Positions 1-64,000 of a stretch of DNA of 64,000 nt are shown here, piece by piece. A model generated the notes under the pieces. That model did not search any database, had not been told where the DNA came from, and saw nothing but the letters and a program-made list of their open reading frames with translations. The position numbers were made by a program, and so were the translations under genes. This DNA is from Tubulanus polymorphus (lineage: Eukaryota > Animalia > Nemertea). Position 1 is the first letter of the stretch. Every line of letters starts with the position of its first letter. The stretch lies in assembly GCF_964204645.1 (NCBI RefSeq), contig NC_134027.1, positions 12,804,485 through 12,868,484 of the forward strand, in the 5' to 3' direction.

Positions 1-1285
1 TTATCGCGGGCGATAAAACCAAAATATTGAATTGTTGCGGGCGATTAAATTAAAATAATGAATTGTCGCGGGCAACAAAACAAAAAATATTGAATTGTCG
101 CGGGCGACAAAACCCAAAAAAAAATTGTCGCGGGCGACTAAAACAAAATATAAAACCAAAATAATGAATTGTCACAATGAATTGTCGCGGGCGACAAAAC
201 CAAAAAGAAGAATTGTCGCGGGCGATAAAACCAAAATAATGAATTGTCGCGGGCGATAAAACCAAAATAATGAATTGTCGCGGGTGACAAAACCAAAATA
301 ATGAATTGTTGCGGGCGACAAAACCAAAATGGTGAATTGTCGCGGGCGACAAAACCAAAATGGTGAATTGTCGCGGGCGATAAAACCAAAATATTGAATT
401 GCCGCGGGCGACAAAAAAAAAAATTGTCGCGGGCGACAAAAACAAAATATAAAACCAAAATAATGAATTGTCGCGGGCGACAAAACCAAAAAGAAGAATT
501 GTCGCAGGCGACAAAACCAAAATAATGAATTGTCGCTGGCGATAAAACCAAAGTATTGAATTGTCGTGGGCGATAAAACCAAAATATTGAATTTTCGCGG
601 GCGACAAAACCAAAATAATGAATTGTCGCCGGCGATAAAACCAAAATAATGAATTATCGCGGGCGATAAAACCAAAATATTGAATTGTTGCGGGCGATTA
701 AATCAAAATAATGAATTGTCGCGGGCAACAAAACCAAAATATTGAATTGTCGCGGGCGACAAAACCAAAAAAAAAATTGTCGCGGGCGACTAAAACAAAA
801 TATAAAACCAAAATAATGAATTGTCGCGGGCGATAAAACCAAAATAATGAATTGTCGCGGGTGACAAAACCAAAATAATGAATTGTTGCGGGCGACAAAA
901 CCAAAATGGTGAATTGTCGCGGGCGACAAAACCAAAATGGTGAATTGTCGCGGGCGATAAAACCAAAATATTGAATTGTCGCGGGCGACAAAAAAAAAAA
1001 TTGTCGCGGGCGACAAAAACAAAATATAAAACCAAAATAATGAATTGTCGCGGGCGACAAAACCAAAAAGAAGAATTGTCGCAGGCGACAAAACCAAAAT
1101 AATGAATTGTCGCTGGCGATAAAACCAAAGTATTGAATTGTCGTGGGCGATAAAACCAAAATATTGAATTTTCGCGGGCGACAAAACCAAAATAATGAAT
1201 TGTCGCGGGCGATAAAACCAAAATATTGAATTGTCGCGTGTGACAAAACCAAAATAATGAATTGTCGCGGGCGACAAAATCAAAA
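1..1285. repeat. Tandem satellite of ~30-bp units (consensus AATTGTCGCGGGCGACAAAACCAAAATAATG) with a ~650-bp higher-order duplication
   Basis: Unit visible roughly 40 times. The variant block starting TTATCGCGGGCGATAAAACC...GCGATTAAAT at 1 recurs at ~654. Confidence 0.95.
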
Positions 1286-1396
1286 TCATTGTTTTCTCGC
1301 GTTATTTTAGTTTTGTCGTTTTGTCGTAATGTCGCCCTCATTTGCATATTCGTGTTTTTTTTTATCTTATCAGCCACCATACTAAAGCCTTAAGGT

Positions 1397-1745
1397 CGCG
1401 TAAAACTCGATAAACACTTCAAGCGACACAGCGAACGATCTCCTTTCCCCCACAGCCAACGCTTAACCTAGTAGAGGCTACTAGCCTATGTAGGCCTATG
1501 TATATGCGTAGGCCTAACATCCGGACAGATTGGTCGTAGGCCTATTGAATAACAACCCACCTAAATATCGTAAATTTTGTTTTGAAGTTCAATCCAATGA
1601 GTCCGTTAATAAACGCAACAATTATACTGTGTTTGTTTGTTTGTTTGAGTAAAGCTCAGTACCGGTAGGCCTAAAGCCGCGTCAAACTCGATAAACACTT
1701 CAAGCGACACAGCGAACGATCCCTTTCCCCCACAGCGAACGCTTA
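1397..1745 (+). repeat. Pair of ~68-bp direct repeats (~1397-1465 and ~1678-1745)
   Basis: AAACTCGATAAACACTTCAAGCGACACAGCGAACGATC(T)CCTTTCCCCCACAGC occurs twice. Confidence 0.85.
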
Positions 1746-2612
1746 CTCCGAATGTCAAGTGTGAGTCCAGCATACGGAAAGGATTGTGTTATATACTTGT
1801 ATTTAGTAAATACCTTGTGGATTTGACAATGATCGGTATGTACTGTAGGAAATAGGCCTATAGAGTATTGATAAATGGTTGAAGCCCGCGGCCGAATAAA
1901 GTAATATATTCTTTTATTTTGATACCTCGTCGACATAACAGCTTTTCTCCGCCTTATCTCTTCGGCCTGTTTAGTTTAGGCCTACGATTCCCCGGTACAC
2001 TAAAGATTTATCTTAGTAAATACACGGTTAATTCGGTAAAGAAAAATTGGTATTGTTAAACGAACTCCTTGAAACCCGCAGCCAAATCACTGGTAGTAAT
2101 AAATTAATTTGTCCTCGATTTGATTCTCATGATGAGGAGAAACTCGCAGCTCATCCGCGGAACGTCGATGTAGTAACACACGTCGATTCGTCGATGTTTA
2201 CGGCTCGACAGTGCTTTTAAAATCTAAAGTAGTAAATTTCCAGTGTATCGGTAATATGATTTGATGAGGAAAATGGGCTATTGTTAAAATCACTGTTTGA
2301 AGACCGCGACTGAATGTGAAGTCTGCGGCAATAAATTAGTTCATTTATACTTGAATTGATAATCGAAGTGACAGTCGGCCTGCGGGTTGATTTCGGGATG
2401 ACGACTCGAAAAACATGTCGCCCCATTGAATGGGGCTAAATTTTCGATGTTTACGGCCCGACAGCGCTTTTGTAACGACGATTCGTGAAAAAACACGCGG
2501 GCTATTTGTAGATCTCAGTGAGCTGAACGATATTATATGGATTGTATATGAAACAGCGGTAAGGTAACAAAGCCTATGTTCTTTTGGTAAAAATAGTGTG
2601 GAAGAAAATAAT

Positions 2613-2765
2613 AATAATCACGCGGATATCAATAGGGTTTTCTGTGAAATAACAGAAAACCCTAATAATCACGCGGATATCAATAGGGTTTTCTGTGAAA
2701 TAACAGAAAACCCTAATAATCACGCGGATATCAATAGGGTTTTCTGTGAAATAACAGAAAACCCT
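2613..2765. repeat. Three 51-bp tandem repeats, each with a 12-bp-stem hairpin
   Basis: Unit AATAATCACGCGGATATCAAT-AGGGTTTTCTGT-GAAATA-ACAGAAAACCCT x3. Confidence 0.9.
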
Positions 2766-2793
2766 AATTATTACTTTTCAAGAATTAGATGCT

Positions 2794-3171
2794 ATGAAAC
2801 CAGATAAAGTAATAAAATATTTTAAGATTTATGAAAAAGCTAGATTAGCTAGAATAAATGATTCTATTTCAGATGGTATTGTCAAATGTTATTCAAAATT
2901 ATGTAACCAGTTAATACCAATTGATGATGAAAATAAATTATATAGTGATTTGAAAAATGACTACTTAGTTATGACTGAATTACAAAAATGGGTTGGTTAT
3001 GCTTCATTTCAATTAGGATCTGTTATGACATTAATTTCTACTGGTGTCATAACATTTTCGAATATCAAGCCTATAGAATATAAATCAGTTAAGAACGAAA
3101 CAGATGTACTACAACCAAACGTCGAAACAGAAAATGAATCAGAACAAAAATTAACTAAAATAAATGAGTGA
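2794..3171 (+). CDS. Polinton hypothetical protein with a hydrophobic segment
   Basis: 125-aa ORF overlapping the next ORF within the viral cluster. Confidence 0.6.
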   Translation: MKPDKVIKYFKIYEKARLARINDSISDGIVKCYSKLCNQLIPIDDENKLYSDLKNDYLVMTELQKWVGYASFQLGSVMTLISTGVITFSNIKPIEYKSVKNETDVLQPNVETENESEQKLTKINE

Positions 3172-3532
3172 TGGAGTTAAGAAAAAGGCTAGATCCGAGA
3201 AACAAATTAAATGGGCAAGAGAATTGGGTAAAAGATCTTCAGAATTAAAAAAAGCTAAGAAAAAGAAATTAACTGATATAAATGAATCACAGACTTTATC
3301 TGATATTAATTCAAATAATAATCCATCTAATTCTTCTATTGCTGGAAGTAATTATAAATTATATATTACATTTGGATTAGTAACAGTTATTATATTATCC
3401 GGTGTAATATATAAATCAAAATTCAAATCTGATGATAAATATGATTCCAATGACAATAAACCTATTATACCAGAAAATAAGTCAAATCATAAAGCCATTG
3501 AAACTAAATCTAAATTATTATTAATGGATTAA
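3164..3532 (+). CDS. Polinton small basic protein with one predicted TM helix
   Basis: K/R-rich N-terminus (KKKARSEKQIKWARELGKRS), hydrophobic LYITFGLVTVIILSGVIY, TAAATG start. Confidence 0.65.
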   Translation: MSDGVKKKARSEKQIKWARELGKRSSELKKAKKKKLTDINESQTLSDINSNNNPSNSSIAGSNYKLYITFGLVTVIILSGVIYKSKFKSDDKYDSNDNKPIIPENKSNHKAIETKSKLLLMD

Positions 3533-3538
3533 AATAAG

Positions 3539-4622
3539 ATGAAAAAAGAACAATATTTAAGAGATTTATATTATAACCCAGAAAGTGAAGTATCATATTC
3601 TAACGTTTCAGAATTATGGAATAAAATTAAATCTGATAATGAAAATGGTAATGGATCCGTACAGCACCCACATGGTGATATAAAATATAGTGAACTAAGA
3701 TTATGGTTACAAAATCAACCAACATATCAAATCCACAAGAAAATGGATAAAACTTATTTAACAAGAAAAGTTATGGTTTCATATACCGATCAACAATGGC
3801 AGATTTAATTGACATGAAGAACTTAGAAGAACACAACAAAGGATATTTCTGGATACTGAATGTTATAGACATATTCAGTAGATACGCATGGTCAATTCCA
3901 ATCAAAAATAAAACTGGAATAGAAGTTACAAATGCTTTTAAATACAATTTGATGAAGGTAAGGAATTTTATAACAAACATTTTAAAAAACTATTATCTGA
4001 TAACGATGTAGAATATTTTTCAACACACTCAGATAAAAAAGCATCTATTATAGAAAGATTTAATAAAACATTGAAAACTAGAATGTGGAAATATTTTACT
4101 GCTAATGAAACATATAAAAATATCGATGTATTAGATGATTTAGTGAAAGGTTATAATAATTCTAAACATAGTTCTATAAATATGAAACCTATACAAGCTA
4201 GAAAAGAAGATAATTCGGAAATAGTTTGGAATAATTTATATGGCGCGTTTGTTACACATGATTTCGGTGAACCTAGATTCAAAATTGGACAACACGTTAG
4301 AATATCTAAATATAGAAAAACCTTTTATAAAGGTTATACCCCTAATTTTACTGAAGGAATATTTAAAATTAAAAAGATAATATTAACTAAACCATTTGTT
4401 TAAAAATTAGAAGATCTAAAAGATGAAGAAATATTAGGTTATTTCTATGAACAAGAATTATCACTTGTGCCATATCCAGAAGAAATAGAATATAAAATAG
4501 AAAAAGTATTGAAAACAAAAACTCTTAAAGGAAAAAAGTATTCTTTGGTGAAATATAAAGGATATGATGATAAATTTAATGAATGGATTTTATCTAGTAA
4601 AATTAAAAGAATAAATGAATAA
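3539..4622 (+). pseudogene. Polinton retroviral-type (rve) integrase with C-terminal chromodomain; frameshifted
   Basis: Joined frames give YYNP..SYS, QWQADLIDM..IDIFSRYAW, QFDEGKEFYN, KASIIERFNKTLK (D-D-E), YNNSKHSSI, then YKIEKVL..LVKYKGYDDKFNEWI. Confidence 0.9.
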
Positions 4623-5220
4623 AGATTTATTTATATTTGAACCGCATAATATGTTAGTTACTGGAGTAACCAATTGTGGTAAAACACATTTCATATTAGA
4701 CTTGTTAGAAACTATTTATAAGAATCATTTTGATAATATAATATTATTCTGCCCTACTTATGAAATGAATAAAACATATAATAGAGATATAGTTAAGATA
4801 AAAAAGTTTATTATATTAAATCCCAAAACAGTAAAAGAAAATTTAGATAATTGTATAAAAATAGCAATTGATACTTATAAAGGATCAAATACATTATTCA
4901 TTGTAGATGATTGCGCAAATTTACATGATTCAAAAGTGAGAGAAAGTGAGTTATGTTATCTAGCTTTCTCTGGAAGACATTTCGGGATAACAACATGGGT
5001 TTTAAATCAAAAATATAATTCAATTGACTTTAGGGAGAATATAAGATTTCTAGTTTTATTTTATAACAAAGATAAAAAATCTATGCAACAATCATTGGAA
5101 GAAAATCAAATTATACCTACTGAATTACATGATGAATATATGAATAAATTAAAGAATAATAAAGGTTCAAAATTATTACTGAGATTACAATTTCCCTATG
5201 AATATAAATTTATAAAATAA
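4615..5220 (+). CDS. A32/FtsK-like DNA packaging ATPase
   Basis: Walker A GVTNCGKT, Walker B LFIVDD, GRH motif. Confidence 0.88.
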   Translation: MNKDLFIFEPHNMLVTGVTNCGKTHFILDLLETIYKNHFDNIILFCPTYEMNKTYNRDIVKIKKFIILNPKTVKENLDNCIKIAIDTYKGSNTLFIVDDCANLHDSKVRESELCYLAFSGRHFGITTWVLNQKYNSIDFRENIRFLVLFYNKDKKSMQQSLEENQIIPTELHDEYMNKLKNNKGSKLLLRLQFPYEYKFIK

Positions 5221-5609
5221 CTATTTGTATACCTATGTATTAGATACCCTAATACCTGATACCCCATTAGATACCCTAATACCTGATACCCTATTAGATA
5301 CCTTGAATACTTAAAACCCCCTTTTTTAAAATAAATGTTATTTATACAATTTTCAACCAATTTATTTTTATTTTTTCATAAAACATATGAATAAGTTTGA
5401 AAATAATAAAGGTTATTTATTATTACTGAGGTTTCAATATAAATTTAAAAAAGAAATATAATTTAAGGTATTTTCAAATAATATGTATTAAATACGTATT
5501 AGATACGTATTAGATACGTATTAGATATGTATTAAATACGTATTAGATACCTTAATACTTAAAACCCCCTTTTTTATTTACTATTATTTTATACAATTTT
5601 CAACCTTTA
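5221..5609. repeat. Repeat-rich spacer between convergent Polinton gene blocks
   Basis: Repeated TATTAGATAC(C/G) units plus a duplicated TAGATACCTT..AATACTTAAAACCCCCTTTTTT..TTTATACAATTTTCAACC block (~5296-5358 and ~5544-5605). Confidence 0.7.
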
Positions 5610-6479
5610 TTACTTTTTGAGTGTTAGATAATCACTTTCTGAATCACTTTCACTATCAGACCCTAACAATTTATTCAAATGCTCTACCGTATCTTCATAA
5701 ATAATTGGTTTATTGATATACTTATTAGTCATCTCAACTATATCTTTATTTTCTGATTTAAGTTTCATAGAATCTTTATTATCAATGCGCTTTCCTGTAT
5801 TTTCATTATTATCTTTATTAGTGTTTGCTCCTAATATTTCATTTACAATGTTTGATTCTAATTTAATAGCATCGGTTAAATCTAATTCATCTTTATTAGG
5901 CGTTGCTAATAATAAATCTTTACATAATTCTTTACCATTTACTTTTTGATTTGAAACAAACTTTGTAACATATCTAAATGGGTGTTCTATAAATTCTTTT
6001 AAACCAACACGTTCTATAACATTATTTATATGTACCCTTGTATTCATATGTTTATTCCAATTTGATGTAGCGTTTGAAAATTCACTTTTACAATATCCAC
6101 AATAATTTCTATTTTCACTAACATTTAATATTATTTCATTATTAGATGTAGAAGGTATTACATTATTAGATGTAGAAGGTATTACATTATTAGATGTAGA
6201 AGGTATTACATTATTAGATGTAGAAGGTATTACATTATTAGATGTAGAAGGTATTACATTATTAGATGTAGAAGGTATTACATTATTATCAATTACATTA
6301 CTTAAATTATCAACAACACCACTTTTATTATTATTGATTTCTATTAGTTTAGTTTTATAAATTTTGAAAATAGGATCAAATATCAAAGCTATATTACAAG
6401 GTATTACATAATATAAACCATCATTATTTTCATGTGTATCGATATATGGAATATGTTTATATACTTTACCTCCTTCCAT
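5610..6479 (-). CDS. Polinton protein with a 6x NNVIPSTS repeat and a C2H2/matrin-like zinc finger
   Basis: 24-bp tandem repeat at ~6138-6290; YCGYCK..WNKHMNTRVH. Confidence 0.7.
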   Translation of the reverse strand: MEGGKVYKHIPYIDTHENNDGLYYVIPCNIALIFDPIFKIYKTKLIEINNNKSGVVDNLSNVIDNNVIPSTSNNVIPSTSNNVIPSTSNNVIPSTSNNVIPSTSNNVIPSTSNNEIILNVSENRNYCGYCKSEFSNATSNWNKHMNTRVHINNVIERVGLKEFIEHPFRYVTKFVSNQKVNGKELCKDLLLATPNKDELDLTDAIKLESNIVNEILGANTNKDNNENTGKRIDNKDSMKLKSENKDIVEMTNKYINKPIIYEDTVEHLNKLLGSDSESDSESDYLTLKK

Positions 6480-6511
6480 TTATTATATAATTTTTTATTA
6501 AAGTTAAAATT

Positions 6512-7760
6512 TTAATACATAACACTATTTAATTGAGAATTTACAATATTTAATTGCGCGTCAGATATAATATAAATGTGCATTTTAAAGTTTTTGATTC
6601 CTTTACTCTTTGTCATGAATAATTGTATTCCATCTTTAGTGTTTTGTAATTTTTTTTCCAGAACCATGTAATGAATTATCCTCTGTTGTTCTAAAATCTT
6701 GCCATAATGCATATTTATTACCGGTATAATAATCAATTTGATTAATGTTACAATTTTCAGATGATTTCACTTTTTCATTCATAAAATGTTTTCTAATTTC
6801 TGGCCATTGATCAATCATTCTCATTCCTTGACAAAATATTTTATTTGCTATTCCTTCGATAGTTATTTCTACTTTTGTTATTTCAGGATTATAATAATTA
6901 TCAACATTTATTGCGCCATTAGTATATGTTGCAATGGTAAAAAATATTAATATACCTTTAATAGATCTTCTTGGGAAGTTAATATTCTCATTAATAATTT
7001 CATCATTTGCATTAATAGTTACAGTTTTAAATTTATCAATATAATCATATAATAATGAAAATCCTTGATTGTATTGAGTTTGAATTATACTTGCAATATT
7101 TTCATCAGTAACTGTATCATATTCTAAACATATATTCGATAATTTATAACTCATATCTTTATTAACGCTAGATAATACAATTTCATTTACAGGAGCAAAT
7201 GTTATTTCGAATATAACGTCTTCTTGAATTGCGTATTTATATGAAGGTGCATTGTTATTTATCAATTCAAAGTCTAATGGAATTTTATATTTGCTTCCAT
7301 ATATACTTTTTATCAATTTATCGATAGAATTAGTTAATATTGCATTATGTGCTTCCGATCTTAATTTATTTTGGTTTTCTGATTGGATTCCTTGAAATAT
7401 CATATTATTTCTATTTTTTTTAGTTAACCATAAATCTTTATAATGCATAAATAAATTATAATCATCTAATGAGAAAACTGTTTCAGGACCAATCTTTATA
7501 GTTGATTTTTTAATCAAATATCTTCCAACATTATCAACAACATAATTATTATTATTACCGATTACTTTTATATCGGCTGATAAATAAATACTATTTGGAA
7601 CATAAAAAATATTTTGTGTTAATCTAGGAATTCTAACATATAAAGTTTCATCGGGATTAATATTAGAAGGGTTATGAGTAATTATATGATGTGATCTTTC
7701 TGCTTTAATAGCATTAGATATTCTATGATTCTTAGAAGGATTGATATAACTCCCACTCAT
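6512..7760 (-). pseudogene. Major capsid protein (double jelly-roll/hexon-like); one frameshift near 6655
   Basis: 374-aa ORF (THNPSNI..LYVRIP..NICLEYD..DFRTTEDNSLHGSG) continues in another frame as KKLQNTKDGIQL..YIISDAQLNI. Size and context fit an MCP. Confidence 0.75.
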
Positions 7761-7780
7761 TTATTTAACAAAAAAATTAA

Positions 7781-9469
7781 TTATTCATTTTTTATCATGT
7801 TTACTAATCCAAAAATAATAGCACTTACAACTGTAATTAAAAATAAAATAATATGTTCAGCAGCAAAGTTAATAATATTCCCAGCAGATTTCAATATAAA
7901 ACCAACAATTGATGCAATAACTCCTGGCAATGCTGCAGCAGATTTCTTTGATAGTTCCCATAAATATTTTGCTAATTTCTTTAAACCATCTTTAACTTTA
8001 TCTTGTATAGAATTATTATCATTCGGGGGTTTATCCGGTTTATTTGGAATTCCAATTGTTGTAAATAACATAGTTACAGCTGTTAGAATTGAAAGAATTG
8101 TTATTCCTTCTAACTTAAATAATAATCTTATTCTATCTTTTAGTGATATGTCAGAATTTGGTTTTATCAACAAATCTTTAAAAATAACTTTTAATCTAGT
8201 AATATTATAATCATATGATTTTAATAATAATTTAATTTCTTCTTTTTGTAATTCTATGTTATATTCTTAATCATCTTTTTCTTTTTCTAAATACGCATTT
8301 CTTTTTTTAAATTCAATTTCTTCAATAACTTTATTATCTCTATCTAATTTTAGTTGTTCTATTTCTTTAATTTTATCAGTTCTATCTTTTTCTAAAAATC
8401 TAATTTTAATATCTCTTTTACTTTTTTCATGCGCAATTTTATCAGCTGATTCTTGCATACCTTTAATTTCTCTACGCGCTTGTTCAGGAAATGCTTCTAA
8501 TTCATCATCATTTAAATCAAATAATCCTTTTTCTAGTAAAGATTGTATTCGATTTATTCCAGTTTCAGCACCGGGTGTATCTAAAACACTATTCATCTCT
8601 TCTTCAAATGAATGAATTGTATCTAACATGCTATCAAAATGTTTTACTAATTGTAATTGACTTGAATCATTATCAATTTGTTGAATATCTCTTCTCGATG
8701 TTTCGGGTGTTGAAGATCTTAATTTATCTAATCGATCTTCATACTCTTCCATTTCTGGATCAACATTAGGAGGATTTAAATTTGGATTTTTAAATGGTGA
8801 ATATTTGTTAATATCAATTTTAGGAATTGGTTCTTCTTCATTTATTCTATCGATTGCATTCCATATAATTCTGAGAAATTCTCTACCACCTTTTGAACGT
8901 TCAATTGAAGATCCTGCACGCATTTCAGGATGGTACAGATCTTCTTGTCCCATTTTAGATAATTGAATTGATACAGTTTCGTTATTTAATTCAACTTTAT
9001 AAAACCATGAATCATTTTTAAATTCTAAATTATTCATGAAAAATGGATCATCTTCTACAATTTGTATTGCAATATCTTCTGGTTCAATGTTATATGTTAC
9101 ATTTTTTGGTAATAATTCTTCAATAACTGTATTTGTTACACTATGTTTTATGTATAATAATTGTTTTTTCAATTCAGGGTTTTCTGTTCTTTCTAATCTA
9201 TTAATTAAATCTTTTCTATCTGGCCTAGTTTTAATCATTATCTTATCGAGGGATTCTAAATAATCTATTAATTTTTCACTTGTTACAGTATCATATTTAA
9301 ATTCATCATAATCATATAATATAGGCCCACTAGAATCATCTTCACCTAAATTAGTATTATATGCTGATTCATCATCATTATCAATATTAGTTTCATTAAA
9401 ATCAGGTTGTGGTTCATCACTTATATAGGGGGCGTCACCAAAAGTATCCATTGGAATATCTTCTTCCAT
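7781..9469 (-). pseudogene. Large acidic/coiled-coil Polinton protein with C-terminal hydrophobic helices, split by one in-frame stop at 8267-8269
   Basis: The 400-aa and 130-aa ORFs are in frame, and the 93 nt between them read open (EYNIELQKEEIKLLLKSYDYNITRLKVIFKD). Confidence 0.7.
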
Positions 9470-9664
9470 TTATATAATAATGTTTTGTCGTTTTTCTCTA
9501 TATTCTTCCGCTGCTTTATTGTATTTCTCTAATGCTAAGTTATGTCTTCTTTGTTCTCCTAATGAACTATTTTTATCAATATGCTTAAATAAATAACCGC
9601 CACCAGTAAATGCTAAAGCGTTAACAATTGCCGATCCTATGATAGTTAGAATTGCAGAAGCCAT
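9470..9664 (-). CDS. Small Polinton protein with hydrophobic Gly/Ala N-terminus and EQRRHNLALE motif
   Basis: ORF track; abuts the next gene via TAA-ATG. Confidence 0.65.
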   Translation of the reverse strand: MASAILTIIGSAIVNALAFTGGGYLFKHIDKNSSLGEQRRHNLALEKYNKAAEEYREKRQNIII

Positions 9665-9688
9665 TTATTTAGCAAAAAAATTATGCAT

Positions 9689-9910
9689 TTATATGGGAGG
9701 AATATATTTTTGTTTTTCCAAATAATCAACAGTTAAATTAGATAAAGTAACTGCTAATGTTAATTTTAAAATATCATTGATATCAAATCTATCAACATTA
9801 ACACTTCCCATTTTGAATACCTTTTCTAATACCATTGAATAACCAACATTTCCAACTGATAGTAATGCTCCATTATATAATCCAGTTATTATCCACTTAT
9901 TATCACTCAT
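9689..9910 (-). CDS. Small Polinton hypothetical protein
   Basis: 73-aa ORF preceded by the shared TAAATAAATG motif. Confidence 0.6.
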   Translation of the reverse strand: MSDNKWIITGLYNGALLSVGNVGYSMVLEKVFKMGSVNVDRFDINDILKLTLAVTLSNLTVDYLEKQKYIPPI

Positions 9911-10270
9911 TTATTTATCAAAAAAATTACTATCTTCAAAATATTTAGTTAACTTATTTATGATTAATTCAACATTTATTTCATTACTACTTTTATGATT
10001 ATCATATATTTCAATTATTATTTTTTTAATATCATCTATAATAAAATCTTCATCTAATTCATAAAATCTTAAAGATTCTCTAATTAAATTAGTAATCTTT
10101 TCTACATTTAAAGTTTCTTTATTTATTGTTGTTTCATACTCAAATGTTGTTTCATTAGAAAATGCAATATTTTTGATATGTGTAATTACATCATTAACGT
10201 TAAATTTCAATTCTTTCTCACGTTTAAAATCAAACCCAAAACATATACTCGGTCCAACAGTTATATTCAT
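9911..10270 (-). CDS. Polinton hypothetical protein
   Basis: 119-aa ORF tightly packed in the cluster, with shared upstream motif. Confidence 0.55.
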   Translation of the reverse strand: MNITVGPSICFGFDFKREKELKFNVNDVITHIKNIAFSNETTFEYETTINKETLNVEKITNLIRESLRFYELDEDFIIDDIKKIIIEIYDNHKSSNEINVELIINKLTKYFEDSNFFDK

Positions 10271-10286
10271 TTATATGGTGAAAAAA

Positions 10287-11042
10287 TTACTCTCTACATC
10301 TTATAACTAATTCATATATCACAGGAAAGTTATTCAAATCAATTAAATATCCATTATGATTTCTTATTTCTAATTTAAAATTATTAAATTTAGGAATGCA
10401 TGGTTTGAAATCACATTCTGTTAAATTATAATTTATTTGAGTTCCAAATTGTTTAACATTTTTTAGCGGTAAAATATTTAGTATACTAGATCTACAAATT
10501 GTTTCTTTAGTTGCTTCGAAAGTTTTTGTAGGCTCGATTAAATTGCAATAAATATAAAAGTGTGTAAAAGGTATTATATTTGAGCTGCCTTCTGCGTTTC
10601 CAGTAACTGTAAGCGGTTTAATTCCTAACATTTTAGCCAGTGGTTTGTTTACCATAAATTTATGTTGTTCATTAGATATCTTTATTCTTATTTTATTAGT
10701 ACTATCAATTTTATTAAATTTAATTTCAAATACAGAAGTGCCCCCGATTTTCAACCGAGCTCTTCTATTAATTTCCTGCGCAAATTATTCTGAATTATAT
10801 AATCCTGGTTTTAAAAATACATGAAACCATTTATCTTTATTTCTCATACAAATCATAAACCCTCTATGTTCAAAAGTTTTATCTGATATATTATAAAAAG
10901 AATTACATAAACTTATATTTACTAATTTTAAATCAACACAATTCTTGAATTCTCTATCTAATTGTACTAGTAAATTATGAGATTTATAATTAGTAAGTTT
11001 TCTTGAATCAACAAATATTCTGTATTCTTTTAATTTCGCCAT
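10287..11042 (-). pseudogene. Minor capsid (penton-like) protein with an in-frame stop at 10785-10787
   Basis: 85-aa and 155-aa ORFs in frame; IFVDSR..NSFYNI..PGLY..LAKMLG..YIYCNLI..IDLNNFPV pattern typical of Polinton pentons. Confidence 0.75.
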
Positions 11043-11056
11043 TTATTTTACATATT

Positions 11057-11410
11057 TTATTCGAAATCTATTTCATGGTGCCCTTTTTCATTCTTACCTT
11101 TGTATACGAAATAGAAATCACCAGAAAATAATTCTTCTAAGTCTTCACTTGATAATCTATGAAATCTATCTGGTAAATATGTTCTGAATTTATATGTATT
11201 TCCTTTTAATCCTTCATATTCTAAGTGTATAACTAATTTATCTCCATATTTGTTAGTCACTGTATCAATATTTGTAATTAGATATTTCTTATGGATTGTT
11301 AATTCTGTTAACTTCTTAAATTTATAATCTACTGATTTGACATTTGAAGTATCTTTTATTCTATCTAGAAATGATTTGTTGTTCTCACTGTGCGTTTGTT
11401 TACTCTCCAT
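11057..11410 (-). CDS. Polinton small beta-rich protein (possible OB-fold/ssDNA-binding)
   Basis: FKKLTEL..KKYLI..TNKYGDKLVIHL..YLPDRF; lies next to PolB. Function is inferred only. Confidence 0.55.
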   Translation of the reverse strand: MESKQTHSENNKSFLDRIKDTSNVKSVDYKFKKLTELTIHKKYLITNIDTVTNKYGDKLVIHLEYEGLKGNTYKFRTYLPDRFHRLSSEDLEELFSGDFYFVYKGKNEKGHHEIDFE

Positions 11411-11439
11411 TTTAATAACATATTTTTATTAAAATTTGA

Positions 11440-14400
11440 TCAACACGTTAGAATTCTTTTCATTATCTCGTTCTCTTTTGTTTCTTCTCTTTTAAATTTT
11501 AAGTATTCATCTAAATTACATCCATAAGCAACTGTATGAATTCCATCATCTAAAATATATCTTTTATCATCAAATGGGTTTAGACTTATCTTTTCAATTT
11601 CTTCAATAAACATTTCATGATCTTCAGATCTTAAACATCTCATCTTATGTTTTCTAACTTCTTCATTGAATATACAATTGATGTAATCTTTGAAATGAAT
11701 ATTCTTTTCTACTACACTTTTGGTTATTCCTTTTAACTTTTTAGCTTCATGAGTTTTAGTTTTATATGAATACATTTTAGATCTAATACCTATGAACTCT
11801 ATCATTTCTTCACCACCTAGTTCATCCTTAAACTTCCCTGGAACTTTTTTATTATCATTGCTAAACAATTCATGATATTTAGGATAATTACTAAAATCAA
11901 AATGATGTTTTAATGTTTTTAAATCATCTGTTATGTTATCAGTTTTTATCTTTAATATGTAACTGTCGGTATCAAAATATAATATTTCTATATGTTTTTC
12001 TCCAAAAAGTGGTTGTAATACATTATAATAGAATTCATACATTAGTAATTTTGATAATTCTAAAACTGAAGCGCCAACATAGATTGGTTTATTAAATTTC
12101 ATTGATGTTCTTCTCATTTTAACTGCAGCTAAATTTTCATCAAATATTCTGTTACCAATGAACTTAGGATATGTTGGTAAATGTCTTATCCTTTTACCAT
12201 TACTGACTAACTCAGTATCATTTCTATTTCTAATATTTTCACAAGTTTTTCCATAGAATGCATTATTCATTAACTTGAAGAAATCTTTTTCGAAATCAGT
12301 TTTAGCTTCAGTTCTCTGTTTGGTGTTAAAATCTACATATTTTTCTAACCACTTAGATTGGCTAAATGAAATATATCTATGTACTTTTTTTAGAATCATT
12401 CCTTGATTCAAATAAAACTTTAACATTCTATAATGTACTACATAATTATATTTATCTTCTTGAGTTACCATTAACTTTTCTGTATGAATATGATTTTCGG
12501 GTTTAATTCTTTTTTGATAATTTGATAATTCTTCATGAGTTACGGTTTTATGTTCGGGACAGTAAGCTAGATTTCTAGATTTAAATTTAATATGTTCAGG
12601 ATATTCTAAATCTACAACAAAGAAGTAACCAATATCTGAATCATCTGCAATATCTAGAATTCTTTTCTTCCAATCAAATTTATCATTATTTTCATTCTGT
12701 AAAACTTCACTTATTTCAAATACTCCATAAGGTTGTGGTTCCATCATTGCCCAACCATACAAATTATTTGCATCTATATATAATAACTTATATCCAGGGT
12801 TATCATTTACATTGAAATATCTATCCCCTAATACACCTGAAACTCCTCCTCTTATAGATTTTTCAAATAATAGTAATTGATCTATATTTGTTAACAAATC
12901 CATTTTTATATCTGTAAATTTTAAACCACAATCCCATGTTAAACCTGGTGATGAATAACAATGACAAGGATCAATGTTAAAATATTTAAGGTTAACATCT
13001 CTAAACCTTTCGAATATATCGGTTAATAATAATACATCTGATTTTAAATATATATCTACTAATTGTCCATGATTTTCTATTTTGAAATGATTCCAAATAT
13101 TCAATGTTCTATTATATACTTCATCTTTAACATATTCATTTTTTAATTCATCATAGAATTGTTCTTTTAATAATTCAGTTATGTTAAAATCATTATGATT
13201 TTTATAGAAAGAATATGGAATTGCGCCTTTATATCTCATTAATTGGAAATCATCATTATTTGGATAGTGTTGTTTTAATATCTTTAATTCATCATCAACT
13301 AATGATTTTGATAAGTTATCTAATGAACTATTTAAAAATCTATATGAATCTATAAATCTTAGGCAACCAAATTGGAATGATATATAATTCTCAGATGTTT
13401 TAGCTAACATTCTAAATTTATAAGTTGGTATTTTATCTTTTGATCTATTTGAATTTAATATTTCTATTTCATTATTAATTTCTTCTATTTTATGGCATAA
13501 CTGTTTGATGAATAAATGTGCATCATATCCTGATAGATTATAAAATATAACTGGTACAAAATTAATTTTCTTAGCTTGTAAGTTACAATTCTCATGTGCA
13601 GCGCCTCTAAACTTTCCATTCAAATGACCATGGTCTCTTACTTTTTTATCTCTAAAATTAAATATCTTTTCACAATAATAACATTTATCTGCAAACTCAA
13701 ATGCTTCTTTATCTTCTTCTTTCATTATAATTTCTATATTCTTATTTAACTGTTCATTAAATCTTATTTCATATTCAATTAATAAGTCACAAAAATGATT
13801 GATAACATTTTCATTTCTATAATGATAATATTCACTTTTAATTAGTTCTGGATAATCAGATTTAATATATAACCCGAAATCAGCAGCTGATTGATGAATC
13901 TTTTTAATAGTATTTGTTTTTGGTAGTTCTTCAGAATAATCATTTTCATAAGAATTTAATTTCTTTCTCTTATAATGTATTTCTTTTCTATCTTGATCAG
14001 TTAGTTCTTTATTTAATGATTCAAAATCTCCATATATTACAAATGGTACTTTATTTTTGTAATCATGTTTTTTGAATTCTAATATTTTATCCTTTTCATT
14101 TGGTAAAACTAATTTACAATAATCATGATTTTCACATAATTGTTTATGATTTAATAATGTACTTTCATTACTGAATCTATGTAAACATTTTCTACAAAGA
14201 TATATTTTATGGTGATCATTTTCTGATTTAAAAAATAAATCGATTTGTTTAATCCACATTTAATGATTCTCATAATATAGTATATCTATAACATCGTTTG
14301 AATCATAATCTTTTGATAGATATAAAGGTTCTAATGTATAATGTTTTATATTGTTACCTTTTGTATTTGGTAATTTGATTAAATCAAATACATTTATCTT

Positions 14401-15350
14401 TATATTATTATCTCTTTCTATTTTTGGGATGTTTGTAATTATAACAGGATACTTATCTATCTTATAATTATTTTCAAATTGTTTATAATTTGTTAATCTA
14501 TAAGTATGTTTATTATAATCTTCAACTGGGTGTAACAACTTATTATAGCCCATAGAAAACATTTATCATCTTCATTTTGTACATTTATTACAGCATTAGT
14601 CTTAAATGGTAGTTTAATATAACTCGATGCTTCAATATCTGGTTCTTTATAATATGATACATTATTTTCATCAATTGGTTTCGATTTAGTTAACTTATTA
14701 TATTTTGTGTTATAAACATGTTAAGTCATAAATATTATTTCATCAAATATTAAACCAGATCCTTCAAAATATTTCTCTTCTATTTTAGTTTTTACTTCAT
14801 TATAACATTTATCTAATTTATCATCTATATGTTGTTTAGATATAGTATGTGGTGAATGAGAATTTATATTATATATTGGTTTATCTTCAGATGTTATGAA
14901 TTTAACTTTAACTGATATACTAATTTTAGGATATTCAACATCAGTTATTATTTTTATTATTTCTTTCATATTTTCTAAATGTTTTTTATTTTCTTCTAAT
15001 GTTTTTCCTTTATGAAATTTAAACTCGATAGCTGCTGGGCCAATATCACTTTTAAATGCTTCGGTTATCTCTATATCTTTTTTATTATCTAATGAATTAA
15101 TATAATTTCTTACATCTTCCATGTATGGTCTTTTATTGTTTAATTTATTTTTTATGCTTTTAATTGTCTTCTGTTTCTTATCATTATCATTATCAAAGTT
15201 TTCTCCACCTAAAATATCATTATTGATATTTCTAATATGACTTTTAGATTTTAAATGTTCTTTATAATATCTTTTATCACTGAATGATTGATTACATGTA
15301 TCACATTTGTATGTTTCATTCTTTAATTCATCTAATTTTTTATTAAAATT
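11440..15350 (-). pseudogene. Protein-primed family B DNA polymerase, copy A (intein-free); catalytic 939 aa intact, N-terminal part broken and truncated
   Basis: Exo YGDFE and YNLSGYD; endonuclease-VII-like CYYC..RDHGHLNGKFRGAAH..CN; pol YIDANNLYG, KLMNNAFYGKT, YFDTDS. Upstream pieces (14260-14562, 14721-15122, ZnF CDTC..H..H near 15250-15310) are separated by a stop and frameshifts. Confidence 0.93.
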
Positions 15351-15529
15351 GATTTTAGAAGTTCAATGATTTATATCATGTATTATTTCAATCTCACTTT
15401 ACTAACACTTTTAATGTTTAAAAATCTAACTCATACAAATATGAATATTGAAATAATGTTGTAAATATATACTTTTATATTGAATAATCTGTCAATTTAA
15501 ATGTTATTCATGTATATGAATATTTTAAG

Positions 15530-15939
15530 AGTAATAGGGGTAATGGGCTTTCAGGTTAAAGGTTGAATGGTCGAGTTCATTAAAAAACAAATATCAAAAG
15601 TAATTTAAAACTATAATATATTTTCATAACCGTGTGTATTTCAGTTGAATAATAGAATAATTATTATTATTTGAATATATTTGATTATATGAATTTGTGT
15701 ATTGTAAATAAATCAATTGGTCGCGGAGCGGAGCGGTAGCGAAGTGGAGCGACCAATTGATTTAATACAATATGCTTTTTAAATTTAAATTATTGATATC
15801 TTAGAATAAATATTTAGTTATAATATAAAATACACACGGTTATGAAAATATATTATAGTTTTAAATTACTTTTAATGTTTTGTTTTTAATGAACTCGACC
15901 CTTCGACCTTTGGCCTGAAAGCCCATTACCCCTATTACT
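15530..15939. mobile_element. 410-bp MITE-like foldback element with ~110-bp TIRs and a central hairpin
   Basis: AGTAATAGGGGTAATGGGCTTTCAGG... / ...CCTGAAAGCCCATTACCCCTATTACT; inner AAATCAATTGGTCGC...GCGACCAATTGATTT. Confidence 0.85.
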
Positions 15940-18900
15940 GAGGTCGTTCAATACAAGATTGATTACAATCAAGAAAATGAAGAGCGGTTAAAGAAAATGT
16001 CTAAAGAAGATGTTGAAAAGGAAGAAAAGACTGAAAACCTGTACAAGGAAAATTATTTCGACATGTTGGCAAAATTATCAAATCTAGAAGCCAAGGTCTA
16101 TAAGAAAGAAAAAAGTAAAGCTTCGAGAGAGGTCAGTCCTGAATGACGAAGTATAGTATCAGCCGCAGATTTTAATAAAGGGCTTGCTGATGCCTTCAAG
16201 GGGATGAATACTGGTATTACAGGTGACCAACTTCAACAAATCCTTGGAACATTGACTCAAAAGAAGCGGGAAATACAAATTCCTATATTCAAGGGTGAAC
16301 TCGATCAATTTGAGTCGTGGGTAGAATTGGTGGAAGCAGAAGTAGAGAAACCAGGTTACTCTGATGTTGAGAAGGCACATCTAGTCAAGACACTGGTGGA
16401 CGGAGATGCTAAGAAACTAGTTTTGGCGTTACGTGATCCAACCTATGACAACATCATGAAGGCTCTAGACAACAAGTATGGGGATGTTCACACAAGGCTA
16501 CAGAAAGCCATTGTTGATATTTCAGCGATTGAGCCAGCAATGACATTAAGTGTAAAGGACTTGGATCCTCTCTATACCAAGTTATTATCTTGCTGGAATT
16601 ATTTGATGAAGAAGACAGAGTCTGATGTACATCTTATTAAGAGTAGCTGGGTGTTAACATCATTAGTTCGACCAAAACTGCCAAAGTCGTTGGTTCGAAA
16701 ATGGGAATCTGATTCACTCAGGAATGAGAAAAGAGATGAAAATAATGACGGTGAACAATCTACTGATGAATATACCACTTCAAATCTTCCGATGAGGTTT
16801 GACCACATGTTTAACAAGATACAAGATGCGCTCACTGTAGCTCGAAGATCAGACGGAGAAAAGGGTGGTGGTGGTAAATTACATGTAGAAAAGAGATTTC
16901 AACCTCGGAGATCTAGTACTACAGCCACAGGGCATCCTCTTCAAATTTCCAAAAGTACTGAAGAATCTGATGATAACGCTAAGACATGTATATTTTGTAG
17001 TAAACCTCACTCGCCATGGTTATGTGATGATATGAAGAAAATGTCAGTTACTGAACGGGCAGACTGCGTAAAAAGAAGTAATGCATGTTTCAACTGTCTA
17101 AAAAGAGGTCGCAATGCTCGTCAATGTCACAGCAAGATGAGATGCAGAAAATGTAAAAAGAGGCATTGCGATATACTACACAGAGAAACATCAAGAAATG
17201 AACATGAGAAAAAGCAGTCTACAGATTCAAGGTCTAATGAGTCTAATCTAGCTGATGATAACGATGATGAAGTAACCAAAGTAAAGGGCGCTTGTGGTCT
17301 TGTCAAGGTCGTACAAGGACCCAAGAAGATTGTAATGCAAAGTGGTCTTGTTAATTTGATATCAAAATCTAGTGAAATTACTGGTAGATGTTTGTTTGAC
17401 ACAGGTAGCGATGTGTCCTTTATTCGAACTGCTGCAGCTAAACAGTTGAATTTGCAAGGTCCGAAAGTTGATGCAGAATTTACTTTAGCTGGTGGTCAAA
17501 GTATGAAGATTAAAACTCAGAAGGTAAAACTTCATGTGTCCAGTATTATTCCTGATTGGGATGGTGAAGTTTTCGAAGTTGTTGCTTACGTCTTAGACAA
17601 GCCATGTGCTGACCTAGGTTCGGTTGATGTGGACATTTCTACCATTCCTAAGTTTAAAAACTTACTGTTCGCTGACAAATTCCCACGAGGGGAGGCGAGC
17701 GTTCATATACTGTTGGGAATCGAAGACACGTTAAGAATCATGATGGACTGTTCGATAAAGGACGATGATGGTGCACTAGTGGCACAGAAAAGCCATGTTG
17801 GTTGGATTTTGTCTGGTCCTTGCAGTATTAATTCAGATTCAAGAATCATTGAAGAAAAGTATCCGTTCTGTAGAGTAGATATAACAGATCCGACTGAGAT
17901 AGCGGTCAAGCATTGGGAGCTGGAACATATTGGTATATTACCGCGTGAAGAAAGTTCCAAGTTTACTATTTTGGAGACTGATGCTTTAAAGCAACATGAA
18001 GAAAAACTGTTTTTAAAGATGGTAGATACGAGACTGGTTTACTCAAACATCCTGATTGGAAAGATCGCAAGTTGAAGTCTAATCGAGTAATTGCTGAGAA
18101 CCGTCTGTATGGAATTGAGAGAAGATTAAAAGGGGATCCAGAGTTAGCATCACAGTACAAAGAGCAAATTGATGACCTTATTCTTTCTGGAAGAGCAGAA
18201 TTAGTTATCGAAGATGAGGAACCAACTGATGGACGTACTGTATGGTATCTTCCTCACCATCCTGTTCTCAAGAAAAGCAGTACTACAACTAAAACCAGAA
18301 TAGTGAATGATGGTGCGTCGAAGGGTCCTGAAGGAATTTCCATTAATGACACTCTGATTCCTGGTCCAGCACTCCAGCCGGACATACTAGCAATTCTTAT
18401 ACGATTTCGCCAACACAAGGTTGCGTTAATTGCTGAAAAAATGTTCCATCAAATCGGGATCAATGAAAGAGACAGAGATAGTCTACGTTTTCTATGGAGA
18501 GATTTGAAGACGGATGAACCACCGAAAATCTATAGAATGACACGTGTGGTATTTGGTATTTAGTCGTCGCCTTTTTCAAGTATTAAAACTGTGATGGATC
18601 ATGTTGAAAGTTGCAAAGATCGTTACCCCAAGGCATGTTCTGAAATAAAGGAAAATATTTTTGTTGATGATGTAATCTCCGGAGCAGATTCTGTTAGCGA
18701 CACTGCTTCACTGGCTTCAGACATGAAGGCTATGATGACTGAAGGAGGGTTTCCCTTAAGAAAGTTTATATCCAACAAACCAGAATGTCTCAAAGGGATG
18801 AAAGAAGAAGATCTTGCTTCATACCACATGGAAATAACTGATAATGGAGCGGTTACTAAGACACTGGGAGTTAAGTACAGTCCCAAAGATGATGTTTTGA

Positions 18901-21339
18901 TGTTTGGTATTAGTAATGTTAATGTTGAAAATGGTATTGACACACGTCGCACTGTTTTGAGTACGTTAAATCGACTGTTTGATCCAACAGGTTTTTTGTC
19001 ACCATTTACTGTACGTGGTAAGATGATATTCCAGAAGTCATGGGTTCAAGTTCCTGGTTGGAATGATCCACTCAGTGAAGAATTACAAGTACCGTGGTCA
19101 AAATGGATGAACCACCTTCCATTATTAGAAGAAATAAGACTTAAACGGTGTTTGATTCCAGAAGATGTGACTGATCCTGTATATACTCTGATGGGGTTTG
19201 GAGACGCCTCTGAAGCAGCCTATGGTGCGTGTGTATATTTGGTTATAGAAGATCGGTCAACTGGTAATCGACACTGTGAATTGATATGCTCAAAGACTAG
19301 TGTATCACCGTTAAAATCAAGACGTAGCATTCCAGAGTTAGAGCTCATGGCTGCACTTATTAATGCCAGATTGGTGGACTACATAAAATCTCAATTGAAG
19401 TTAAACTTTGAAGATGTTTACTGTTGGACAGACTCTAAAGTTGTTCTAGAATGGCTACGCAAACCAGGGTACACCTGGCAAGCATTTGTTGGTCGGCGAG
19501 TATCTGAAATACATGGAATTGTACCTCCATCAAATTGGAAGCATGTTCCTGGTGTTGAAAATCCAGCTGACTTATGCTCAAGAGGATGCAGTGCCTCTGA
19601 ACTTATTAAATCTGAGAAGTGGTGGTATGGTCCTGAATTCTTGAGGAAATCTAAAGATAATTGGCCATTGCAGGACAACAAAACTACTCAGACAGCTATT
19701 GAAACAGCTTTGAAGAAGAAGTCAAAATCATTTCCAGTACCAGTTCTACAAATTGCTGGTGTTAATGATTCAAAGATTCAAGATGATGAGTCAGACAAAA
19801 TTCAGAGGAATGAAAAGAAAACTAGCTCAACGTCACAGGATAAGAAGATTGAAGGCTCTTGTGATGAAGAAGATCCATTGTTGTATTATACAAAGTTGTT
19901 CAGTTCACACTTCAGATTCATACGAGCTATGTCACGTGCTAGATCATTGCTTAGCAAACAGAAATCGGCTGTATCCAGTGAAGATGAAGAATGTAAGTTG
20001 GACTTATGGAAACAAGAAGAAAAGTTCTGGCTTAAATGGGTTCAAAGCAAAGAATTTCCAGGTGAAATTAAGGCTCTACAGGAAGGTCGTCAGCTACCGA
20101 GATCCAGTAGCCTCAAAAAGCTAGATCCATTCCTAGATGAAGATGGTTTAATAAGAGTCGGTGGTCGTATCCAGGAAGCTTTGTTGCCAGAAGAAACTAT
20201 TCATCCGATAGTGTTGCCATGTAAGAATGAACTGGTTGAAAAACTTGTTATCCGACATCATCGACGTGATAGTCATACTGGTGTTGAGCAGACTCTAGCA
20301 AGTTTACGTACCAAGTACTGGATACTGCGTGGTAGAAAATAAGTTAGTCGCATTCTATACAAATGTGAATGTCGAGAGCCTGAACCAATGAAGCAAAAGA
20401 TGGGTCGCTTACCTGCTGAAAGAGTAAATGTCTCATTGCCCTTCAGCTGTGTTGGTGTAGATTTTGCTGGTCCACTCTATGCCAAGAAGTCAAGAAATAA
20501 GGACATCAAGACGTATATTGCATTTTACTTGCATGGCTACCAGAGCATGTCATCTAGAGTTGGTAGAAAGTCTGAATACCAATGATTTTCTAGCCGCTGT
20601 AAGACGGATGATGAATCGGAGAGGAAAGGCAAATACAATTTACTCTGATAATGCGAAGACCTTCAAGAAGGTATCTGAAGTCCTTACTATACTGTACAGT
20701 CCACGGAACAAGAAGAAAATTCGTGATAGTCTTCACCATGAGGGAATAAAATGGAAATTCATTCCTCCGAGATCTCCGTGGGTTGGCGGTTTTTATGAGC
20801 GCCTCGTAAAGAACGTCAAAGTGCCTCTACGAAGAGTTTTGGGAAAAGCAAGATTATCTGTATCAGAACTTCAGACAGTTCTCACTGATATTGAAGCTCA
20901 AGTGAACTCGAGACCACTTCTAAGCGTTTCGTCTGATCACAAAGATCCACTGCCGATCACGCCAGGTCATTTGACTGTTGGGAGAAATTTACAGTGTATT
21001 CCTGATGATGATTCAATCACACAGAAGATGGGTTTGGATAAAAGATGGCAGCTTTCACAGAAACTTTCGAAACTTTTTTGGAACCCGTGTTATAAAGAAT
21101 ATGTTGCAGGTCTCAACATAAAAAGAAAATGGTTCGAAGAACAGGGAAATGCCAAGGTTGGAGGTGTGGTGTTGATCACAGACGACAGTAAGAAGAAGAT
21201 GGAGTGGCCAATGGGTAGAATTGTTGAAGTACATCCAGGTCGTGACGGACTGGTAAGATCTGTTACATTAAGAACTAAGTCTGGGTTGATTAGGAGATCA
21301 GTTCAACGTCTCAGGCTTCTTGAAGGAGTCAAAATTTAA
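15940..21339 (+). pseudogene. BEL/Pao gag-pol polyprotein with several frameshifts and stops
   Basis: Zn knuckles CIFC..H..C, CFNC, CRKC..H; protease LFDTGS; RT YLPHHPV..RIVNDGAS, FVDD; RNase H GFGDASEAAYG, WTDS, NPADLCSRG; integrase VDFAGP, SDNA, GGFYERLV; WPMGRI..HPGRDG. Confidence 0.92.
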
Positions 21340-21670
21340 ATTGATTATACAACCATAGACTATGTATATATGTTTTTTAAGTTCATTAATTTATATGATA
21401 ACCTGACGATTCTCGAATGAGGGGAGATAAATAGTTTTAAGATTAAGGTTAATATGCTGTAATTAAAATTAGAGTGAAAATTTAGGGCGAACATGTTAAG
21501 TTCTGTAAATTTCCAGAGGGGAGTATGTTCCCGTAGCTCTAAGTTAGTTAGTTTTTAAGTTAAGAAGCAAAGTAATTTTAAGATAGTACCAGACGGTGCT
21601 GCCCCCCAAAAAACAGGAAGTGAGGCAGGGCATGCTTCAGGAAGGAGAATGGAGGCCTCCCAAGAGATAA
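15940..21670 (+). mobile_element. BEL/Pao LTR retrotransposon, 5'-truncated, with partial 3' LTR
   Basis: gag-PR-RT-RH-IN order; polypurine tract AGAGGGGAGTA at 21515-21525 followed by TGT at 21526. Confidence 0.92.
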
Positions 21671-21914
21671 TCAAGAAATATCCAAAGTAATCCTTATGAC
21701 CAAAGGTAACACCTTTATCAAAAATTAAAAAGGCTCTATGTTCAATAGTTTTATTCGATATATTATGAAAAGAATTACATAAACTTACATTTACTAATTT
21801 TAAATCTACACAATTCTTAAATTCTCTATCTAATTGTACTAGTAAATTATGTGATTTATAATATCTAAGTCTTCTAGAATCAACAAATATTCTGTATTCT
21901 TTTAATTCTACCAT
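21670..21914 (-). pseudogene. 5' fragment of the penton-like gene, copy B, truncated at the BEL LTR
   Basis: Matches the 10785-11042 protein over ~60 aa, then runs into LTR sequence. Confidence 0.8.
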
Positions 21915-21982
21915 TATTTATAACATAAAAAAATTACCGCTCATCACTAAAAATTAATTTCAATAAAATTTTTCCTAAATAA

Positions 21983-23204
21983 ATGGATGAAAAGATAGCA
22001 TGTGAAATTTGTGGTGAACTTCTAAGAAAAAGTAATATGGCTCGACATATGAAAAAACATGATGAAAATTATAAACCCCCTAAAATAAACTGTCCAAATT
22101 GTAATAAATTATTCTCAAGAAATTATGTTAAAAAACATTCAGAGAAGTGTAAAATTAATGACACAACGGTTAATGTTGATAGTAACGAAAGTAATAGTAA
22201 TTCTGTTGAAGTTGAACCTGAAATTATTTGGAAAAGACCTTTCTTATTCTATGATAAGGATAATATAAAAGATAATTTCTGTGAGCCTTGTCGAATAAAA
22301 TATAACCCTGAAAATATAGAAGATTGGGAGAATCATCAATTTCGTAAAGTACATATAGATAAAATTTCTAATAAATTTGAAACAGAATTCAATGAAAGAA
22401 TAAATAGTTTATTAGAAAAAATAAAATATGAGAAAACGTTACCAGATAATAAAGAAACAGTTGAAAAGTTAGAAAAACAATATAATGAATTAGTAAGAAA
22501 AACATATTATTGTAAATATTGTAAATTAATTATTACAACAAGTTATTCAAATCTACATAATAGAACAATAAAACATAAAGAAAACGTAAGTAAATACCAA
22601 GAGCTAAATGAAGATCTATTACCAAGAAATGATAGAAAAAAATGCCCACAATGTATTTATGAGTACTTAAGACAAGAAGGTCCTATTTTGTAATGAATGT
22701 GGATGGCAAAAGAATTTATGGGGTTATAAAAAAACTAGAGATATTCTTATAGAACCAAAATCAAAATATCTAGATGAAATTTTTAAGATATTTTCTATGG
22801 AAGATCATACACCAGAATATAAGCAATGGCTTGAAAAAATGAAAATGATAGAAAATAAAAATGGAGAAATAACTAAGAAAGATATAATAAAAACAATTAT
22901 TCCATCAACATGTAACACAAAAGAAAAGAAAATGTATTTATATTTATTATTTAACGATTATTATAAAAAACCTAAATTAACAGAAGAAGATATGGAAAAT
23001 ATAAAAGAAACATTCAAAAATATTAAGATATTATGTGGATAATAGAATAACAGATTCAATTAATTATGAATTTTAAATAAGATTGTAAATTCTTTAAACA
23101 TCGATATTATAATTCCATTTGATGAATTAACGAACAAAAAGAAACAAAGAGAGCGAGATGAAATATGGTACAAGATAGAACTTTATTTAAATGAGAAAAA
23201 TTAA
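21983..23204 (+). pseudogene. Multi-zinc-finger protein fused to a VLTF3-like (poxvirus A2-type late transcription factor) domain; frameshifted
   Basis: C2H2 fingers (CEIC..H..H, CPNC..H..C, CEPC..H..H, CKYC..H..H). Joined frames give CPQC-x8-EG.LFCNECG and a C-terminus SINYE(F)ILNKIVNSL..PFDELTNKKKQRERDEIWYKI. Confidence 0.6.
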
Positions 23205-23296
23205 ATGGAAGAACCTAAACAAATTATACAAGAACAATTAAATGAAAAAGAAGAAACCAATGGTGATTTCGAGTTTGATGATATTGATTTTATGTT

Positions 23297-26200
23297 TTAA
23301 TAACCATAAGGTAATGTTTTTATTCCATCATCTAAAATATGCCTTTTATCATCAAATGGATTCAAACTAGTTTTTTCAACTTCATTAATGTACATCTCGT
23401 GATCTTCTGATCATAAACAATTCATTTTGTGTTTCATTACAATTGAGTTATATAAACACTTAATATAATCTTGAAATTCTATATGTTTATCAACCACGTG
23501 CTTTGTTATTCCTTTTAACTTTTTAGCTTCATGATCTTTTGTTCTATAACTGTACATTCTACTTCTTATCCCAACAAATTCAATCATTTCATCACCCCCT
23601 AATTCATCTTTAAACTTACCAGGAATCTTTTTATTATCATTACTAAATAGTTCATGATCTTTGGGATAATTGCTAAAATCAAAATAATGTTTTAATGTTT
23701 TTAAGTCTTTTGTTATATCATTTGTCTTGATTTTTAGTATGTACGCGTCCGGATTTTTTTTAGGATTAATGGGAACCCAGAATTGAATGTTCCATCATCT
23801 GTTGATAAATCATAAACATAATCTGTTGGGTTATATATTTCAAATAAATCATTAACTTCTTCTGTTAATTCTTTTTCTACACGCCTTAAATTAAAACAAT
23901 TTGGTTTAGATTTAATTAATTCAATATTCATATTAAGACCTAATGAATTGCATAATATATTTAACCCTGATATAGCAACTTTTCCGTTCTGTGCAAAGGT
24001 TATCTTTTTATCCTTTGTAATTTTTTTAGAGCCATCTGCAGCATAGAATCCAATGAAGAACCATTTTCTTAAATTATATTTTGCATTTAATACATAATCT
24101 GGAACTATCTTTTCTTTAGTTGAAGTATTACTTTTAACTATTGCATGAATATAGAATTCATCATTATATTTTGTAGCAAAATCTTTAGGATTATTTACAA
24201 ATATTCTATATAGCGCGAATGATTTCATATGATCCACGATTCTAAATATTTTATGTGAATAAACTTCTTCACAGAATTTCTTAATTCTTTCTAATAATTT
24301 CAAATCTTGATTGCATAAATACCAACGATATTGAGTGCGATTTACATATTTATACACACCTGCTGAACCATCTCCCATAAAAAATCCTTTGATAAAATAT
24401 TCTTTTTCTTCTAATGTTTCGGGTTCTATATTATAAATATTATCAATTACTTCATCAAATGACATATGATTCTTTCTTTGGAAAAATCTTTTATGTAATA
24501 ATTCATCTCCAATTTTTATATCAGTTGGTTTTATTTCATCACCATTTCGTTTAATTAAACTATGATCTTCTGTAACATCTACAAACCCTAATTTAGTTCT
24601 AACTCTATAGATTTTCTTATTTGTTTTATGCCTAATGATATTCTTTAATTTTTTCCATTTCTTGTCCAAACATCCATTAATTCATTTATTTGTATTAATT
24701 CTTTTTCACCATATGAAATATAACATTCATTTTGTTTTGGAATTATTTCTGAAATTCTTCTTACCAATATTTTATTATTACATTTTAATAATATTGGGGT
24801 GTCAGCTGTTACAGAATCAAAATATAAGATTTCTATACGTTTTTTCCCAAAAAGTGGTTGTAGAACATTATAATAAAAATCATACATTAATAATTTTGAT
24901 ACTTCTAAAACAGTTGAATCAATGAATATAGGTTTATTAAATTTCATCGTTCTTTTTAATTTAACTGCTGTTAAATAATCTTCAAATCTTTTATTTCCTA
25001 AATGTCTAGGACTTGATTGTAAATGTCTTAATCTACCAGAATTATTTACTAATTCAATATCACTTCTATTTCTATTATTTTCACATGTTTTACCATAAAA
25101 ACTACTATTCATTAATTTGAAGAAATCTTTTTCAAAATCTGTTTTTAATATGGTTCTCTGTTGAGTATTAAAATCTATATATTTTTCTAACCACTTCGAT
25201 TGATTAAACTCAATAAATCTATGTACTTCCTTTAATTTCATTCCTTGTTTTAGATACAATTTTAAAATTCTATAATGAACAATATAATTATATTTATTAT
25301 TTTGTGTAAGTATTAATTTTTCTGTAAAAACATGATCTTTCGGTTTTATTTTCTTCTGGTATTCACTTAAATAACTATCATCTACGGCTAAATGTTCTGG
25401 GCAATATGGTAAGTTTCTTGTTTTAAACTTTATGTTATCAGGATATTCTAAATCAACTACAAATAAATAACCAATTGGTGCTTCATCTTTTAAACTCGCA
25501 ATTGCGCTTTCCCAATCAGTTTTATCATCATTTTCAACTTCTGTTAATATAAAATTTTTGTGTTGTTGAGGTTGCATCATTGCCCAACCATATAAATTAT
25601 TGGCGTCAATATATAATAATTTATATTCATCATTTGCTTTAAAATGTCTATCTCCCATAACACCACTAATTCCACCTCTAATTGATTTTTCAAATAATAA
25701 AACCATGTCTGGTTCTTTTAATAAATCCAATTCTACATTTGTATATTTTAAACCACATTGCCAGGTTAAACCAGGACTTGAATAACAATAACAAGGATCA
25801 ACATTAAAATGATTCAAATTAACTTCCTTAAATTTTTCAAATATGTCAGCCAATATCATAACATCTGATTTTAAATACAAATCTACTAATTCACCATGAT
25901 TTTTTATCTTAAAGTGATTCCAAATATTTAATGTTCTATTAAAAACTTCATCTTTCACATACTCCTCTTTTAATTGATCATAAAATTGTTCTTTTAATAA
26001 TTCTGTTACATTAAAGTCATCATGTGTTTTGTTAAATGAATACGGAATTGCGCCTTTATATCTCAATAATTTAAAATCTTGTTCATTTGGGTAATAATGT
26101 CGAGTTATTATAAAATCATTATCAACTAAACTTTTTGCTAAATTATCTAATTAACTTGCTAGAAATCTATAAGAATCTAAAAATCTAATGCAACCAAATT

Positions 26201-26745
26201 GAAATGAAATGTAATTTTCAGATGTCTTAGCTAATAGTTTAAAATCATATTTTCTTACATTTGCGCCATTCATAGCATTATATTCTTCTATTTCTTGATT
26301 AATTGTGCCCAATTTTCCTGATAACTGTTTTATAAATAGATGGGTATCATAGCCCGATGAATTATGCAATAATATTGGTACGAAATTAACTTTCTTAGCT
26401 TGTAAATTACAATCTTCATGAGCAGCTCCACGATATTTTGAATTTAAATGATCGTGATCTCTAACTTTTTTATCAAATGAATGAAAACGTTTTTCACAGT
26501 TACAACAATGAGTTGAGTAATTAAAATCAATTTCATCTTCTTTTGTTATAACTATTCTTTTATTTTTGTTTAATAATTTTGCAAAATCACTTTCTAATTC
26601 AATTATTTTGTTACAAAAATTGTTAACTACATCTTGACCTCTAAAAGGAATATATTGACTTTGATATAATTCAGGATAATTTGATTTTTTATGTAAATTC
26701 CATAAGCAGCAGCTCTTTGATGAACTTTTTTAATTGTATAATTAT
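23297..26745 (-). pseudogene. Protein-primed PolB, copy B, interrupted by an intein; 5'-truncated, with stops and frameshifts
   Basis: HNSSGYD, YIDANNLYG, KLMNSSFYGKT, ILYFD|intein|(P)DAYILKIK..FDFSNYP..FKDELGG..PFDDKR. Confidence 0.92.
23753..24815 (-). mobile_element. Intein (~355 aa reconstructed) with LAGLIDADG homing endonuclease, inserted in PolB motif C
   Basis: Block A SVTADTPILL directly after YFD; block B VDVTEDHSL; LAGLIDADG motifs FIKGFFMGDGS and FFIGFYAADGS; block F YVYDLST; ends ..LILKN. Two frameshifts (~24655 and the A-run at 23754-23760). Confidence 0.92.
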
Positions 26746-28265
26746 ACTCTTTTTGCGCCATTCTACAATCCCGACTAAACCACCTATTATACGCTTGCTT
26801 TTTACGGCTACTGCTCTTCCTATGCTGCATAAGATTACACTCATCGGCACTTTCTAATAATGACGATACAAATTTATCATTAAGTTCATTTATACAGTCA
26901 GCTGTTTGCGTATCTGCATTCTGAAGCCCGTTCAACAGTAAATCGTTCAGGTTAGCGTTACACAATTTTGATTCAACGGTAGCAAAGAATTGATCTGATT
27001 TTTCTTTGTCCCATCTCACTGACGGGATCTCTTCCGTCCGCCCATTATAACATGCCCACATACAAACAGAGCGAGATAGCATTGTGTCCATCGGATAATA
27101 AAGGATCGAAAGGCATTATTTCAAATTTAGAAAAATAATTAAACAACTCAACATCACTCAAACAATAATCGATAACACTAGTGCCCTTAAAGGTATAATT
27201 ACCAGACTGGTCACTGCCACACCTGCCATTAAGAATGATTAGTGAATGATTGTTACACAAGTCAGTTAATTGATATCCGGTATTATTGGTTTTTTTGTCT
27301 TGGTTGTTTCTAGTAGTGGGGACACCTAGATTAGATGACAGCGCGAGTCAACAATAGAGTGTAAATTATGTTCGTCTATGATATGAATATCAGGTTCTAA
27401 TAAGTCAGGCAAACAAGAAGTGTGGGCATTAAAATCTCCAGTAATTAATACATTAATATCGTGTTCGACTCTTAATTGTAATAGTTCTAACTCGATTTCA
27501 CTAATTGCTCCTTCCGAATAGTAGCGACTATTTTCGGGGGGAATATAAACCACACCTAAAAGTATATGTTTGTCGTAATTAAATAAAGACTTATCTAATA
27601 GGTACCAAGATACATATTGACTGTCAGTCGAAATTGGTCTTATTTTAGATTGTAGAAGTTTCTTGTAAATGATGCCAACGCCACCAGAGCCTTTCTTCGA
27701 AAACCGTTTCCTATTTTTAAAATGACCTACATAAGAAGCGGGCAAACTACTGCTTAGATCACCATCTACATCATCTAGATGAGTTTCGGTCAAACATACA
27801 ATATCGTTACTGCAGATAAAATCTGAAAATTCCGGGATGTCAAGTTTGCTTGTCAAATCACACACATTAAGAGTAGATAAATTCATACCAACAGGATCAT
27901 CAATAATTACATTTTGCTCATCACAAGAATTGCAAGTTTCGCTATCTGACGTAATATTAAATCTTTGGCTATTTACAGGAACACATGAATCTAAACTTTC
28001 ACTTCCGCTATTTACATCTTGATATATGTGAATACTATTAACAAACTCTTCAACAAAACACCGCTTTCTCGACTGGAGCACCGCGCGATCTACGAACTCT
28101 AAGCAGAAGCCCTCCGCGACTTCCTAGGCGCTGTCCATAGCTGAACGATCATACGGATCACGAATAACTAGTTTGTCGCGGACGAAAAACGCACGCTTAC
28201 CACTGGCTTTCGCAGCCCGCAACTCTGGAAGTTTCTCGCGCCTGCGGGCTGCCCATTCCTCCGGG
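26746..28265 (-). mobile_element. Non-LTR retrotransposon (LINE) fragment: ORF1 C-terminus and APE endonuclease, truncated before RT
   Basis: RRREKLPEL..RAFFVRDKLVI; NVC..DIVCLTETH..GGVGI..VYIPP..GDFNAHT; LNGR..SVIDY..SDGH; WFSRDC. Confidence 0.85.
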
Positions 28266-28339
28266 ACACACAGCGCCACCCGTTGGTAGTAAAATTCACC
28301 CGAGCAATACGTACGGGTGTTAAATAGATACGCTAGCAA

Positions 28340-31300
28340 ACCGGCATTCTCATAATGCTTAGTGGGTGTTTTGTGTCGCTTCCGTCATGAGCTTATTGCA
28401 TTTACTGCGGACATAAAATGCATGTTTCATTAGGTCAGGGTGTCTGACAGAGATGTTCATGCACTCCGTTATCTCTGGTGGTCTGACGGAGATCTTGATT
28501 CGGATCCGGTAGATTATCGTAAGCTGGTACATATCTTTGGTGCGGTGTCGTCACCTAGCGTGTGTAATTTTGCTCTACACCGGACCGCCGAGGATAATAT
28601 CCACCTGTTCAGTAGTTTGGTTGTAAGGCCACACAAAGAAAAACCCTAGTTTCTCATCATATTGTTTTTCTGGAAAGTGACGAGGGCGGGCGGATTTTAT
28701 TAGGATTTTCTGACTTTCGTCGAAAACCCTCTTGAAATTCTGTTGATTATTATTATTATATATTTTCCGCCGATTTCGTCAAATAAAATTCATCTTCATT
28801 CAGATTCGGCAACTGACAGCTTCGAAACGAAATGTATAAATTGATACTGTAATAACGGTCTCTCTGAACCAACAGATTGTCTGAATGTACTTTCCATCCT
28901 ATTTGAAACTTAAAATTACTTATTAGGTTACTGTAAATAAAGAATTGAATTGAATTGTTAGACAACAAGCACCGGCGAAATAACAGTTTGTGACGTCATT
29001 TAGTAAGTAAATAAAGGAGGGCTCCAAGAATTTCCAAATCACGGGGACTATACTGGGGTTAGACCATTCAACCAAAAAGAGGATTGCTCCGATAATATCC
29101 AAATCATCTCATTTTATTTTTTCCATCGAATACCCGGTAATTAATTTTTCCTTACGATCACATGCATCCAGAAAAATCGCATCCGTTATCGCTGCTTTGC
29201 AGCTATATTTTTTATTGCTTTTTTAAAATAAAAAAGTTGATATAAAGAGCTCAACCTGACACTTATAGAACAGACGCGGGAGGGAACTTTTTTATATAAA
29301 ATCAGGCTCTATCGACTCATTTGATCGAAACTTAGACAATCATTTTTTGCTAGTTTCACGCTTCCTCGAAATTAAGTAAAAGGAAACGAGCCTGGCGCTG
29401 TTTTTGTCATCGTAAATGTGGATTACCAGTACGTGGAGGATGAGCTTATAAACGCCAGCAGAAAATAAACAATGCTGTATGCTATACAGCTATGCGGGCG
29501 AGTGGGTTTTAATTTTTATAAAAAGAGACGACTGATGCTTTGCCGACGCGGGCGAGCGCATTTGTGTTTTTAATTTTTATTAGGGACTTTTTTCATGACG
29601 CGGGCGGCGGCATTTGACTTTCTTGAGAAACTAGGTAACTGTGTAAGATGGGCTGCGGTTGGGATGATAAGTTACCCCACGAGTATGTAATTCCATTTGA
29701 AAATTGGAAGTCAGATTTACCTGATATTGTCAGGGTATCTATTCTAAGGTGTATCAAACCCCCCGGGTTCAAGGTTATTAATGCTCAGTTACATCATTTC
29801 GCCGATGCGTCTCAGGACGGCTACGGATTTGTTACTTATTTGCGGCTGCGCGACGATAACGATAAGGTTCATACAACGTTAGTAAACTCTAAATCTAGAG
29901 TTACTCCGCTTAAAGCGGCCAGGTTGGAGTTAGCTGCTGCAACCTTAGCGAGTGTCAAGCAGGTAGATTCTGAGAGTAAAGGTGACAATCATGTCATCGC
30001 TGACGATACCGGTTACATGTTATTAAATATGGCTAACAAATTCACTTCTTGGTATAAGCTTACGGCTGTTACCGCATGGGTCTTACGTTTCGTCAAAAAT
30101 CTGAAAGCGGCAGTGACCGCTAAACATGACAAAGGTGTACAAAGGTATACAGGGTTTATGACCGTTCCTGAGACCAGGCATGCATAGAAAGTATTACTGC
30201 AGGCTGTGTAATCAAAATATTACAGTTACGGAATGAAAATTCTTTCTGGCGTTTGCAGGAGGAAGACTTTGAAACAGGCTAGCCTATAAGCCCATAAAAA
30301 GGTTGGACCCGGTATTTGAAGATGGGTTACTTAGAGTTAAAGGTCGTCTTGCAAATTCCAATTTGCCTTACAGTAGTAAGCACCCTATAATCTTGCCAAA
30401 GGGCTCTTATGTTACTAGGTTGATAGTTACGTACTACCATAGGTATGTGGTTGGGCATTCTGGGCGGAATCATGTCTTGGCGGCTATTAAAGGGAAATTC
30501 TGGATAACGCGTGGTAACTCACTAGTGAGATCTGTCTTGCGTAGTTGTGTAGACTGTATTAAAGGACAAGGTGTGGTGCATGGTCAAAAGATGGCTAATT
30601 TACCCGCTGACAGGGTAACCCGATAAACCTCCATTCACTAATGTCGGTATAGATCTGTTCGGACCTTTTATGGTCAAAATCGGTCGCAGTCAGTTAAAAC
30701 AGTACGCTGTATCTTTACTTGTCTGGCTTGTCGTGCAATACATATTGAAGTTTTGCATAGTATGATACTCCTTCCTTTACAAACGGTTTGAGGGGATTTA
30801 TTGCCCGTAGAGGTTCAACGGAGTTGATCCGATGTGACAACGGCTCGAATTTTGTGGCGACTGAGAACTCAAGATTTGTATTTCAAATTGGAATCAACAG
30901 GAAGTGTCCAATTTCTTGCTACAGCGGGAAATAAATTGGAAGTTTAACCTGCCTGCTGATAGCCATTTTGGTGGCGTCTGGGAAAGATGCATCCGCACCA
31001 CAAGGAAAATACTGGGTGCTCTGCTGCGTCAGCAGACGTTGACTGATGAAAGTTTGCAGACGCTTATGTGCGAGGTTGAATGTGTTGTCAATAGCCGTCC
31101 GTTTACCCATGTTTCTGATAACAAAGATGATATACATGCTTTGACACCAAATCACCTCTTATTACTGCGCCCTGGTGGAACCTTGCCACTTGGTATGTTC
31201 ATAAATACAGATATATATGTGTGTCACAGATGGCGACAGGTACAATACTTAGCTAACATTTTTTGGCGCCGGTGGAATAAGGAATATCTGCCCCTCATGC

Positions 31301-31456
31301 AAGAACGTCAAAAATGGTTAAATCCCAGGAGAAATATAGTTACTGGTGATATTGTGTTAATCAAAGATGGTCCTGCTGCTAGGTGTAACTGGCCGTTAGG
31401 CAAAATAATTCAAGAGTTTCTTGGTAGTGACGGGTTAGTTAGAAGTGTATTATTAA
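28340..31456 (+). mobile_element. Second BEL/Pao pol fragment (RT part, RNase H, integrase); decayed and internally deleted
   Basis: ADIKCMFH, LRYLWW, HIFGAVSSP; HHFADASQDGYG; LRVKGRL..HPIILP..GHSGRNH; HFGGVWER; LTPNHLL; WPLGKI. Confidence 0.85.
28623..29636. mobile_element. Non-autonomous DNA-transposon-like insertion within the BEL fragment
   Basis: Non-coding block bounded by inverted CCTAGTTTCTCA / TGAGAAACTAGG; right end looks truncated. Confidence 0.55.
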
Positions 31457-32716
31457 CTAGGGGTCCAGGGACACCATGCCCACTTGGGAAGTGGTTTCAA
31501 ATGCTCAACTATCTAACAATTTCAATATTCAACGCCCCCTGGTGACCATATACAAAACCAATGACCTTGAAACTAACCACAATCATAGAACATGTCAGCA
31601 GCTACGATTTTCTAATTGACTGTGATAACAAAATATGCCTCGTTACCAATTTAATATGGAAATACTAAGTTATTCTACTATTCAATGCCCCCTGGTGACA
31701 ATATTCAAAACCCAATGTCCTTGAAACTCACCACAATCATTGAACATGTCATGAGCCAAGCTACAACTTTGCAATTGGTCATGGTAACAAAATATGCCTA
31801 GGTACCAATATAATAAGGAAATACTAAATTATTCTATTATTCAACGCCCCCTAGTGGCCATATAGAACAACTAATGTCCTTGAAACTCACCACAATCATA
31901 GACGATATCATGAGCTACAACTTTGCAATTGATTGTGTTAACAAAATATGCATTGGTACAAATATAATATAGAAATACTAAGATATTGTATTATTCAACG
32001 CCCCCTGGTGGCAATATACAAAAACCAATGACCTCGAAACTCACCACAATCATAGAACATGCTACAACTTTCTAATTCATTGTGGTAACAAAATATGCTT
32101 AGGTATCAATATAATGTCGAAAAACCTTTTCCCACCTACAAATGAGTACCGATGACACCAAGATGGCCGCCAATTGCGTCATAATTGGCTGATCAAAAAT
32201 ACCTAACCCAGGTATAAAACATCCCTTTTTTAAGAATAACCATCAGCAATTGCAATGAGAAATGACAAACCAGTAGGAAGCTACAGGACTCAGAATTCGG
32301 GTCAAAATTGACATTTTTGGGCACTTAAAAGGTCATAGGACGGCCATCTTGAGTCCGATCGACCCAATTCTTGTTATGCTGATGGGCCCTGGGGGGATTC
32401 AAGTATATACAAAAGATCAAGGTAATTGACCAAAGCGTCTTCAAAATTTCCCTCAAAAAGTTCAAAAACGTGTAAAAAGTGCTGATTTTGGCGATCAGCA
32501 ATGGCTGCCAGTCGGCCATCTTGATTCCTACAGGGCCAGTTTTAGGGCTAAAGATGTGTCTAGGGTAGATACATGTGTAACCCAAATATCAAGACATTAC
32601 AGTGAAGCGTCTTCAAAACTTCCCAAAATAACTGGATTCCGTCTACGGACGGACGGATGACCGACGAAAAGTGAACGCAATAGCCCGCTGGGACATAAGT
32701 CCCAAGTGGGCTAAAA
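31456..32716 (+). mobile_element. HINE-like (Helentron-associated) non-autonomous element with four ~155-bp internal repeats
   Basis: 5' GCCCACTTGGGA is complementary to 3' TCCCAAGTGGGC in a terminal hairpin; ACGG microsatellite at ~32645; second copy at 63047-64000. Confidence 0.75.
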
Positions 32717-33916
32717 AATCGGGACCAAAATAACACGAGACATTTGATGATACGACTAATTCGATGACCACTTATACGGGGTTGACTGTACTACTCATAT
32801 TGACCCCCGGCTGGTTTTTATTTTCATCATAAAAAGAAGGCCTGGCCGGCAGCATCTTATACCATTTTTGCTGTTAATTCATCTGACCTGGACGGGAATG
32901 AGAAACAAGGTATCATTTTTTTGGCCTAAAGACTTAGAACTACCTTTCTATTACAGAACAATTTGTACAACAGAGGGAGGACCTCCAGACCCCCTTTAAA
33001 AAATTCCTGGATCTGCCCCTGACAATGCACGTACCAGTACAAATCTGTGCATATTTTCATTTTGTGACTAAGCTGTTCAGTACAGACCTCCCAGCAATTT
33101 TTTCTCAAAATAGAGGAAATATAGGATAGGATATTTCCATACCTATTGTAGAGGATATACATTTTGTATAGAAAATTTCATGACAAAATACAGGGGAGAA
33201 AAAATGAATATTCTGAAGTGGAAAATTAAATTAATAATAATAACTAATAATACGGTACCATAGATCAAAATGAACGTGGTAAAATCAATCTTCTGATAGG
33301 AATTATCAAGTTTATTGAATTATTGAAAATCTTGGCATAAAGCAAGTATTCTGCAATTAAACAATGGTCAATTCAAAAATTTAGTTGTAAAGTTTTGGGA
33401 GCTTAGATTATACGTACATACCTCACATTTATCAACTAACACTTTGAATTCATAAAACCCAACACCATAAGTACAATTTTTGGGAAAATTGTAGGAAAAA
33501 TTGTCTGTATAGTAACAATGAGGTTTCAGTATTGAAAAAATTGTACGCAATTGAAGTATTGTGGCTCAAAAATGAAAAAAATCAATCATACCTCACACAC
33601 CTGAGCATAAGACATATAAAGTGATATCTACGTGTAATCACACATGAAATAAAGTCACTAAAACAAACGCACATTCGAAGCGATGGTCTTATTATCTCTT
33701 AAGAAAAAATTCCCAAAAATGGTACTTACGTCGACTAAGCTTATATCGCATCAGCCAGGAAGGCAACATCCATAGGATGGAAGCCCAATTCACTGTACCA
33801 TACGAAATAAATATTTCTTTGAGATGCAATGAATACATGACATAAGTGTTGTCTTTATGATCAGAGTTTTTAGATACATACATACGTAGCCAAATCTAGT
33901 TAACAAATATCTCTTA

Positions 33917-34054
33917 TCAGCAAACAAATGCATAAACAGTAGTGCCATCGAGAGAAAATACATTTTTAAAATTCGTTGATGAAAGCTCTTCTTGTTTATT
34001 TTTAGTTTTGTATAATAAAATCTTCTTTCCCGTTAATCCAAATATCACTGCAAC
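33917..34054 (-). CDS. IARS1: Isoleucyl-tRNA synthetase, cytosolic, last coding exon (VAVIFGLTGKK..TTVYAFVC*)
   Basis: AG acceptor, phase continuity, TGA stop; resembles the IARS1 C-terminus. Confidence 0.8.
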   Translation of the reverse strand, partial: VAVIFGLTGKKILLYKTKNKQEELSSTNFKNVFSLDGTTVYAFVC

Positions 34055-34158
34055 CTAAAAAATAATGATTAAAAGTCTGTGAGATACGTACAGTACAACA
34101 CACCAAATTTATTACAAAATTGTAATTACAATTGTTTATTACAATTTCATGTGCATAC

Positions 34159-34389
34159 CTGGAGGCACATTTCCTCGATATTGATTGGGAAATCGCCTTT
34201 CGGATTCTCTAGAAGGATTGTACCCAGATTACCATTGGCCCCATTCTGAGGTGCATCCTGAACTAATTCCACATTCACAAAGCGACAAAATGGTTTAGAA
34301 CCATTGCTACACATTTTCCCTGTAGTAATTGCTTTATCATTGTCTACATGTCCACGAACAATCGTCAATTCCAATTTGTCTCCTTTTAC
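34159..34389 (-). CDS. IARS1: IARS1 exon (VKGDKLELTIVRG..PFCRFVNV..GTILLENPKGD..)
   Basis: AG/GT boundaries; LLENPKGD motif of the C-terminal extension. Confidence 0.85.
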
Positions 34390-35199
34390 CTAAATGAAAC
34401 AAGACAACTAAATACATGAACCAGCCATTTGATTACTGAAATACAAAACTGACTAATGGAGAAGTAAATGTACTGATATGAAAAAAATATTCAACTTTCT
34501 TCAGTAACCATTACTTGAAAAACAAAGATTATAACATAGTTGACTGATATGAATGAATTTCGGTTCAGTGAAAAAATACATCAGTCTTAAATACTAAATA
34601 CAAAGGACACATGATCCCCATGAACCAAAGGACTCATGATCCTAATGACACCAAATCACAACTTGTCTAAGTTTTGGTGACAGGTCAGGGCTGGGCGGTG
34701 TTAAGTATGTCTCCAGCGTCCGGCCATCTGACAAAATGCTTGACAATCTTATAATTTCAATATATAAATATAGTTGCAAAGCAGTAATAATGGGTTTTCT
34801 ACATTGCAGGTTTAGAAAGCTAGTTAGCTTATGAAATATGGTTATTTTGGAGTAGCGCATATCATGAACACATAAAGTAGAGATTTCTATGTTTAGTCAA
34901 ACTCCCTTTGAGGATAATAAAGATACAATTCTTTTTCCTGGTAGTTGAAACTGGAATGAAATATCGCATATATGTGTGTATGTTGTTACATACCAAGCTT
35001 TGTGTTTTATATACAATACATCATAACAAGAACTAAATTTCTTAACATTCTAGCACATGCTCACCAAGGGCAAAAGTGTCCCTGGGATCAAAATACAATA
35101 TGTGAAATCGTAGGCAAATGAACAGATGAAAACCCCTGGACTGGAGCTTCTCTACTGATTTCATTAACTTGGGAAACACCCAGGAAGCTGTACTGAAGC

Positions 35200-35960
35200 A
35201 GAATGGAGAGGACCTGAATTGATACTAGTGGCCTTGAGGTGAATTGTAACCTGAAATATGCATATTACAGGTCCAATAAGGGCAGAAAGAAGCCTCTGGA
35301 TTTGCTCATCCATATACCCGTAATTGAATGTCCAGGTGCTGATTTAGGGATGACAGATCTATTATGGTCCGTTTGCCCCCTGTGGCTTTGGAATCATGAA
35401 TTTCTGTGAAATCCAGCAAGGTGAGTTTGCTTACTGCACTAGTTGCATTGCATGCGCACTTCTCAGCCAACAAAAGATGGCACATGTCGAAGGAAACCAC
35501 GTCAGACGCTGTCTCCTTAGGTAACTGACAAGATATCATGACGAGACCCAGGAAAGCCAAACAGGTTTGAGTTTTCTGTTGGACTGAAATATTTTCCCCG
35601 TTTTATGCCCGTTCTAGAGGGGGAAATGAAAATGAATTCACCCAATAACTGTGAATCTAACCAAGCACACTCCCTCGATCCCCAGGAGGTAACCCATGAA
35701 CAATTGAGGCAGGAGCGTCACCTGATGAATGTCTAAAGAGTTCTTTGTTAAAATCCGAACCTAGAATAAAATGCTGTTATCTTAAGTTTGCAAATCAAGC
35801 CATGTTGGAAAACCACTTCCTGGGCTGTGAGGAAGAATAGGCCTGTGACACCTGTAGCCAGTGATGCAGAAGACAAAATATTCAATATCTTGTTTTGGAA
35901 TACAAGCAGCAGGTATGTACGTGCCATGGCTGAATGTAGCGAAGCCATCAGGCGCTAATT
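35200..35960 (-). mobile_element. Highly decayed DIRS-like remnant
   Basis: KATGGKRTIIDLSSLNQHLDI matches KATGGQRTVIDVSSLNRHLDI of the DIRS RT at ~49230-49295. Confidence 0.55.
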
Positions 35961-38900
35961 CTGCCGAGGGAGGATTTAAACATAGAATTTAAATCAATAC
36001 ATATATTGTATATACTTAATTACACCGATCAATGAAATGAGACAGAAAAAACATGATACAAACACTGAACACACATGCATTGAACCCGGCAGGAAGTAAG
36101 GACACGGGAAAATAAATCAGTACAAATTGTTTTGTTCTTAAATAATGTGCTGAATGAGAAAAGCAGAATTTGACTCAATTTTAAAAATCTGGATTTCAGG
36201 ATAAATCCAGAACTCTGGCATCCCTGAATACCTACCCGAATAACCCCTGCATTTCCCGCAACTTCAGATACAGTCCCTCGAGCGGGAAAGCAATCTGCTC
36301 GAATTGTTGAAGCGATCGGAAAAGTAAATTCATAGATTTACAACATTTTTAAAACACAAGGCCCCAAAATCAATTTTCAAGACCTAAGTGCTGAGGCTTC
36401 TGAAAATTCAAAGCTATTCAAGGATTTAAAAGCTTGCTTTGGACCCTATATGGGATCAAGCTACAAAATGGCTTTTTCACACACCAAAATCACTCTGGCG
36501 GCAATCTTGCATAAATTGCATAAATGGGCAAAGTGTGGTTTACCTTGAAAGCTAGAGGTTGTTTGGGGTAAGGGCATTGCTTGAAAAATCTTGTTAATTC
36601 ATGACTTCAAAGTTCTACAAGGTTAAATATTCTATTTTATCTTTCTTAAAGGATTATTTTGTTGTCAAAAGACCAAAGATATACATTTGTTTACGGTCCA
36701 CATCAAAAATTTCGTAGGGTACAGGTAGGCACAGCATGGAAACTATTTTGTATTTTCAAAGAAATATTTTTCATAATATGAAAAAATATTCAAATAAAAT
36801 TCATATGATGTCACATATCAAAGGGTGGCTGAATGTATGGCCGCGGAAGCTAAAATACCGGTGCAGTAAGAAATCGGCATATTAGATCGTTTTAAATCCT
36901 GGAATTTACCACTACAATATTCAGACCTCGATCTATACCTATAGTTTGCTGCTTAGTATTTTCAGGTCACAAGAAATTACAATTTATTACAAATTCTATC
37001 AAACAGAAAACACAGCGCTCATCTTCTGCTGATTAAATGTCAAATGCGCCAGCAAGCAGCGTTACAGTATCACTATAGTAGTGTATACTGTACGCACATG
37101 TGTTTGTGTGTGCAACAGTCTAATCTAATGATTTCTGCACGCAAGTGGAGGCCTTGTGTAAGTGAATGTTCGCCTCCCAATCGAGGTCATTACAATTTTA
37201 TACGCAAGAGCTAAGAATTTTCCCGCCAAAACAGTTTTTCGTAGAATTTTAACTCAGTTGACCATGTCATCGACGGAGGTTCGCCATCTCTTCAATCGCA
37301 TTGATTATACGTCGTTTAAGCCGAGAACCAATGAAACAAATGCTCACATAAAAAACGTACCACAATTTGACATGAATTGGCTCAATGCCAACTTCATATC
37401 GCTGACAAAGGTAAACCAATAACATATTTATGTCAGAAAAAATAGAGCCCATTTATCCATCATAAAACCATACATGAAGTAATAAGAAAATCGGTCTGAA
37501 ACTAGGCAGGCTCCAAAAAAGCAGTGCAGGCCATCTTGGATTACCTATATATGTCAAAAACAATAGGGCTCATCCGCCTTCCATAATAAAACCACATATC
37601 AAGTAATAAGAAAATTGGTCTCAAACTGTAGCAGCGTTCATTGTGCCACTGCTGACTCAAATTCACCGCCATTCATTGCCCATCTTATACCAAGTTCACT
37701 GCCACCTGCAGCAATTTAGAAATTTGCAAATTTTCGAGGCAAGTGACCATATTCGCACACTACATTACCAACTTTGTTGATCACACAACAATGCGCATGC
37801 TCATGAACAACGATCAACAAAACTAAAAAGTGCCTATTAAAATATGAAAGGACCGTATTTCAAAACAAATTGTATTGGAATGTGATGCATGGCAATATAT
37901 ATTGAAAGAAGATTCCATTATTTTAAATTGCGAACATTCGATCTGTGTAATTTTCAAATTTGAAGAAAATACTTTTTATATTGACATTTTGCATTTGAAA
38001 ATTAAGTCATTTTCCCGTTCAGAATGCGAGTTCAACCATCAAGTCCTGAATATTACGCCCGAATTCACAAAACTTTCAGCGCGCTTTAAGTTGGCTTTAC
38101 GATGGCCTGGCGACCGTTTGAAAGCGGTTTCAGAATATTTCGAATGTGCTCATTTTAACGATATCAAATTTGTTACCCTTTAAGAATATTTTATCGTTGA
38201 CATTTTTTGTCTGAAAATAGCATGTTCATGGGCTGTAAGTCGGCGGGCAAGTCGAAATTAACTCAAAGACAGCAGATTTCGTTTATCATATTTTATATGA
38301 ATGAAAACTTCAGAACATTTCCAACAAGTTTCTCGCTGGTTGTGATGGTTTATCTTGAAAAATAAAAAGGTTTTACGCTGGTGAACGTTTTTAAGTCATG
38401 TTTTTCTAAAAAGAACAATCGCTCCATTTTGAAAAATAACGGATCATTGTTGCTACGCTACAAGGTTCGCAACAATTGAAAACAAATCAATGGCAGTGCG
38501 TGCAGCAGCCAGATATTGCACTATTATGAATGAAATAGTTGGTAATGAAGGGGCTGTGAATTAAGTATGTACGCTTGGCTTCCAGGTATTTTCAATCCCC
38601 CCTCTCCCATGTATGCTCTCTGATCATTTTTCCTCACCCTACCCCTTGCGTACTAACTTATTATGAATAACCCATAAACCCCTTGTGAAATTGAAATATT
38701 CAGTATCCATGGTTTAAAGAAGGGGTAGTGGGTTTTCCCCAATGATTCAAATAGACACCTTCCGTACAAAGTAGGCCTACCAGGATTGGAAAGAATCAAT
38801 CCAATTCATATACACCGTACGTTGTGTAAATTCAGATGCTGAACGATTTATTATATACGAAGTTTATTAAACAATACGGCGAGGTCACGTATGTTTCCCC

Positions 38901-39939
38901 CGGGTAAGCCGTATTAGACCCATCCAATAGATTTCTTGCAATCAATGTGGAATATTGGGCTGCATTTCATTAATAAACAAGAAAGAATGGATAGTGAGAA
39001 CTATTGGATTGAATTCAAATGATGGGAGAAAACTGACCTTTTACAGACAATTAGATCGAAAATAAGGACAGAAAATATCAAGAAAAATGCCTTTTTTCAC
39101 ATCATGAATGGAAACGCACACCTTTCTTCGGCATGAAGTTTTAGGCAGAATTTCAGAGAATCTGTGCTCCGAGTAATCAAAAAAGCCGAAGATGTCCCCC
39201 TTGATTGAATGAAGAGGTTTTCACGAAAATCTGTCTATTGATATGATCTACATCACACACGACTACATGAAAATTCATCATTAATATACATGGTAGTGGG
39301 TTTTCCCCACTGACTCAAATAGACTCTCCAAGTTCATGGTGTGACGATTCCATTTATTTCATACACTTTATACAAAGTTCGTTAGACAATTTATTTTCGT
39401 AAATTGAACAATTTCCAAGATTCACTTCCCCTTTCCCAATTCTACTGCTCTTTTAGGGGGCATTCATTTATTACATACACATTAGGGGAGGGGTCAATTC
39501 TAAATTCAAATTTTATGAGTACGTAATAAATGAATGTTCCCTTATAAAATTCACTGCTTTTCACGACCACGCACGACGAACCAATTCGAACCCTGGCAGT
39601 TGAATCATTTGCAGTTTCCAAGAAAACTTTAACTAGGCAACATGCGAGGCGTGCGCTTTTCATATACATGCACAGATCAATATAGGCTACCACTTAGCAG
39701 CGAGTATATGTGTCACGCACGTGTGTGAAGCATGAATATACGTAAAAGGGCATATGTTCTTCTGAAACGAAATGTAGTTCCAGCAACAAATAAATAACTA
39801 AATTAATAAATACGCAATGGATTCTGATGAAATTCAATAGGGTTAGAGATTATATTACTGCATTGAATGTTTTGAAAGTTCCGAAGGCCTAAGCCTCGTT
39901 TAGAAGTTATTTTGCACCAAACGAAGAAAGTTTCGTATG

Positions 39940-40635
39940 CAAAATGGACTTCCCAGAAGCAAAAGTCCATACAAATTCAAGATGGTGGTCCTGCCTTAAT
40001 GGAGAAAATTCTTCATGGTCAATAGGGGTAGACATCTCACCTACCCTAATCGTAACGCAAATTCAACGAAACCTATCAAGCATTGTAGGCTGTATTGCAC
40101 TAACAAGAAATTCAAGATGGCTGCCCTGGTGGCCATATTTAAAGGCTGAAATTCTATTTTCAACAGGGGTGGACATCTCACCTACCCCAATCCTCACACA
40201 AGAAATTCAAGATGACCACCTGGGTGGCAATGTTTGATTGCCAATGACCGCTATTTTCATTAGGGGTGAACAGCTTACCTGCAACTATACTGATACCAAG
40301 TTTCATAGAAATCATTGAAGAATTATAGGCTGTATTGCAGTAACAATCAAAATTCGAGATGGCTGCCCTGGCATCATATTTGATGAATTCACTGAAAATC
40401 CATCAAGAATTTTAAACTCTATCTAACAAGAAATTCAAATGTCTGACCTGGTGGCCATATTTAATGGCCGATAACCTCTATTTTCGATAGAGATAGACGC
40501 CTCACCAGCCCCAATCCTCACACTAAGTTTAAGAAAAATCCATCAAGAATTGCATTGTGTATCCCAGTAACAAGGTGTCAGGGGATGGCAGATGCAGTGA
40601 AATATAACGTCTCCCCCCACCGGGGGGAGACATAC
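39940..40635 (+). repeat. Degenerate HINE-like repeat with diverged internal units and a terminal hairpin
   Basis: Recurrent CAAGAAATTCAAGATGGC..; ends GTCTCCCCCC-AC-CGGGGGGAGAC. Confidence 0.5.
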
Positions 40636-40680
40636 AAGGATTTTTCACACATCGAGGTTGGACACACACATTTACCAATA

Positions 40681-40862
40681 TACAGCCAACCCCTGATATA
40701 CCGCCCACATTGGTACAGAATGATTTTGGTGGTATAGGGAGTATGGCGGTATATCGGGGGTGTTTTACTACGTATGTATTTGTATTGAATTGTACATTGA
40801 GAAAACTTGGCGGTAGGCAGGGGTGGCGGTAAATGGGAGGCGGGATATCGGGGGTTGACTGA
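40681..40862. mobile_element. Short Tc1/mariner-like MITE
   Basis: TA-CAGCCAACCCCTGATATAC.. / ..GATATCGGGGGTTGACTG imperfect TIRs. Confidence 0.5.
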
Positions 40863-41073
40863 ATATCAAAGCATTTTGAAGACTTCTAAAAAAACTAAAT
40901 TCTGTTGATGGAAAAGTGGATGGACAAACAGACTAAAAGTGAACCAATAGTCCACTTGCTTATACATGTTATTACAAGGGTTTCAAAGATTTGCTGCAGA
41001 TGCACATTTCCCAACATTGTTAACACAAATGAAACAGAAGCAAAGTAGGGATTATGAAAAACAATGTATTTAC

Positions 41074-41241
41074 CTGTGTATTGTCAGTAATGATAACCTC
41101 CAAGTCATTCAACACAGGGTATTCCTTCATTGGTTGTTTGATTGTACCATATATATAATCTTTAAAATCGTGACAGATTTTCTTCAAATTCGGGCTTGTG
41201 TCAAAGAAAATGGTTATACTGTCTGATGGCTGGAGTGAACC
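41074..41241 (-). CDS. IARS1: IARS1 exon (GSLQPSDSITIFF..IKQPMKEYPV..DNTQ)
   Basis: AG/GT boundaries, phase 0, homologous to IARS1. Confidence 0.85.
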
Positions 41242-43326
41242 CTGAAAAAGTCATAAAAAGGCATGATTTTCTATTATAGAATTTCCCTATCCCCATACAA
41301 TTCAATTGTATAAGTACATTTGTAGTGCCTTTGCAATCCTGATTTTGCCACCTGATCATGAAAGGAAAATCCGACTTGAATGGTTACCAAGAATGATGCG
41401 TAACAAAATTGACTATGTACCTATAAACATCTAAATCGGGTATGTTTGATTATCAAGTCACTGTCAATAACCATCATATGAAACAAAATTAAGCCCGAAA
41501 TAGTCTTTTTAACCCTTTCGCTGCGCGCGTGATTGCAGCGCCCTGTGCGATCCTTATTTTCCAAAAAAAAAATTGTTCAAATTGTTCTAAACTGTGATTA
41601 TTAAAGTTTCTATAGAAGATTATGATATTCTTATATCAGTGCAATTTTCAGGGATGAGAACGCCAACTTTTAAATCCACGTTTTTTCTTAAGTAAATTAG
41701 AAAATTCTTGAAATTAGAAGCGTTTTCCGGTTACTTTAGAGCGATATTGGAACTCACAAACAATTAAATTTTGGAAGGTAATGGCTATTTCCAATGTGGC
41801 ACATCCCCATTCGATGACAATCAGTAATTCATGCATTACAGGTCAAGCCCCTGAATTATTGCAGTTAAAATAGTGCCGATGAATGCTCACTAAAAATCAT
41901 ATCGAAAGGCCTTTGCTCTACATTTCAGTTACCGAGCACGTGTCTGTTACCGATCGACTTACAATACTTGAATGTGGTAGCAATACTCAGATACGCATTG
42001 AAAAGCAATATGCAATTTTTAGTAAAACAGGCGCTGAATGCTTTTATAGTTGTTCCGATTACCATCATCACCCCCTCCCCAATACTTTAACATCATTTTT
42101 GGACTATGGAAATGATATTTTTCCGAACTGCCGGTGATTCTCATCCATGAATTTTTGTCTAAAAGCCACCAGGCGCCATCTGTTGTTTAGGAGTGAAATA
42201 AAATAGCTCTAGACATAGTCCTACATGCGCCTGGATCATTATCCAGTTTTTAAAACATTGGAATATTTTTCAGAATGAAGATTGGATTTCCCCAGTGACT
42301 CTTTGTATGCAGAATCAATGATCGATAAAGAAGTAGTATCGACTCGATATTTAGGTAAAAGGGTAGGACAAGTAGCAAGCAGCAATTAAAAATATTTACA
42401 AGCACCACCTGTACAGCGCCCCTAGGAGCTGAAATTGGGAAAAGGGCTCTTTAACTTTTAGGCCCTTTGGTCCGTAGTATCAAAAATACATTAAGAGGAT
42501 TGGTAGTATCTATAAACCATTGTAAGACGTGTAGTGATTCAAAGATTTAACAAGCACCACCTGTACATTAACTTTGGAGGACAGCTCCAACTTTTTAGCC
42601 CTTGGCCCATAGTATCTACAAGCGCCACCTATACAGCACCCCTTAAAAGTCAAATTGGGAAAATGGCTCTATAACATTTTAGCGCTTAGCCCATATATTA
42701 GCTTCCTACTAAGTTTGGTCAAGATCAGAAAAGAAGTGTAGCACGGATAGGAGGTACTTTTCAAACGTGAAGAACTTATAGTTAACGGCCAATTTTTAAT
42801 TTCGAGGACAAGAATAGGTTGCCAGGAAGTGAACCAGCCAGGATTTTGACTAAATGTGACTGAAAGCCCTTACTAGAAAGGAGCAGCAGAAAGATATGTT
42901 ATAAATAGAAGCACAGAACTGCAAGAAGTTTCAAAAAGATCATTGTATGAAAATGGGACAAGAGATTCATGGACCCTTATATCTTGGCCGCATAACATTA
43001 TGAGTGGATAGGTGTTTGAAGGAAAAGTTATTTTACATCTACCCTGTTGATGCTTTATGAAATGAAATGCTTTGTGAAATTTTATGAAAATTCTATACAA
43101 ATTCGTCAATTTCTCTCCGATGATAAATTACATTTCGCACATAGGCATAGCAAATTGCATGGCGTCATTTCAAATTATAACCAGAAATTTCGATCCATTA
43201 CAACATATTGGGCTTTGCACGAGATAAAAACTAAGTACATGTTTAGCAAAAATACTGTTTAGTAAAATTTTTCTTAGCTTATGCATGAAAGAATATCAAA
43301 CATTGAAGGAAAACACAGATATCTAC

Positions 43327-43422
43327 CTTCTTCCTTAATTTTTGAATGCGATTGATAACTTCTCTGGCAACTCCTTCGTCCAACAATGATTGATCAGGTG
43401 TAACACACAATAACACTAAGAC
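43327..43422 (-). CDS. IARS1: IARS1 exon (VLVLLCVTPDQSLLDEGVAREVINRIQKLRKK)
   Basis: Highly conserved EG.AREVINRIQKLRKK; AG/GT boundaries. Confidence 0.93.
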
Positions 43423-43500
43423 CTGTAAAAATGAGAAAATGCAGCCTTATTAGAGATAATTGCCCATGGGCCAAGAGGTTTACCACAGCGTTATGAAATG

Positions 43501-44378
43501 CAGAGATGCTAGGGCCAAAGTACCAAAATTCCGGAATTTAGGACGGGGGTCTGGGGGTCCTCCCCCAAAAAAAATTTTGCGTTTTTGCATCGCCGGAGAT
43601 GCAGTATCACAATCGGTCTCTTTCATCTGAAAATACGACGGCAGGCATTCGTTGTGCTTCACATCCCTCGCTGCCTTCTTAGACCGCGCGCTATCCGGGT
43701 GACGAAGAATATCTTTTTTCCCGCCACTACCGTATTTGACCTGGTCTTTACAAACGACGCAGTACGCCACGCCAGCTAAGTCTATCTAACGAATGTAGTT
43801 CGATAAGTAGTCCCCGTTACTGTCCTTACACTCTAGCCAGTGCCAGTTAAATTTATTTTTTTATACTGCTGTCAATTGCCTTTATATCGGCCGACTCCTG
43901 ACTGACAATCTTTCCGTCCGTGCTCATTTTGCAGACCGTCCCGCAAAAAGAAAGTTACAAAGCTGCGTGCCTCAGGACATAGCACGCGCGTGGTTATAAT
44001 TAAGATGATATTTATTAAATATCATCTTAATTATTACCACGTGCATCTTCACATTGTTGGCCGTCAGCGGGACGATGTACAACGGCGTGTAAAGATAATT
44101 GACTTTTAATTGGAAATGGCGTCACAACAGTGGCGTTCCGCCTACGCACGCACAGATACCACAACAAGCACACATATGTACATTGTAGCAGAACGTCCTC
44201 GGAAACAGAGACCAAGATAAAATAACACAGAAGCGACGACGAGTACAAGCAAACGAACGCTTTTACGGTCCGTGCCATTACTGGTCGCCGCGAGGAATTC
44301 TCACCAAATTTCCGGAATTGACATCGGCGATCCTAAATTTCCGGAATTCCGGATATTTCCGGAAAACTAGCATCTCTG
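43501..44378 (-). mobile_element. Internally deleted hAT-like DNA transposon
   Basis: TIR CAGAGATGCTAG/CTAGCATCTCTG, GAAATG duplicated on both flanks, remnant N-terminal Zn-finger ORF (KNKFNWHWLE..AYCVVCKDQVKYGSGG..H). Confidence 0.75.
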
Positions 44379-44895
44379 GAAATGCTCGACATAATTCAAC
44401 ATATATCAGAAAACGAAAAAGCCAAGGGCACATGAGCGTATTTTTTCGCCTGATCTGGAGCGATTAAATTTGCCAGCGAATTCGCCGACGAACTTATATG
44501 CCCAATGAGAGCGGGCACACACAGAAATCAAACCGAAATTCTGAGAGCGTACGTCATTTAAAGTGAGGTGATTAGTAAATTGCGTGAAATCAACAATGCA
44601 TACTATCGGTTGATAAAAACAAATCGCTCGGCAGAAGCCATCATGTGCGGGCAGACAAGCGAATTTGCGGGCGATAATCGTGTGCAATCAAGGGATGTAA
44701 TTTGCAAGATATGATTGCATTCAGTCCCAGTCCCGAAACCACGGCAGAGCCACGGTAACGCCACTTCACCGACAAATTCATCAGTAAGCTACGGCCGATT
44801 TCAGTGATGGTACGGTGAGGGAACCGAGCGTCATGACGATATGCAAGCAAATAGCTCTGATTGGATGTTGCGATGCATAGGGAACACCGTAAATG

Positions 44896-45099
44896 AGGAA
44901 TCTCAAGTCAAGATTTCATAAATGTAGGTCATCTGACGTTTATGCCATATAACTGAGGATTGGAAAAATCCACCGTCAAAAATATCGTTTTCGGCAGAGG
45001 AATCTCAAGTCAAAATTTCATAAATGTAGGTCATCCGACGTTTATGCCATAAAACTGAGGATTGGAAAAATCCACCATCAAAAATATCGTTTTCGGCAG
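44896..45099. repeat. Tandem duplication of ~102 bp
   Basis: AGGAATCTCAAGTCAA..ATATCGTTTTCGGCAG occurs twice. Confidence 0.85.
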
Positions 45100-46026
45100 A
45101 AATCTCGATAGCTACGCTCCCGGTTCTTTGCATGCGGCTAAGCGCTCATACAAATCGCACTACTATTGACATGTAAAAAGTACCACCATAAGAGGACGCA
45201 CCCGCTCAAAAGGGCATAGGTAAACCAAAAATTAGGACCTGGAAAATCCTAGTAACTTGAAAGAAGAATTTTGACAAAATCAGTTGATAATTTGTATCCA
45301 TAATATCAAGCAACCCTGTCACAAGAGCCAAACAACAGATGTTGAACTGAACTAACTGTGACACTATGAATAGCGTGCTTACAGAGTGATTTCACATGTG
45401 ATTTGGCAATTTAGTTAATCCACTTAAAAGTCAAGTGCCCTCTAAATAGAATATTACAATTTTTGGAACTAAAATTTATATTTCCGAGTAGTACTTACCC
45501 TTACCTATGGTTTTTGCCAATATTTTCTAAATTTGGATTGATCGCCAATGGTTTTTCTATACGACCCGGCCCTGCGGTATTGCATTTAGCCACCGGCGAA
45601 ATCCGCCTTTTTTTTAACGTCTAAGTAGGCCAAAAAAAACAGCTATGCGGGGCAGGTGGGCGGGATTCCCACCATAGGAAAGGGTAAGTACTACTCGGAA
45701 ATACAAATTTTAATTCCAAAAATTGTAATATTTCCGTCGAGTACTGTACCCTTTCCTATGGTTTTTGCTAGACTAGCCTAGCACAAGGATGGTGGGAAAG
45801 GTAGATAGAAAAACCACCGCTCAAACGCAAGGTAAGAGGGAAAAAGAGAGCACTTACCCAAGCACGGAATGGAGCACTATAGCACAGGGAAGACCGGTTG
45901 GCCACAGTGAGTCCATCCAGCACAGGGGCCCCCCCAAAATTTTGCGAAATTAATACTTGCAGATATGAGCCCAAACTATGTACAAGGATACACCCCCTGT
46001 GATCCTGATAATGCAACATAAATATT

Positions 46027-47150
46027 CTACACTAAAGGGTCCGATCGGAAAGAACGGACACCTTGAGCCATGACAACAGGACCAAGTGAAGCTAATGAGC
46101 CTAACTGGCCTGAAACATCCCGTAAATAAAATGACGTGAATGTCGATGGAGAATTCCAAAAGGCGGCCCGACAGACTTCCTCCAACAGAGCACCCGAAAA
46201 GGCTGCGCAGGAAGTAGCCATAGACCTCACTTGATGAGAAACCACTCCCTCCTAGGAAAGATTCTCCTTCAATAAAATGTCCTTGATCAGTGAAGAGACC
46301 CATCGGGCCACTGTGTCCCGCGAAATATCACCCTTTAGGTGATCCAGCAGCGGAATAAATAACCGCTCCCGTGAACCCCTCCGTGAAGCAGAGCGATCTA
46401 AATAGAAACACAACGCCCGCACAGGACATAAAGTCCTGTCCGGGATGCCCGGTTCCACTCGATGTTTTAGGGCTTCAATTCGCCATTGACGCCCAACCGA
46501 GCCTGGTCGCTGGTTCTTTGCCAAAAATTCCAAAGCAGGCCGCAGCGAAACAAATTCCTTCACTGGCCCAAAGACAATATGACCTTGTCGGACTGAAAGC
46601 GCATGGATCTCAGAGCGACGGGCCGAGCAAGCCAAGACAGCAAAAATACAGTCTTTTTTGACAAATTTGCAAATGACGCTGCCGAAAGAGGTTCAAATGG
46701 AGCCTCCATTAACTTCTTCGAAATTACAGACAGATCCCATGGTGGAACTGTCCTTGGTACCCGAGGCCGGGAAATAGAAAACCCTGCAACCAGCTGGGAT
46801 ATCCGATGATCCCCTGCTACATTTGGCCATCCAGAAGCATGCGATGTATGAGAAATCGCGGAGCGGTTACCTTTAATAGTTATGAACTGCAAACCTTTTA
46901 CTACAAATAGGTGCAGTAAAAAATCTGCCAATTGAGCTACAGAGGGTGAGCATGGATCAATTTCCCCTGCAGCACACCAATCCGCAAAATGACTCCATTT
47001 GGCATCGTAAATGGTACTTGTTGATGGCCGCTTAGATCCTGCGATAAAGGAGGCAGCCTGTTCTGAAAAGCCTGAAGCTGACAAGGATCGCTGGACAATG
47101 GCCAGGCGAGCAGATTTAACCACTGGCTGTTTGGATGATGTCGAAAGTTC
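46027..47150 (-). pseudogene. DIRS tyrosine recombinase, frameshifted
   Basis: YDAKWSHF, VPPWDL, ARRSEIHAL (R), LCPVRAL, HQVR (HxxR), W..STFTSFY (Y). Confidence 0.88.
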
Positions 47151-48579
47151 CCCTGAGACAGAAGTGATGGGTAATTCGGAAGAATCCTGGGGTTGTCGCA
47201 CAGTAGGTTGAGAAATGGTAGGAACCATTTCTGAGCCGGCCAACATGGTGCTACCAGAACTATGTTGCAATTGACTGATCTCTCTATTTGATCCAGTAAG
47301 CGCGACAGGCACATTGGTGTGGGCGGGAACGCATACGCATGCATCCCCGACCAGTCCAGAGAGAAGGCATCGACCCCCCACGCTTCCGCGTCTGGAAACG
47401 GGGACACAGAGGACACCTCCGATTGAACCGGGTGGCAAACAGATCCAGCAGCGGATTGCCAAACATGCCCCGAACCCGATCGGCTACTTCTTGGTGGAGA
47501 ACCCATTCTGTCGCAATAGCCTGACCTCGACGAGACAGAGCATCGGCCATCACGTTCCTTTTCCCTGCTAAATGTGCCACAGTCAGGGACACGCCCTTTG
47601 TCTGGCACCAAAGAAGAATTTTGGCCGACAGACCTGTGAGGGTTTCTGAGTGAGAGCCCCCTTGGTTCTGAAGGTAAGCCCTCACTGTTGAATTGTCTGT
47701 GGCTAACCAAACGTGGTGGTCCTCCACTCTCCTGTGAAAGAACTTCAGGGCCTTCCACACGGCCAGCATTTCTAGGAAATTTATGTGGTTGGTGGCCTTG
47801 TAGCGAGACCATCCGAGAGACCATCTCCCGGCTTTGACTCGGTTCTCCAGATGTGCCCCCCATCCTTGGTGACTGCCATCCGTGAATACACGAACTGGAG
47901 CCTCTAACGGGGCTAGTGACACCCCGAGCCAAAGATTCGTAGTTGCCGCCCACCACTGAAGATCCGGACTTAGATCGGTTGGATGTACGGGAATCAAGGT
48001 CTCCCAGTTGCCCTTCGACTGAGACCAGAAGACCTTCCAATATTGTTGCAAGCGCCTGCTTCTGAGGCGGCCTAACGGCACCACCAGACCCATGGAGCTG
48101 ATGGAGCCTAGAAGCCGTGACCAGTAACGAGCTGTTCTCGGGGTTGTGGACACTCCTGCTACAGCTTCTTGAAGTTTGGCTACTCGAGCCATAGACGGAA
48201 AGACTTTGCCGATTCGGAGATCGAAGTCCATGCCGAGATAAGTGAACTGTTGGGCCGGCGTCAACTGAGATTTTTCCCTGTTTACGCGGAACCCTAGCTG
48301 ATGGACTAAGTCCAAGACTGAGGTCATTGCCTCCCGACATTCCTGAGCCGAATTCGCGACTATTAACCAGTCGTCGAGGTAAACGAACAGTCGAACACCC
48401 CTCGACTGAAGTACCTTCTGAACTGACTTGACCAACTTGGTGAAAACCCACGGGGCCGTACTGAGGCCAAATGGAAGAGACCTGAATTGGTACTGGCGGC
48501 CTTTCCACTTTATCCGAATAACCATAGAAGCGATAACATTAAAAACCTCATTTTCTAATGAGTAAATACAGTTTATTAA

Positions 48580-48616
48580 CACGAACGTTTTCGGGATCAT
48601 ATCCCCTCATCAGGTG
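48580..48616 (-). ncRNA. Minimal type I hammerhead ribozyme motif (inverted copy)
   Basis: Reverse complement of the 48955-48991 motif. Confidence 0.7.
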
Positions 48617-48954
48617 AAATACAAGTGAATCAAATGATTAAACTACAGGTTTATATACAACATAAGTTACAAAATTACAAGTGCTAAATTCTAAGCTAAT
48701 TACAAACCAAGTATTTAATTACAAACTAATTATTTGAATACATTTAGGATAAAGGCCCTGTTTATTAAAGCGCAACGACCCTCTTTAAATCAACAATTAT
48801 TTCAAAACGGCTCATCCTTTATCCTAAATGTATTCAAATAATTAGTTTGTAATTAAATACTTGGTTTGTAATTAGCTTAGAATTTAGCACTTGTAATTTT
48901 GTAACTTATGTTGTATATAAACCTGTAGTTTAATCATTTGATTCACTTGTATTT

Positions 48955-48991
48955 CACCTGATGAGGGGATATGATCCCGAAAACGTTCGTG
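48955..48991 (+). ncRNA. Minimal type I hammerhead ribozyme motif
   Basis: CAC-CTGATGA-GGGGATATGATCCC-GAAA-ACGT-TC-GTG: core boxes, stem II, palindromic mini stem III and 3-bp stem I. Confidence 0.7.
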
Positions 48992-49567
48992 TTAATAAAC
49001 TGTATTTACTCATTAGAAAATGAGGTTTTTAATGTTATCGCTTCTATGGTTATTCGGATATTTGAACTCTCTTCCTAAGATCTTTCCACTTTATCCTGAA
49101 AAAATCGCCGAGATTTTGGGTGAATTGGAACCTGAAAGTAAGCATCTTTCAGGTCCAATGAAGCCGCCCATTGACCCGGACGGAGCCCTTGAATCACGTC
49201 CTTGGGCTTGGTCATCCGGAACCTTGGAATGTCTAGGTGCCGATTGAGAGATGACACATCTATCACTGTCCGTTGACCCCCTGTGGCCTTTGGTACCATG
49301 AATATTCGAGAAAACCAACCGGGAGAAGTTTTGTTGCAAACTGGTTCTATCACTCCCTTCTCAGCCAATTCCTTGAGAGCTGGAGAGATTAAGGCCTCCT
49401 GACCTGGTTTTGGCCGCATGTCAGGAGGTGACCTCATCAGGCGCGGTCGCCTTAGGAAACGGAGACGGTAGCCACGAGAGACGACCCGGGAGGGCCAACC
49501 GTCTCCAAAAAGGTCGGACCAGTGGGTTGCTGCCTGCTGCAGACAACCTCCCACTGGTCCCAAGAAT

Positions 49568-51124
49568 TCATTTCGAGTTGTTCCGAAAGGAAGAGCCCCT
49601 TTTTGGAGCCTTCCCCTTGTCTCGATGCGAACCGGAACTGTTACGACCGGACGAGGCTTGACACGATTGTTGAAGTTGCGCGCTAGTTCTCCAACCGGCA
49701 TCCGAAGCCGCCTGAGAAAGCGCTGAAGTTTGAGATGGTCCTGTTTGCGTCCGTGCCAACCTTGCGCCGCCGGCGTCGGACCAGAATGCTTTTTCCACGG
49801 AGTTCGAGGGTTGGACTTGGCCTGAACCTCCCGAATCTTCCTCAGCTCTGCGGAAACCGGAGCGCATCAACCAGAGAAGAGACGTGCCATATCCGGTAGA
49901 CGAGTTTTGGAACTGGAGTCCATCACTGACTGACAGGAGGCTAACACAAGATTAGCCTGACCCCGAACCGACAACGGAATTACATGCGAAACAGACCGAG
50001 CCAAAGATTGGATAATCCGGTCCATTCCCTCCAGTTTTAGGGCAACTGACTCTGGGTCGGAGCCCGCATGAACGGCGGCGTGAGTCTCGCGAAGCTCACC
50101 CGTCAACACCTTAAGTGCCATATCTTGAAACGAACCAACCCTGGTAAGATTGTCCAGGATTGACGTCATGGCCACCAAACCGGACTTAGGCAAACGAATA
50201 CCTGACTGTGCTGTAACAGTATCCGGGCTGATCAAAGTATAATCAGCATCCAGGCAGTTATGACTGTGATCCACAGCACCTGGAGTTGCGTAATACGCCG
50301 AGCGAAATGCGCCTATAGGTGGATCGGTTGAACTAAAATATTTCCCAGATTTCATACCCCGTTCTGGAGGGGGAAATGAAAATGTTCCAGGCCGATATTC
50401 ACCCCATAATTGCATATCCAATCGAGCCCATTCTCTCGAAACCGCTGACGATTCCCGTAAAACGTTAAGATCGGAGTCCGGAGGGTGATAAGCTTCCATT
50501 GACTCACCGACCAGAGGAGCTGCTGTGGGCTTAGCGCGAGTTGCCCCGTGCTTGACAAAGAACTCGACGACGTCTGGACCGGACCAGTGCCCGAACCGGA
50601 CCGATGCCCGACCCGGACCGGACCGGTACCGACCGAACCGGTGCAGGCCTTTCCCGACTACCGCGGCGCGCGCTCGGTTCCGTACATGTAGTCTGAACCG
50701 GCCGAACCGGTGAACGACCAGAGACCGGTGAAAGACCGGAGACCGGTGCCGGTGAACCAGCGTTCCTCCCCGGTGAACGGAGTTGGGAAGCCGATCGTAC
50801 CTGAACGACTGGTGACCGCTCCGCTTTACGATAAGAAACAGGATTAGAAACGTCGGTTGGCACGTCGGCCGAAACCGACGAATCCCTGCTAACTCGACGA
50901 CGATCTCTTAGTTTAAGAGCCTTATCGGCCCGAAGCCAAAGGTCCTCGGACCACACCTCGCAAATCTTGCAAGGATTGCTCCTTGCACATATTTGACCGG
51001 ATTTGCGCCTACACGACGCACACGAATCGTGGTTGTCCCAGGCGCCAAACAAATGCCCGCATCCCTCCCCGCCACGATGTTGACCCTTAGGAGGGGGTGG
51101 CATAATTATCCTGTTACAAATCAA
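49568..51124 (-). pseudogene. DIRS gag-like ORF1, frameshifted
   Basis: N-terminal Cys/His cluster GCGH..DNHDSCASC..C..PCKIC..W typical of DIRS gag; pieces at 50531-51124, 49867-50499 and 49568-49870. Confidence 0.75.
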
Positions 51125-52790
51125 ATCAATTCAATTCAATAAAATACTATTTGTAAATAAAATTCTTACGGAAAAATAGAAACCAGGGATAACCCCCAAA
51201 CCGAACGGACTCACCGTTATGAGAGTGAAAACTCCCTAATATCCTAATTCCCAGATTTTTACGGCGAAAAAATCCAACGCGTTCTACTGCGAGAACGCCA
51301 AGAAAAAAGATGGCGGATTTCGCCAGTGGCTAAATGCAATACCGCAGGGCCGGGTCGTATAGAAAAACCATTGGCGATCAATTCAAATTTAGAAAATATT
51401 GGCAAAAACCATAGGAAAGGGTACAGTACTCGACGGAAATATTGTGTAAAACCTATTTTCTAAATGTGATATGTGTATAAATGATAAGTGTGTTAGTAAT
51501 TTTGATTTTAGTAAAGCCATTACTGAGAAATAAGACTTTAAAGTCGGGTATCATCACCAGTTTGCCATACACAGCAGGTGTGCGTTTACTGTGAAACACC
51601 ACTATAGCTGACGTCATTGTAGTCAAACACACATTTCCACGCACGTTGTACCACTGAACAATAACAAACTTTTGGTGCGCTTTATGAATAGCAAAGCTAT
51701 GGCAAACGAATAGATTTGATTTAAAACAATGAACTTAGCTTTATTAGATAGATTTCAAAACAGTCCGCGGTGAAATAAGCAGTGTATGTCTGAAATAATC
51801 CACTAAATTCCAGTCTCTAATCCTGAACCGTATAATCACCGTTCGTAGCGTATTCAATCCTTTTAGAGTTGTTTAAGATTCCTAAATTCTTTCTGATGTA
51901 TAGCGTTGATACTGTTATACATAACAACAAAAATTCAATGGATAGCCAGCAGTAGAGCTGTGAATACAGTGAAGGAATGATGTTGTTTTATAGATTTTAT
52001 ATATAGGCTATTAGTACTGAGTTCACACACATGTATGTTTGTTTGGCAAAGATGAAGCATGAATGTGGCGCTGACACCTGGCTGCTTCTGAGGTGCATAT
52101 GCTATATAGGTCAATGATCCAGTTATTTAATTTTACTGATTTAAGACAAATAAGTGATTTTTTTCTATAAGGCTGATCCCAGGTAGTCAGTTACATAGTT
52201 AAGTATCATTTGCAAAGTAAATCTCTAAAAGTAGGAATTAGAGGGCACTTGACCTTTAAGTTATGCTGATATAGAGAGTAATTTCATGCTATATCATCAT
52301 CATATTTTTTGTACATAGGCCAATTTCAAATCCATTCTTACCCTACTCACATCCCTTCTAAATGGCAGTTTGAATTGCCAATATGGTGGTACAACTATAA
52401 ATGTAGCTAATGTGAGCGAAATACGTTCGTCATTGTATATTGTTATAAGTGAGTGTCAAATTTTGCAACTACAACTGCCTTATATCTTCATTCTTTTTAG
52501 TGGCTTCTAGTGTTAAAAACAAGTAAAAACTGCTGTGCGTGTGAATAAACAACACTTGCACGTCTGGTTGAGTGTGTATAGTGTACTACAAAACGCTAAC
52601 CACCAAATCTGTGTTTATACTACACAAAATATGGTGCCAGCTGAGCACCGTATTGAAATTGGATTTACTGAATAAGCCGCAAATAGGCCTGGAAAAATTT
52701 AACCGAGTGAATGCTTAGTGCTGTACTGAAAACCTCATGTGAACACTTCTGCTTTTGTAGTGTCATAGTTTGTTCTCCAGTAGAACTTAC

Positions 52791-53081
52791 ATCACTATCC
52801 GAATGAGCTTCATAATGATTTGGAGTTTTGTCCGAAGTCACATCAAAAGTGTATATCAACCTTAGTTCACTAGATAACAACTCATAGCCACAGACATTTA
52901 TGAGACCAGTTTTCTGCAAGTCCATTAACTGATCATCCTGTAAATCGCGTATAGCAGCGTGTACTCTTTTGAAATCGCCTTTCAATCGTGCACCAAGTAA
53001 CCTATGATCTGGTTCGGCTCGTAGATGGACACCATACTTTTCTTTATCAGCTGTCACTGTCAGTTTTCGAATGTTCAGTTC
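52791..53081 (-). CDS. IARS1: IARS1 exon (ELNIRKLTVTADKEKYGVHLRAEPDHRLLGARLK..YEAHSDSD)
   Basis: Strong IARS1 match; AG/GT boundaries. Confidence 0.95.
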
Positions 53082-54569
53082 CTTTAATAGAAAATAAGAC
53101 CATGCATGCACAATTGCACATAAAATTCATTAAAACTAAGGTTCATACCTATGATAGCAATTTTGGACGAGGAAATGCAAGCTCTCATTTCAAAGAATGA
53201 ATGACTTTTCAGGCCAAAGTATAGTTTACGACGAAAATAGTGTAGATATTAACGCGCATGAGTTTATAATATATCTATAATTATAATAGAGTCGTAATAT
53301 ACAAAAGTTGAACAGGTTTGTAGGTCTATGAGCATACATTATGTAAAAGGGGTGGACACGAGGTCTACAGGTTGACTGGTCAACTTGCATGTGGCTGATC
53401 ACAACTTGAACAGGTGTACAGGTCTACGATACACACCAATAGGTACACAAGGTAAACAGGTAAACTAGCATACATCGACACCGCCAATTCTTGGCAGGTA
53501 CAAGGGTGATCAGACAGATGCAGTAAACAAGACAAAAGATCCAATACCGATTTATTCAGTAACAAAAAGTCCAAAAAACAAACAAAATATAGGAGCTTGA
53601 CCCAGTCTTGATACATGTCAAAATTACATTACATGTACTAAAAAACAATATTGATTGATAAATATCCCCATTAGCTTGACCCTCGGAGTTTATTGGGTGC
53701 CACCGTTCTGTTTATGATTTACCCATTTGGTATCGTCTTGCAACAATCCGAAATGAACTAAGAGGATCCCGACACCATTTTTTATGGGAGATTATGTCCG
53801 CTGCTCTTATAAACTAGAGCCCCAAGGGGCACTATGGCCAGCCTGCCAGCTTTTCATAAAATGGCAAATGATGCATTCCGTGGCCGGGTTAAATTTGTCC
53901 AAATACACTCCCAGCTCATTTACTAGTCAATCCCAGGCTAATTTACACAATTCAATCGTGTTTTCATAAGTAGCACAGACAGTGAATGGAGCTGGCAGGA
54001 ACAAATACCTCAGATAAATCTTTTCCCTTGGTCTTATTGATTTGAATGCGGAATATAATTGAATTTTCTGAAATTTGCTCAATGAAAAAAAAATTGAATT
54101 GGATCTGCTGTTTACCTTGTTCAATAAAGTAAAATTGAATTGGATTTGATATATTTTGATTGAATTTGCAGTTTGAGCACATGGCTAATTAGCATATCAA
54201 GGTCATCCATCCGATTTGAGAAAAAGCTATTTTTCCCGGACTTTGCACAATTGTCAACGATAGTTTCTGTAGTGCAAATAAAAATATTCCTCCCAAAAAC
54301 CAAATCAACTAAAGATTTCACAGAAATCGATATTGAAATACAATTTTAGATCTTAAAATGAAACTCGGAAGTAAACGATAGACGATACCGCGGGTTCATG
54401 TGAACACAAGTGAGGTATCATACTGATAACACATGGGTTAGTTTAAATTATGTAACTATGTTACGCAAATAGGACAAGATGAATAACATGAAATATAAAG
54501 AACTAGGAGTTGATAATTTCCTCAAATAACCCGTTTCCACCTACGAATGATCACTATCGATTGAATATC

Positions 54570-54985
54570 ACTAATTCTTCACAGGCTCCCAATCAAATCC
54601 CGTATTCAGTTTAAAATCCTAGTCTTTACATTAAAATCCCTAAACTGTAACACAATAACTACAGTCAATTGTGCAATATAAATCATCCGCTAGAGTTTTC
54701 AGATCTAACAATCAATCCCTGCTAGTCATTCCCCACATTAATCTCGTCTCAGCCGGGCATAGAGCCTTTGCATACTCTGCCTCAGTACTCTGGATTAATT
54801 TACCTCGTCCAATTAAATCTTGTCCTTCAAGCGATGTTTTTAAGTCTAATCTCAAAAACCATTTGTTCATCAAAGCTTTTAATTAAACCAGTTTTAGTTT
54901 TCTATGTTTTATGTTGGCTTTTTGTATATGATGTAAAGCCAATGAGCATATTTTATATGGATTTTAAGCTGAATAAATTATTATT
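54570..54985 (+). mobile_element. 3' remnant of a CR1/L2-type LINE
   Basis: LHRLPIKSRIQFKIL and GHRAFAYSASVLWINLP..FKSNLKNHLF; followed by AATAAA and TTA repeats. Confidence 0.7.
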
Positions 54986-55632
54986 AATACTAATGACACC
55001 AGGATAGCTGCAAATTGCGTGATTATTGGCCGGTACATTAAATAACTCTTTTCATAGAATGCCCATGACCAATTTCAATGAAAAATGGCAAACCATTAGC
55101 AAGCAACCGGTCTCAGAATCCGGGGCCAGAATTGAGATTTTTGGGCACAGAAGTCACAGGACAACCATCTTGAGTCCGATCGACCAATTTTTCTCATGCT
55201 GATAGGCCCTTGTGGGATACAAAAGTATGAAAAAGATCAAGATAATTTATCTTAGAAACTTTAAAATTTCCCTAGAACATTTCAAAGTTGGCCATTTTGA
55301 TTCTGATCAGACTAATTTTTGTGTTGAAGATGTATCTTGGGTAGATACATGTATAAACCAAATATGAAGACCATCCATAGATTCTTCAAAACCAAGGTCA
55401 ATCTTCAAAACTTGCTATTTTTCTTACGGGACCTGCGGGAAATGTACAACACATTTTGTTCATTAGGTATATACAGATTTGATGGCTGTCTGCTACTATC
55501 ATATGCACTTTGTACTATCTGATTCATCAGTCCTAGCTTAACCATGCATACATACTATATGGACAGCCCCTTAGACATAAATGTCTATACCTGCTGTCAT
55601 TACTAAGAATTCATACAATTAATTACGCTTAC

Positions 55633-55716
55633 CTCTAAGATGTACTTTTCAAGTGATTGAACATCATCTCTGCACTGTTTGTCTTTGTGAATAACAACAA
55701 GCTCTTTCAAAGGGTA
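55633..55716 (-). CDS. IARS1: IARS1 exon (YPLKELVVIH..SLEKYILE)
   Basis: Conserved sequence; AG/GT boundaries. Confidence 0.92.
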
Positions 55717-56141
55717 CTGAAAGTTTAGGCAAGATGCTAAGTTATCTTTAACCTCATTAGGAGTAAGGCCATGGGCAAATACTATACATGAACATGAGGA
55801 CAGAAGTTAATATTTGAGTCTCTTCTACTACTGTTGTCTCTATGGGAAATAACATCAATTAACAACTAAGTGACTTGAAGAGACACCTTAATTCCAATAG
55901 TTTGATGATTATTCACCCAATCAAATTCAATGAACATTCAGTTCTACAGTTTGAAGTTAAGTCATCTTGCGCTAGAATCATTTTCAGATACCTAAAATTC
56001 ATTTTCAGATATCTAACTCTTTAAATTCAAATTCAAATTCACGTCTAACAGTACCCTACATATAGGATACCAGTTCTCAAAGAACGTAGTGCTTTATGTA
56101 TACTGCAATTTTCCTCAACAAGAACCAAAAATTATCATTAC

Positions 56142-56244
56142 CTTCAGGGGAAGTGTTTTACGGTCACGTATTACTCTTCCAAGTTCAATTACTGCCTGTG
56201 TTTTTGACACTGCATCTTCAACTCTAGTATCAATCAGGTTTTCT
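56142..56244 (-). CDS. IARS1: IARS1 exon (ENLIDTRVEDAVS..VIELGRVIRDRKTLPLK)
   Basis: Conserved VIELGRVIRDRKT; phase matches the previous exon. Confidence 0.92.
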
Positions 56245-56613
56245 CTAAAAATTTGAATTTTTGGAACTAAAATTTTCATTTCCGAATAGTCCCTTCCCGT
56301 GGTTCACGCAAATAATCGATTGATCTACAATGATTTTTTGCGCCGTAAAACCCTAACAATACTTATTAATACCTTAAAAATAGTTATTTAAGGGGTTCTG
56401 TGTGAGTTGATGTGCACGATGTCATCGATCTTGACGTTTCAAAACAACAATAAAAGTTGTAAATTTTGACGTGAATGGTAATGAAATATATTCAATTGGA
56501 ATTAATGAAAATTGCCAATAGATTGGTTCGATTTACGGATAATTGCATGAAATCGTGAAACTTAATGATTTCAGGCGATTCAATTATATGATCATAATAA
56601 ATCAAATTATTAA

Positions 56614-58865
56614 CCCATTAGCACTCAAGCCGCCCATATCCACCCTGCCTATTACTCCTCAAGCCGCCCGGCACTTTTTTCGTATGCTGCACAAAAACAT
56701 TTATAGTGGGATTCAAACCCAATATCTTATGATAAACTACACACCTAAGTCCTCGAAATACCAAACAGAAATCAACATCCTCCTATTTCAATTTCTCAGT
56801 ACTCATCACTGTGCAGCAGTTGACAAACTAATACAAATAATCAGGCTCCAAAACGGATCACTAATGCGAACGTCAATAAAATTACTTCAATTAATGATGA
56901 TAAAACAAATATTCTAGTTGTGTAAATATCAGACTCATCTCTAACTAGAAAGAAAATTTTTAATAGGACGACGACAGAGAATAGAAATTATAAGTGGAAC
57001 TCAGGGTGAATAGGTTGGTCCAAACGAAGTTCCACTGTTAGACAAAGAGTTGAACATATAATGCAAGTTTAAGGTATTACAGGGATTTAAGGCAAAAAGG
57101 AGCAGTTAGCATCCCTGCAAGTTTGAAAACTAGAGGGAAAAAGGTCCCGAAGCTCGAAATATTGTAAGCTTGATCAACAAAATCGTTGTTGGTATGGATT
57201 GATATTGCCTTACATACAATTAGAGGGGTTGAGAAACGAAGGTATCATTTTAGTAATCGGTGCATGTTTAATCAAAGTTATACTTACCACCTTAATGACC
57301 ACCGGATACAGTCTGCTCTCGGCACAATCGCCAAGAACCCATGACATAGGCCAATGACCATGCAGTCCATGGGGTACAAGCTTCACATCCATCTGTTAAC
57401 ACAGTTATTTGAAGCTGTTCACAGACTGAACCAAAGGCAACTGCTAACTGTACCCTTAGGCCCTGGAGCTAGTCAAACGATCGACCAAGTGGAACAGAAT
57501 GAATATTTACCAGCAGTCTCATTAGAATTCTTACATGATATCTTAAAGATTGATTATGGAATTCTTTGACTTGAAAAATGTTTGATAGATCAAGGAGAAT
57601 GATACAAAACAACTACGATGAGGGTGCAGGCCGGTTACTAAGTTACTGAATGCGTGGCGTTAAACGGACGTAATTGTTTGACATGACGGATTTCACGATA
57701 ACAATAGGACGTGTACTACGTACCGTTGTCCTAAAAATTCGATGCTATCAGTAAATCAGCCATGTGGCGAACACGGAAGTAAATTTCCGCATTTGAATCC
57801 ACATTTTTGTCAAATATCTTGATGCAACGTTACCTTATGCACGGGATATCAAAACTAGATGAAACATTGAACACATCGCACACAATTAATCGTTATATTG
57901 TACACCTTGAGTATCAGTATTCGCGCTAGAAATTATGAATTACAACCTATTCAATTGTGCTGCCATTTTGTTTGTGAAACCATTGTGTTTGTTTGATCCA
58001 CCTCAATCAATTTTATGACGTCAAATGGAAGTCAAAACCGGGACAACACAAATCTTATATAACCAAGATTTTGAGGGGTTTCGTCTTTGAAAGCCCATAA
58101 CTACCGAACAAAGCGTCGGATCTTGGTGATATGAAGTTCTTCTGACGCAAATAGCATTGAATTTTCACATGTGTTATTTGGATAGTTAACCCATTAGCAC
58201 TCATGCCACCCGTATCCGCCCTGCCTATTACTCCTCAAGCCGCCCGAATCTGCCCAGCACTTTTTTCATATGCTGCACAAAAACATTTATAGTGGGATTC
58301 GAACCCAATAGCTCATGATAACCTACACACCTAAGTCCTCGAAATACAAACTTAGATTTTACCTCGAATTTTCTGAGGAGTAATTGACACTACATAGTGC
58401 AATTCCTGAGTGCTAATGGGTTAAAGATGCTGCATAAAAAACGTGCTCAAATAAATCCAATTTATTAAACTTTTTGGTAAATTTCTCAAAAAATATGAAA
58501 CCCATGGCTTTCAACTTTGCACACCATAAAGAAAAACCAATTACGAAAACCCACTGAGATTCATATCAGTTCACTGCAGACAGTCAATTTTCATTCATGT
58601 TTATTCATTGGTTGGAATGTTTGTGTTGTTCCATATATATATATGATGGCAATTGGATTATTGATAAAATCCAGCGCGGTATTATGCTGAGAAACACATG
58701 GGTTAGTTTAAACCCTTGACTATTTACGACAAAATTACATTGACTTGTAATGCATGGAAATAAACAGCAAATGAACTATTTGGTATCGTGACGAACTTGG
58801 ATTTCACCTTGAATCTTCTGAGGAGTAATTGACACTACATAGTGCAATTCCTGAGTGCTAATGGG
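56614..58865. mobile_element. Non-autonomous piggyBac-like element
   Basis: TTAA|CCCATTAGCACTCA ... TGAGTGCTAATGGG|TTAA. Confidence 0.7.
58190..58420. mobile_element. 231-bp piggyBac-like MITE of the same family nested inside it
   Basis: Same TIRs and TTAA flanks; its sequence matches both ends of the outer element. Confidence 0.8.
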
Positions 58866-59168
58866 TTAATAGTTGTTTGTAGAGCATTAATATCCAGATT
58901 ATAGGGTAAGAAAGTGTTCGCGAAAAGATACAAAACTTAAAATCTTTACTAGTACTTAGTTAGATTTAGTTTCATTTCCAATTGGTTAAGTCTTAATTAA
59001 GTAGTAATAAGCAAACACAGAAAGTCTATGATTTAAAGACAAGTATCGATACGCAAAATTTCATGAGAATTTATTTTGGGACAAGTCTCCATTCTATCCA
59101 GTTCATTACATTGTTTCAAGACCACATTTTCATATCATTGAACATATTATATCACGCTAACAACTTAC

Positions 59169-59290
59169 TTTGGCGTTGGTAACATTAGGTAATGAATACT
59201 ATTGACATCTCCATTCTTTTTTGAATCCTCTGGGATATATTTCTTAAGACCTCGGTACATCAGTTCAGTCAGAAAAGGGATAAAGGATGC
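59169..59290 (-). CDS. IARS1: IARS1 exon (ASFIPFLTELMY..SIHYLMLP)
   Basis: Anticodon-binding domain motif; AG/GT boundaries. Confidence 0.93.
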
Positions 59291-59938
59291 CTAGAAATAA
59301 TGATGGATATTCAGATAGAAAAGCACGTTTATCATCACAAATAACTATTGATTGCCCAGACATCCTACTACCAGTTTGCCATGAAAGCAATACGAGCAAC
59401 ACAACAAAATAGAATAAGCGGATCAGAGATACCATGTTCCCCAAGGGAATCTATGAAGTGCAATACATCCAGATCTTTTTGACAATATCTGATGCACGTA
59501 ATTTGACTTGTATGAATGCATTGGGGCGGTTTCAAATGTGTGTACAATTGATCGTGTGTTACATAAATACCATGATTGAACCAGTGGCGTTGGATGTGCA
59601 GCGACTGCAGGAGCAAAAGCCGCAGCAATAACTTACTGAATTACATTTTTTTTCTTTGAATATCACGGTTTTGAAGAAATTGACATGTATTCACCATGCT
59701 ATCGAAATCGGCAATTGCTTATCTAAAATTGCGATCTAAAATTACCTTTAACGCACCTGCAGACAATTCATTTCATATCAATATCCAGCACCCTTGTAGG
59801 GGAAGATGAGATATTGGCTCAATCCATACAAACTCCTATGTTTAAAGTAATAATCCTCAAGCCACCTGCATCCTGCCCTGCCTTATCCTCAAGCTGCCCG
59901 AAATCAGCCTTTACTTCAAAGTAAATACCTTTACTTAC

Positions 59939-60016
59939 CATTACTTTAGTCATGCTGAACAAAACTGAGAAGAGAGTTTCAATGGTTTTATGGCAATCTT
60001 CCTTTCCATTTTCACC
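59939..60016 (-). CDS. IARS1: IARS1 exon (GENGKEDCHKTIETLFSVLFSMTKVM)
   Basis: Conserved sequence; AG/GT boundaries. Confidence 0.92.
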
Positions 60017-60745
60017 CTTAAAAAAGAAAGAAGAACAAATCTCACACTAATAACCATGCACAGAGCTGCCAACCATAAAACAATGCTATCAGAAGAAATC
60101 ATTTCAGTACTTTGTCCAGTTTGTCATATGACCTTGGGGTACCAAAAGGTACATTTAGTTCAGGAGTCCTAAGACCCATGAAATCCCCTAATGGTTGCAC
60201 AGGGCGGTCCATAAGTGCATGAAGAGAATCATGCAGCATTTGAATTGTCGAATTGCATGCTCAGGCAGAAATAAACTTGGGGGGGGGGTGTGGTTAGTAA
60301 GGACCTGAAAGTCTCATATCAGTTTTAGCACACAATCCACAGATTTCCAATTCCCCTTCGAATTCTCCAAAATCATCCAGTTCCATAACCATATAGGCTA
60401 TAGGCTATCAAATTTAGGCTTATTTAGCTGCAGGGATACAATGGTTTGCTTGTGGCACTTTCCCGCCGGAGATTGGTTGGCCTACATGCACGAAATAGTT
60501 TGTTGGTCTTATATCCATTTATGTAGTTGAACGCCTGAATCCAAGAACATGTCTATCCCACTTTTGAGCTCAAACATCTGCTTTTACTTGGTAGCCACTT
60601 GTGAACAATAAGCAAGTAATGCTATGAGCTACTTTTCCAGTAGTATATATTTAAAAGCTGTCACTATGAAATAATCTTCCTTTCATTCCGGTTGGCTTTT
60701 CATAGTGGCTATTTGAAAGCATCTAATTTTGAGTCAGCAATGACC

Positions 60746-60853
60746 TATATAAGATACATTCACAGTCAGTTCTAGGCCAAAATGTATATTTTAGGGATCG
60801 AAGATGGCCACCAGTCATTTTGGCCTGGAACTGACTGTGAATGTATCTTATAT
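60746..60853. repeat. Short foldback with ~38-bp arms
   Basis: TATAAGATACATTCACAGTCAGTTCTAGGCCAAAATG / CATTTTGGCCTGGAACTGACTGTGAATGTATCTTATA. Confidence 0.8.
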
Positions 60854-62053
60854 ATGACACGCAAATAACCTAATTTTATATCTAATCTGAGAGGAGTGAA
60901 CAGTATGGTATAATATAACGTGGATTAATTCAGACTGCGATGATATGTGTTAATACAGTTAAATTATGCTGACGGTGTTATTTTTACTCAATTACTATGG
61001 TTATTCTTTATTTACTTCTGACCACTTTTCAGATGATGATCAGTTTTTTTTTCTCTTTTGGTTGACAAGGGTAACTGTACTTGTGTTGTTTTATTGCCTG
61101 AACACTGCTCTGATGTAAGATGTCGGACGTTACTATCATTGCATCACAAAATTCTGTCAAAAAGCTACTTCCAGTTAAATCGAAAGATCTTCGAAACAGG
61201 GAAATGCGTACTACTTGCTATCGCCAACTGGACTTCGGGACGCTATAACTACACAACACATCTGCAGATCATTCAAAATGACAGTAACGTATCGTCACAT
61301 CGACCGTATATAATGACAACATGCAACTCTTTCGTGAATGACTGAGAATCCGGCCGTTACTACCCAGCGTTTGCACATTTTCGCGCGGTGAATCTCAATC
61401 TTCCATGTTTTACGTGGTGGAAGGAGTTTTGATGAACTTTCAGCATCTACGTCTTCCGCAAATTTGGAGGACCGAATTTAATTGGACAAGGGGGCATCTG
61501 TCACCCTAATATAAGTCACATATTTCATAATCATATATATCTACATTCATACTTATTTCATAAGGAACGGTTCATAATCATTCATATCTCTTACTACATG
61601 GAAATGCTTCGCAATAATAATAATATTAACAATGTGAATAACTTATGAATATAGTATCAATATGTGCTTTAATCCTAATCAACATGTGACATTACTAAAT
61701 ATGATTTCATAGTAATTCGCTCTAGTCAGTGCTCATCAATAATTAATCAATGTCTCTCAAATATGTCGCTAGGTGTTAGTTTGTGAGTCCAGATGTCTAC
61801 AACTTGTCTGACACCTAGTTCTCACATTATACTCATGATTCTGTATATAGAGACTATGTAAAGTTATGATAATCATTCTCCTTCCGGGATGCAATAAAGA
61901 TTGTACATATAAGGTTTAACTGCCTTGTTGTTCCTGATGGATGGAATCCTGTACCACTGGTGTAAATGCTAGTTCCCCAGCCAGCCTGCCGATACAACAA
62001 CCACACGGTTACAAGTGATACATATCCAATCAATCATCATCAATAACTCTTAC

Positions 62054-62266
62054 CTTCAATCTTTTTCTGTTCATTCTAACATACCAATTGGTAAGCTGGT
62101 CAACAAACTTGATAAGTTTAGGAACTACAGTGTACAGTCTATAAGCTGCCATTTCTTGACGAACAAATTTAATGAGAGACTGGGTAAAGGAAAGAATCCA
62201 GTGATCCATGTAATTAGTGGAAATGACAACTGAATCCTCATCATAGGTGAATGCAAATCCTTCTTC
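62054..62266 (-). CDS. IARS1: IARS1 exon (EEGFAF..MDHWILSFTQSL..YRLYTVVP..LTNWYVRMNRKRLK)
   Basis: Conserved LTNWYVR.NR; AG/GT boundaries. Confidence 0.95.
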
Positions 62267-62500
62267 CTGTAATTAACAGTAAGCTTAATCAGGACGATTA
62301 AATGCCATTGAACGTTTTTTTTGTAATGTAGAGTCAAACTTTTTAAAGTCATCATAGCTGGGACAACCATTATGCTAACACTATCCAAATCACGGCTACA
62401 CTTCGTAAATTGAAATAGAAATCAATACACAAATTGGGACCCAAAAATAGTGACAACATAATCGATTTCAACTGTAGAATAACCTTATCGTATACATTAC

Positions 62501-62729
62501 CCTTTCAAGCCTTTCAATGTTTTGCAGTAAGAAACGGTATGCATTATACCATGGAAGAAATACATCTTTCAACACATCACGTACTCCATCCTCTTTGAAT
62601 CTCAGACTTTCAGCTCGTACCACAGGAGAATTGATTAAATACAATCTCAAAGCATCAGCTCCATACTTGTTCACCACTTCCAATGGATCAGGGTAGTTCT
62701 TTTTACGTTTGCTCATTTTTTGACCATCC
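62501..62729 (-). CDS. IARS1: IARS1 exon with the class I KMSKS-equivalent motif ([25 protein letters not shown])
   Basis: KMSKR signature of eukaryotic cytosolic IleRS. The gene continues beyond the window. Confidence 0.97.
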
Positions 62730-63046
62730 CTTTTAGACAAATATGTACACATATAGTGGTAATACAAATCAAGGGTTTACTGTGACACTGCTAACCCAAA
62801 TTCACTGCCATTCACTGCCCATATTATGCCAAATCCACTTCCATCTGCAGCAACTCTTTACGAAATTTGCAAATTTCTTGAAATCACTTTAAATCTGCAC
62901 TGGAGGCATCAGTTTAAATGATACATCTATTTTTACTGCATATTACAATAATCTCCTATGCCTGGTTTCCAGACGAGCCCCTTTGTAATGAAACTTAACT
63001 CTACACCATTTCTGGTGAGATTTAAGGATGATATATTTTGTTTCAG

Positions 63047-64000
63047 ACTAGGGGTCCAGGGACACCATGCCCACTTGGGAACTGGTTTTAAATGCTCAAT
63101 AATCGAACAATTTCAATATTCATCGCCCCCTGGTGACCATACACAAAAACCAATGACCTCGAAACTCACCACAATCATAGAATATGTCAGCAGCTACCAT
63201 TTTGTTATTGATTGTGATAACAAAATATGCCTCGTTACCAATTTAATATGGAAATACAAAGTTATTCTATTCAGTGCCCCCTGGTGACCATATTCAAAAC
63301 CCAATGACCTTGAAACTCACCACAATCATAGAACATGTCATGAACTACAACTTTGCAATCGATCATGGTAACAAGATATGCCTAGGCACCAATATAATAA
63401 GGAAATACTAAGTTATTATACTATTCAGCACCCCCTAGTGACCATATAGAATAGCTAATGTCCTTAAAACTCACCACAATCATAGACGATGTCATGAGCT
63501 ACAACTTTGCAATTGATTGTGGTAACAAATTATGCATTGGTACAAATATAATAAAGAAATACTAAGATATTGCATTATTCAATTCCCCCTGTTGACCATA
63601 TACAAAAACCAATGACCTTGAAACTCATCACAATCATAGAACACGTTATAAGCTACACTTTTCTTATTCAAATTATGCTGAGGTATCAATATAATGTTGA
63701 AAAAATTTTTTCCACTTATGAATGGGTACTGATGACACCAAGATGGCCGCCAATTGCATCATAATTGGCCAATCAAAATTACCTGTCTGATGTATTAAAC
63801 ATCCCTTTCCAAAGGATACCCATCAGCAATTGCAATGAGAAATGGCAAACCAGTAGGAAGCTACAGGACTCAAAATTCGGGCAAAAATTGACATTTTTGG
63901 GCACTAATAAGGTCATAGGACGGCCATCTTGAGTCCGATCGACCCAATTTTTGTTATGCTGATTGGCCCTGGGAAGATTCAAATAAATACGAAAGATCAA
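63047..64000 (+). mobile_element. Second copy of the HINE-like element (runs off the window)
   Basis: Colinear with 31456-32420 from ACTAGGGGTCCAGGGACACCATGCCCACTTGGGA onward. Confidence 0.85.

What the first reader, a model, noticed from the sequence alone, without database searches (positions are those of the whole stretch)
2598..26745. Candidate system: an animal Polinton lineage tied to giant-virus machinery
Three independent signals co-occur in two related elements: an NCLDV/archaeal-type pol-c intein, a VLTF3-like gene and pox-like TAAATG starts. Established: virophages such as mavirus integrate with an rve integrase, carry pPolB and share late promoters with their giant-virus host. Inference (speculative): this family replicated alongside an NCLDV in the same cell, virophage-style, allowing intein transfer and promoter sharing.
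Basis: inference. Interest (0 to 1): 0.72.

Follow-up and report, generated by a model that had tools for sequence, protein, structure and literature searches.

The report
Giant-virus intein in animal Polinton polymerase
A virus-like element (Polinton) present in many copies in what is likely an animal genome carries, inside its DNA polymerase gene, a predicted self-splicing protein insert (intein) whose closest relatives outside Polintons sit in giant viruses, and most of its genes start at a poxvirus-style signal, which suggests a likely single old gift from a giant virus plus possible reliance on a different, pox-like helper virus.

Summary
Partly confirmed. The window holds two broken Polinton copies, A and B, separated by a BEL/Pao retrotransposon. 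All three signals are real, but they do not co-occur as claimed. The intein and the VLTF3-like gene are in B only; TAAATG starts are in both (10 of 13 curated starts).

The Hint-LAGLIDADG intein splits polymerase motif C. It belongs to a clade of inteins found only in Polinton polymerases (100/100), with intact members elsewhere and empty sister alleles. That clade nests among giant-virus PolB inteins, most likely next to marine Imitervirales (support 61-99, by model). I found no paper describing it. VLTF3 in Polintons is already published.

The start motif is lineage-specific (11 of 272 starts in other Polintons) and bipartite like poxvirus late promoters. It does not match the intein's donor group (3 of 30 starts).

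Best reading: a mosaic. One ancient intein transfer was followed by homing among Polintons, and the genes are likely read by a pox-type helper polymerase. No helper or RNA was seen. The scan noted pox-style Polinton promoters before on other DNA (e1-8580207); I found no intein note.

The parts
2598..2780 (.). 51-bp tandem repeat unit of another repeat family; cuts off the left part of element A; not shown to be the Polinton terminus
   Evidence: the next ORF lacks about 75 N-terminal codons that its homologue in L041 has
2781..15939 (.). Polinton copy A (24% GC), left-truncated, several genes broken, multi-copy family
   Evidence: read depth about 500-900 over core genes
3539..4622 (+). rve integrase with chromodomain, in pieces
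   Evidence: Pfam rve E=0.006-0.017 on pieces, Chromo 7e-6; 86% identical to the L041 integrase
4615..5220 (+). A32-like packaging ATPase, TAAATG start
   Evidence: Pfam Pox_A32 E=3e-11
6512..7760 (-). Double-jelly-roll major capsid protein, frameshifted near its 3' end, TAAATG start
   Evidence: Atlas score 0.97, clusters with Capsid_N/DJR members; 32% identical to an L093 ORF; no Pfam or PDB sequence hit
10287..11042 (-). Putative minor capsid gene (by position only), split by a stop, TAAATG start
   Evidence: no family hit; single-sequence model uninformative, pLDDT 33
11440..15362 (-). pPolB of A (endonuclease VII-type insert), N-terminal part broken; motif C empty near 11970
   Evidence: Pfam DNA_pol_B_2 E=3e-15, Endonuclease_7 E=7e-4
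15530..15939 (.). Right end of A: 112-bp inverted arms, AGT...ACT ends
   Evidence: I3; 1534 reads run on into unlike flanks behind 15939, agreement 0.34
15940..21700 (+). BEL/Pao LTR retrotransposon between A and B
   Evidence: Pfam DUF1759, Peptidase_A17, rve, DUF5641
21702..26739 (.). Polinton fragment B, cut at both ends, multi-copy family
   Evidence: 74-89% nucleotide identity to parts of A; depth and loose ends
21983..23201 (+). Zinc-finger plus divergent VLTF3-like gene, broken; TAAATG start, head-to-head with the next gene
   Evidence: Pfam negative
23303..26739 (-). pPolB of B, 64% (N-part) and 78% (C-part) identical to A, with stops
23753..24815 (-). Hint-LAGLIDADG intein in pPolB motif C; two frameshifts and a damaged C-terminal junction in this copy
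34150..62776 (-). Exons of the host cytoplasmic isoleucyl-tRNA synthetase gene (context: eukaryotic, likely animal host)
   Evidence: Pfam tRNA-synt_1, Anticodon_1, DUF5915, Ubiquitin_IARS1; best PDB hit a 1263-aa cytoplasmic IleRS at 137.5 bits against 106.9 for the next (that the first is human and the next yeast is recalled)

Best explanation
This is a multi-copy, AT-rich Polinton lineage in a likely animal genome whose B family carries a Hint-LAGLIDADG intein in polymerase motif C, likely gained once long ago from a giant-virus polymerase and likely spread since by homing among Polintons, while its bipartite TAAATG gene starts are likely read by a poxvirus-type helper polymerase of a different virus than the intein donor. 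Shown: the insert, its site, its clade, occupied and empty sister alleles, and the start motif. Inferred for the intein: in intact copies it would splice out (Ser1, TxxH, Asp, Asn-Thr) to rejoin the catalytic aspartates, and its nuclease would cut empty GAY-ACN-GAY sites in co-replicating elements, so that repair copies it in. Inferred for transcription: a viral RNA polymerase would start inside TAAAT and give near-leaderless mRNA, so the elements would multiply virophage-style when a helper infects the cell. The VLTF3-like gene is an optional accessory with its own history.
For: Intein clade: all Polinton inteins form one group (8 rows 100/99; 10 rows 100; 7 rows 100/100 under a mixture model) inside giant-virus PolB inteins (93/93). 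They share a C-terminal FN[TSC]G[FY]PL motif with 19 viral contigs. Of 17 giant-virus bin ids looked up, 9 were in the table of PMC8575486, all marine Imitervirales (7 IM_01, 1 IM_07, 1 IM_08). Homing cycle: occupied and empty alleles are near-identical sisters (P0138/P0141, P0002/P0130) or nearest neighbours (L047/L050, B/L045); at least 34 raw reads of the same species skip the intein. The clade includes P0006, a pPolB with no significant BLASTP match to A's (best E=0.22), so it likely jumped between polymerase types. Splicing and nuclease motifs are intact in the five full-length sisters checked. Promoter: 10 of 13 window starts and 10 of 11 in relatives L041-L045; an upstream A5/T5 run in 16 of 19 true starts against 8 of 45 internal TAAATG; T at -3 in 19 of 24 as printed. 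This fits the poxvirus late layout of a T-containing core, 5-7 bp spacer and TAAAT(G/A) (PMC5294985, passages). The motif heads capsid, ATPase and, in relatives, polymerase genes alike, and also a head-to-head gene with no upstream neighbour on its strand. No RNA polymerase gene was found in A or B. Precedent: Polinton-like viruses in entomopoxvirus occlusion bodies (PMC11296320).
Against: No helper virus, transcript or 5' end was observed. The sister link to the Imitervirales subgroup falls from 99/96 and 89 to 61/91 under the mixture model; direction rests on rooting with inteins from other sites. Hosts of the other intein-bearing Polintons are unnamed, so the transfer may have happened in a protist. 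Related inteins also sit in unrelated proteins at D-TD sites (P0026), so a brief encounter could suffice. The motif contains AATAAA or TATAAA, which host Pol II could use, and in 2 of the 10 starts the TAA is the upstream gene's stop. Internal AATAAA is not depleted here (O/E 0.92-0.97) but neither is it in other AT-rich Polintons (0.96), so that test does not discriminate. GC-matched controls are few (49 ORFs under 33% GC). Reads that skip the intein could come from another Polinton family.
Confidence: 0.47

Rival explanations
1. Autonomous nuclear Polinton. The intein history is as above, but the genes are transcribed by host Pol II, perhaps aided by the element's own VLTF3-like factor, and TAAATG is a compact signal of the lineage (TATA-like, poly(A)-signal or stop-start overlap). 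No helper is needed.
For: Genes are tightly packed, and 2 of 10 TAAATG use the upstream stop. Nearly all starts contain AATAAA or TATAAA. The elements encode an integrase and are present in many chromosomal copies. No helper was seen.
Against: The motif also heads a head-to-head gene (21983) and has a spaced upstream A/T box (16 of 19 against 8 of 45). T at -3 is poor Kozak context (recalled). Coding strands hold 4-6 AATAAA per kb. A lacks the VLTF3-like gene yet keeps the motif.
Confidence: 0.33
2. One reading: one giant virus co-replicating in the same cells supplied intein, VLTF3 and promoter.
For: The intein is giant-virus-type, the VLTF3-like call holds, and the motif is lineage-specific. 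Giant-virus loci L001-L016 show a mild excess of TAA before ATG (32 of 191).
Against: The traits do not co-segregate (A; L045). The intein clade is old (44-61% identity between B and its sisters) and Polinton-wide. Loci of the nearest donor group have TAA before ATG in 3 of 30 ORFs. CroV and mavirus use TCTA (PMC5294985, PMC8547959). VLTF3 in Polintons is already reported (PMC11131425).
Confidence: 0.12
3. The reverse or a two-way flow: the intein subgroup arose in Polintons or Polinton-like viruses and passed to marine Imitervirales.
For: In the widest tree the two groups are sisters, neither inside the other, and their union is weak under the mixture model.
Against: Both sit inside a much larger radiation of giant-virus PolB inteins. 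The intein is rare in Polintons: 1 occupied, 61 empty and 21 not spanning or unparsed among 83 fetched loci. None of the 19 viral contigs with the motif that were parsed was a pPolB.
Confidence: 0.08

Closest known systems
Polintons/Mavericks (Polintoviricetes, adintoviruses; PMC8502044, bioRxiv 10.64898/2026.06.19.733378, passages)
   Same: pPolB, rve integrase, A32 ATPase, double-jelly-roll capsid, inverted end, many chromosomal copies; VLTF3 in a subgroup is reported (PMC11131425, passages).
   Different: A Hint-LAGLIDADG intein in motif C and lineage-wide TAAATG starts. Neither 'intein' nor 'TAAAT' occurs in PMC11131425 or PMC8502044, and 'intein' does not occur in the 2026 preprint or in bioRxiv 10.1101/2023.08.22.554363. 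PMC11071308 only speculates that nuclease domains in pPolBs derive from inteins.
Motif-C inteins of giant-virus PolB (mimivirus P0102; marine Imitervirales)
   Same: Same site (D-TDS), Ser1, VTEDHS, two LAGLIDADG motifs, Lys/His-Asn end; 35-42% identity.
   Different: Host protein is a protein-primed polymerase of an integrating element in a likely animal genome. PMC5784728 (passages) lists eukaryotic inteins in fungi, algae, some protists and giant viruses; its passages name no animal nuclear or Polinton case.
Mavirus and endogenous mavirus-like elements (PMC8547959, passages)
   Same: rve integrase, pPolB, low GC, one motif upstream of many genes, thought to match a helper.
   Different: Their motif is TCTA of CroV; here it is TAAATG, the capsid was not tested against virophage profiles, and dependence is not shown.
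Entomopoxvirus-associated Polinton-like viruses (PMC11296320; abstract, introduction and first results read)
   Same: Animal Polinton-like elements proposed to parasitise a poxvirus.
   Different: Found physically with the helper; the text has no occurrence of promoter, TAAAT, VLTF or intein. Here the promoter points to a helper that was not seen.
Poxvirus late/intermediate promoters (PMC5294985, passages)
   Same: A/T core, short spacer, TAAAT(G) overlapping the start codon.
   Different: Here in an element that encodes no RNA polymerase; function untested.

Membership tests
Polinton/Maverick | Protein-primed family B polymerase | tested here: met
   Pfam DNA_pol_B_2 E=3e-15 for A; B 64-78% identical
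Polinton/Maverick | rve integrase | tested here: met
   weak Pfam hits on broken pieces; 86% identical to the L041 integrase
Polinton/Maverick | A32-like packaging ATPase | tested here: met
   Pox_A32 E=3e-11
Polinton/Maverick | Double-jelly-roll major capsid protein | tested here: met
   Atlas 0.97 with capsid clusters; Pfam and PDB sequence searches blank
Polinton/Maverick | Minor capsid protein and cysteine protease | tested here: inconclusive
   candidate by position only (uninformative); no protease hit, but both copies are truncated
Polinton/Maverick | Terminal inverted repeats and 6-bp target duplication | tested here: inconclusive
   only the right end of A survives
Class 1 intein with homing endonuclease | In-frame insert at a conserved host motif, with empty alleles | tested here: met
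   in frame in P0001-P0004 and P0006, frameshifted in this copy
Class 1 intein with homing endonuclease | N-terminal Ser/Cys, block B TxxH, block F Asp, terminal Asn, +1 Ser/Thr/Cys | tested here: met
   all present in 5 of 5 intact sisters checked; in B the first three are present and the C-terminal junction is damaged
Class 1 intein with homing endonuclease | Two LAGLIDADG motifs with acidic residues | tested here: met
Class 1 intein with homing endonuclease | Splicing and DNA-cutting activity | not testable with these tools
   needs an assay
VLTF3 (Pox_VLTF3, PF04947) | Score above the Pfam cut-off | tested here: not met
   no hit for B or L045; control proteins hit at 1e-44 or better
VLTF3 (Pox_VLTF3, PF04947) | Remote profile similarity over the helical core, preceded by a Cys-rich ribbon | tested here: met
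   HHalign 91.5, shuffles 0-3 of 1000; Atlas 26 of 30; filed as VLTF3-like, not as a member
Virophage (Maveriviricetes) | Virophage-type capsid protein | not tested
   no virophage profile at hand
Virophage (Maveriviricetes) | Promoter shared with an Imitervirales helper | tested here: not met
   3 of 30 starts in loci of the intein's nearest group; CroV motif is TCTA
Virophage (Maveriviricetes) | Replication depends on a co-infecting large DNA virus | not testable with these tools
   no genome held, no RNA holder listed

The most novel reading that the evidence does not exclude
An animal virophage lineage: endogenous Polintons of an invertebrate that are transcribed by an undiscovered poxvirus-like helper and that carry a homing intein taken from marine giant viruses, which is still cycling among Polinton polymerases inside animal genomes, where inteins were not known.
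Probability: 0.35. Interest if true: 0.85.

Novelty: new variant of a known kind. Interest (0 to 1): 0.64.

Why it matters
The survey I read places eukaryotic inteins in fungi, algae, some protists and giant viruses. A Polinton-wide intein clade, multi-copy in a likely animal genome, extends that range. It is also a physical trace that Polinton and giant-virus DNA once shared a cell, across two polymerase types that share little beyond motif C. How animal Polintons are expressed and spread is an open question. A lineage-specific pox-style start signal makes it testable: it predicts where transcripts begin, a 5' poly(A) leader, and the kind of helper to look for in the host's reads.

Tried and rejected
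No whole genome is held, so helper markers in the host could not be searched. No RNA holder was listed; this is no evidence on expression. Viral-contig scans with P0001 and with A's capsid found no relatives; the prokaryote genome scan gave two distant pPolB loci. For VLTF3, Pfam, NCBIfam and two word-based homologue searches were blank, a single-sequence model was poor (pLDDT 47) and its fold search gave nothing at E<=0.001; a whole-length profile was swamped by composition bias and was rebuilt on the core. The first intein tree placed one long branch (L034) among the Polinton rows; it was left out of later trees. Trees used thinned sets: 78 of 141, 107 of 246, and 40 hand-picked rows. Rejected: TAAATG as an AT-richness artefact; TAAATG at 14259 as a true start; 2598 as the Polinton end; archaeal origin of the intein. 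Codon-shuffle tests for AATAAA and T5NT did not separate this lineage from controls. PHROGs and Pfam found no RNA polymerase subunit among the accessory ORFs. Rfam found nothing. Krupovic and Koonin 2016, cited for VLTF3 in Polintons, is not held and was not read; bioRxiv supplements are closed, so an intein noted only there would be missed.
Full report
Setting. The window is eukaryotic host DNA with exons of cytoplasmic isoleucyl-tRNA synthetase from about 34 to 63 kb; the best structure hit is a 1263-aa enzyme (human, recalled), so the host is likely an animal. The phylum was not determined, and no genome is held. Two stretches of 24% GC are Polinton copies. A (2781-15939) has integrase, ATPase, capsid and pPolB; it is cut on the left by a 51-bp repeat and has a true right end at 15939. 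A BEL/Pao retrotransposon follows. B (21702-26739) is a fragment. Both families are multi-copy: in one raw-read run the intein bins have depth 154-250 against 11-18 on B's left flank and 29-51 on its right, and A's core genes about 500-900. Single-copy depth is not known, so copy numbers are not given.

Intein. B's pPolB has a 1063-nt insert between the Asp and Thr of motif C; A has the empty site. The insert has Hint and LAGLIDADG domains. This copy is broken by two frameshifts and a damaged C-terminal junction; at the inner frameshift most reads of sister copies differ from this copy, and at the junction a part of them do. Of the best 120 of 458 longer homologues, 7 are other pPolBs (43-61% identity), 1 is another protein and 112 carry the family-B PolB domain. 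Of 144 new proteins among the best 150 of a full HMMER search, 128 were PolB-type, 1 pPolB and 15 other or unclassified. Five full-length sisters keep all splicing and nuclease motifs.

Origin. Polinton inteins form one clade in three trees, inside giant-virus PolB inteins. Their likely sister is a group sharing a C-terminal FN[TSC]G[FY]PL motif; support is 99/96, 89 and 61/91 in the three trees. Nineteen viral contigs carry that motif. Of their 17 bin ids, 9 are in the supplement of PMC8575486, all marine Imitervirales, 7 of them IM_01, the mesomimiviruses. Mimivirus lies outside this group. A single old transfer is the simplest reading.

Spread. On a quick polymerase tree of 67 rows, 7 of the 8 intein-bearing rows fall in one 18-row clade that includes A and B, each beside an empty relative. 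These rows were found through the intein, so this is no prevalence; among 83 loci fetched by polymerase alone, 1 is occupied, 61 empty and 21 uninformative. At least 34 raw reads skip the intein. The eighth row, P0006, is a distant pPolB type (best E=0.22 to A) whose intein nests in the clade. The intein tree otherwise follows the polymerase tree. This fits gain at the base of the clade, then loss and re-homing, plus one jump. The shared DNA target is short (GAY-ACN-GAY core), and related inteins also sit at D-TD sites of other proteins.

VLTF3. Only B has the gene. Pfam misses it, but an intact relative in L045 gives consistent remote evidence, and A has no match. L045 has the gene and an empty intein site. 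VLTF3 in a subgroup of Polintons is published (PMC11131425, passages), so this signal is not new.

Start motif. TAAATG heads 10 of 13 curated starts in the window; I left out three starts that are truncated, broken or unclear (2794, the ORF at 7781-8266, polB). In relatives L041-L045 it heads 10 of 11 (one search prints 9 because one start at a contig end was mis-sliced; one search shows it). In 71 other pPolB loci it heads 11 of 272 ORFs, 3 of 49 under 33% GC, with L074 and L120 (2 of 2 each) as possible further lineages. True starts have an upstream A/T run (16 of 19 against 8 of 45 internal copies). This matches the poxvirus late layout (PMC5294985, passages), not CroV/mavirus TCTA, and not the loci of the intein's nearest group (3 of 30). 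Against a helper reading: the motif holds AATAAA or TATAAA, two starts reuse an upstream stop, and codon-shuffle tests did not discriminate.

Mechanism. Shown: anatomy, clade, empty and filled alleles, motif. Inferred: splicing restores the polymerase; the nuclease drives homing; a pox-type helper polymerase reads the motif (about 55% on its own). The mosaic reading gets 0.47, an autonomous Pol II element 0.33, one giant-virus donor for all three traits 0.12, reverse flow 0.08.

Literature. Searches returned no paper that describes a Hint-LAGLIDADG intein in a Polinton polymerase or TAAATG starts in Polintons. I saw passages of PMC11131425, PMC8502044, PMC11071308, PMC12220804, PMC5784728, PMC10710043 (reference list only), PMC5294985, PMC8547959, PMC13768754, PMC8575486 (plus supplement rows) and bioRxiv 10.64898/2026.06.19.733378, 10.1101/2023.08.22.554363 and 10.1101/2024.03.23.586382, and the first part of PMC11296320. 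Subscription papers, Repbase and InBase were not searchable. The scan's own notes hold a Polinton with pox-style promoters in another genome (e1-8580207) and none on this intein.

Verdict. The new part is the Polinton intein clade and the lineage-specific promoter; the single-helper story is not supported. New variant of a known kind, interest 0.64.

Noticed in passing
P0002 cluster (P0121-P0134): Intein-bearing members differ from empty members in the residues on both sides of the site, and two empty members read DCDS; this may reflect co-converted flanks or resistant targets.
   Followed up: partly
L041:4079-4849, L044:5129-5833: Close relatives of A carry a free-standing endonuclease VII/HNH-type gene right behind pPolB, also with a TAAATG start.
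   Followed up: partly
L074, L120: Two more distant pPolB loci also start 2 of 2 genes with TAAATG; the signal may have arisen more than once.
   Followed up: no
P0026; P0169, P0233, P0247, P0282, P0286, P0289: Related inteins sit in an ADP-ribosylglycohydrolase and in proteins that look like type II topoisomerases (recalled motif), most at D-TD-like sites.
   Followed up: no
P0018, P0019: Two inteins lie in tandem three residues apart in motif C of a PolB.
   Followed up: no
window 8267-9469 and 5476-6479: Read depth drops about five- to ten-fold over these two ORFs of A, so they are variable accessory slots of the family.
   Followed up: no
L041, L044, L045 coding regions: CpG is not depleted (O/E 1.14; 0.93 in A+B) whereas other Polinton sets show 0.48-0.94; a weak hint of little time under host methylation.
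   Followed up: partly
window 45450-51443: A GC-richer retroelement with reverse transcriptase and RNase H, inverted repeats and a 245-bp perfect hairpin lies within the host gene; likely DIRS-like.
   Followed up: no
window 4-1286: A 31-bp tandem repeat array, next to a very high-copy repeat at 1500-2500.
   Followed up: no

Follow-up and report, generated by a model that had tools for sequence, protein, structure and literature searches.

We found that positions 21983–23204 of the window (the whole stretch of DNA analysed here, 64,000 nt from Tubulanus polymorphus contig NC_134027.1) are a decayed copy of a gene that fuses zinc fingers to a VLTF3-related domain and belongs to a multicopy lineage of animal Polintons. 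Genes of this lineage and those of poxviruses in general have a putative promoter motif in common, the start word TAAATG with an upstream T-run.

The DNA of the window is of animal type and contains two AT-rich Polinton pieces that are related to each other, A and B (24%–25% GC; the A+T content of the elements is 76%). The remnant of element B (21722–26739) lies between a BEL/Pao retrotransposon (16147–21339) and a LINE-like piece. The rve integrase and the A32 ATPase are present in element A and missing from the surviving part of B. The main features of the two elements are as follows:

2600–15939, strand not applicable: Polinton A, with rve integrase, A32 ATPase, decayed pPolB and a terminus at 15939
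3533–4403: rve integrase of element A (Pfam rve, E = 0.006–0.017; 44% identity to an IMG/VR integrase)
4615–5220: A32 packaging ATPase of element A (Pox_A32, E = 3e-11)
11057–11410, minus strand: 117-aa ORF of element A, which alternates with the VLTF3-like gene
11440–15362: decayed pPolB of element A (DNA_pol_B_2, E = 2.8e-15)
21722–21917, minus strand: 5′ part of a gene common to A and B, 89% identical to A 10850–11048 and cut at 21722; probably a minor capsid gene (putative label)
21918–21985, plus strand: divergent intergenic stretch with a T-run, a spacer and TAAATG at the VLTF3-like start
23304–26739, minus strand: decayed pPolB of element B, convergent with the VLTF3-like gene and cut at 26740 by the LINE-like piece
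23744–24815, minus strand: decayed LAGLIDADG intein in the pPolB of element B, right after YFD of polymerase motif C and starting with Ser

The pPolB of element B is 74%–77% identical to that of element A. Two capsid candidates in element A (6636–7760 and 10287–11042) fit in size and place, with putative MCP and penton labels; neither matched a Pfam or PHROG family. A cysteine protease had no match among 36 ORFs, and we found neither an RNA polymerase gene nor a VLTF3 copy in element A.

The VLTF3-like gene itself is spread over three reading frames:

21983–22693, plus strand: 5′ piece, frame 1 ORF of 236 aa with four zinc fingers and the first ribbon knuckle, CPQC (22643–22654)
22001–22060, plus strand: zinc finger 1, C2H2
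22091–22150, plus strand: zinc finger 2, C2HC
22280–22354, plus strand: zinc finger 3, U1/matrin-like C2H2
22511–22576, plus strand: zinc finger 4, U1-type C2H2 (Pfam zf-U1, E = 1.8e-6)
22684–23017, plus strand: middle piece, frame 2, with the second ribbon knuckle, CNEC (22689–22700), and the first helices of the VLTF3-like domain
23018–23070, plus strand: short frame-3 piece with the conserved SINYEF motif, aligning with pox A2 and with the relatives P0002 and P0003
23070–23204, plus strand: C-terminal helix, in frame 2 again, with a D-x-IW-x-KI motif and a stop at 23202–23204

A preliminary description of this DNA had put the pieces where we find them (CPQC in frame 1, CNEC and the helical domain in frame 2, SINYEF in frame 3) and held that frameshifts break the gene, which sister-read lengths and intact relatives bear out. 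Its breaks at ~22683 and ~23070 stand, whereas the one it set at ~23040 lies at ~23017 by the reads of run X5; the four fingers are likewise there, but one that it counted as C2H2 (22091–22150) is C2HC. Sister copies were examined in raw DNA reads from X5, a run labelled as the same species, of which about 12% was read. Reads of a length other than that of the window made up 55/130 at 22683, 99/237 at 23017 and 207/273 at 23070. Because sister reads vary in length at the three breaks and relatives are unbroken, the frame changes are decay, and programmed frameshifting and introns are ruled out. Assembly error may account for single break sites; the neighbouring pPolB, however, is interrupted by stops too. 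The stop at 23202–23204 may itself be decay, since P0002 continues in frame to ~23288.

Intact copies of the gene were sought and found. A phmmer search with the frame-2 read-through against 1.84 billion representatives returned two matches, P0002 (697 aa, 45% identical, E = 2e-29) and P0003 (446 aa, 35% identical, E = 6e-12); P0004 and P0005 belong to the same cluster as P0002. Four fingers, a C4 ribbon and the helical domain all lie within one ORF in P0002–P0005, and the finger order is the same in the window gene, P0002 and P0003. With tblastn, P0002 and P0003 cover both window frames (combined E of 1e-72 and 4e-30). Three word-index protein searches gave nothing beyond P0002, and IMG/VR scans for close relatives of the VLTF3-like gene or pPolB found none.

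The position opposite pPolB is conserved for the VLTF3-like gene: at locus L121 (6.5 kb), an intact copy stands tail to tail with an intact pPolB, in the same order as in element B, whose pPolB is 82%–83% identical to that of L121. Thirty-five bases of the intergenic stretch 21918–21985 are 89% identical in L121. The far end of L121 resembles the element A terminus (74%) and is followed by an exon that we take to be RhoGAP-like, so L121 is probably also integrated in an animal genome. Its pPolB (2138–6148, minus strand) is 1336 aa long and intein-free; it bears two U1-like zinc fingers at its N-terminus as well as a segment resembling endonuclease VII. In element A, an ORF at ~5610–6479 (minus strand) has a U1-like finger and seven 24-bp tandem units. 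The presence of U1-like fingers in both of these places suggests that the finger fusion came about by shuffling inside the element.

The gene is optional in the lineage. Summed X5 read depth is ~225–300 over the VLTF3-like ORF versus 11–18 over the adjoining Pao end, which marks a multicopy family; under a stricter threshold most core bins of element A reach ~450–800, so that A-type copies are covered no less deeply than B-type ones. The slot between the shared gene and pPolB holds the VLTF3-like ORF (plus strand) in B and the 117-aa ORF (minus strand) in A, and 342 reads depart from the window sequence behind 21915 and continue like element A (judged by eye), so the slot is polymorphic among copies. 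Thin coverage by sister reads identifies the ORF at ~5610–6479 and the stretch 8371–9304 as further variable slots of the element family. In Atlas, which uses language-model features, the 117-aa ORF (11057–11410) matched unnamed, mostly arthropod clusters (0.93), the nearest named family being phi29-type SSB (0.85, weak); it is possibly an SSB, which we treat as a weak lead.

Vaccinia A2 (VLTF-3) activates late transcription. Similarity of our gene to this factor, which the preliminary description had proposed, does not appear in Pfam. Neither Pox_VLTF3 PF04947 (cut-off 25 bits) nor PF08792 matched the window pieces, P0001, P0002, P0003 or trimmed domains, and because the PF04947 score falls below cut-off we class the family as a remote homolog and not as a Pfam member. 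Searches of Pfam, PHROGs and PDB sequences with the window pieces and the frame-2 read-through likewise gave no VLTF3. We compared the family with two sets of viral proteins. The mimi/phycodna-type set came from 120 giant-virus loci collected via a short motif (three of three tested were PF04947; 37 were aligned), and the pox set from 37 poxvirus-size loci with 36 distinct A2 proteins (both of the two tested match PF04947 and PF08792). A scan aimed at entomopox A2 gave 37 loci, the same chordopox-size records only.

Profile comparison supports the zinc-finger-fused, VLTF3-like identity given in the preliminary description, which mentions neither a lean towards poxvirus A2 nor the TAAATG starts. 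With hhalign, two natural C-terminal domains aligned to the 36 chordopox A2 rows with a probability of 96 (E = 4.6e-9, score 61.7, 181 columns), and the same two domains, trimmed, to the 37 mimi/phycodna-type rows with a probability of 82 (E = 1e-5, score 41.1). The family against the mimi/phycodna-type rows gave 84.5 (E = 7e-6, 183 columns; range across runs 135–183 columns), and pox A2 against mimi-type rows only 47 (score 34.1). Column shuffles reached at most 19.2 (40 shuffles, pox) and 20.1 (60 shuffles, mimi-type). Among 2610 sequences, a pox A2 HMM recovered P0002–P0005 (E = 1.5e-6 to 3e-5), and a mimi-type HMM detected none of the four; an HMM of 60 mimi/phycodna-type VLTF3 proteins also left the family undetected, placing only the last window piece (E = 1.3). 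Atlas returned Pox_VLTF3 for 27 of 30 matches (score 0.95), with one top cluster mostly Preplasmiviricota. The four ribbon cysteines are invariant in 39/39 rows (two family and 37 giant-virus), as are five further columns, and 18 columns are invariant across eight pox A2 and two family rows.

From these data we are highly confident that the gene is a remote VLTF3 homolog, and we think it probable that it leans to the pox type; the factor would then have come from the poxvirus side of the NCLDVs. The lean is modest: mean identity of the family pair is 20% and 18.5% to pox rows and 19% and 18% to mimi-type rows. Patristic distances are 4.3–4.4 to chordopox and 5.0–5.1 to mimi-type sequences, with the family on its own long branch, in an unrooted tree of 33 rows restricted to three groups: the family, chordopox (one pox row in three) and mimi-type (one row in two). 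A structure model of the L121 domain (pLDDT 84) was biased, as its alignment included 37 giant-virus VLTF3 rows. Its best Foldseek matches in BFVD were cowpox VLTF3 (E = 1.6e-5, TM 0.66) and then an entomopoxvirus late factor (E = 1.9e-5), and these pox matches came though the model alignment held only mimi/phycodna-type rows. Against the PDB, Foldseek with this biased model gave nothing under E = 0.001. The best 14 VIA-align rows, again for the biased model, include cyclin, ORC6, TFIIB and Brf1 chains (Z 5.6–6.6, rmsd 3–7, 84–102 aligned), and TFIIB and Brf1 rows lie at Z 5.0–6.1, which is a modest score. A modelled ribbon and cyclin-type fold would add weaker support for the VLTF3 reading. 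A family-only AlphaFold model was unusable (pLDDT 43).

The second line of evidence is the start word. TAAATG stands at 11/14 curated gene starts in the window's two Polintons (9/11 of those in the VLTF3-less element A) and at 3/3 in L121 and L122, compared with 4/180 ATGs that are not starts but have upstream DNA of like A+T content (Fisher p = 2e-12); minus three stop–start cases, it stands at 8/11 starts (p = 2e-9). Since the curated list was picked by eye after the motif had been noticed, we also applied a mechanical rule (ORFs of at least 90 aa, first ATG). This gave 8/14 for A (two of them stops inside the decayed pPolB), 1/3 for B, 2/2 for L121 and 1/1 for L122, a lineage total of 10/20 with two artefacts counted as misses, and 0/18 in the rest of the window. 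The same rule gave 5/93 ORFs in 13 other pPolB loci (IMG/VR) and 193/381 in 37 poxvirus core loci; in five AT-rich control loci (26%–32% GC), TAAATG stood at 1/25. We dropped the start calls at 14259 and 14562 because they are stops within the decayed pPolB, and the start at 23205 may be one too.

Vaccinia late promoters have a T-containing core, a 5–7-bp spacer and TAAAT(G/A) overlapping the start, as described in PMC5294985, and slippage on TAAAT-type initiators yields 5′ poly(A) leaders, yeast pPolB elements included, according to PMC6211774. In our lineage, five true starts have a run of at least five T, 3–9 bases upstream. Pox and Polinton starts are alike T-rich near −10 to −14, and the T at −3 in TAAATG opposes the A-rich start context of the control loci.

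Virophages share promoter motifs with their giant-virus helpers, as mavirus does with CroV. Common transcription signals would mark helper dependence in the same way here; virophages differ in having protist hosts and mimivirus-type helpers, whereas the present Polintons have an animal host, a pox-type signal and a presumed helper. Our leading explanation, to which we give an even chance, is a virophage-like lineage whose transcription is left to a pox-like helper, the element's own VLTF3 being optional. The helper's late RNA polymerase would transcribe the element genes, and TAAATG would act as the transcription initiator. The element's VLTF3 is predicted to serve as a TFIIB-like initiation factor that steers the helper polymerase to element promoters, and the zinc fingers may bind element DNA or RNA and so tether it. 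As the VLTF3-less element A also uses TAAATG, a cis-encoded factor cannot be the sole reader. A bolder form of this explanation, which we hold only tentatively, is that integrated, multicopy animal Polintons are the endogenous virophage of an undiscovered pox-like virus, and that one sub-lineage captures the helper polymerase with its finger-tethered VLTF3 and also carries a PolB intein. PMC11296320 describes PLVs that co-occur with entomopoxvirus occlusion bodies and are proposed to be poxvirus hyperparasites.

Host Pol II could instead read TAAATG, with the element's VLTF3 as a nuclear TFIIB-like late switch that B-type copies supply to A-type copies in trans. Phycodnaviruses without an RNA polymerase keep VLTF3, as reported in PMC12085832, so a VLTF3 can probably work with host Pol II. 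Polintons integrate and so reach the nucleus, A-type and B-type copies occur in one genome, and TFIIB and Brf1 are among the VIA-align rows for the modelled ribbon and cyclin-type fold; on the other hand, the VLTF3-like gene and pPolB share their start word with the structural-block genes, so that no early class remains from which the factor could be produced beforehand, and VLTF2/A1 and G8 partners were not found. With the initiator overlapping the ATG there is also no room for a 5′ UTR, which typical Pol II genes have. We judge the Pol II account unlikely.

Slightly less likely again, in our estimate, is that TAAATG is a by-product of packing (stop–start joints, overlaps with AATAAA poly(A) signals, AT-rich DNA) and that the VLTF3-like gene was picked up as cargo and has either a different role or none. 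Three starts (9469, 9910 and 23205) do lie directly behind an in-frame upstream ORF, but the word also stands at the VLTF3-like gene (21983, divergent) and at the L121 pPolB (element end), neither of which has a same-strand upstream gene. Of the 14 TAAATG starts (11 in the window, three in L121/L122), nine read AATAAATG, which keeps an overlapping poly(A) signal a live alternative, and against AT-richness stands the low count in the AT-rich control loci. The gene is optional and swaps its slot with an unrelated ORF, as cargo might, yet it is intact with all ribbon cysteines in relatives 35%–45% identical. We consider it improbable that, with a pox-like helper in use, the VLTF3-like protein serves as a decoy, binding the polymerase of the helper or its partners and turning down helper late genes (interference or host defence), a reading that fits the far divergence from A2 (~20% identity), the extra finger array and dispensability for spread (A-type copies being at least as deep as B-type) but not the retention of the ribbon and C-terminal motifs in full.

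Poxvirus VLTF-3 (vaccinia A2; PF04947 and PF08792) shares with the Polinton gene an N-terminal C4 ribbon and a collinear helical domain of ~180 residues. They also share the NY-x-F-x-L and terminal W positions, and a TAAAT(G) initiator at target genes (PMC5294985). The Polinton gene differs in being ~20% identical and below Pfam detection, in encoding ~220 extra N-terminal residues with four zinc fingers, and in sitting on an integrating element of ~15 kb without an RNA polymerase; it also starts with TAAATG, and the A2 starts examined do not. Yeast pGKL1/2 resemble the lineage in being of pPolB type with a poxvirus-like TAAAN initiator and 5′ poly(A) leaders, and differ in being cytoplasmic and non-integrating with their own RNA polymerase and capping enzyme (PMC6211774). 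The entomopoxvirus-associated PLVs are likewise of the Polinton class and have been put forward as parasites of a poxvirus within an animal host, but they are ~12 kb long and have a cysteine protease and no rve, according to PMC11296320. A term search of the main text of that paper returned no "promoter", "TAAAT" or "VLTF".

VLTF3 has been reported in stony coral polintoviruses (PMC11131425, citing Krupovic and Koonin 2016), on MELD virus maps (PMC8502044), in ~30% of two PLV clusters, Zephyrvirus VC123 and VC126 (10.64898/2026.06.19.733378), and as isolated copies in a sea anemone genome (PMC5294986). Given these published cases in coral polintoviruses and PLVs, the gene by itself cannot count as novel. 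The coral, MELD and Zephyrvirus elements resemble ours in having an accessory VLTF3 homolog in a Polinton-class element and differ in that zinc-finger fusion, pox lean and promoter word are not described in the excerpts of those reports, a comparison by description only. Members of our family may be listed among the genes tabulated in PMC11131425 and PMC8502044. TAAATG starts and finger-fused or pox-leaning VLTF3 in animal Polintons were not reported among the literature matches listed, and measured against those matches the zinc-finger fusion and the lineage-wide TAAATG initiator are what is new here.

A TAAATG initiator together with a VLTF3-related factor makes a signature for which any animal genome can be screened. 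Under our leading explanation, transcripts should begin within TAAATG and carry a 5′ poly(A) leader. Should that explanation hold, it would be a sign of a still undiscovered pox-like virus in the host group and of provirophage-like elements in animals. Virions of animal Polintons have not been observed according to 10.64898/2026.06.19.733378. Pfam-based surveys would miss this whole VLTF3 branch, which matters since VLTF3 serves as an NCLDV marker (PMC11253617).

The intein in the pPolB of element B is absent from element A, L121 and some sister copies. At least 34 reads skip it and read depth falls inside it, so it is polymorphic among sister copies. It matches only an archaeal PolB intein and two phage records. 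The preliminary description saw the VLTF3-like gene as a second NCLDV-linked module next to the intein-bearing PolB; the VLTF3 part is supported, and the intein matches give no support for an NCLDV origin of the intein. By term search, the word "intein" is absent from PMC10748475 and PMC11071308 only suggests intein invasions for nuclease inserts.

Several structural features of the window were noted besides. The end of element A at 15939 is sharp in reads (1191 loose reads, agreement 0.34). Its right end (15530–15939) is a 410-bp palindrome with 112-nt arms that are 93% complementary, resembling the L121 end, and its left end (2603–2775) consists of three 51-bp units. Positions 2607–2668 match 28697–28757 inverted (79%), at the far right end of B and not at A's own 15939 end, which may mean that two elements are nested here or have recombined. 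A GC-rich element at 45450–51443, presumably DIRS-like, has RT/RNase H ORFs, inverted ends (45496–45615 and 51304–51423) and an internal perfect 245-nt inverted repeat (48511–49060). The window starts with a 31-bp tandem satellite (1–1420), and a 154-bp repeat family occurs in two places, 31448–32600 and 63100–64000.

Follow-up and report, generated by a model that had tools for sequence, protein, structure and literature searches.

Introduction

Among the described systems close to the locus studied here, the intein in the PolB of mimivirus (R322) was described by Ogata et al. in 2005, and its splicing residues are given in that article (PMC549080). Inteins in endogenised viral DNA polymerases are reported in the main text of PMC10710043 from Klebsormidium, Tetrabaena and Hondaea, that is, from algae and a labyrinthulomycete, and the words 'polinton', 'maverick', 'animal' and 'metazoa' are all absent from that text. 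Within Polintons, PMC10748475 reports HNH and VSR nuclease insertions in pPolB2, and PMC11071308 suggests that HNH/VSR insertions in Polinton polymerases 'result from intein invasions'; 'intein' and 'LAGLIDADG' are absent from the main text of PMC10748475. An intein in the ribonucleotide reductase of Chilo iridescent virus is cited in PMC549080 and PMC5874633. As for hosts, eukaryotic inteins are placed in fungi, algae, protists and also large DNA viruses according to PMC5784728, and inteins are called absent from multicellular organisms in PMC5874633. In the literature covered, a scope that leaves most subscription journals, Repbase, InBase and supplements outside, no Hint-type intein is described in a protein-primed PolB, a Polinton or an animal genome.

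Here we analysed a 64,000-nucleotide stretch of DNA (the window) that carries such a candidate in a Polinton protein-primed PolB (pPolB). The pPolB inteins share with the pol-c inteins of mimivirus and Nucleocytoviricota the YxD|TD site, the residues Ser1, terminal Asn and Thr+1, the TEDH block B and the LAGLIDADG domain, and the mimivirus intein is of similar length (351 aa, against 339-354 aa in pPolB inteins) and 38% identical to the window piece. The giant-virus inteins lie in RNA-primed PolBs (PF00136), whereas the one studied here lies in the protein-primed PolB (PF03175) of a Polinton, and the pPolB inteins form a clade separate from theirs. The pPolB intein is homologous to giant-virus pol-c inteins, as an earlier note on this DNA had supposed when it called the insert a pol-c LAGLIDADG intein of mimivirus type, and its host polymerase is of another kind.

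The inteins of Klebsormidium, Tetrabaena and Hondaea are likewise viral polymerase inteins in eukaryotic nuclear scaffolds, but the hosts named in the main text of PMC10710043 are algal or protist, whereas here a multicopy integrating element lies beside an animal gene. The HNH/VSR insertions are also endonuclease domains within Polinton polymerases; they occupy other positions, whereas here a complete Hint and LAGLIDADG intein splits the catalytic motif. The Chilo iridescent virus intein, too, is carried by a virus that infects animals, but that virus is a non-integrating relative of giant viruses, and its intein lies in another protein, ends in Gln and stands outside the host genome.

Results

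Insert in the catalytic motif of polymerase copy B

Two pPolB copies, A and B, are found in the window. The YxD|TD motif of copy B is interrupted by a 1,063-nt insert on the minus strand, and copy A has an empty site that reads ILYFDTDSYILKIK. The two copies are 74-77% identical in DNA; their homology ends at 24816 and restarts at 23743, and the bounds of the insert were therefore set at 23753-24815. The three codons past the site are the sole stretch unaligned in both copies. The GC content of the insert is 0.25, the same as in its flanks. The features of copy B are as follows.

24816..26739, minus strand: N-extein of pPolB copy B, ending YFD, with an in-frame stop at 26151-26153 and cut off above 26739
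23753..24815, minus strand: broken pol-c LAGLIDADG intein, with Ser1 at 24815, the terminal Asn at 23753 and two frame breaks
24562..24573, minus strand: intein block B, TEDH (TxxH motif), a motif also present in 8/8 unbroken relatives tabulated
24367..24396, minus strand: first LAGLIDADG motif, FIKGFFMGDG, acidic residue kept
24031..24060, minus strand: second LAGLIDADG motif, FFIGFYAADG, acidic residue kept; PF14528 at residues 206-272
23300..23752, minus strand: C-extein of pPolB copy B, with Pro as the +1 residue and an in-frame stop at 23411-23413

The insert is read in three frames, with breaks near 24654-24657 and 23755-23761, and was analysed as three separate pieces, one per frame. 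At the N-side junction copy B reads ILYFD|SVTADTPILL, the insert beginning with SVTADTP right after YFD. The second frame reads VDVTEDHSL, FIKGFFMGDGS, FFIGFYAADGS, YVYDLST and GFPLILKK, and the third reads N|PDAYILKIK, in which the terminal Asn of the insert is followed by the C-extein. Intein blocks A, B and F, the terminal Asn and two LAGLIDADG motifs are thus all present, and the insert has the residues of a class-1 intein: Ser at position 1, the TxxH of block B, the Asp of block F and the terminal Asn. Both the junctions and the motifs bear out the insert in copy B and the empty copy A that the earlier note had described.

The profile check that the note had proposed came out divided: the 315-aa middle piece matched LAGLIDADG_3 above the cut-off (E 1e-7), whereas its match to Intein_splicing was below it (E 1.2e-5, 25.6 vs 35.8 bits). 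The window piece is without block A and on its own falls below the Pfam and TIGR Hint cut-offs. The best PDB sequence match of the middle piece was the intein PI-PkoII (E 4e-5). A chance ORF was ruled out, since E 1e-118 was obtained for the middle piece against an unbroken intein. The unbroken intein nearest to it has 354 aa; the 355 aa given in the earlier note refer to a repaired frame. A Hedgehog/Hint or free-standing endonuclease gene was ruled out by the position of both splice junctions within the polymerase motif.

In the window copy the terminal Asn is followed by Pro, and no Ser, Thr or Cys nucleophile stands at +1; like the extein stops and the truncation, this Pro was not mentioned in the earlier note. 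With the two frame breaks in the insert, this Pro, a stop in each extein and the truncation above 26739, copy B is a pseudogene, and its intein is a dead copy now incapable of splicing or homing.

Genomic setting of the insert

Copy B has no Pfam match of its own, and its class was assigned from its DNA identity to copy A, which belongs to a Polinton-type element (element A). The features of the surroundings are listed below.

3942..4403, plus strand: integrase-like fragment of element A (rve_3, E 0.017, weak)
4615..5220, plus strand: A32-type packaging ATPase of element A (PF04665, E 3e-11)
6636..7760, minus strand: probable element A major capsid protein (Atlas feature score of 0.97 against viral clusters, with a low recognition value)
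11440..14259, minus strand: pPolB copy A, empty site YFDTDS (PF03175, E 2.8e-15), with a stop at 14260-14262 and a frame change near 14.5 kb
16147..21339, plus strand: BEL/Pao LTR retrotransposon lying between element A and element B (Peptidase_A17, DUF1759, DUF5641, rve)
27326..28123, minus strand: LINE-type endonuclease remnant upstream of the copy B cut-off (Exo_endo_phos, E 4e-11)
52668..62776, minus strand: scattered exons encoding the cytoplasmic isoleucyl-tRNA synthetase (IARS1) and serving as host marker (match to chain 9w01_B)

Element A carries the packaging ATPase, and element B is a remnant without one that sits between the BEL/Pao retrotransposon and the LINE fragment. For the capsid candidate there was no Pfam and no PDB match, and only a minority of the members of the viral clusters that it matched had capsid Pfams. 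No maturation protease was found among the 31 window ORFs scanned against Pfam. Clean Polinton ends, with terminal inverted repeats and a 6-bp target duplication, were not found in the window; the search gave an inverted match of 43 nt at 79% identity (2607-2649 / 28715-28757) and the hairpin described next.

Several other repeats were observed. Upstream of copy A lies a 410-bp hairpin (15530-15939) with 112-nt arms that are 93% complementary; it begins with AGT and ends with ACT, which we take to resemble a Polinton terminus. A 200-nt segment is 89% identical between elements A and B (10850-11048 vs 21722-21919), better conserved than their polymerases, and is possibly a regulatory or gene-start signal. 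Positions 1-1400 hold a satellite array of 31-nt repeats; at 2603-2774, near the left end of element A, lie three palindromic repeats of 51 nt. A GC-rich retroelement at 46000-51500, presumably DIRS-like, has overlapping long ORFs, RT/RNase H matches and inverted repeats (45478-45615 / 51304-51442).

Both IARS1 exons tested matched the 1263-aa chain 9w01_B, which we take to be a human-length IleRS, far better than other cytoplasmic IleRS chains, and the animal host of the window is therefore well supported by sequence comparison, although the Atlas returned no host lineage for the IARS1 exon. The host polymerase of Polinton type and the intron-split, animal-type IARS1 in the same window both agree with the earlier note. 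Its further claim of an intein in an animal genome held in so far as the insert lies beside an animal gene, but it lies within a dead, provirus-like element and not in the animal gene itself.

The link of the element to the IARS1 side is that given by the assembly. It would be very improbable, in our judgement, that the Polinton stretch is a chimeric join, a free virus or a protist contaminant carrying a real intein outside the animal genome. The difference in GC, about 0.24 for the element against 0.37 towards IARS1, would suit such an origin, but stops or frame breaks are present in both polymerases, remnants of BEL/Pao and LINE elements lie interspersed with them, and a repeat found at 31456-32420 occurs again next to the IARS1 exons, at 63047-64000 (88.6%).

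Unbroken relatives of the intein

A homologue search with the window intein piece gave 521 longer homologues, of which the best 120 were listed. Among these 120, the top matches were pPolBs with an unbroken intein (P0004, P0005, P0006, P0007 and P0009), at identities to the window piece of 62% for P0004, 47% for P0005 and 43% for P0009. RNA-primed PolBs came next in the list, at about 30-42% identity, mimivirus R322 among them. The P0005 cluster has 136 members, on contigs of up to 1 Mb, and the P0007 cluster has 121.

By extein BLAST, 72 of the 429 retrieved proteins were of the pPolB class, two of them being the window pieces. Intein sequence was present in 25 of the 70 others, a fraction that is not a prevalence because intein queries had been used to collect these proteins. 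A complete S...N|TD intein at the same site was found in 13 proteins of five clusters (P0004, P0005, P0006, P0007 and P0009), and all 13 carry Thr+1, the residue that the earlier note had proposed to look for in intact copies. We infer that the relatives are Polintons in animal hosts, because they have PF03175, many near-identical copies and long contigs.

Hint cut-offs were passed by several relatives: TIGR01445 by P0005, P0007, P0081 and P0141, and PF14890 by P0005, P0006 and P0432. The AlphaFold2 model of P0403, built on a 60-row alignment (pLDDT 92.8, pTM 0.91), had a Hint and two-domain LAGLIDADG fold, and its top PDB structure matches by Foldseek were TliVMA (E 8.7e-18), PI-PkoII, PI-PfuI, PI-SceI and I-DmoI. 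Both LAGLIDADG acidic residues are present in 6/6 pPolB-type inteins tabulated. The penultimate intein residue is His, Lys or Ser among the relatives, and Lys in mimivirus. From these motifs, the fold and the analogy to class-1 inteins, the unbroken pPolB inteins are predicted to splice.

P0009 comes from a very distant polymerase lineage. With a BLAST cut-off of 1e-6 its exteins match none of copy A, P0134 and P0144, and its intein is nevertheless 43-46% identical to the other pPolB inteins. At about residues 630-700 of P0009 there is a segment without a Pfam match that, judged by eye, we take to resemble the VSR-type insertion of pPolB2. This VSR-like segment suggests that the intein reached both of the polymerase classes distinguished in PMC10748475.

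Contig scans were also performed. The single-protein scan of viral contigs gave no DNA context of pPolB-intein relatives. In alignment scans, pPolB was found in 0/160 loci fetched (the best 80 of 459 viral and the best 80 of 418 metagenome matches) and RNA-primed PolB in 157 of them, and motif scans found pPolB in 0/18 loci. A GTDB scan gave 25 loci, the full-length ones being at most 35% identical and the best seven adjoining RNA-primed PolB sequence; a scan of a phage collection gave one match, at 27%. On contigs labelled as archaeal or bacterial MAGs (L161-L165), related inteins lie beside RNA-primed PolB sequence, and some of these may be misbinned viral contigs.

Origin of the intein clade

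In total, 369 inteins were extracted, and 290 remained after dereplication at 80%. The intein tree had 77 rows. Of these, 12 came from pPolBs; other pol-c inteins were represented by the 42 nearest and by 14 random ones, mimivirus and P0031 were added, and 8 non-allelic inteins served as the outgroup. The pPolB inteins formed one clade (SH-aLRT 100), in which the window piece grouped with P0004, P0153, P0404 and P0411 (99), and support for the clade was 99 after removal of 7 long or gappy rows. A careful tree of 46 rows gave the clade full support (100/100) and placed it among viral pol-c inteins. By these trees a single entry into pPolBs is well supported. Separate trees for intein and extein, as the earlier note had advised, gave one intein clade and filled exteins that are not one clade; the single crossing followed by endogenisation that it had pictured gives way to a single intein clade distributed across many polymerases of Polinton type.

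The direction of transfer is less firm. The AU tests were done under LG+G4 on a reduced row set rooted with non-allelic inteins, with no archaeal pol-c outgroup, and monophyly of the viral pol-c inteins gave p=0.037 with P0240 included and p=0.173 without P0240, a stray row that groups with the outgroup. The NCLDV origin put forward in the earlier note is favoured in that the viral pol-c inteins form one clade in 0/200 bootstrap trees, but the AU result without P0240 is not significant. The pPolB clade could instead be the sister of, or the donor to, giant-virus pol-c inteins, which concerns the origin only and is compatible with homing. That viral monophyly survives the AU test once P0240 is left out and that backbone supports in the 46-row tree are modest (about 80-86 bootstrap) speak for such a course; we nonetheless regard it as unlikely, given the bootstrap trees and the far greater number of viral pol-c inteins in the retrieved set (236 sequences vs 15 from pPolBs). 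Entry from giant viruses is likely on the tree evidence, the giant-virus identity of the RNA-primed hosts resting on rows named as mimivirus and on contig names of GVMAG type.

Distribution of the intein over the polymerase tree

The N-extein tree had 28 rows, 12 filled and 16 empty, and left out 8 rows that were redundant, as well as short fragments and those empty alleles, mostly with Cys at +1, that the pattern had missed. Intein state requires 8 changes on this tree, with at least 5 of them forced by starred branches, and one clade of the 11 filled exteins other than P0009 was rejected (AU p=7e-92). The nearest extein to copy B was the empty copy A (99). Intein presence is scattered over the polymerase tree. 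The 8 changes are not below the shuffled expectation, since 133/500 shuffles were as low.

The P0005 family was compared at the insertion site, which was held by 20 of the 30 proteins fetched. Its 7 filled copies had one common flank and its 13 empty copies four other flank types, the flank of the filled copies being found in no empty copy. Filled and empty copies were 98-100% identical far upstream, vs 11/15 and 10-11/15 adjoining the site. Diversity at -8..+9 was 0.299 vs 0.032 elsewhere (19 rows; 0/501 overlapping windows as high), a peak at the protein level only, in 15 of the 136 cluster members plus two small clusters. The empty copies alone had a weaker peak (0.175 vs 0.035; 5/501 windows as high). 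In intein-free sister families diversity at the site was mildly raised (0.243 vs 0.157; 32/501 windows), and with the other intein-free controls (70/399 and 132/395 windows as high) the peak was mild or absent. Six filled P0005 copies have 338-345 of 346 intein residues in common, and their spread is therefore recent. In the P0007 cluster, the filled P0141 and the empty P0144 have identical flanks.

The P0005 pattern fits what would be expected from homing with co-conversion or from escape (refractory empty) alleles, and inter-family recombination could also be the source of the flank pattern. A history in which the intein entered long ago and was then inherited vertically and lost repeatedly, with little current homing and flanks from ordinary recombination between families, appears quite improbable to us. 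It would accord with a single clade with long internal branches and with P0004, whose intein is the nearest to that of the window copy and whose extein is also close to it, and change counts do not distinguish gain from loss. However, it would need many precise losses among copies that are about 99% identical, and it sits poorly with the intein of P0009 in its unmatched extein, with the retention of both LAGLIDADG acidic residues and with a divergence peak centred on the insertion site.

Among intein-free pPolBs (such as P0130, P0132, P0331 and P0349), many read YxDCDS, YxDTDA or YxDTDG and not YxDTDS, and Cys stood at +1 in 18 of the 47 empty sites counted. Ala at +3 was ruled out as a mark of resistant sites, as the filled P0153 carries it.

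Discussion

We consider it probable that the insert is a decayed LAGLIDADG intein at the YxD|TD site of a Polinton pPolB, from a clade predicted to be self-splicing, likely to be homing and likely to have entered once from giant viruses. Class-1 inteins act by an acyl shift at Ser1, transfer to Thr+1 and Asn cyclisation, and an unbroken pPolB intein would take the same steps. Splicing would rejoin YxD-TD and restore the polymerase, so that the polymerase would depend on splicing. Within the same nucleus, the LAGLIDADG endonuclease would cut pPolB alleles that lack the intein; with a filled copy as the repair template, the cut allele would be converted and flanking codons taken along. Such a multicopy integrating element could provide both donor and target within one nucleus, and any empty copies left in a family after invasion would be those with altered target sequences.

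A broader proposal, which we advance tentatively, is that a homing-competent intein lineage passed from giant viruses to Preplasmiviricota and now acts as a gene drive among multicopy animal Polintons, jumping between distant polymerase classes and driving escape variation in YxD-T/C-D-S/A, the polymerase motif that is conserved best. Homing needs donor and target DNA together, and a crossing between RNA-primed and protein-primed polymerases would therefore imply past contact of Polintons with giant viruses. If true, no earlier intein family would be known from protein-primed polymerases or from animal nuclear DNA, and the clade would be a fossil trace of cells that Polintons shared with giant viruses. 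The Polinton-carried clade would bring intein and homing-endonuclease DNA into animal chromosomes, and, since one multicopy family holds filled as well as empty alleles, homing and co-conversion become directly testable, as does the escape of targets. The clade may also be a source of compact inteins (339-354 aa) and LAGLIDADG nucleases.

Related inteins were also observed outside complete polymerases. The P0403 cluster has 55 members, P0430-P0443 among those listed, on ENA contigs of up to 825 kb, and several members are ORFs of 362-365 aa that consist of the intein, preceded by only about 11 residues and followed by 4-9. Either an amplified derivative of the intein alone or copies of a broken polymerase may account for these short ORFs. 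In P0031 and P0152, an intein of the same broad family (residues 267-620) lies in an ADP-ribosylglycohydrolase at a GGD|TD site, which mimics the polymerase motif, and represents a non-allelic jump.
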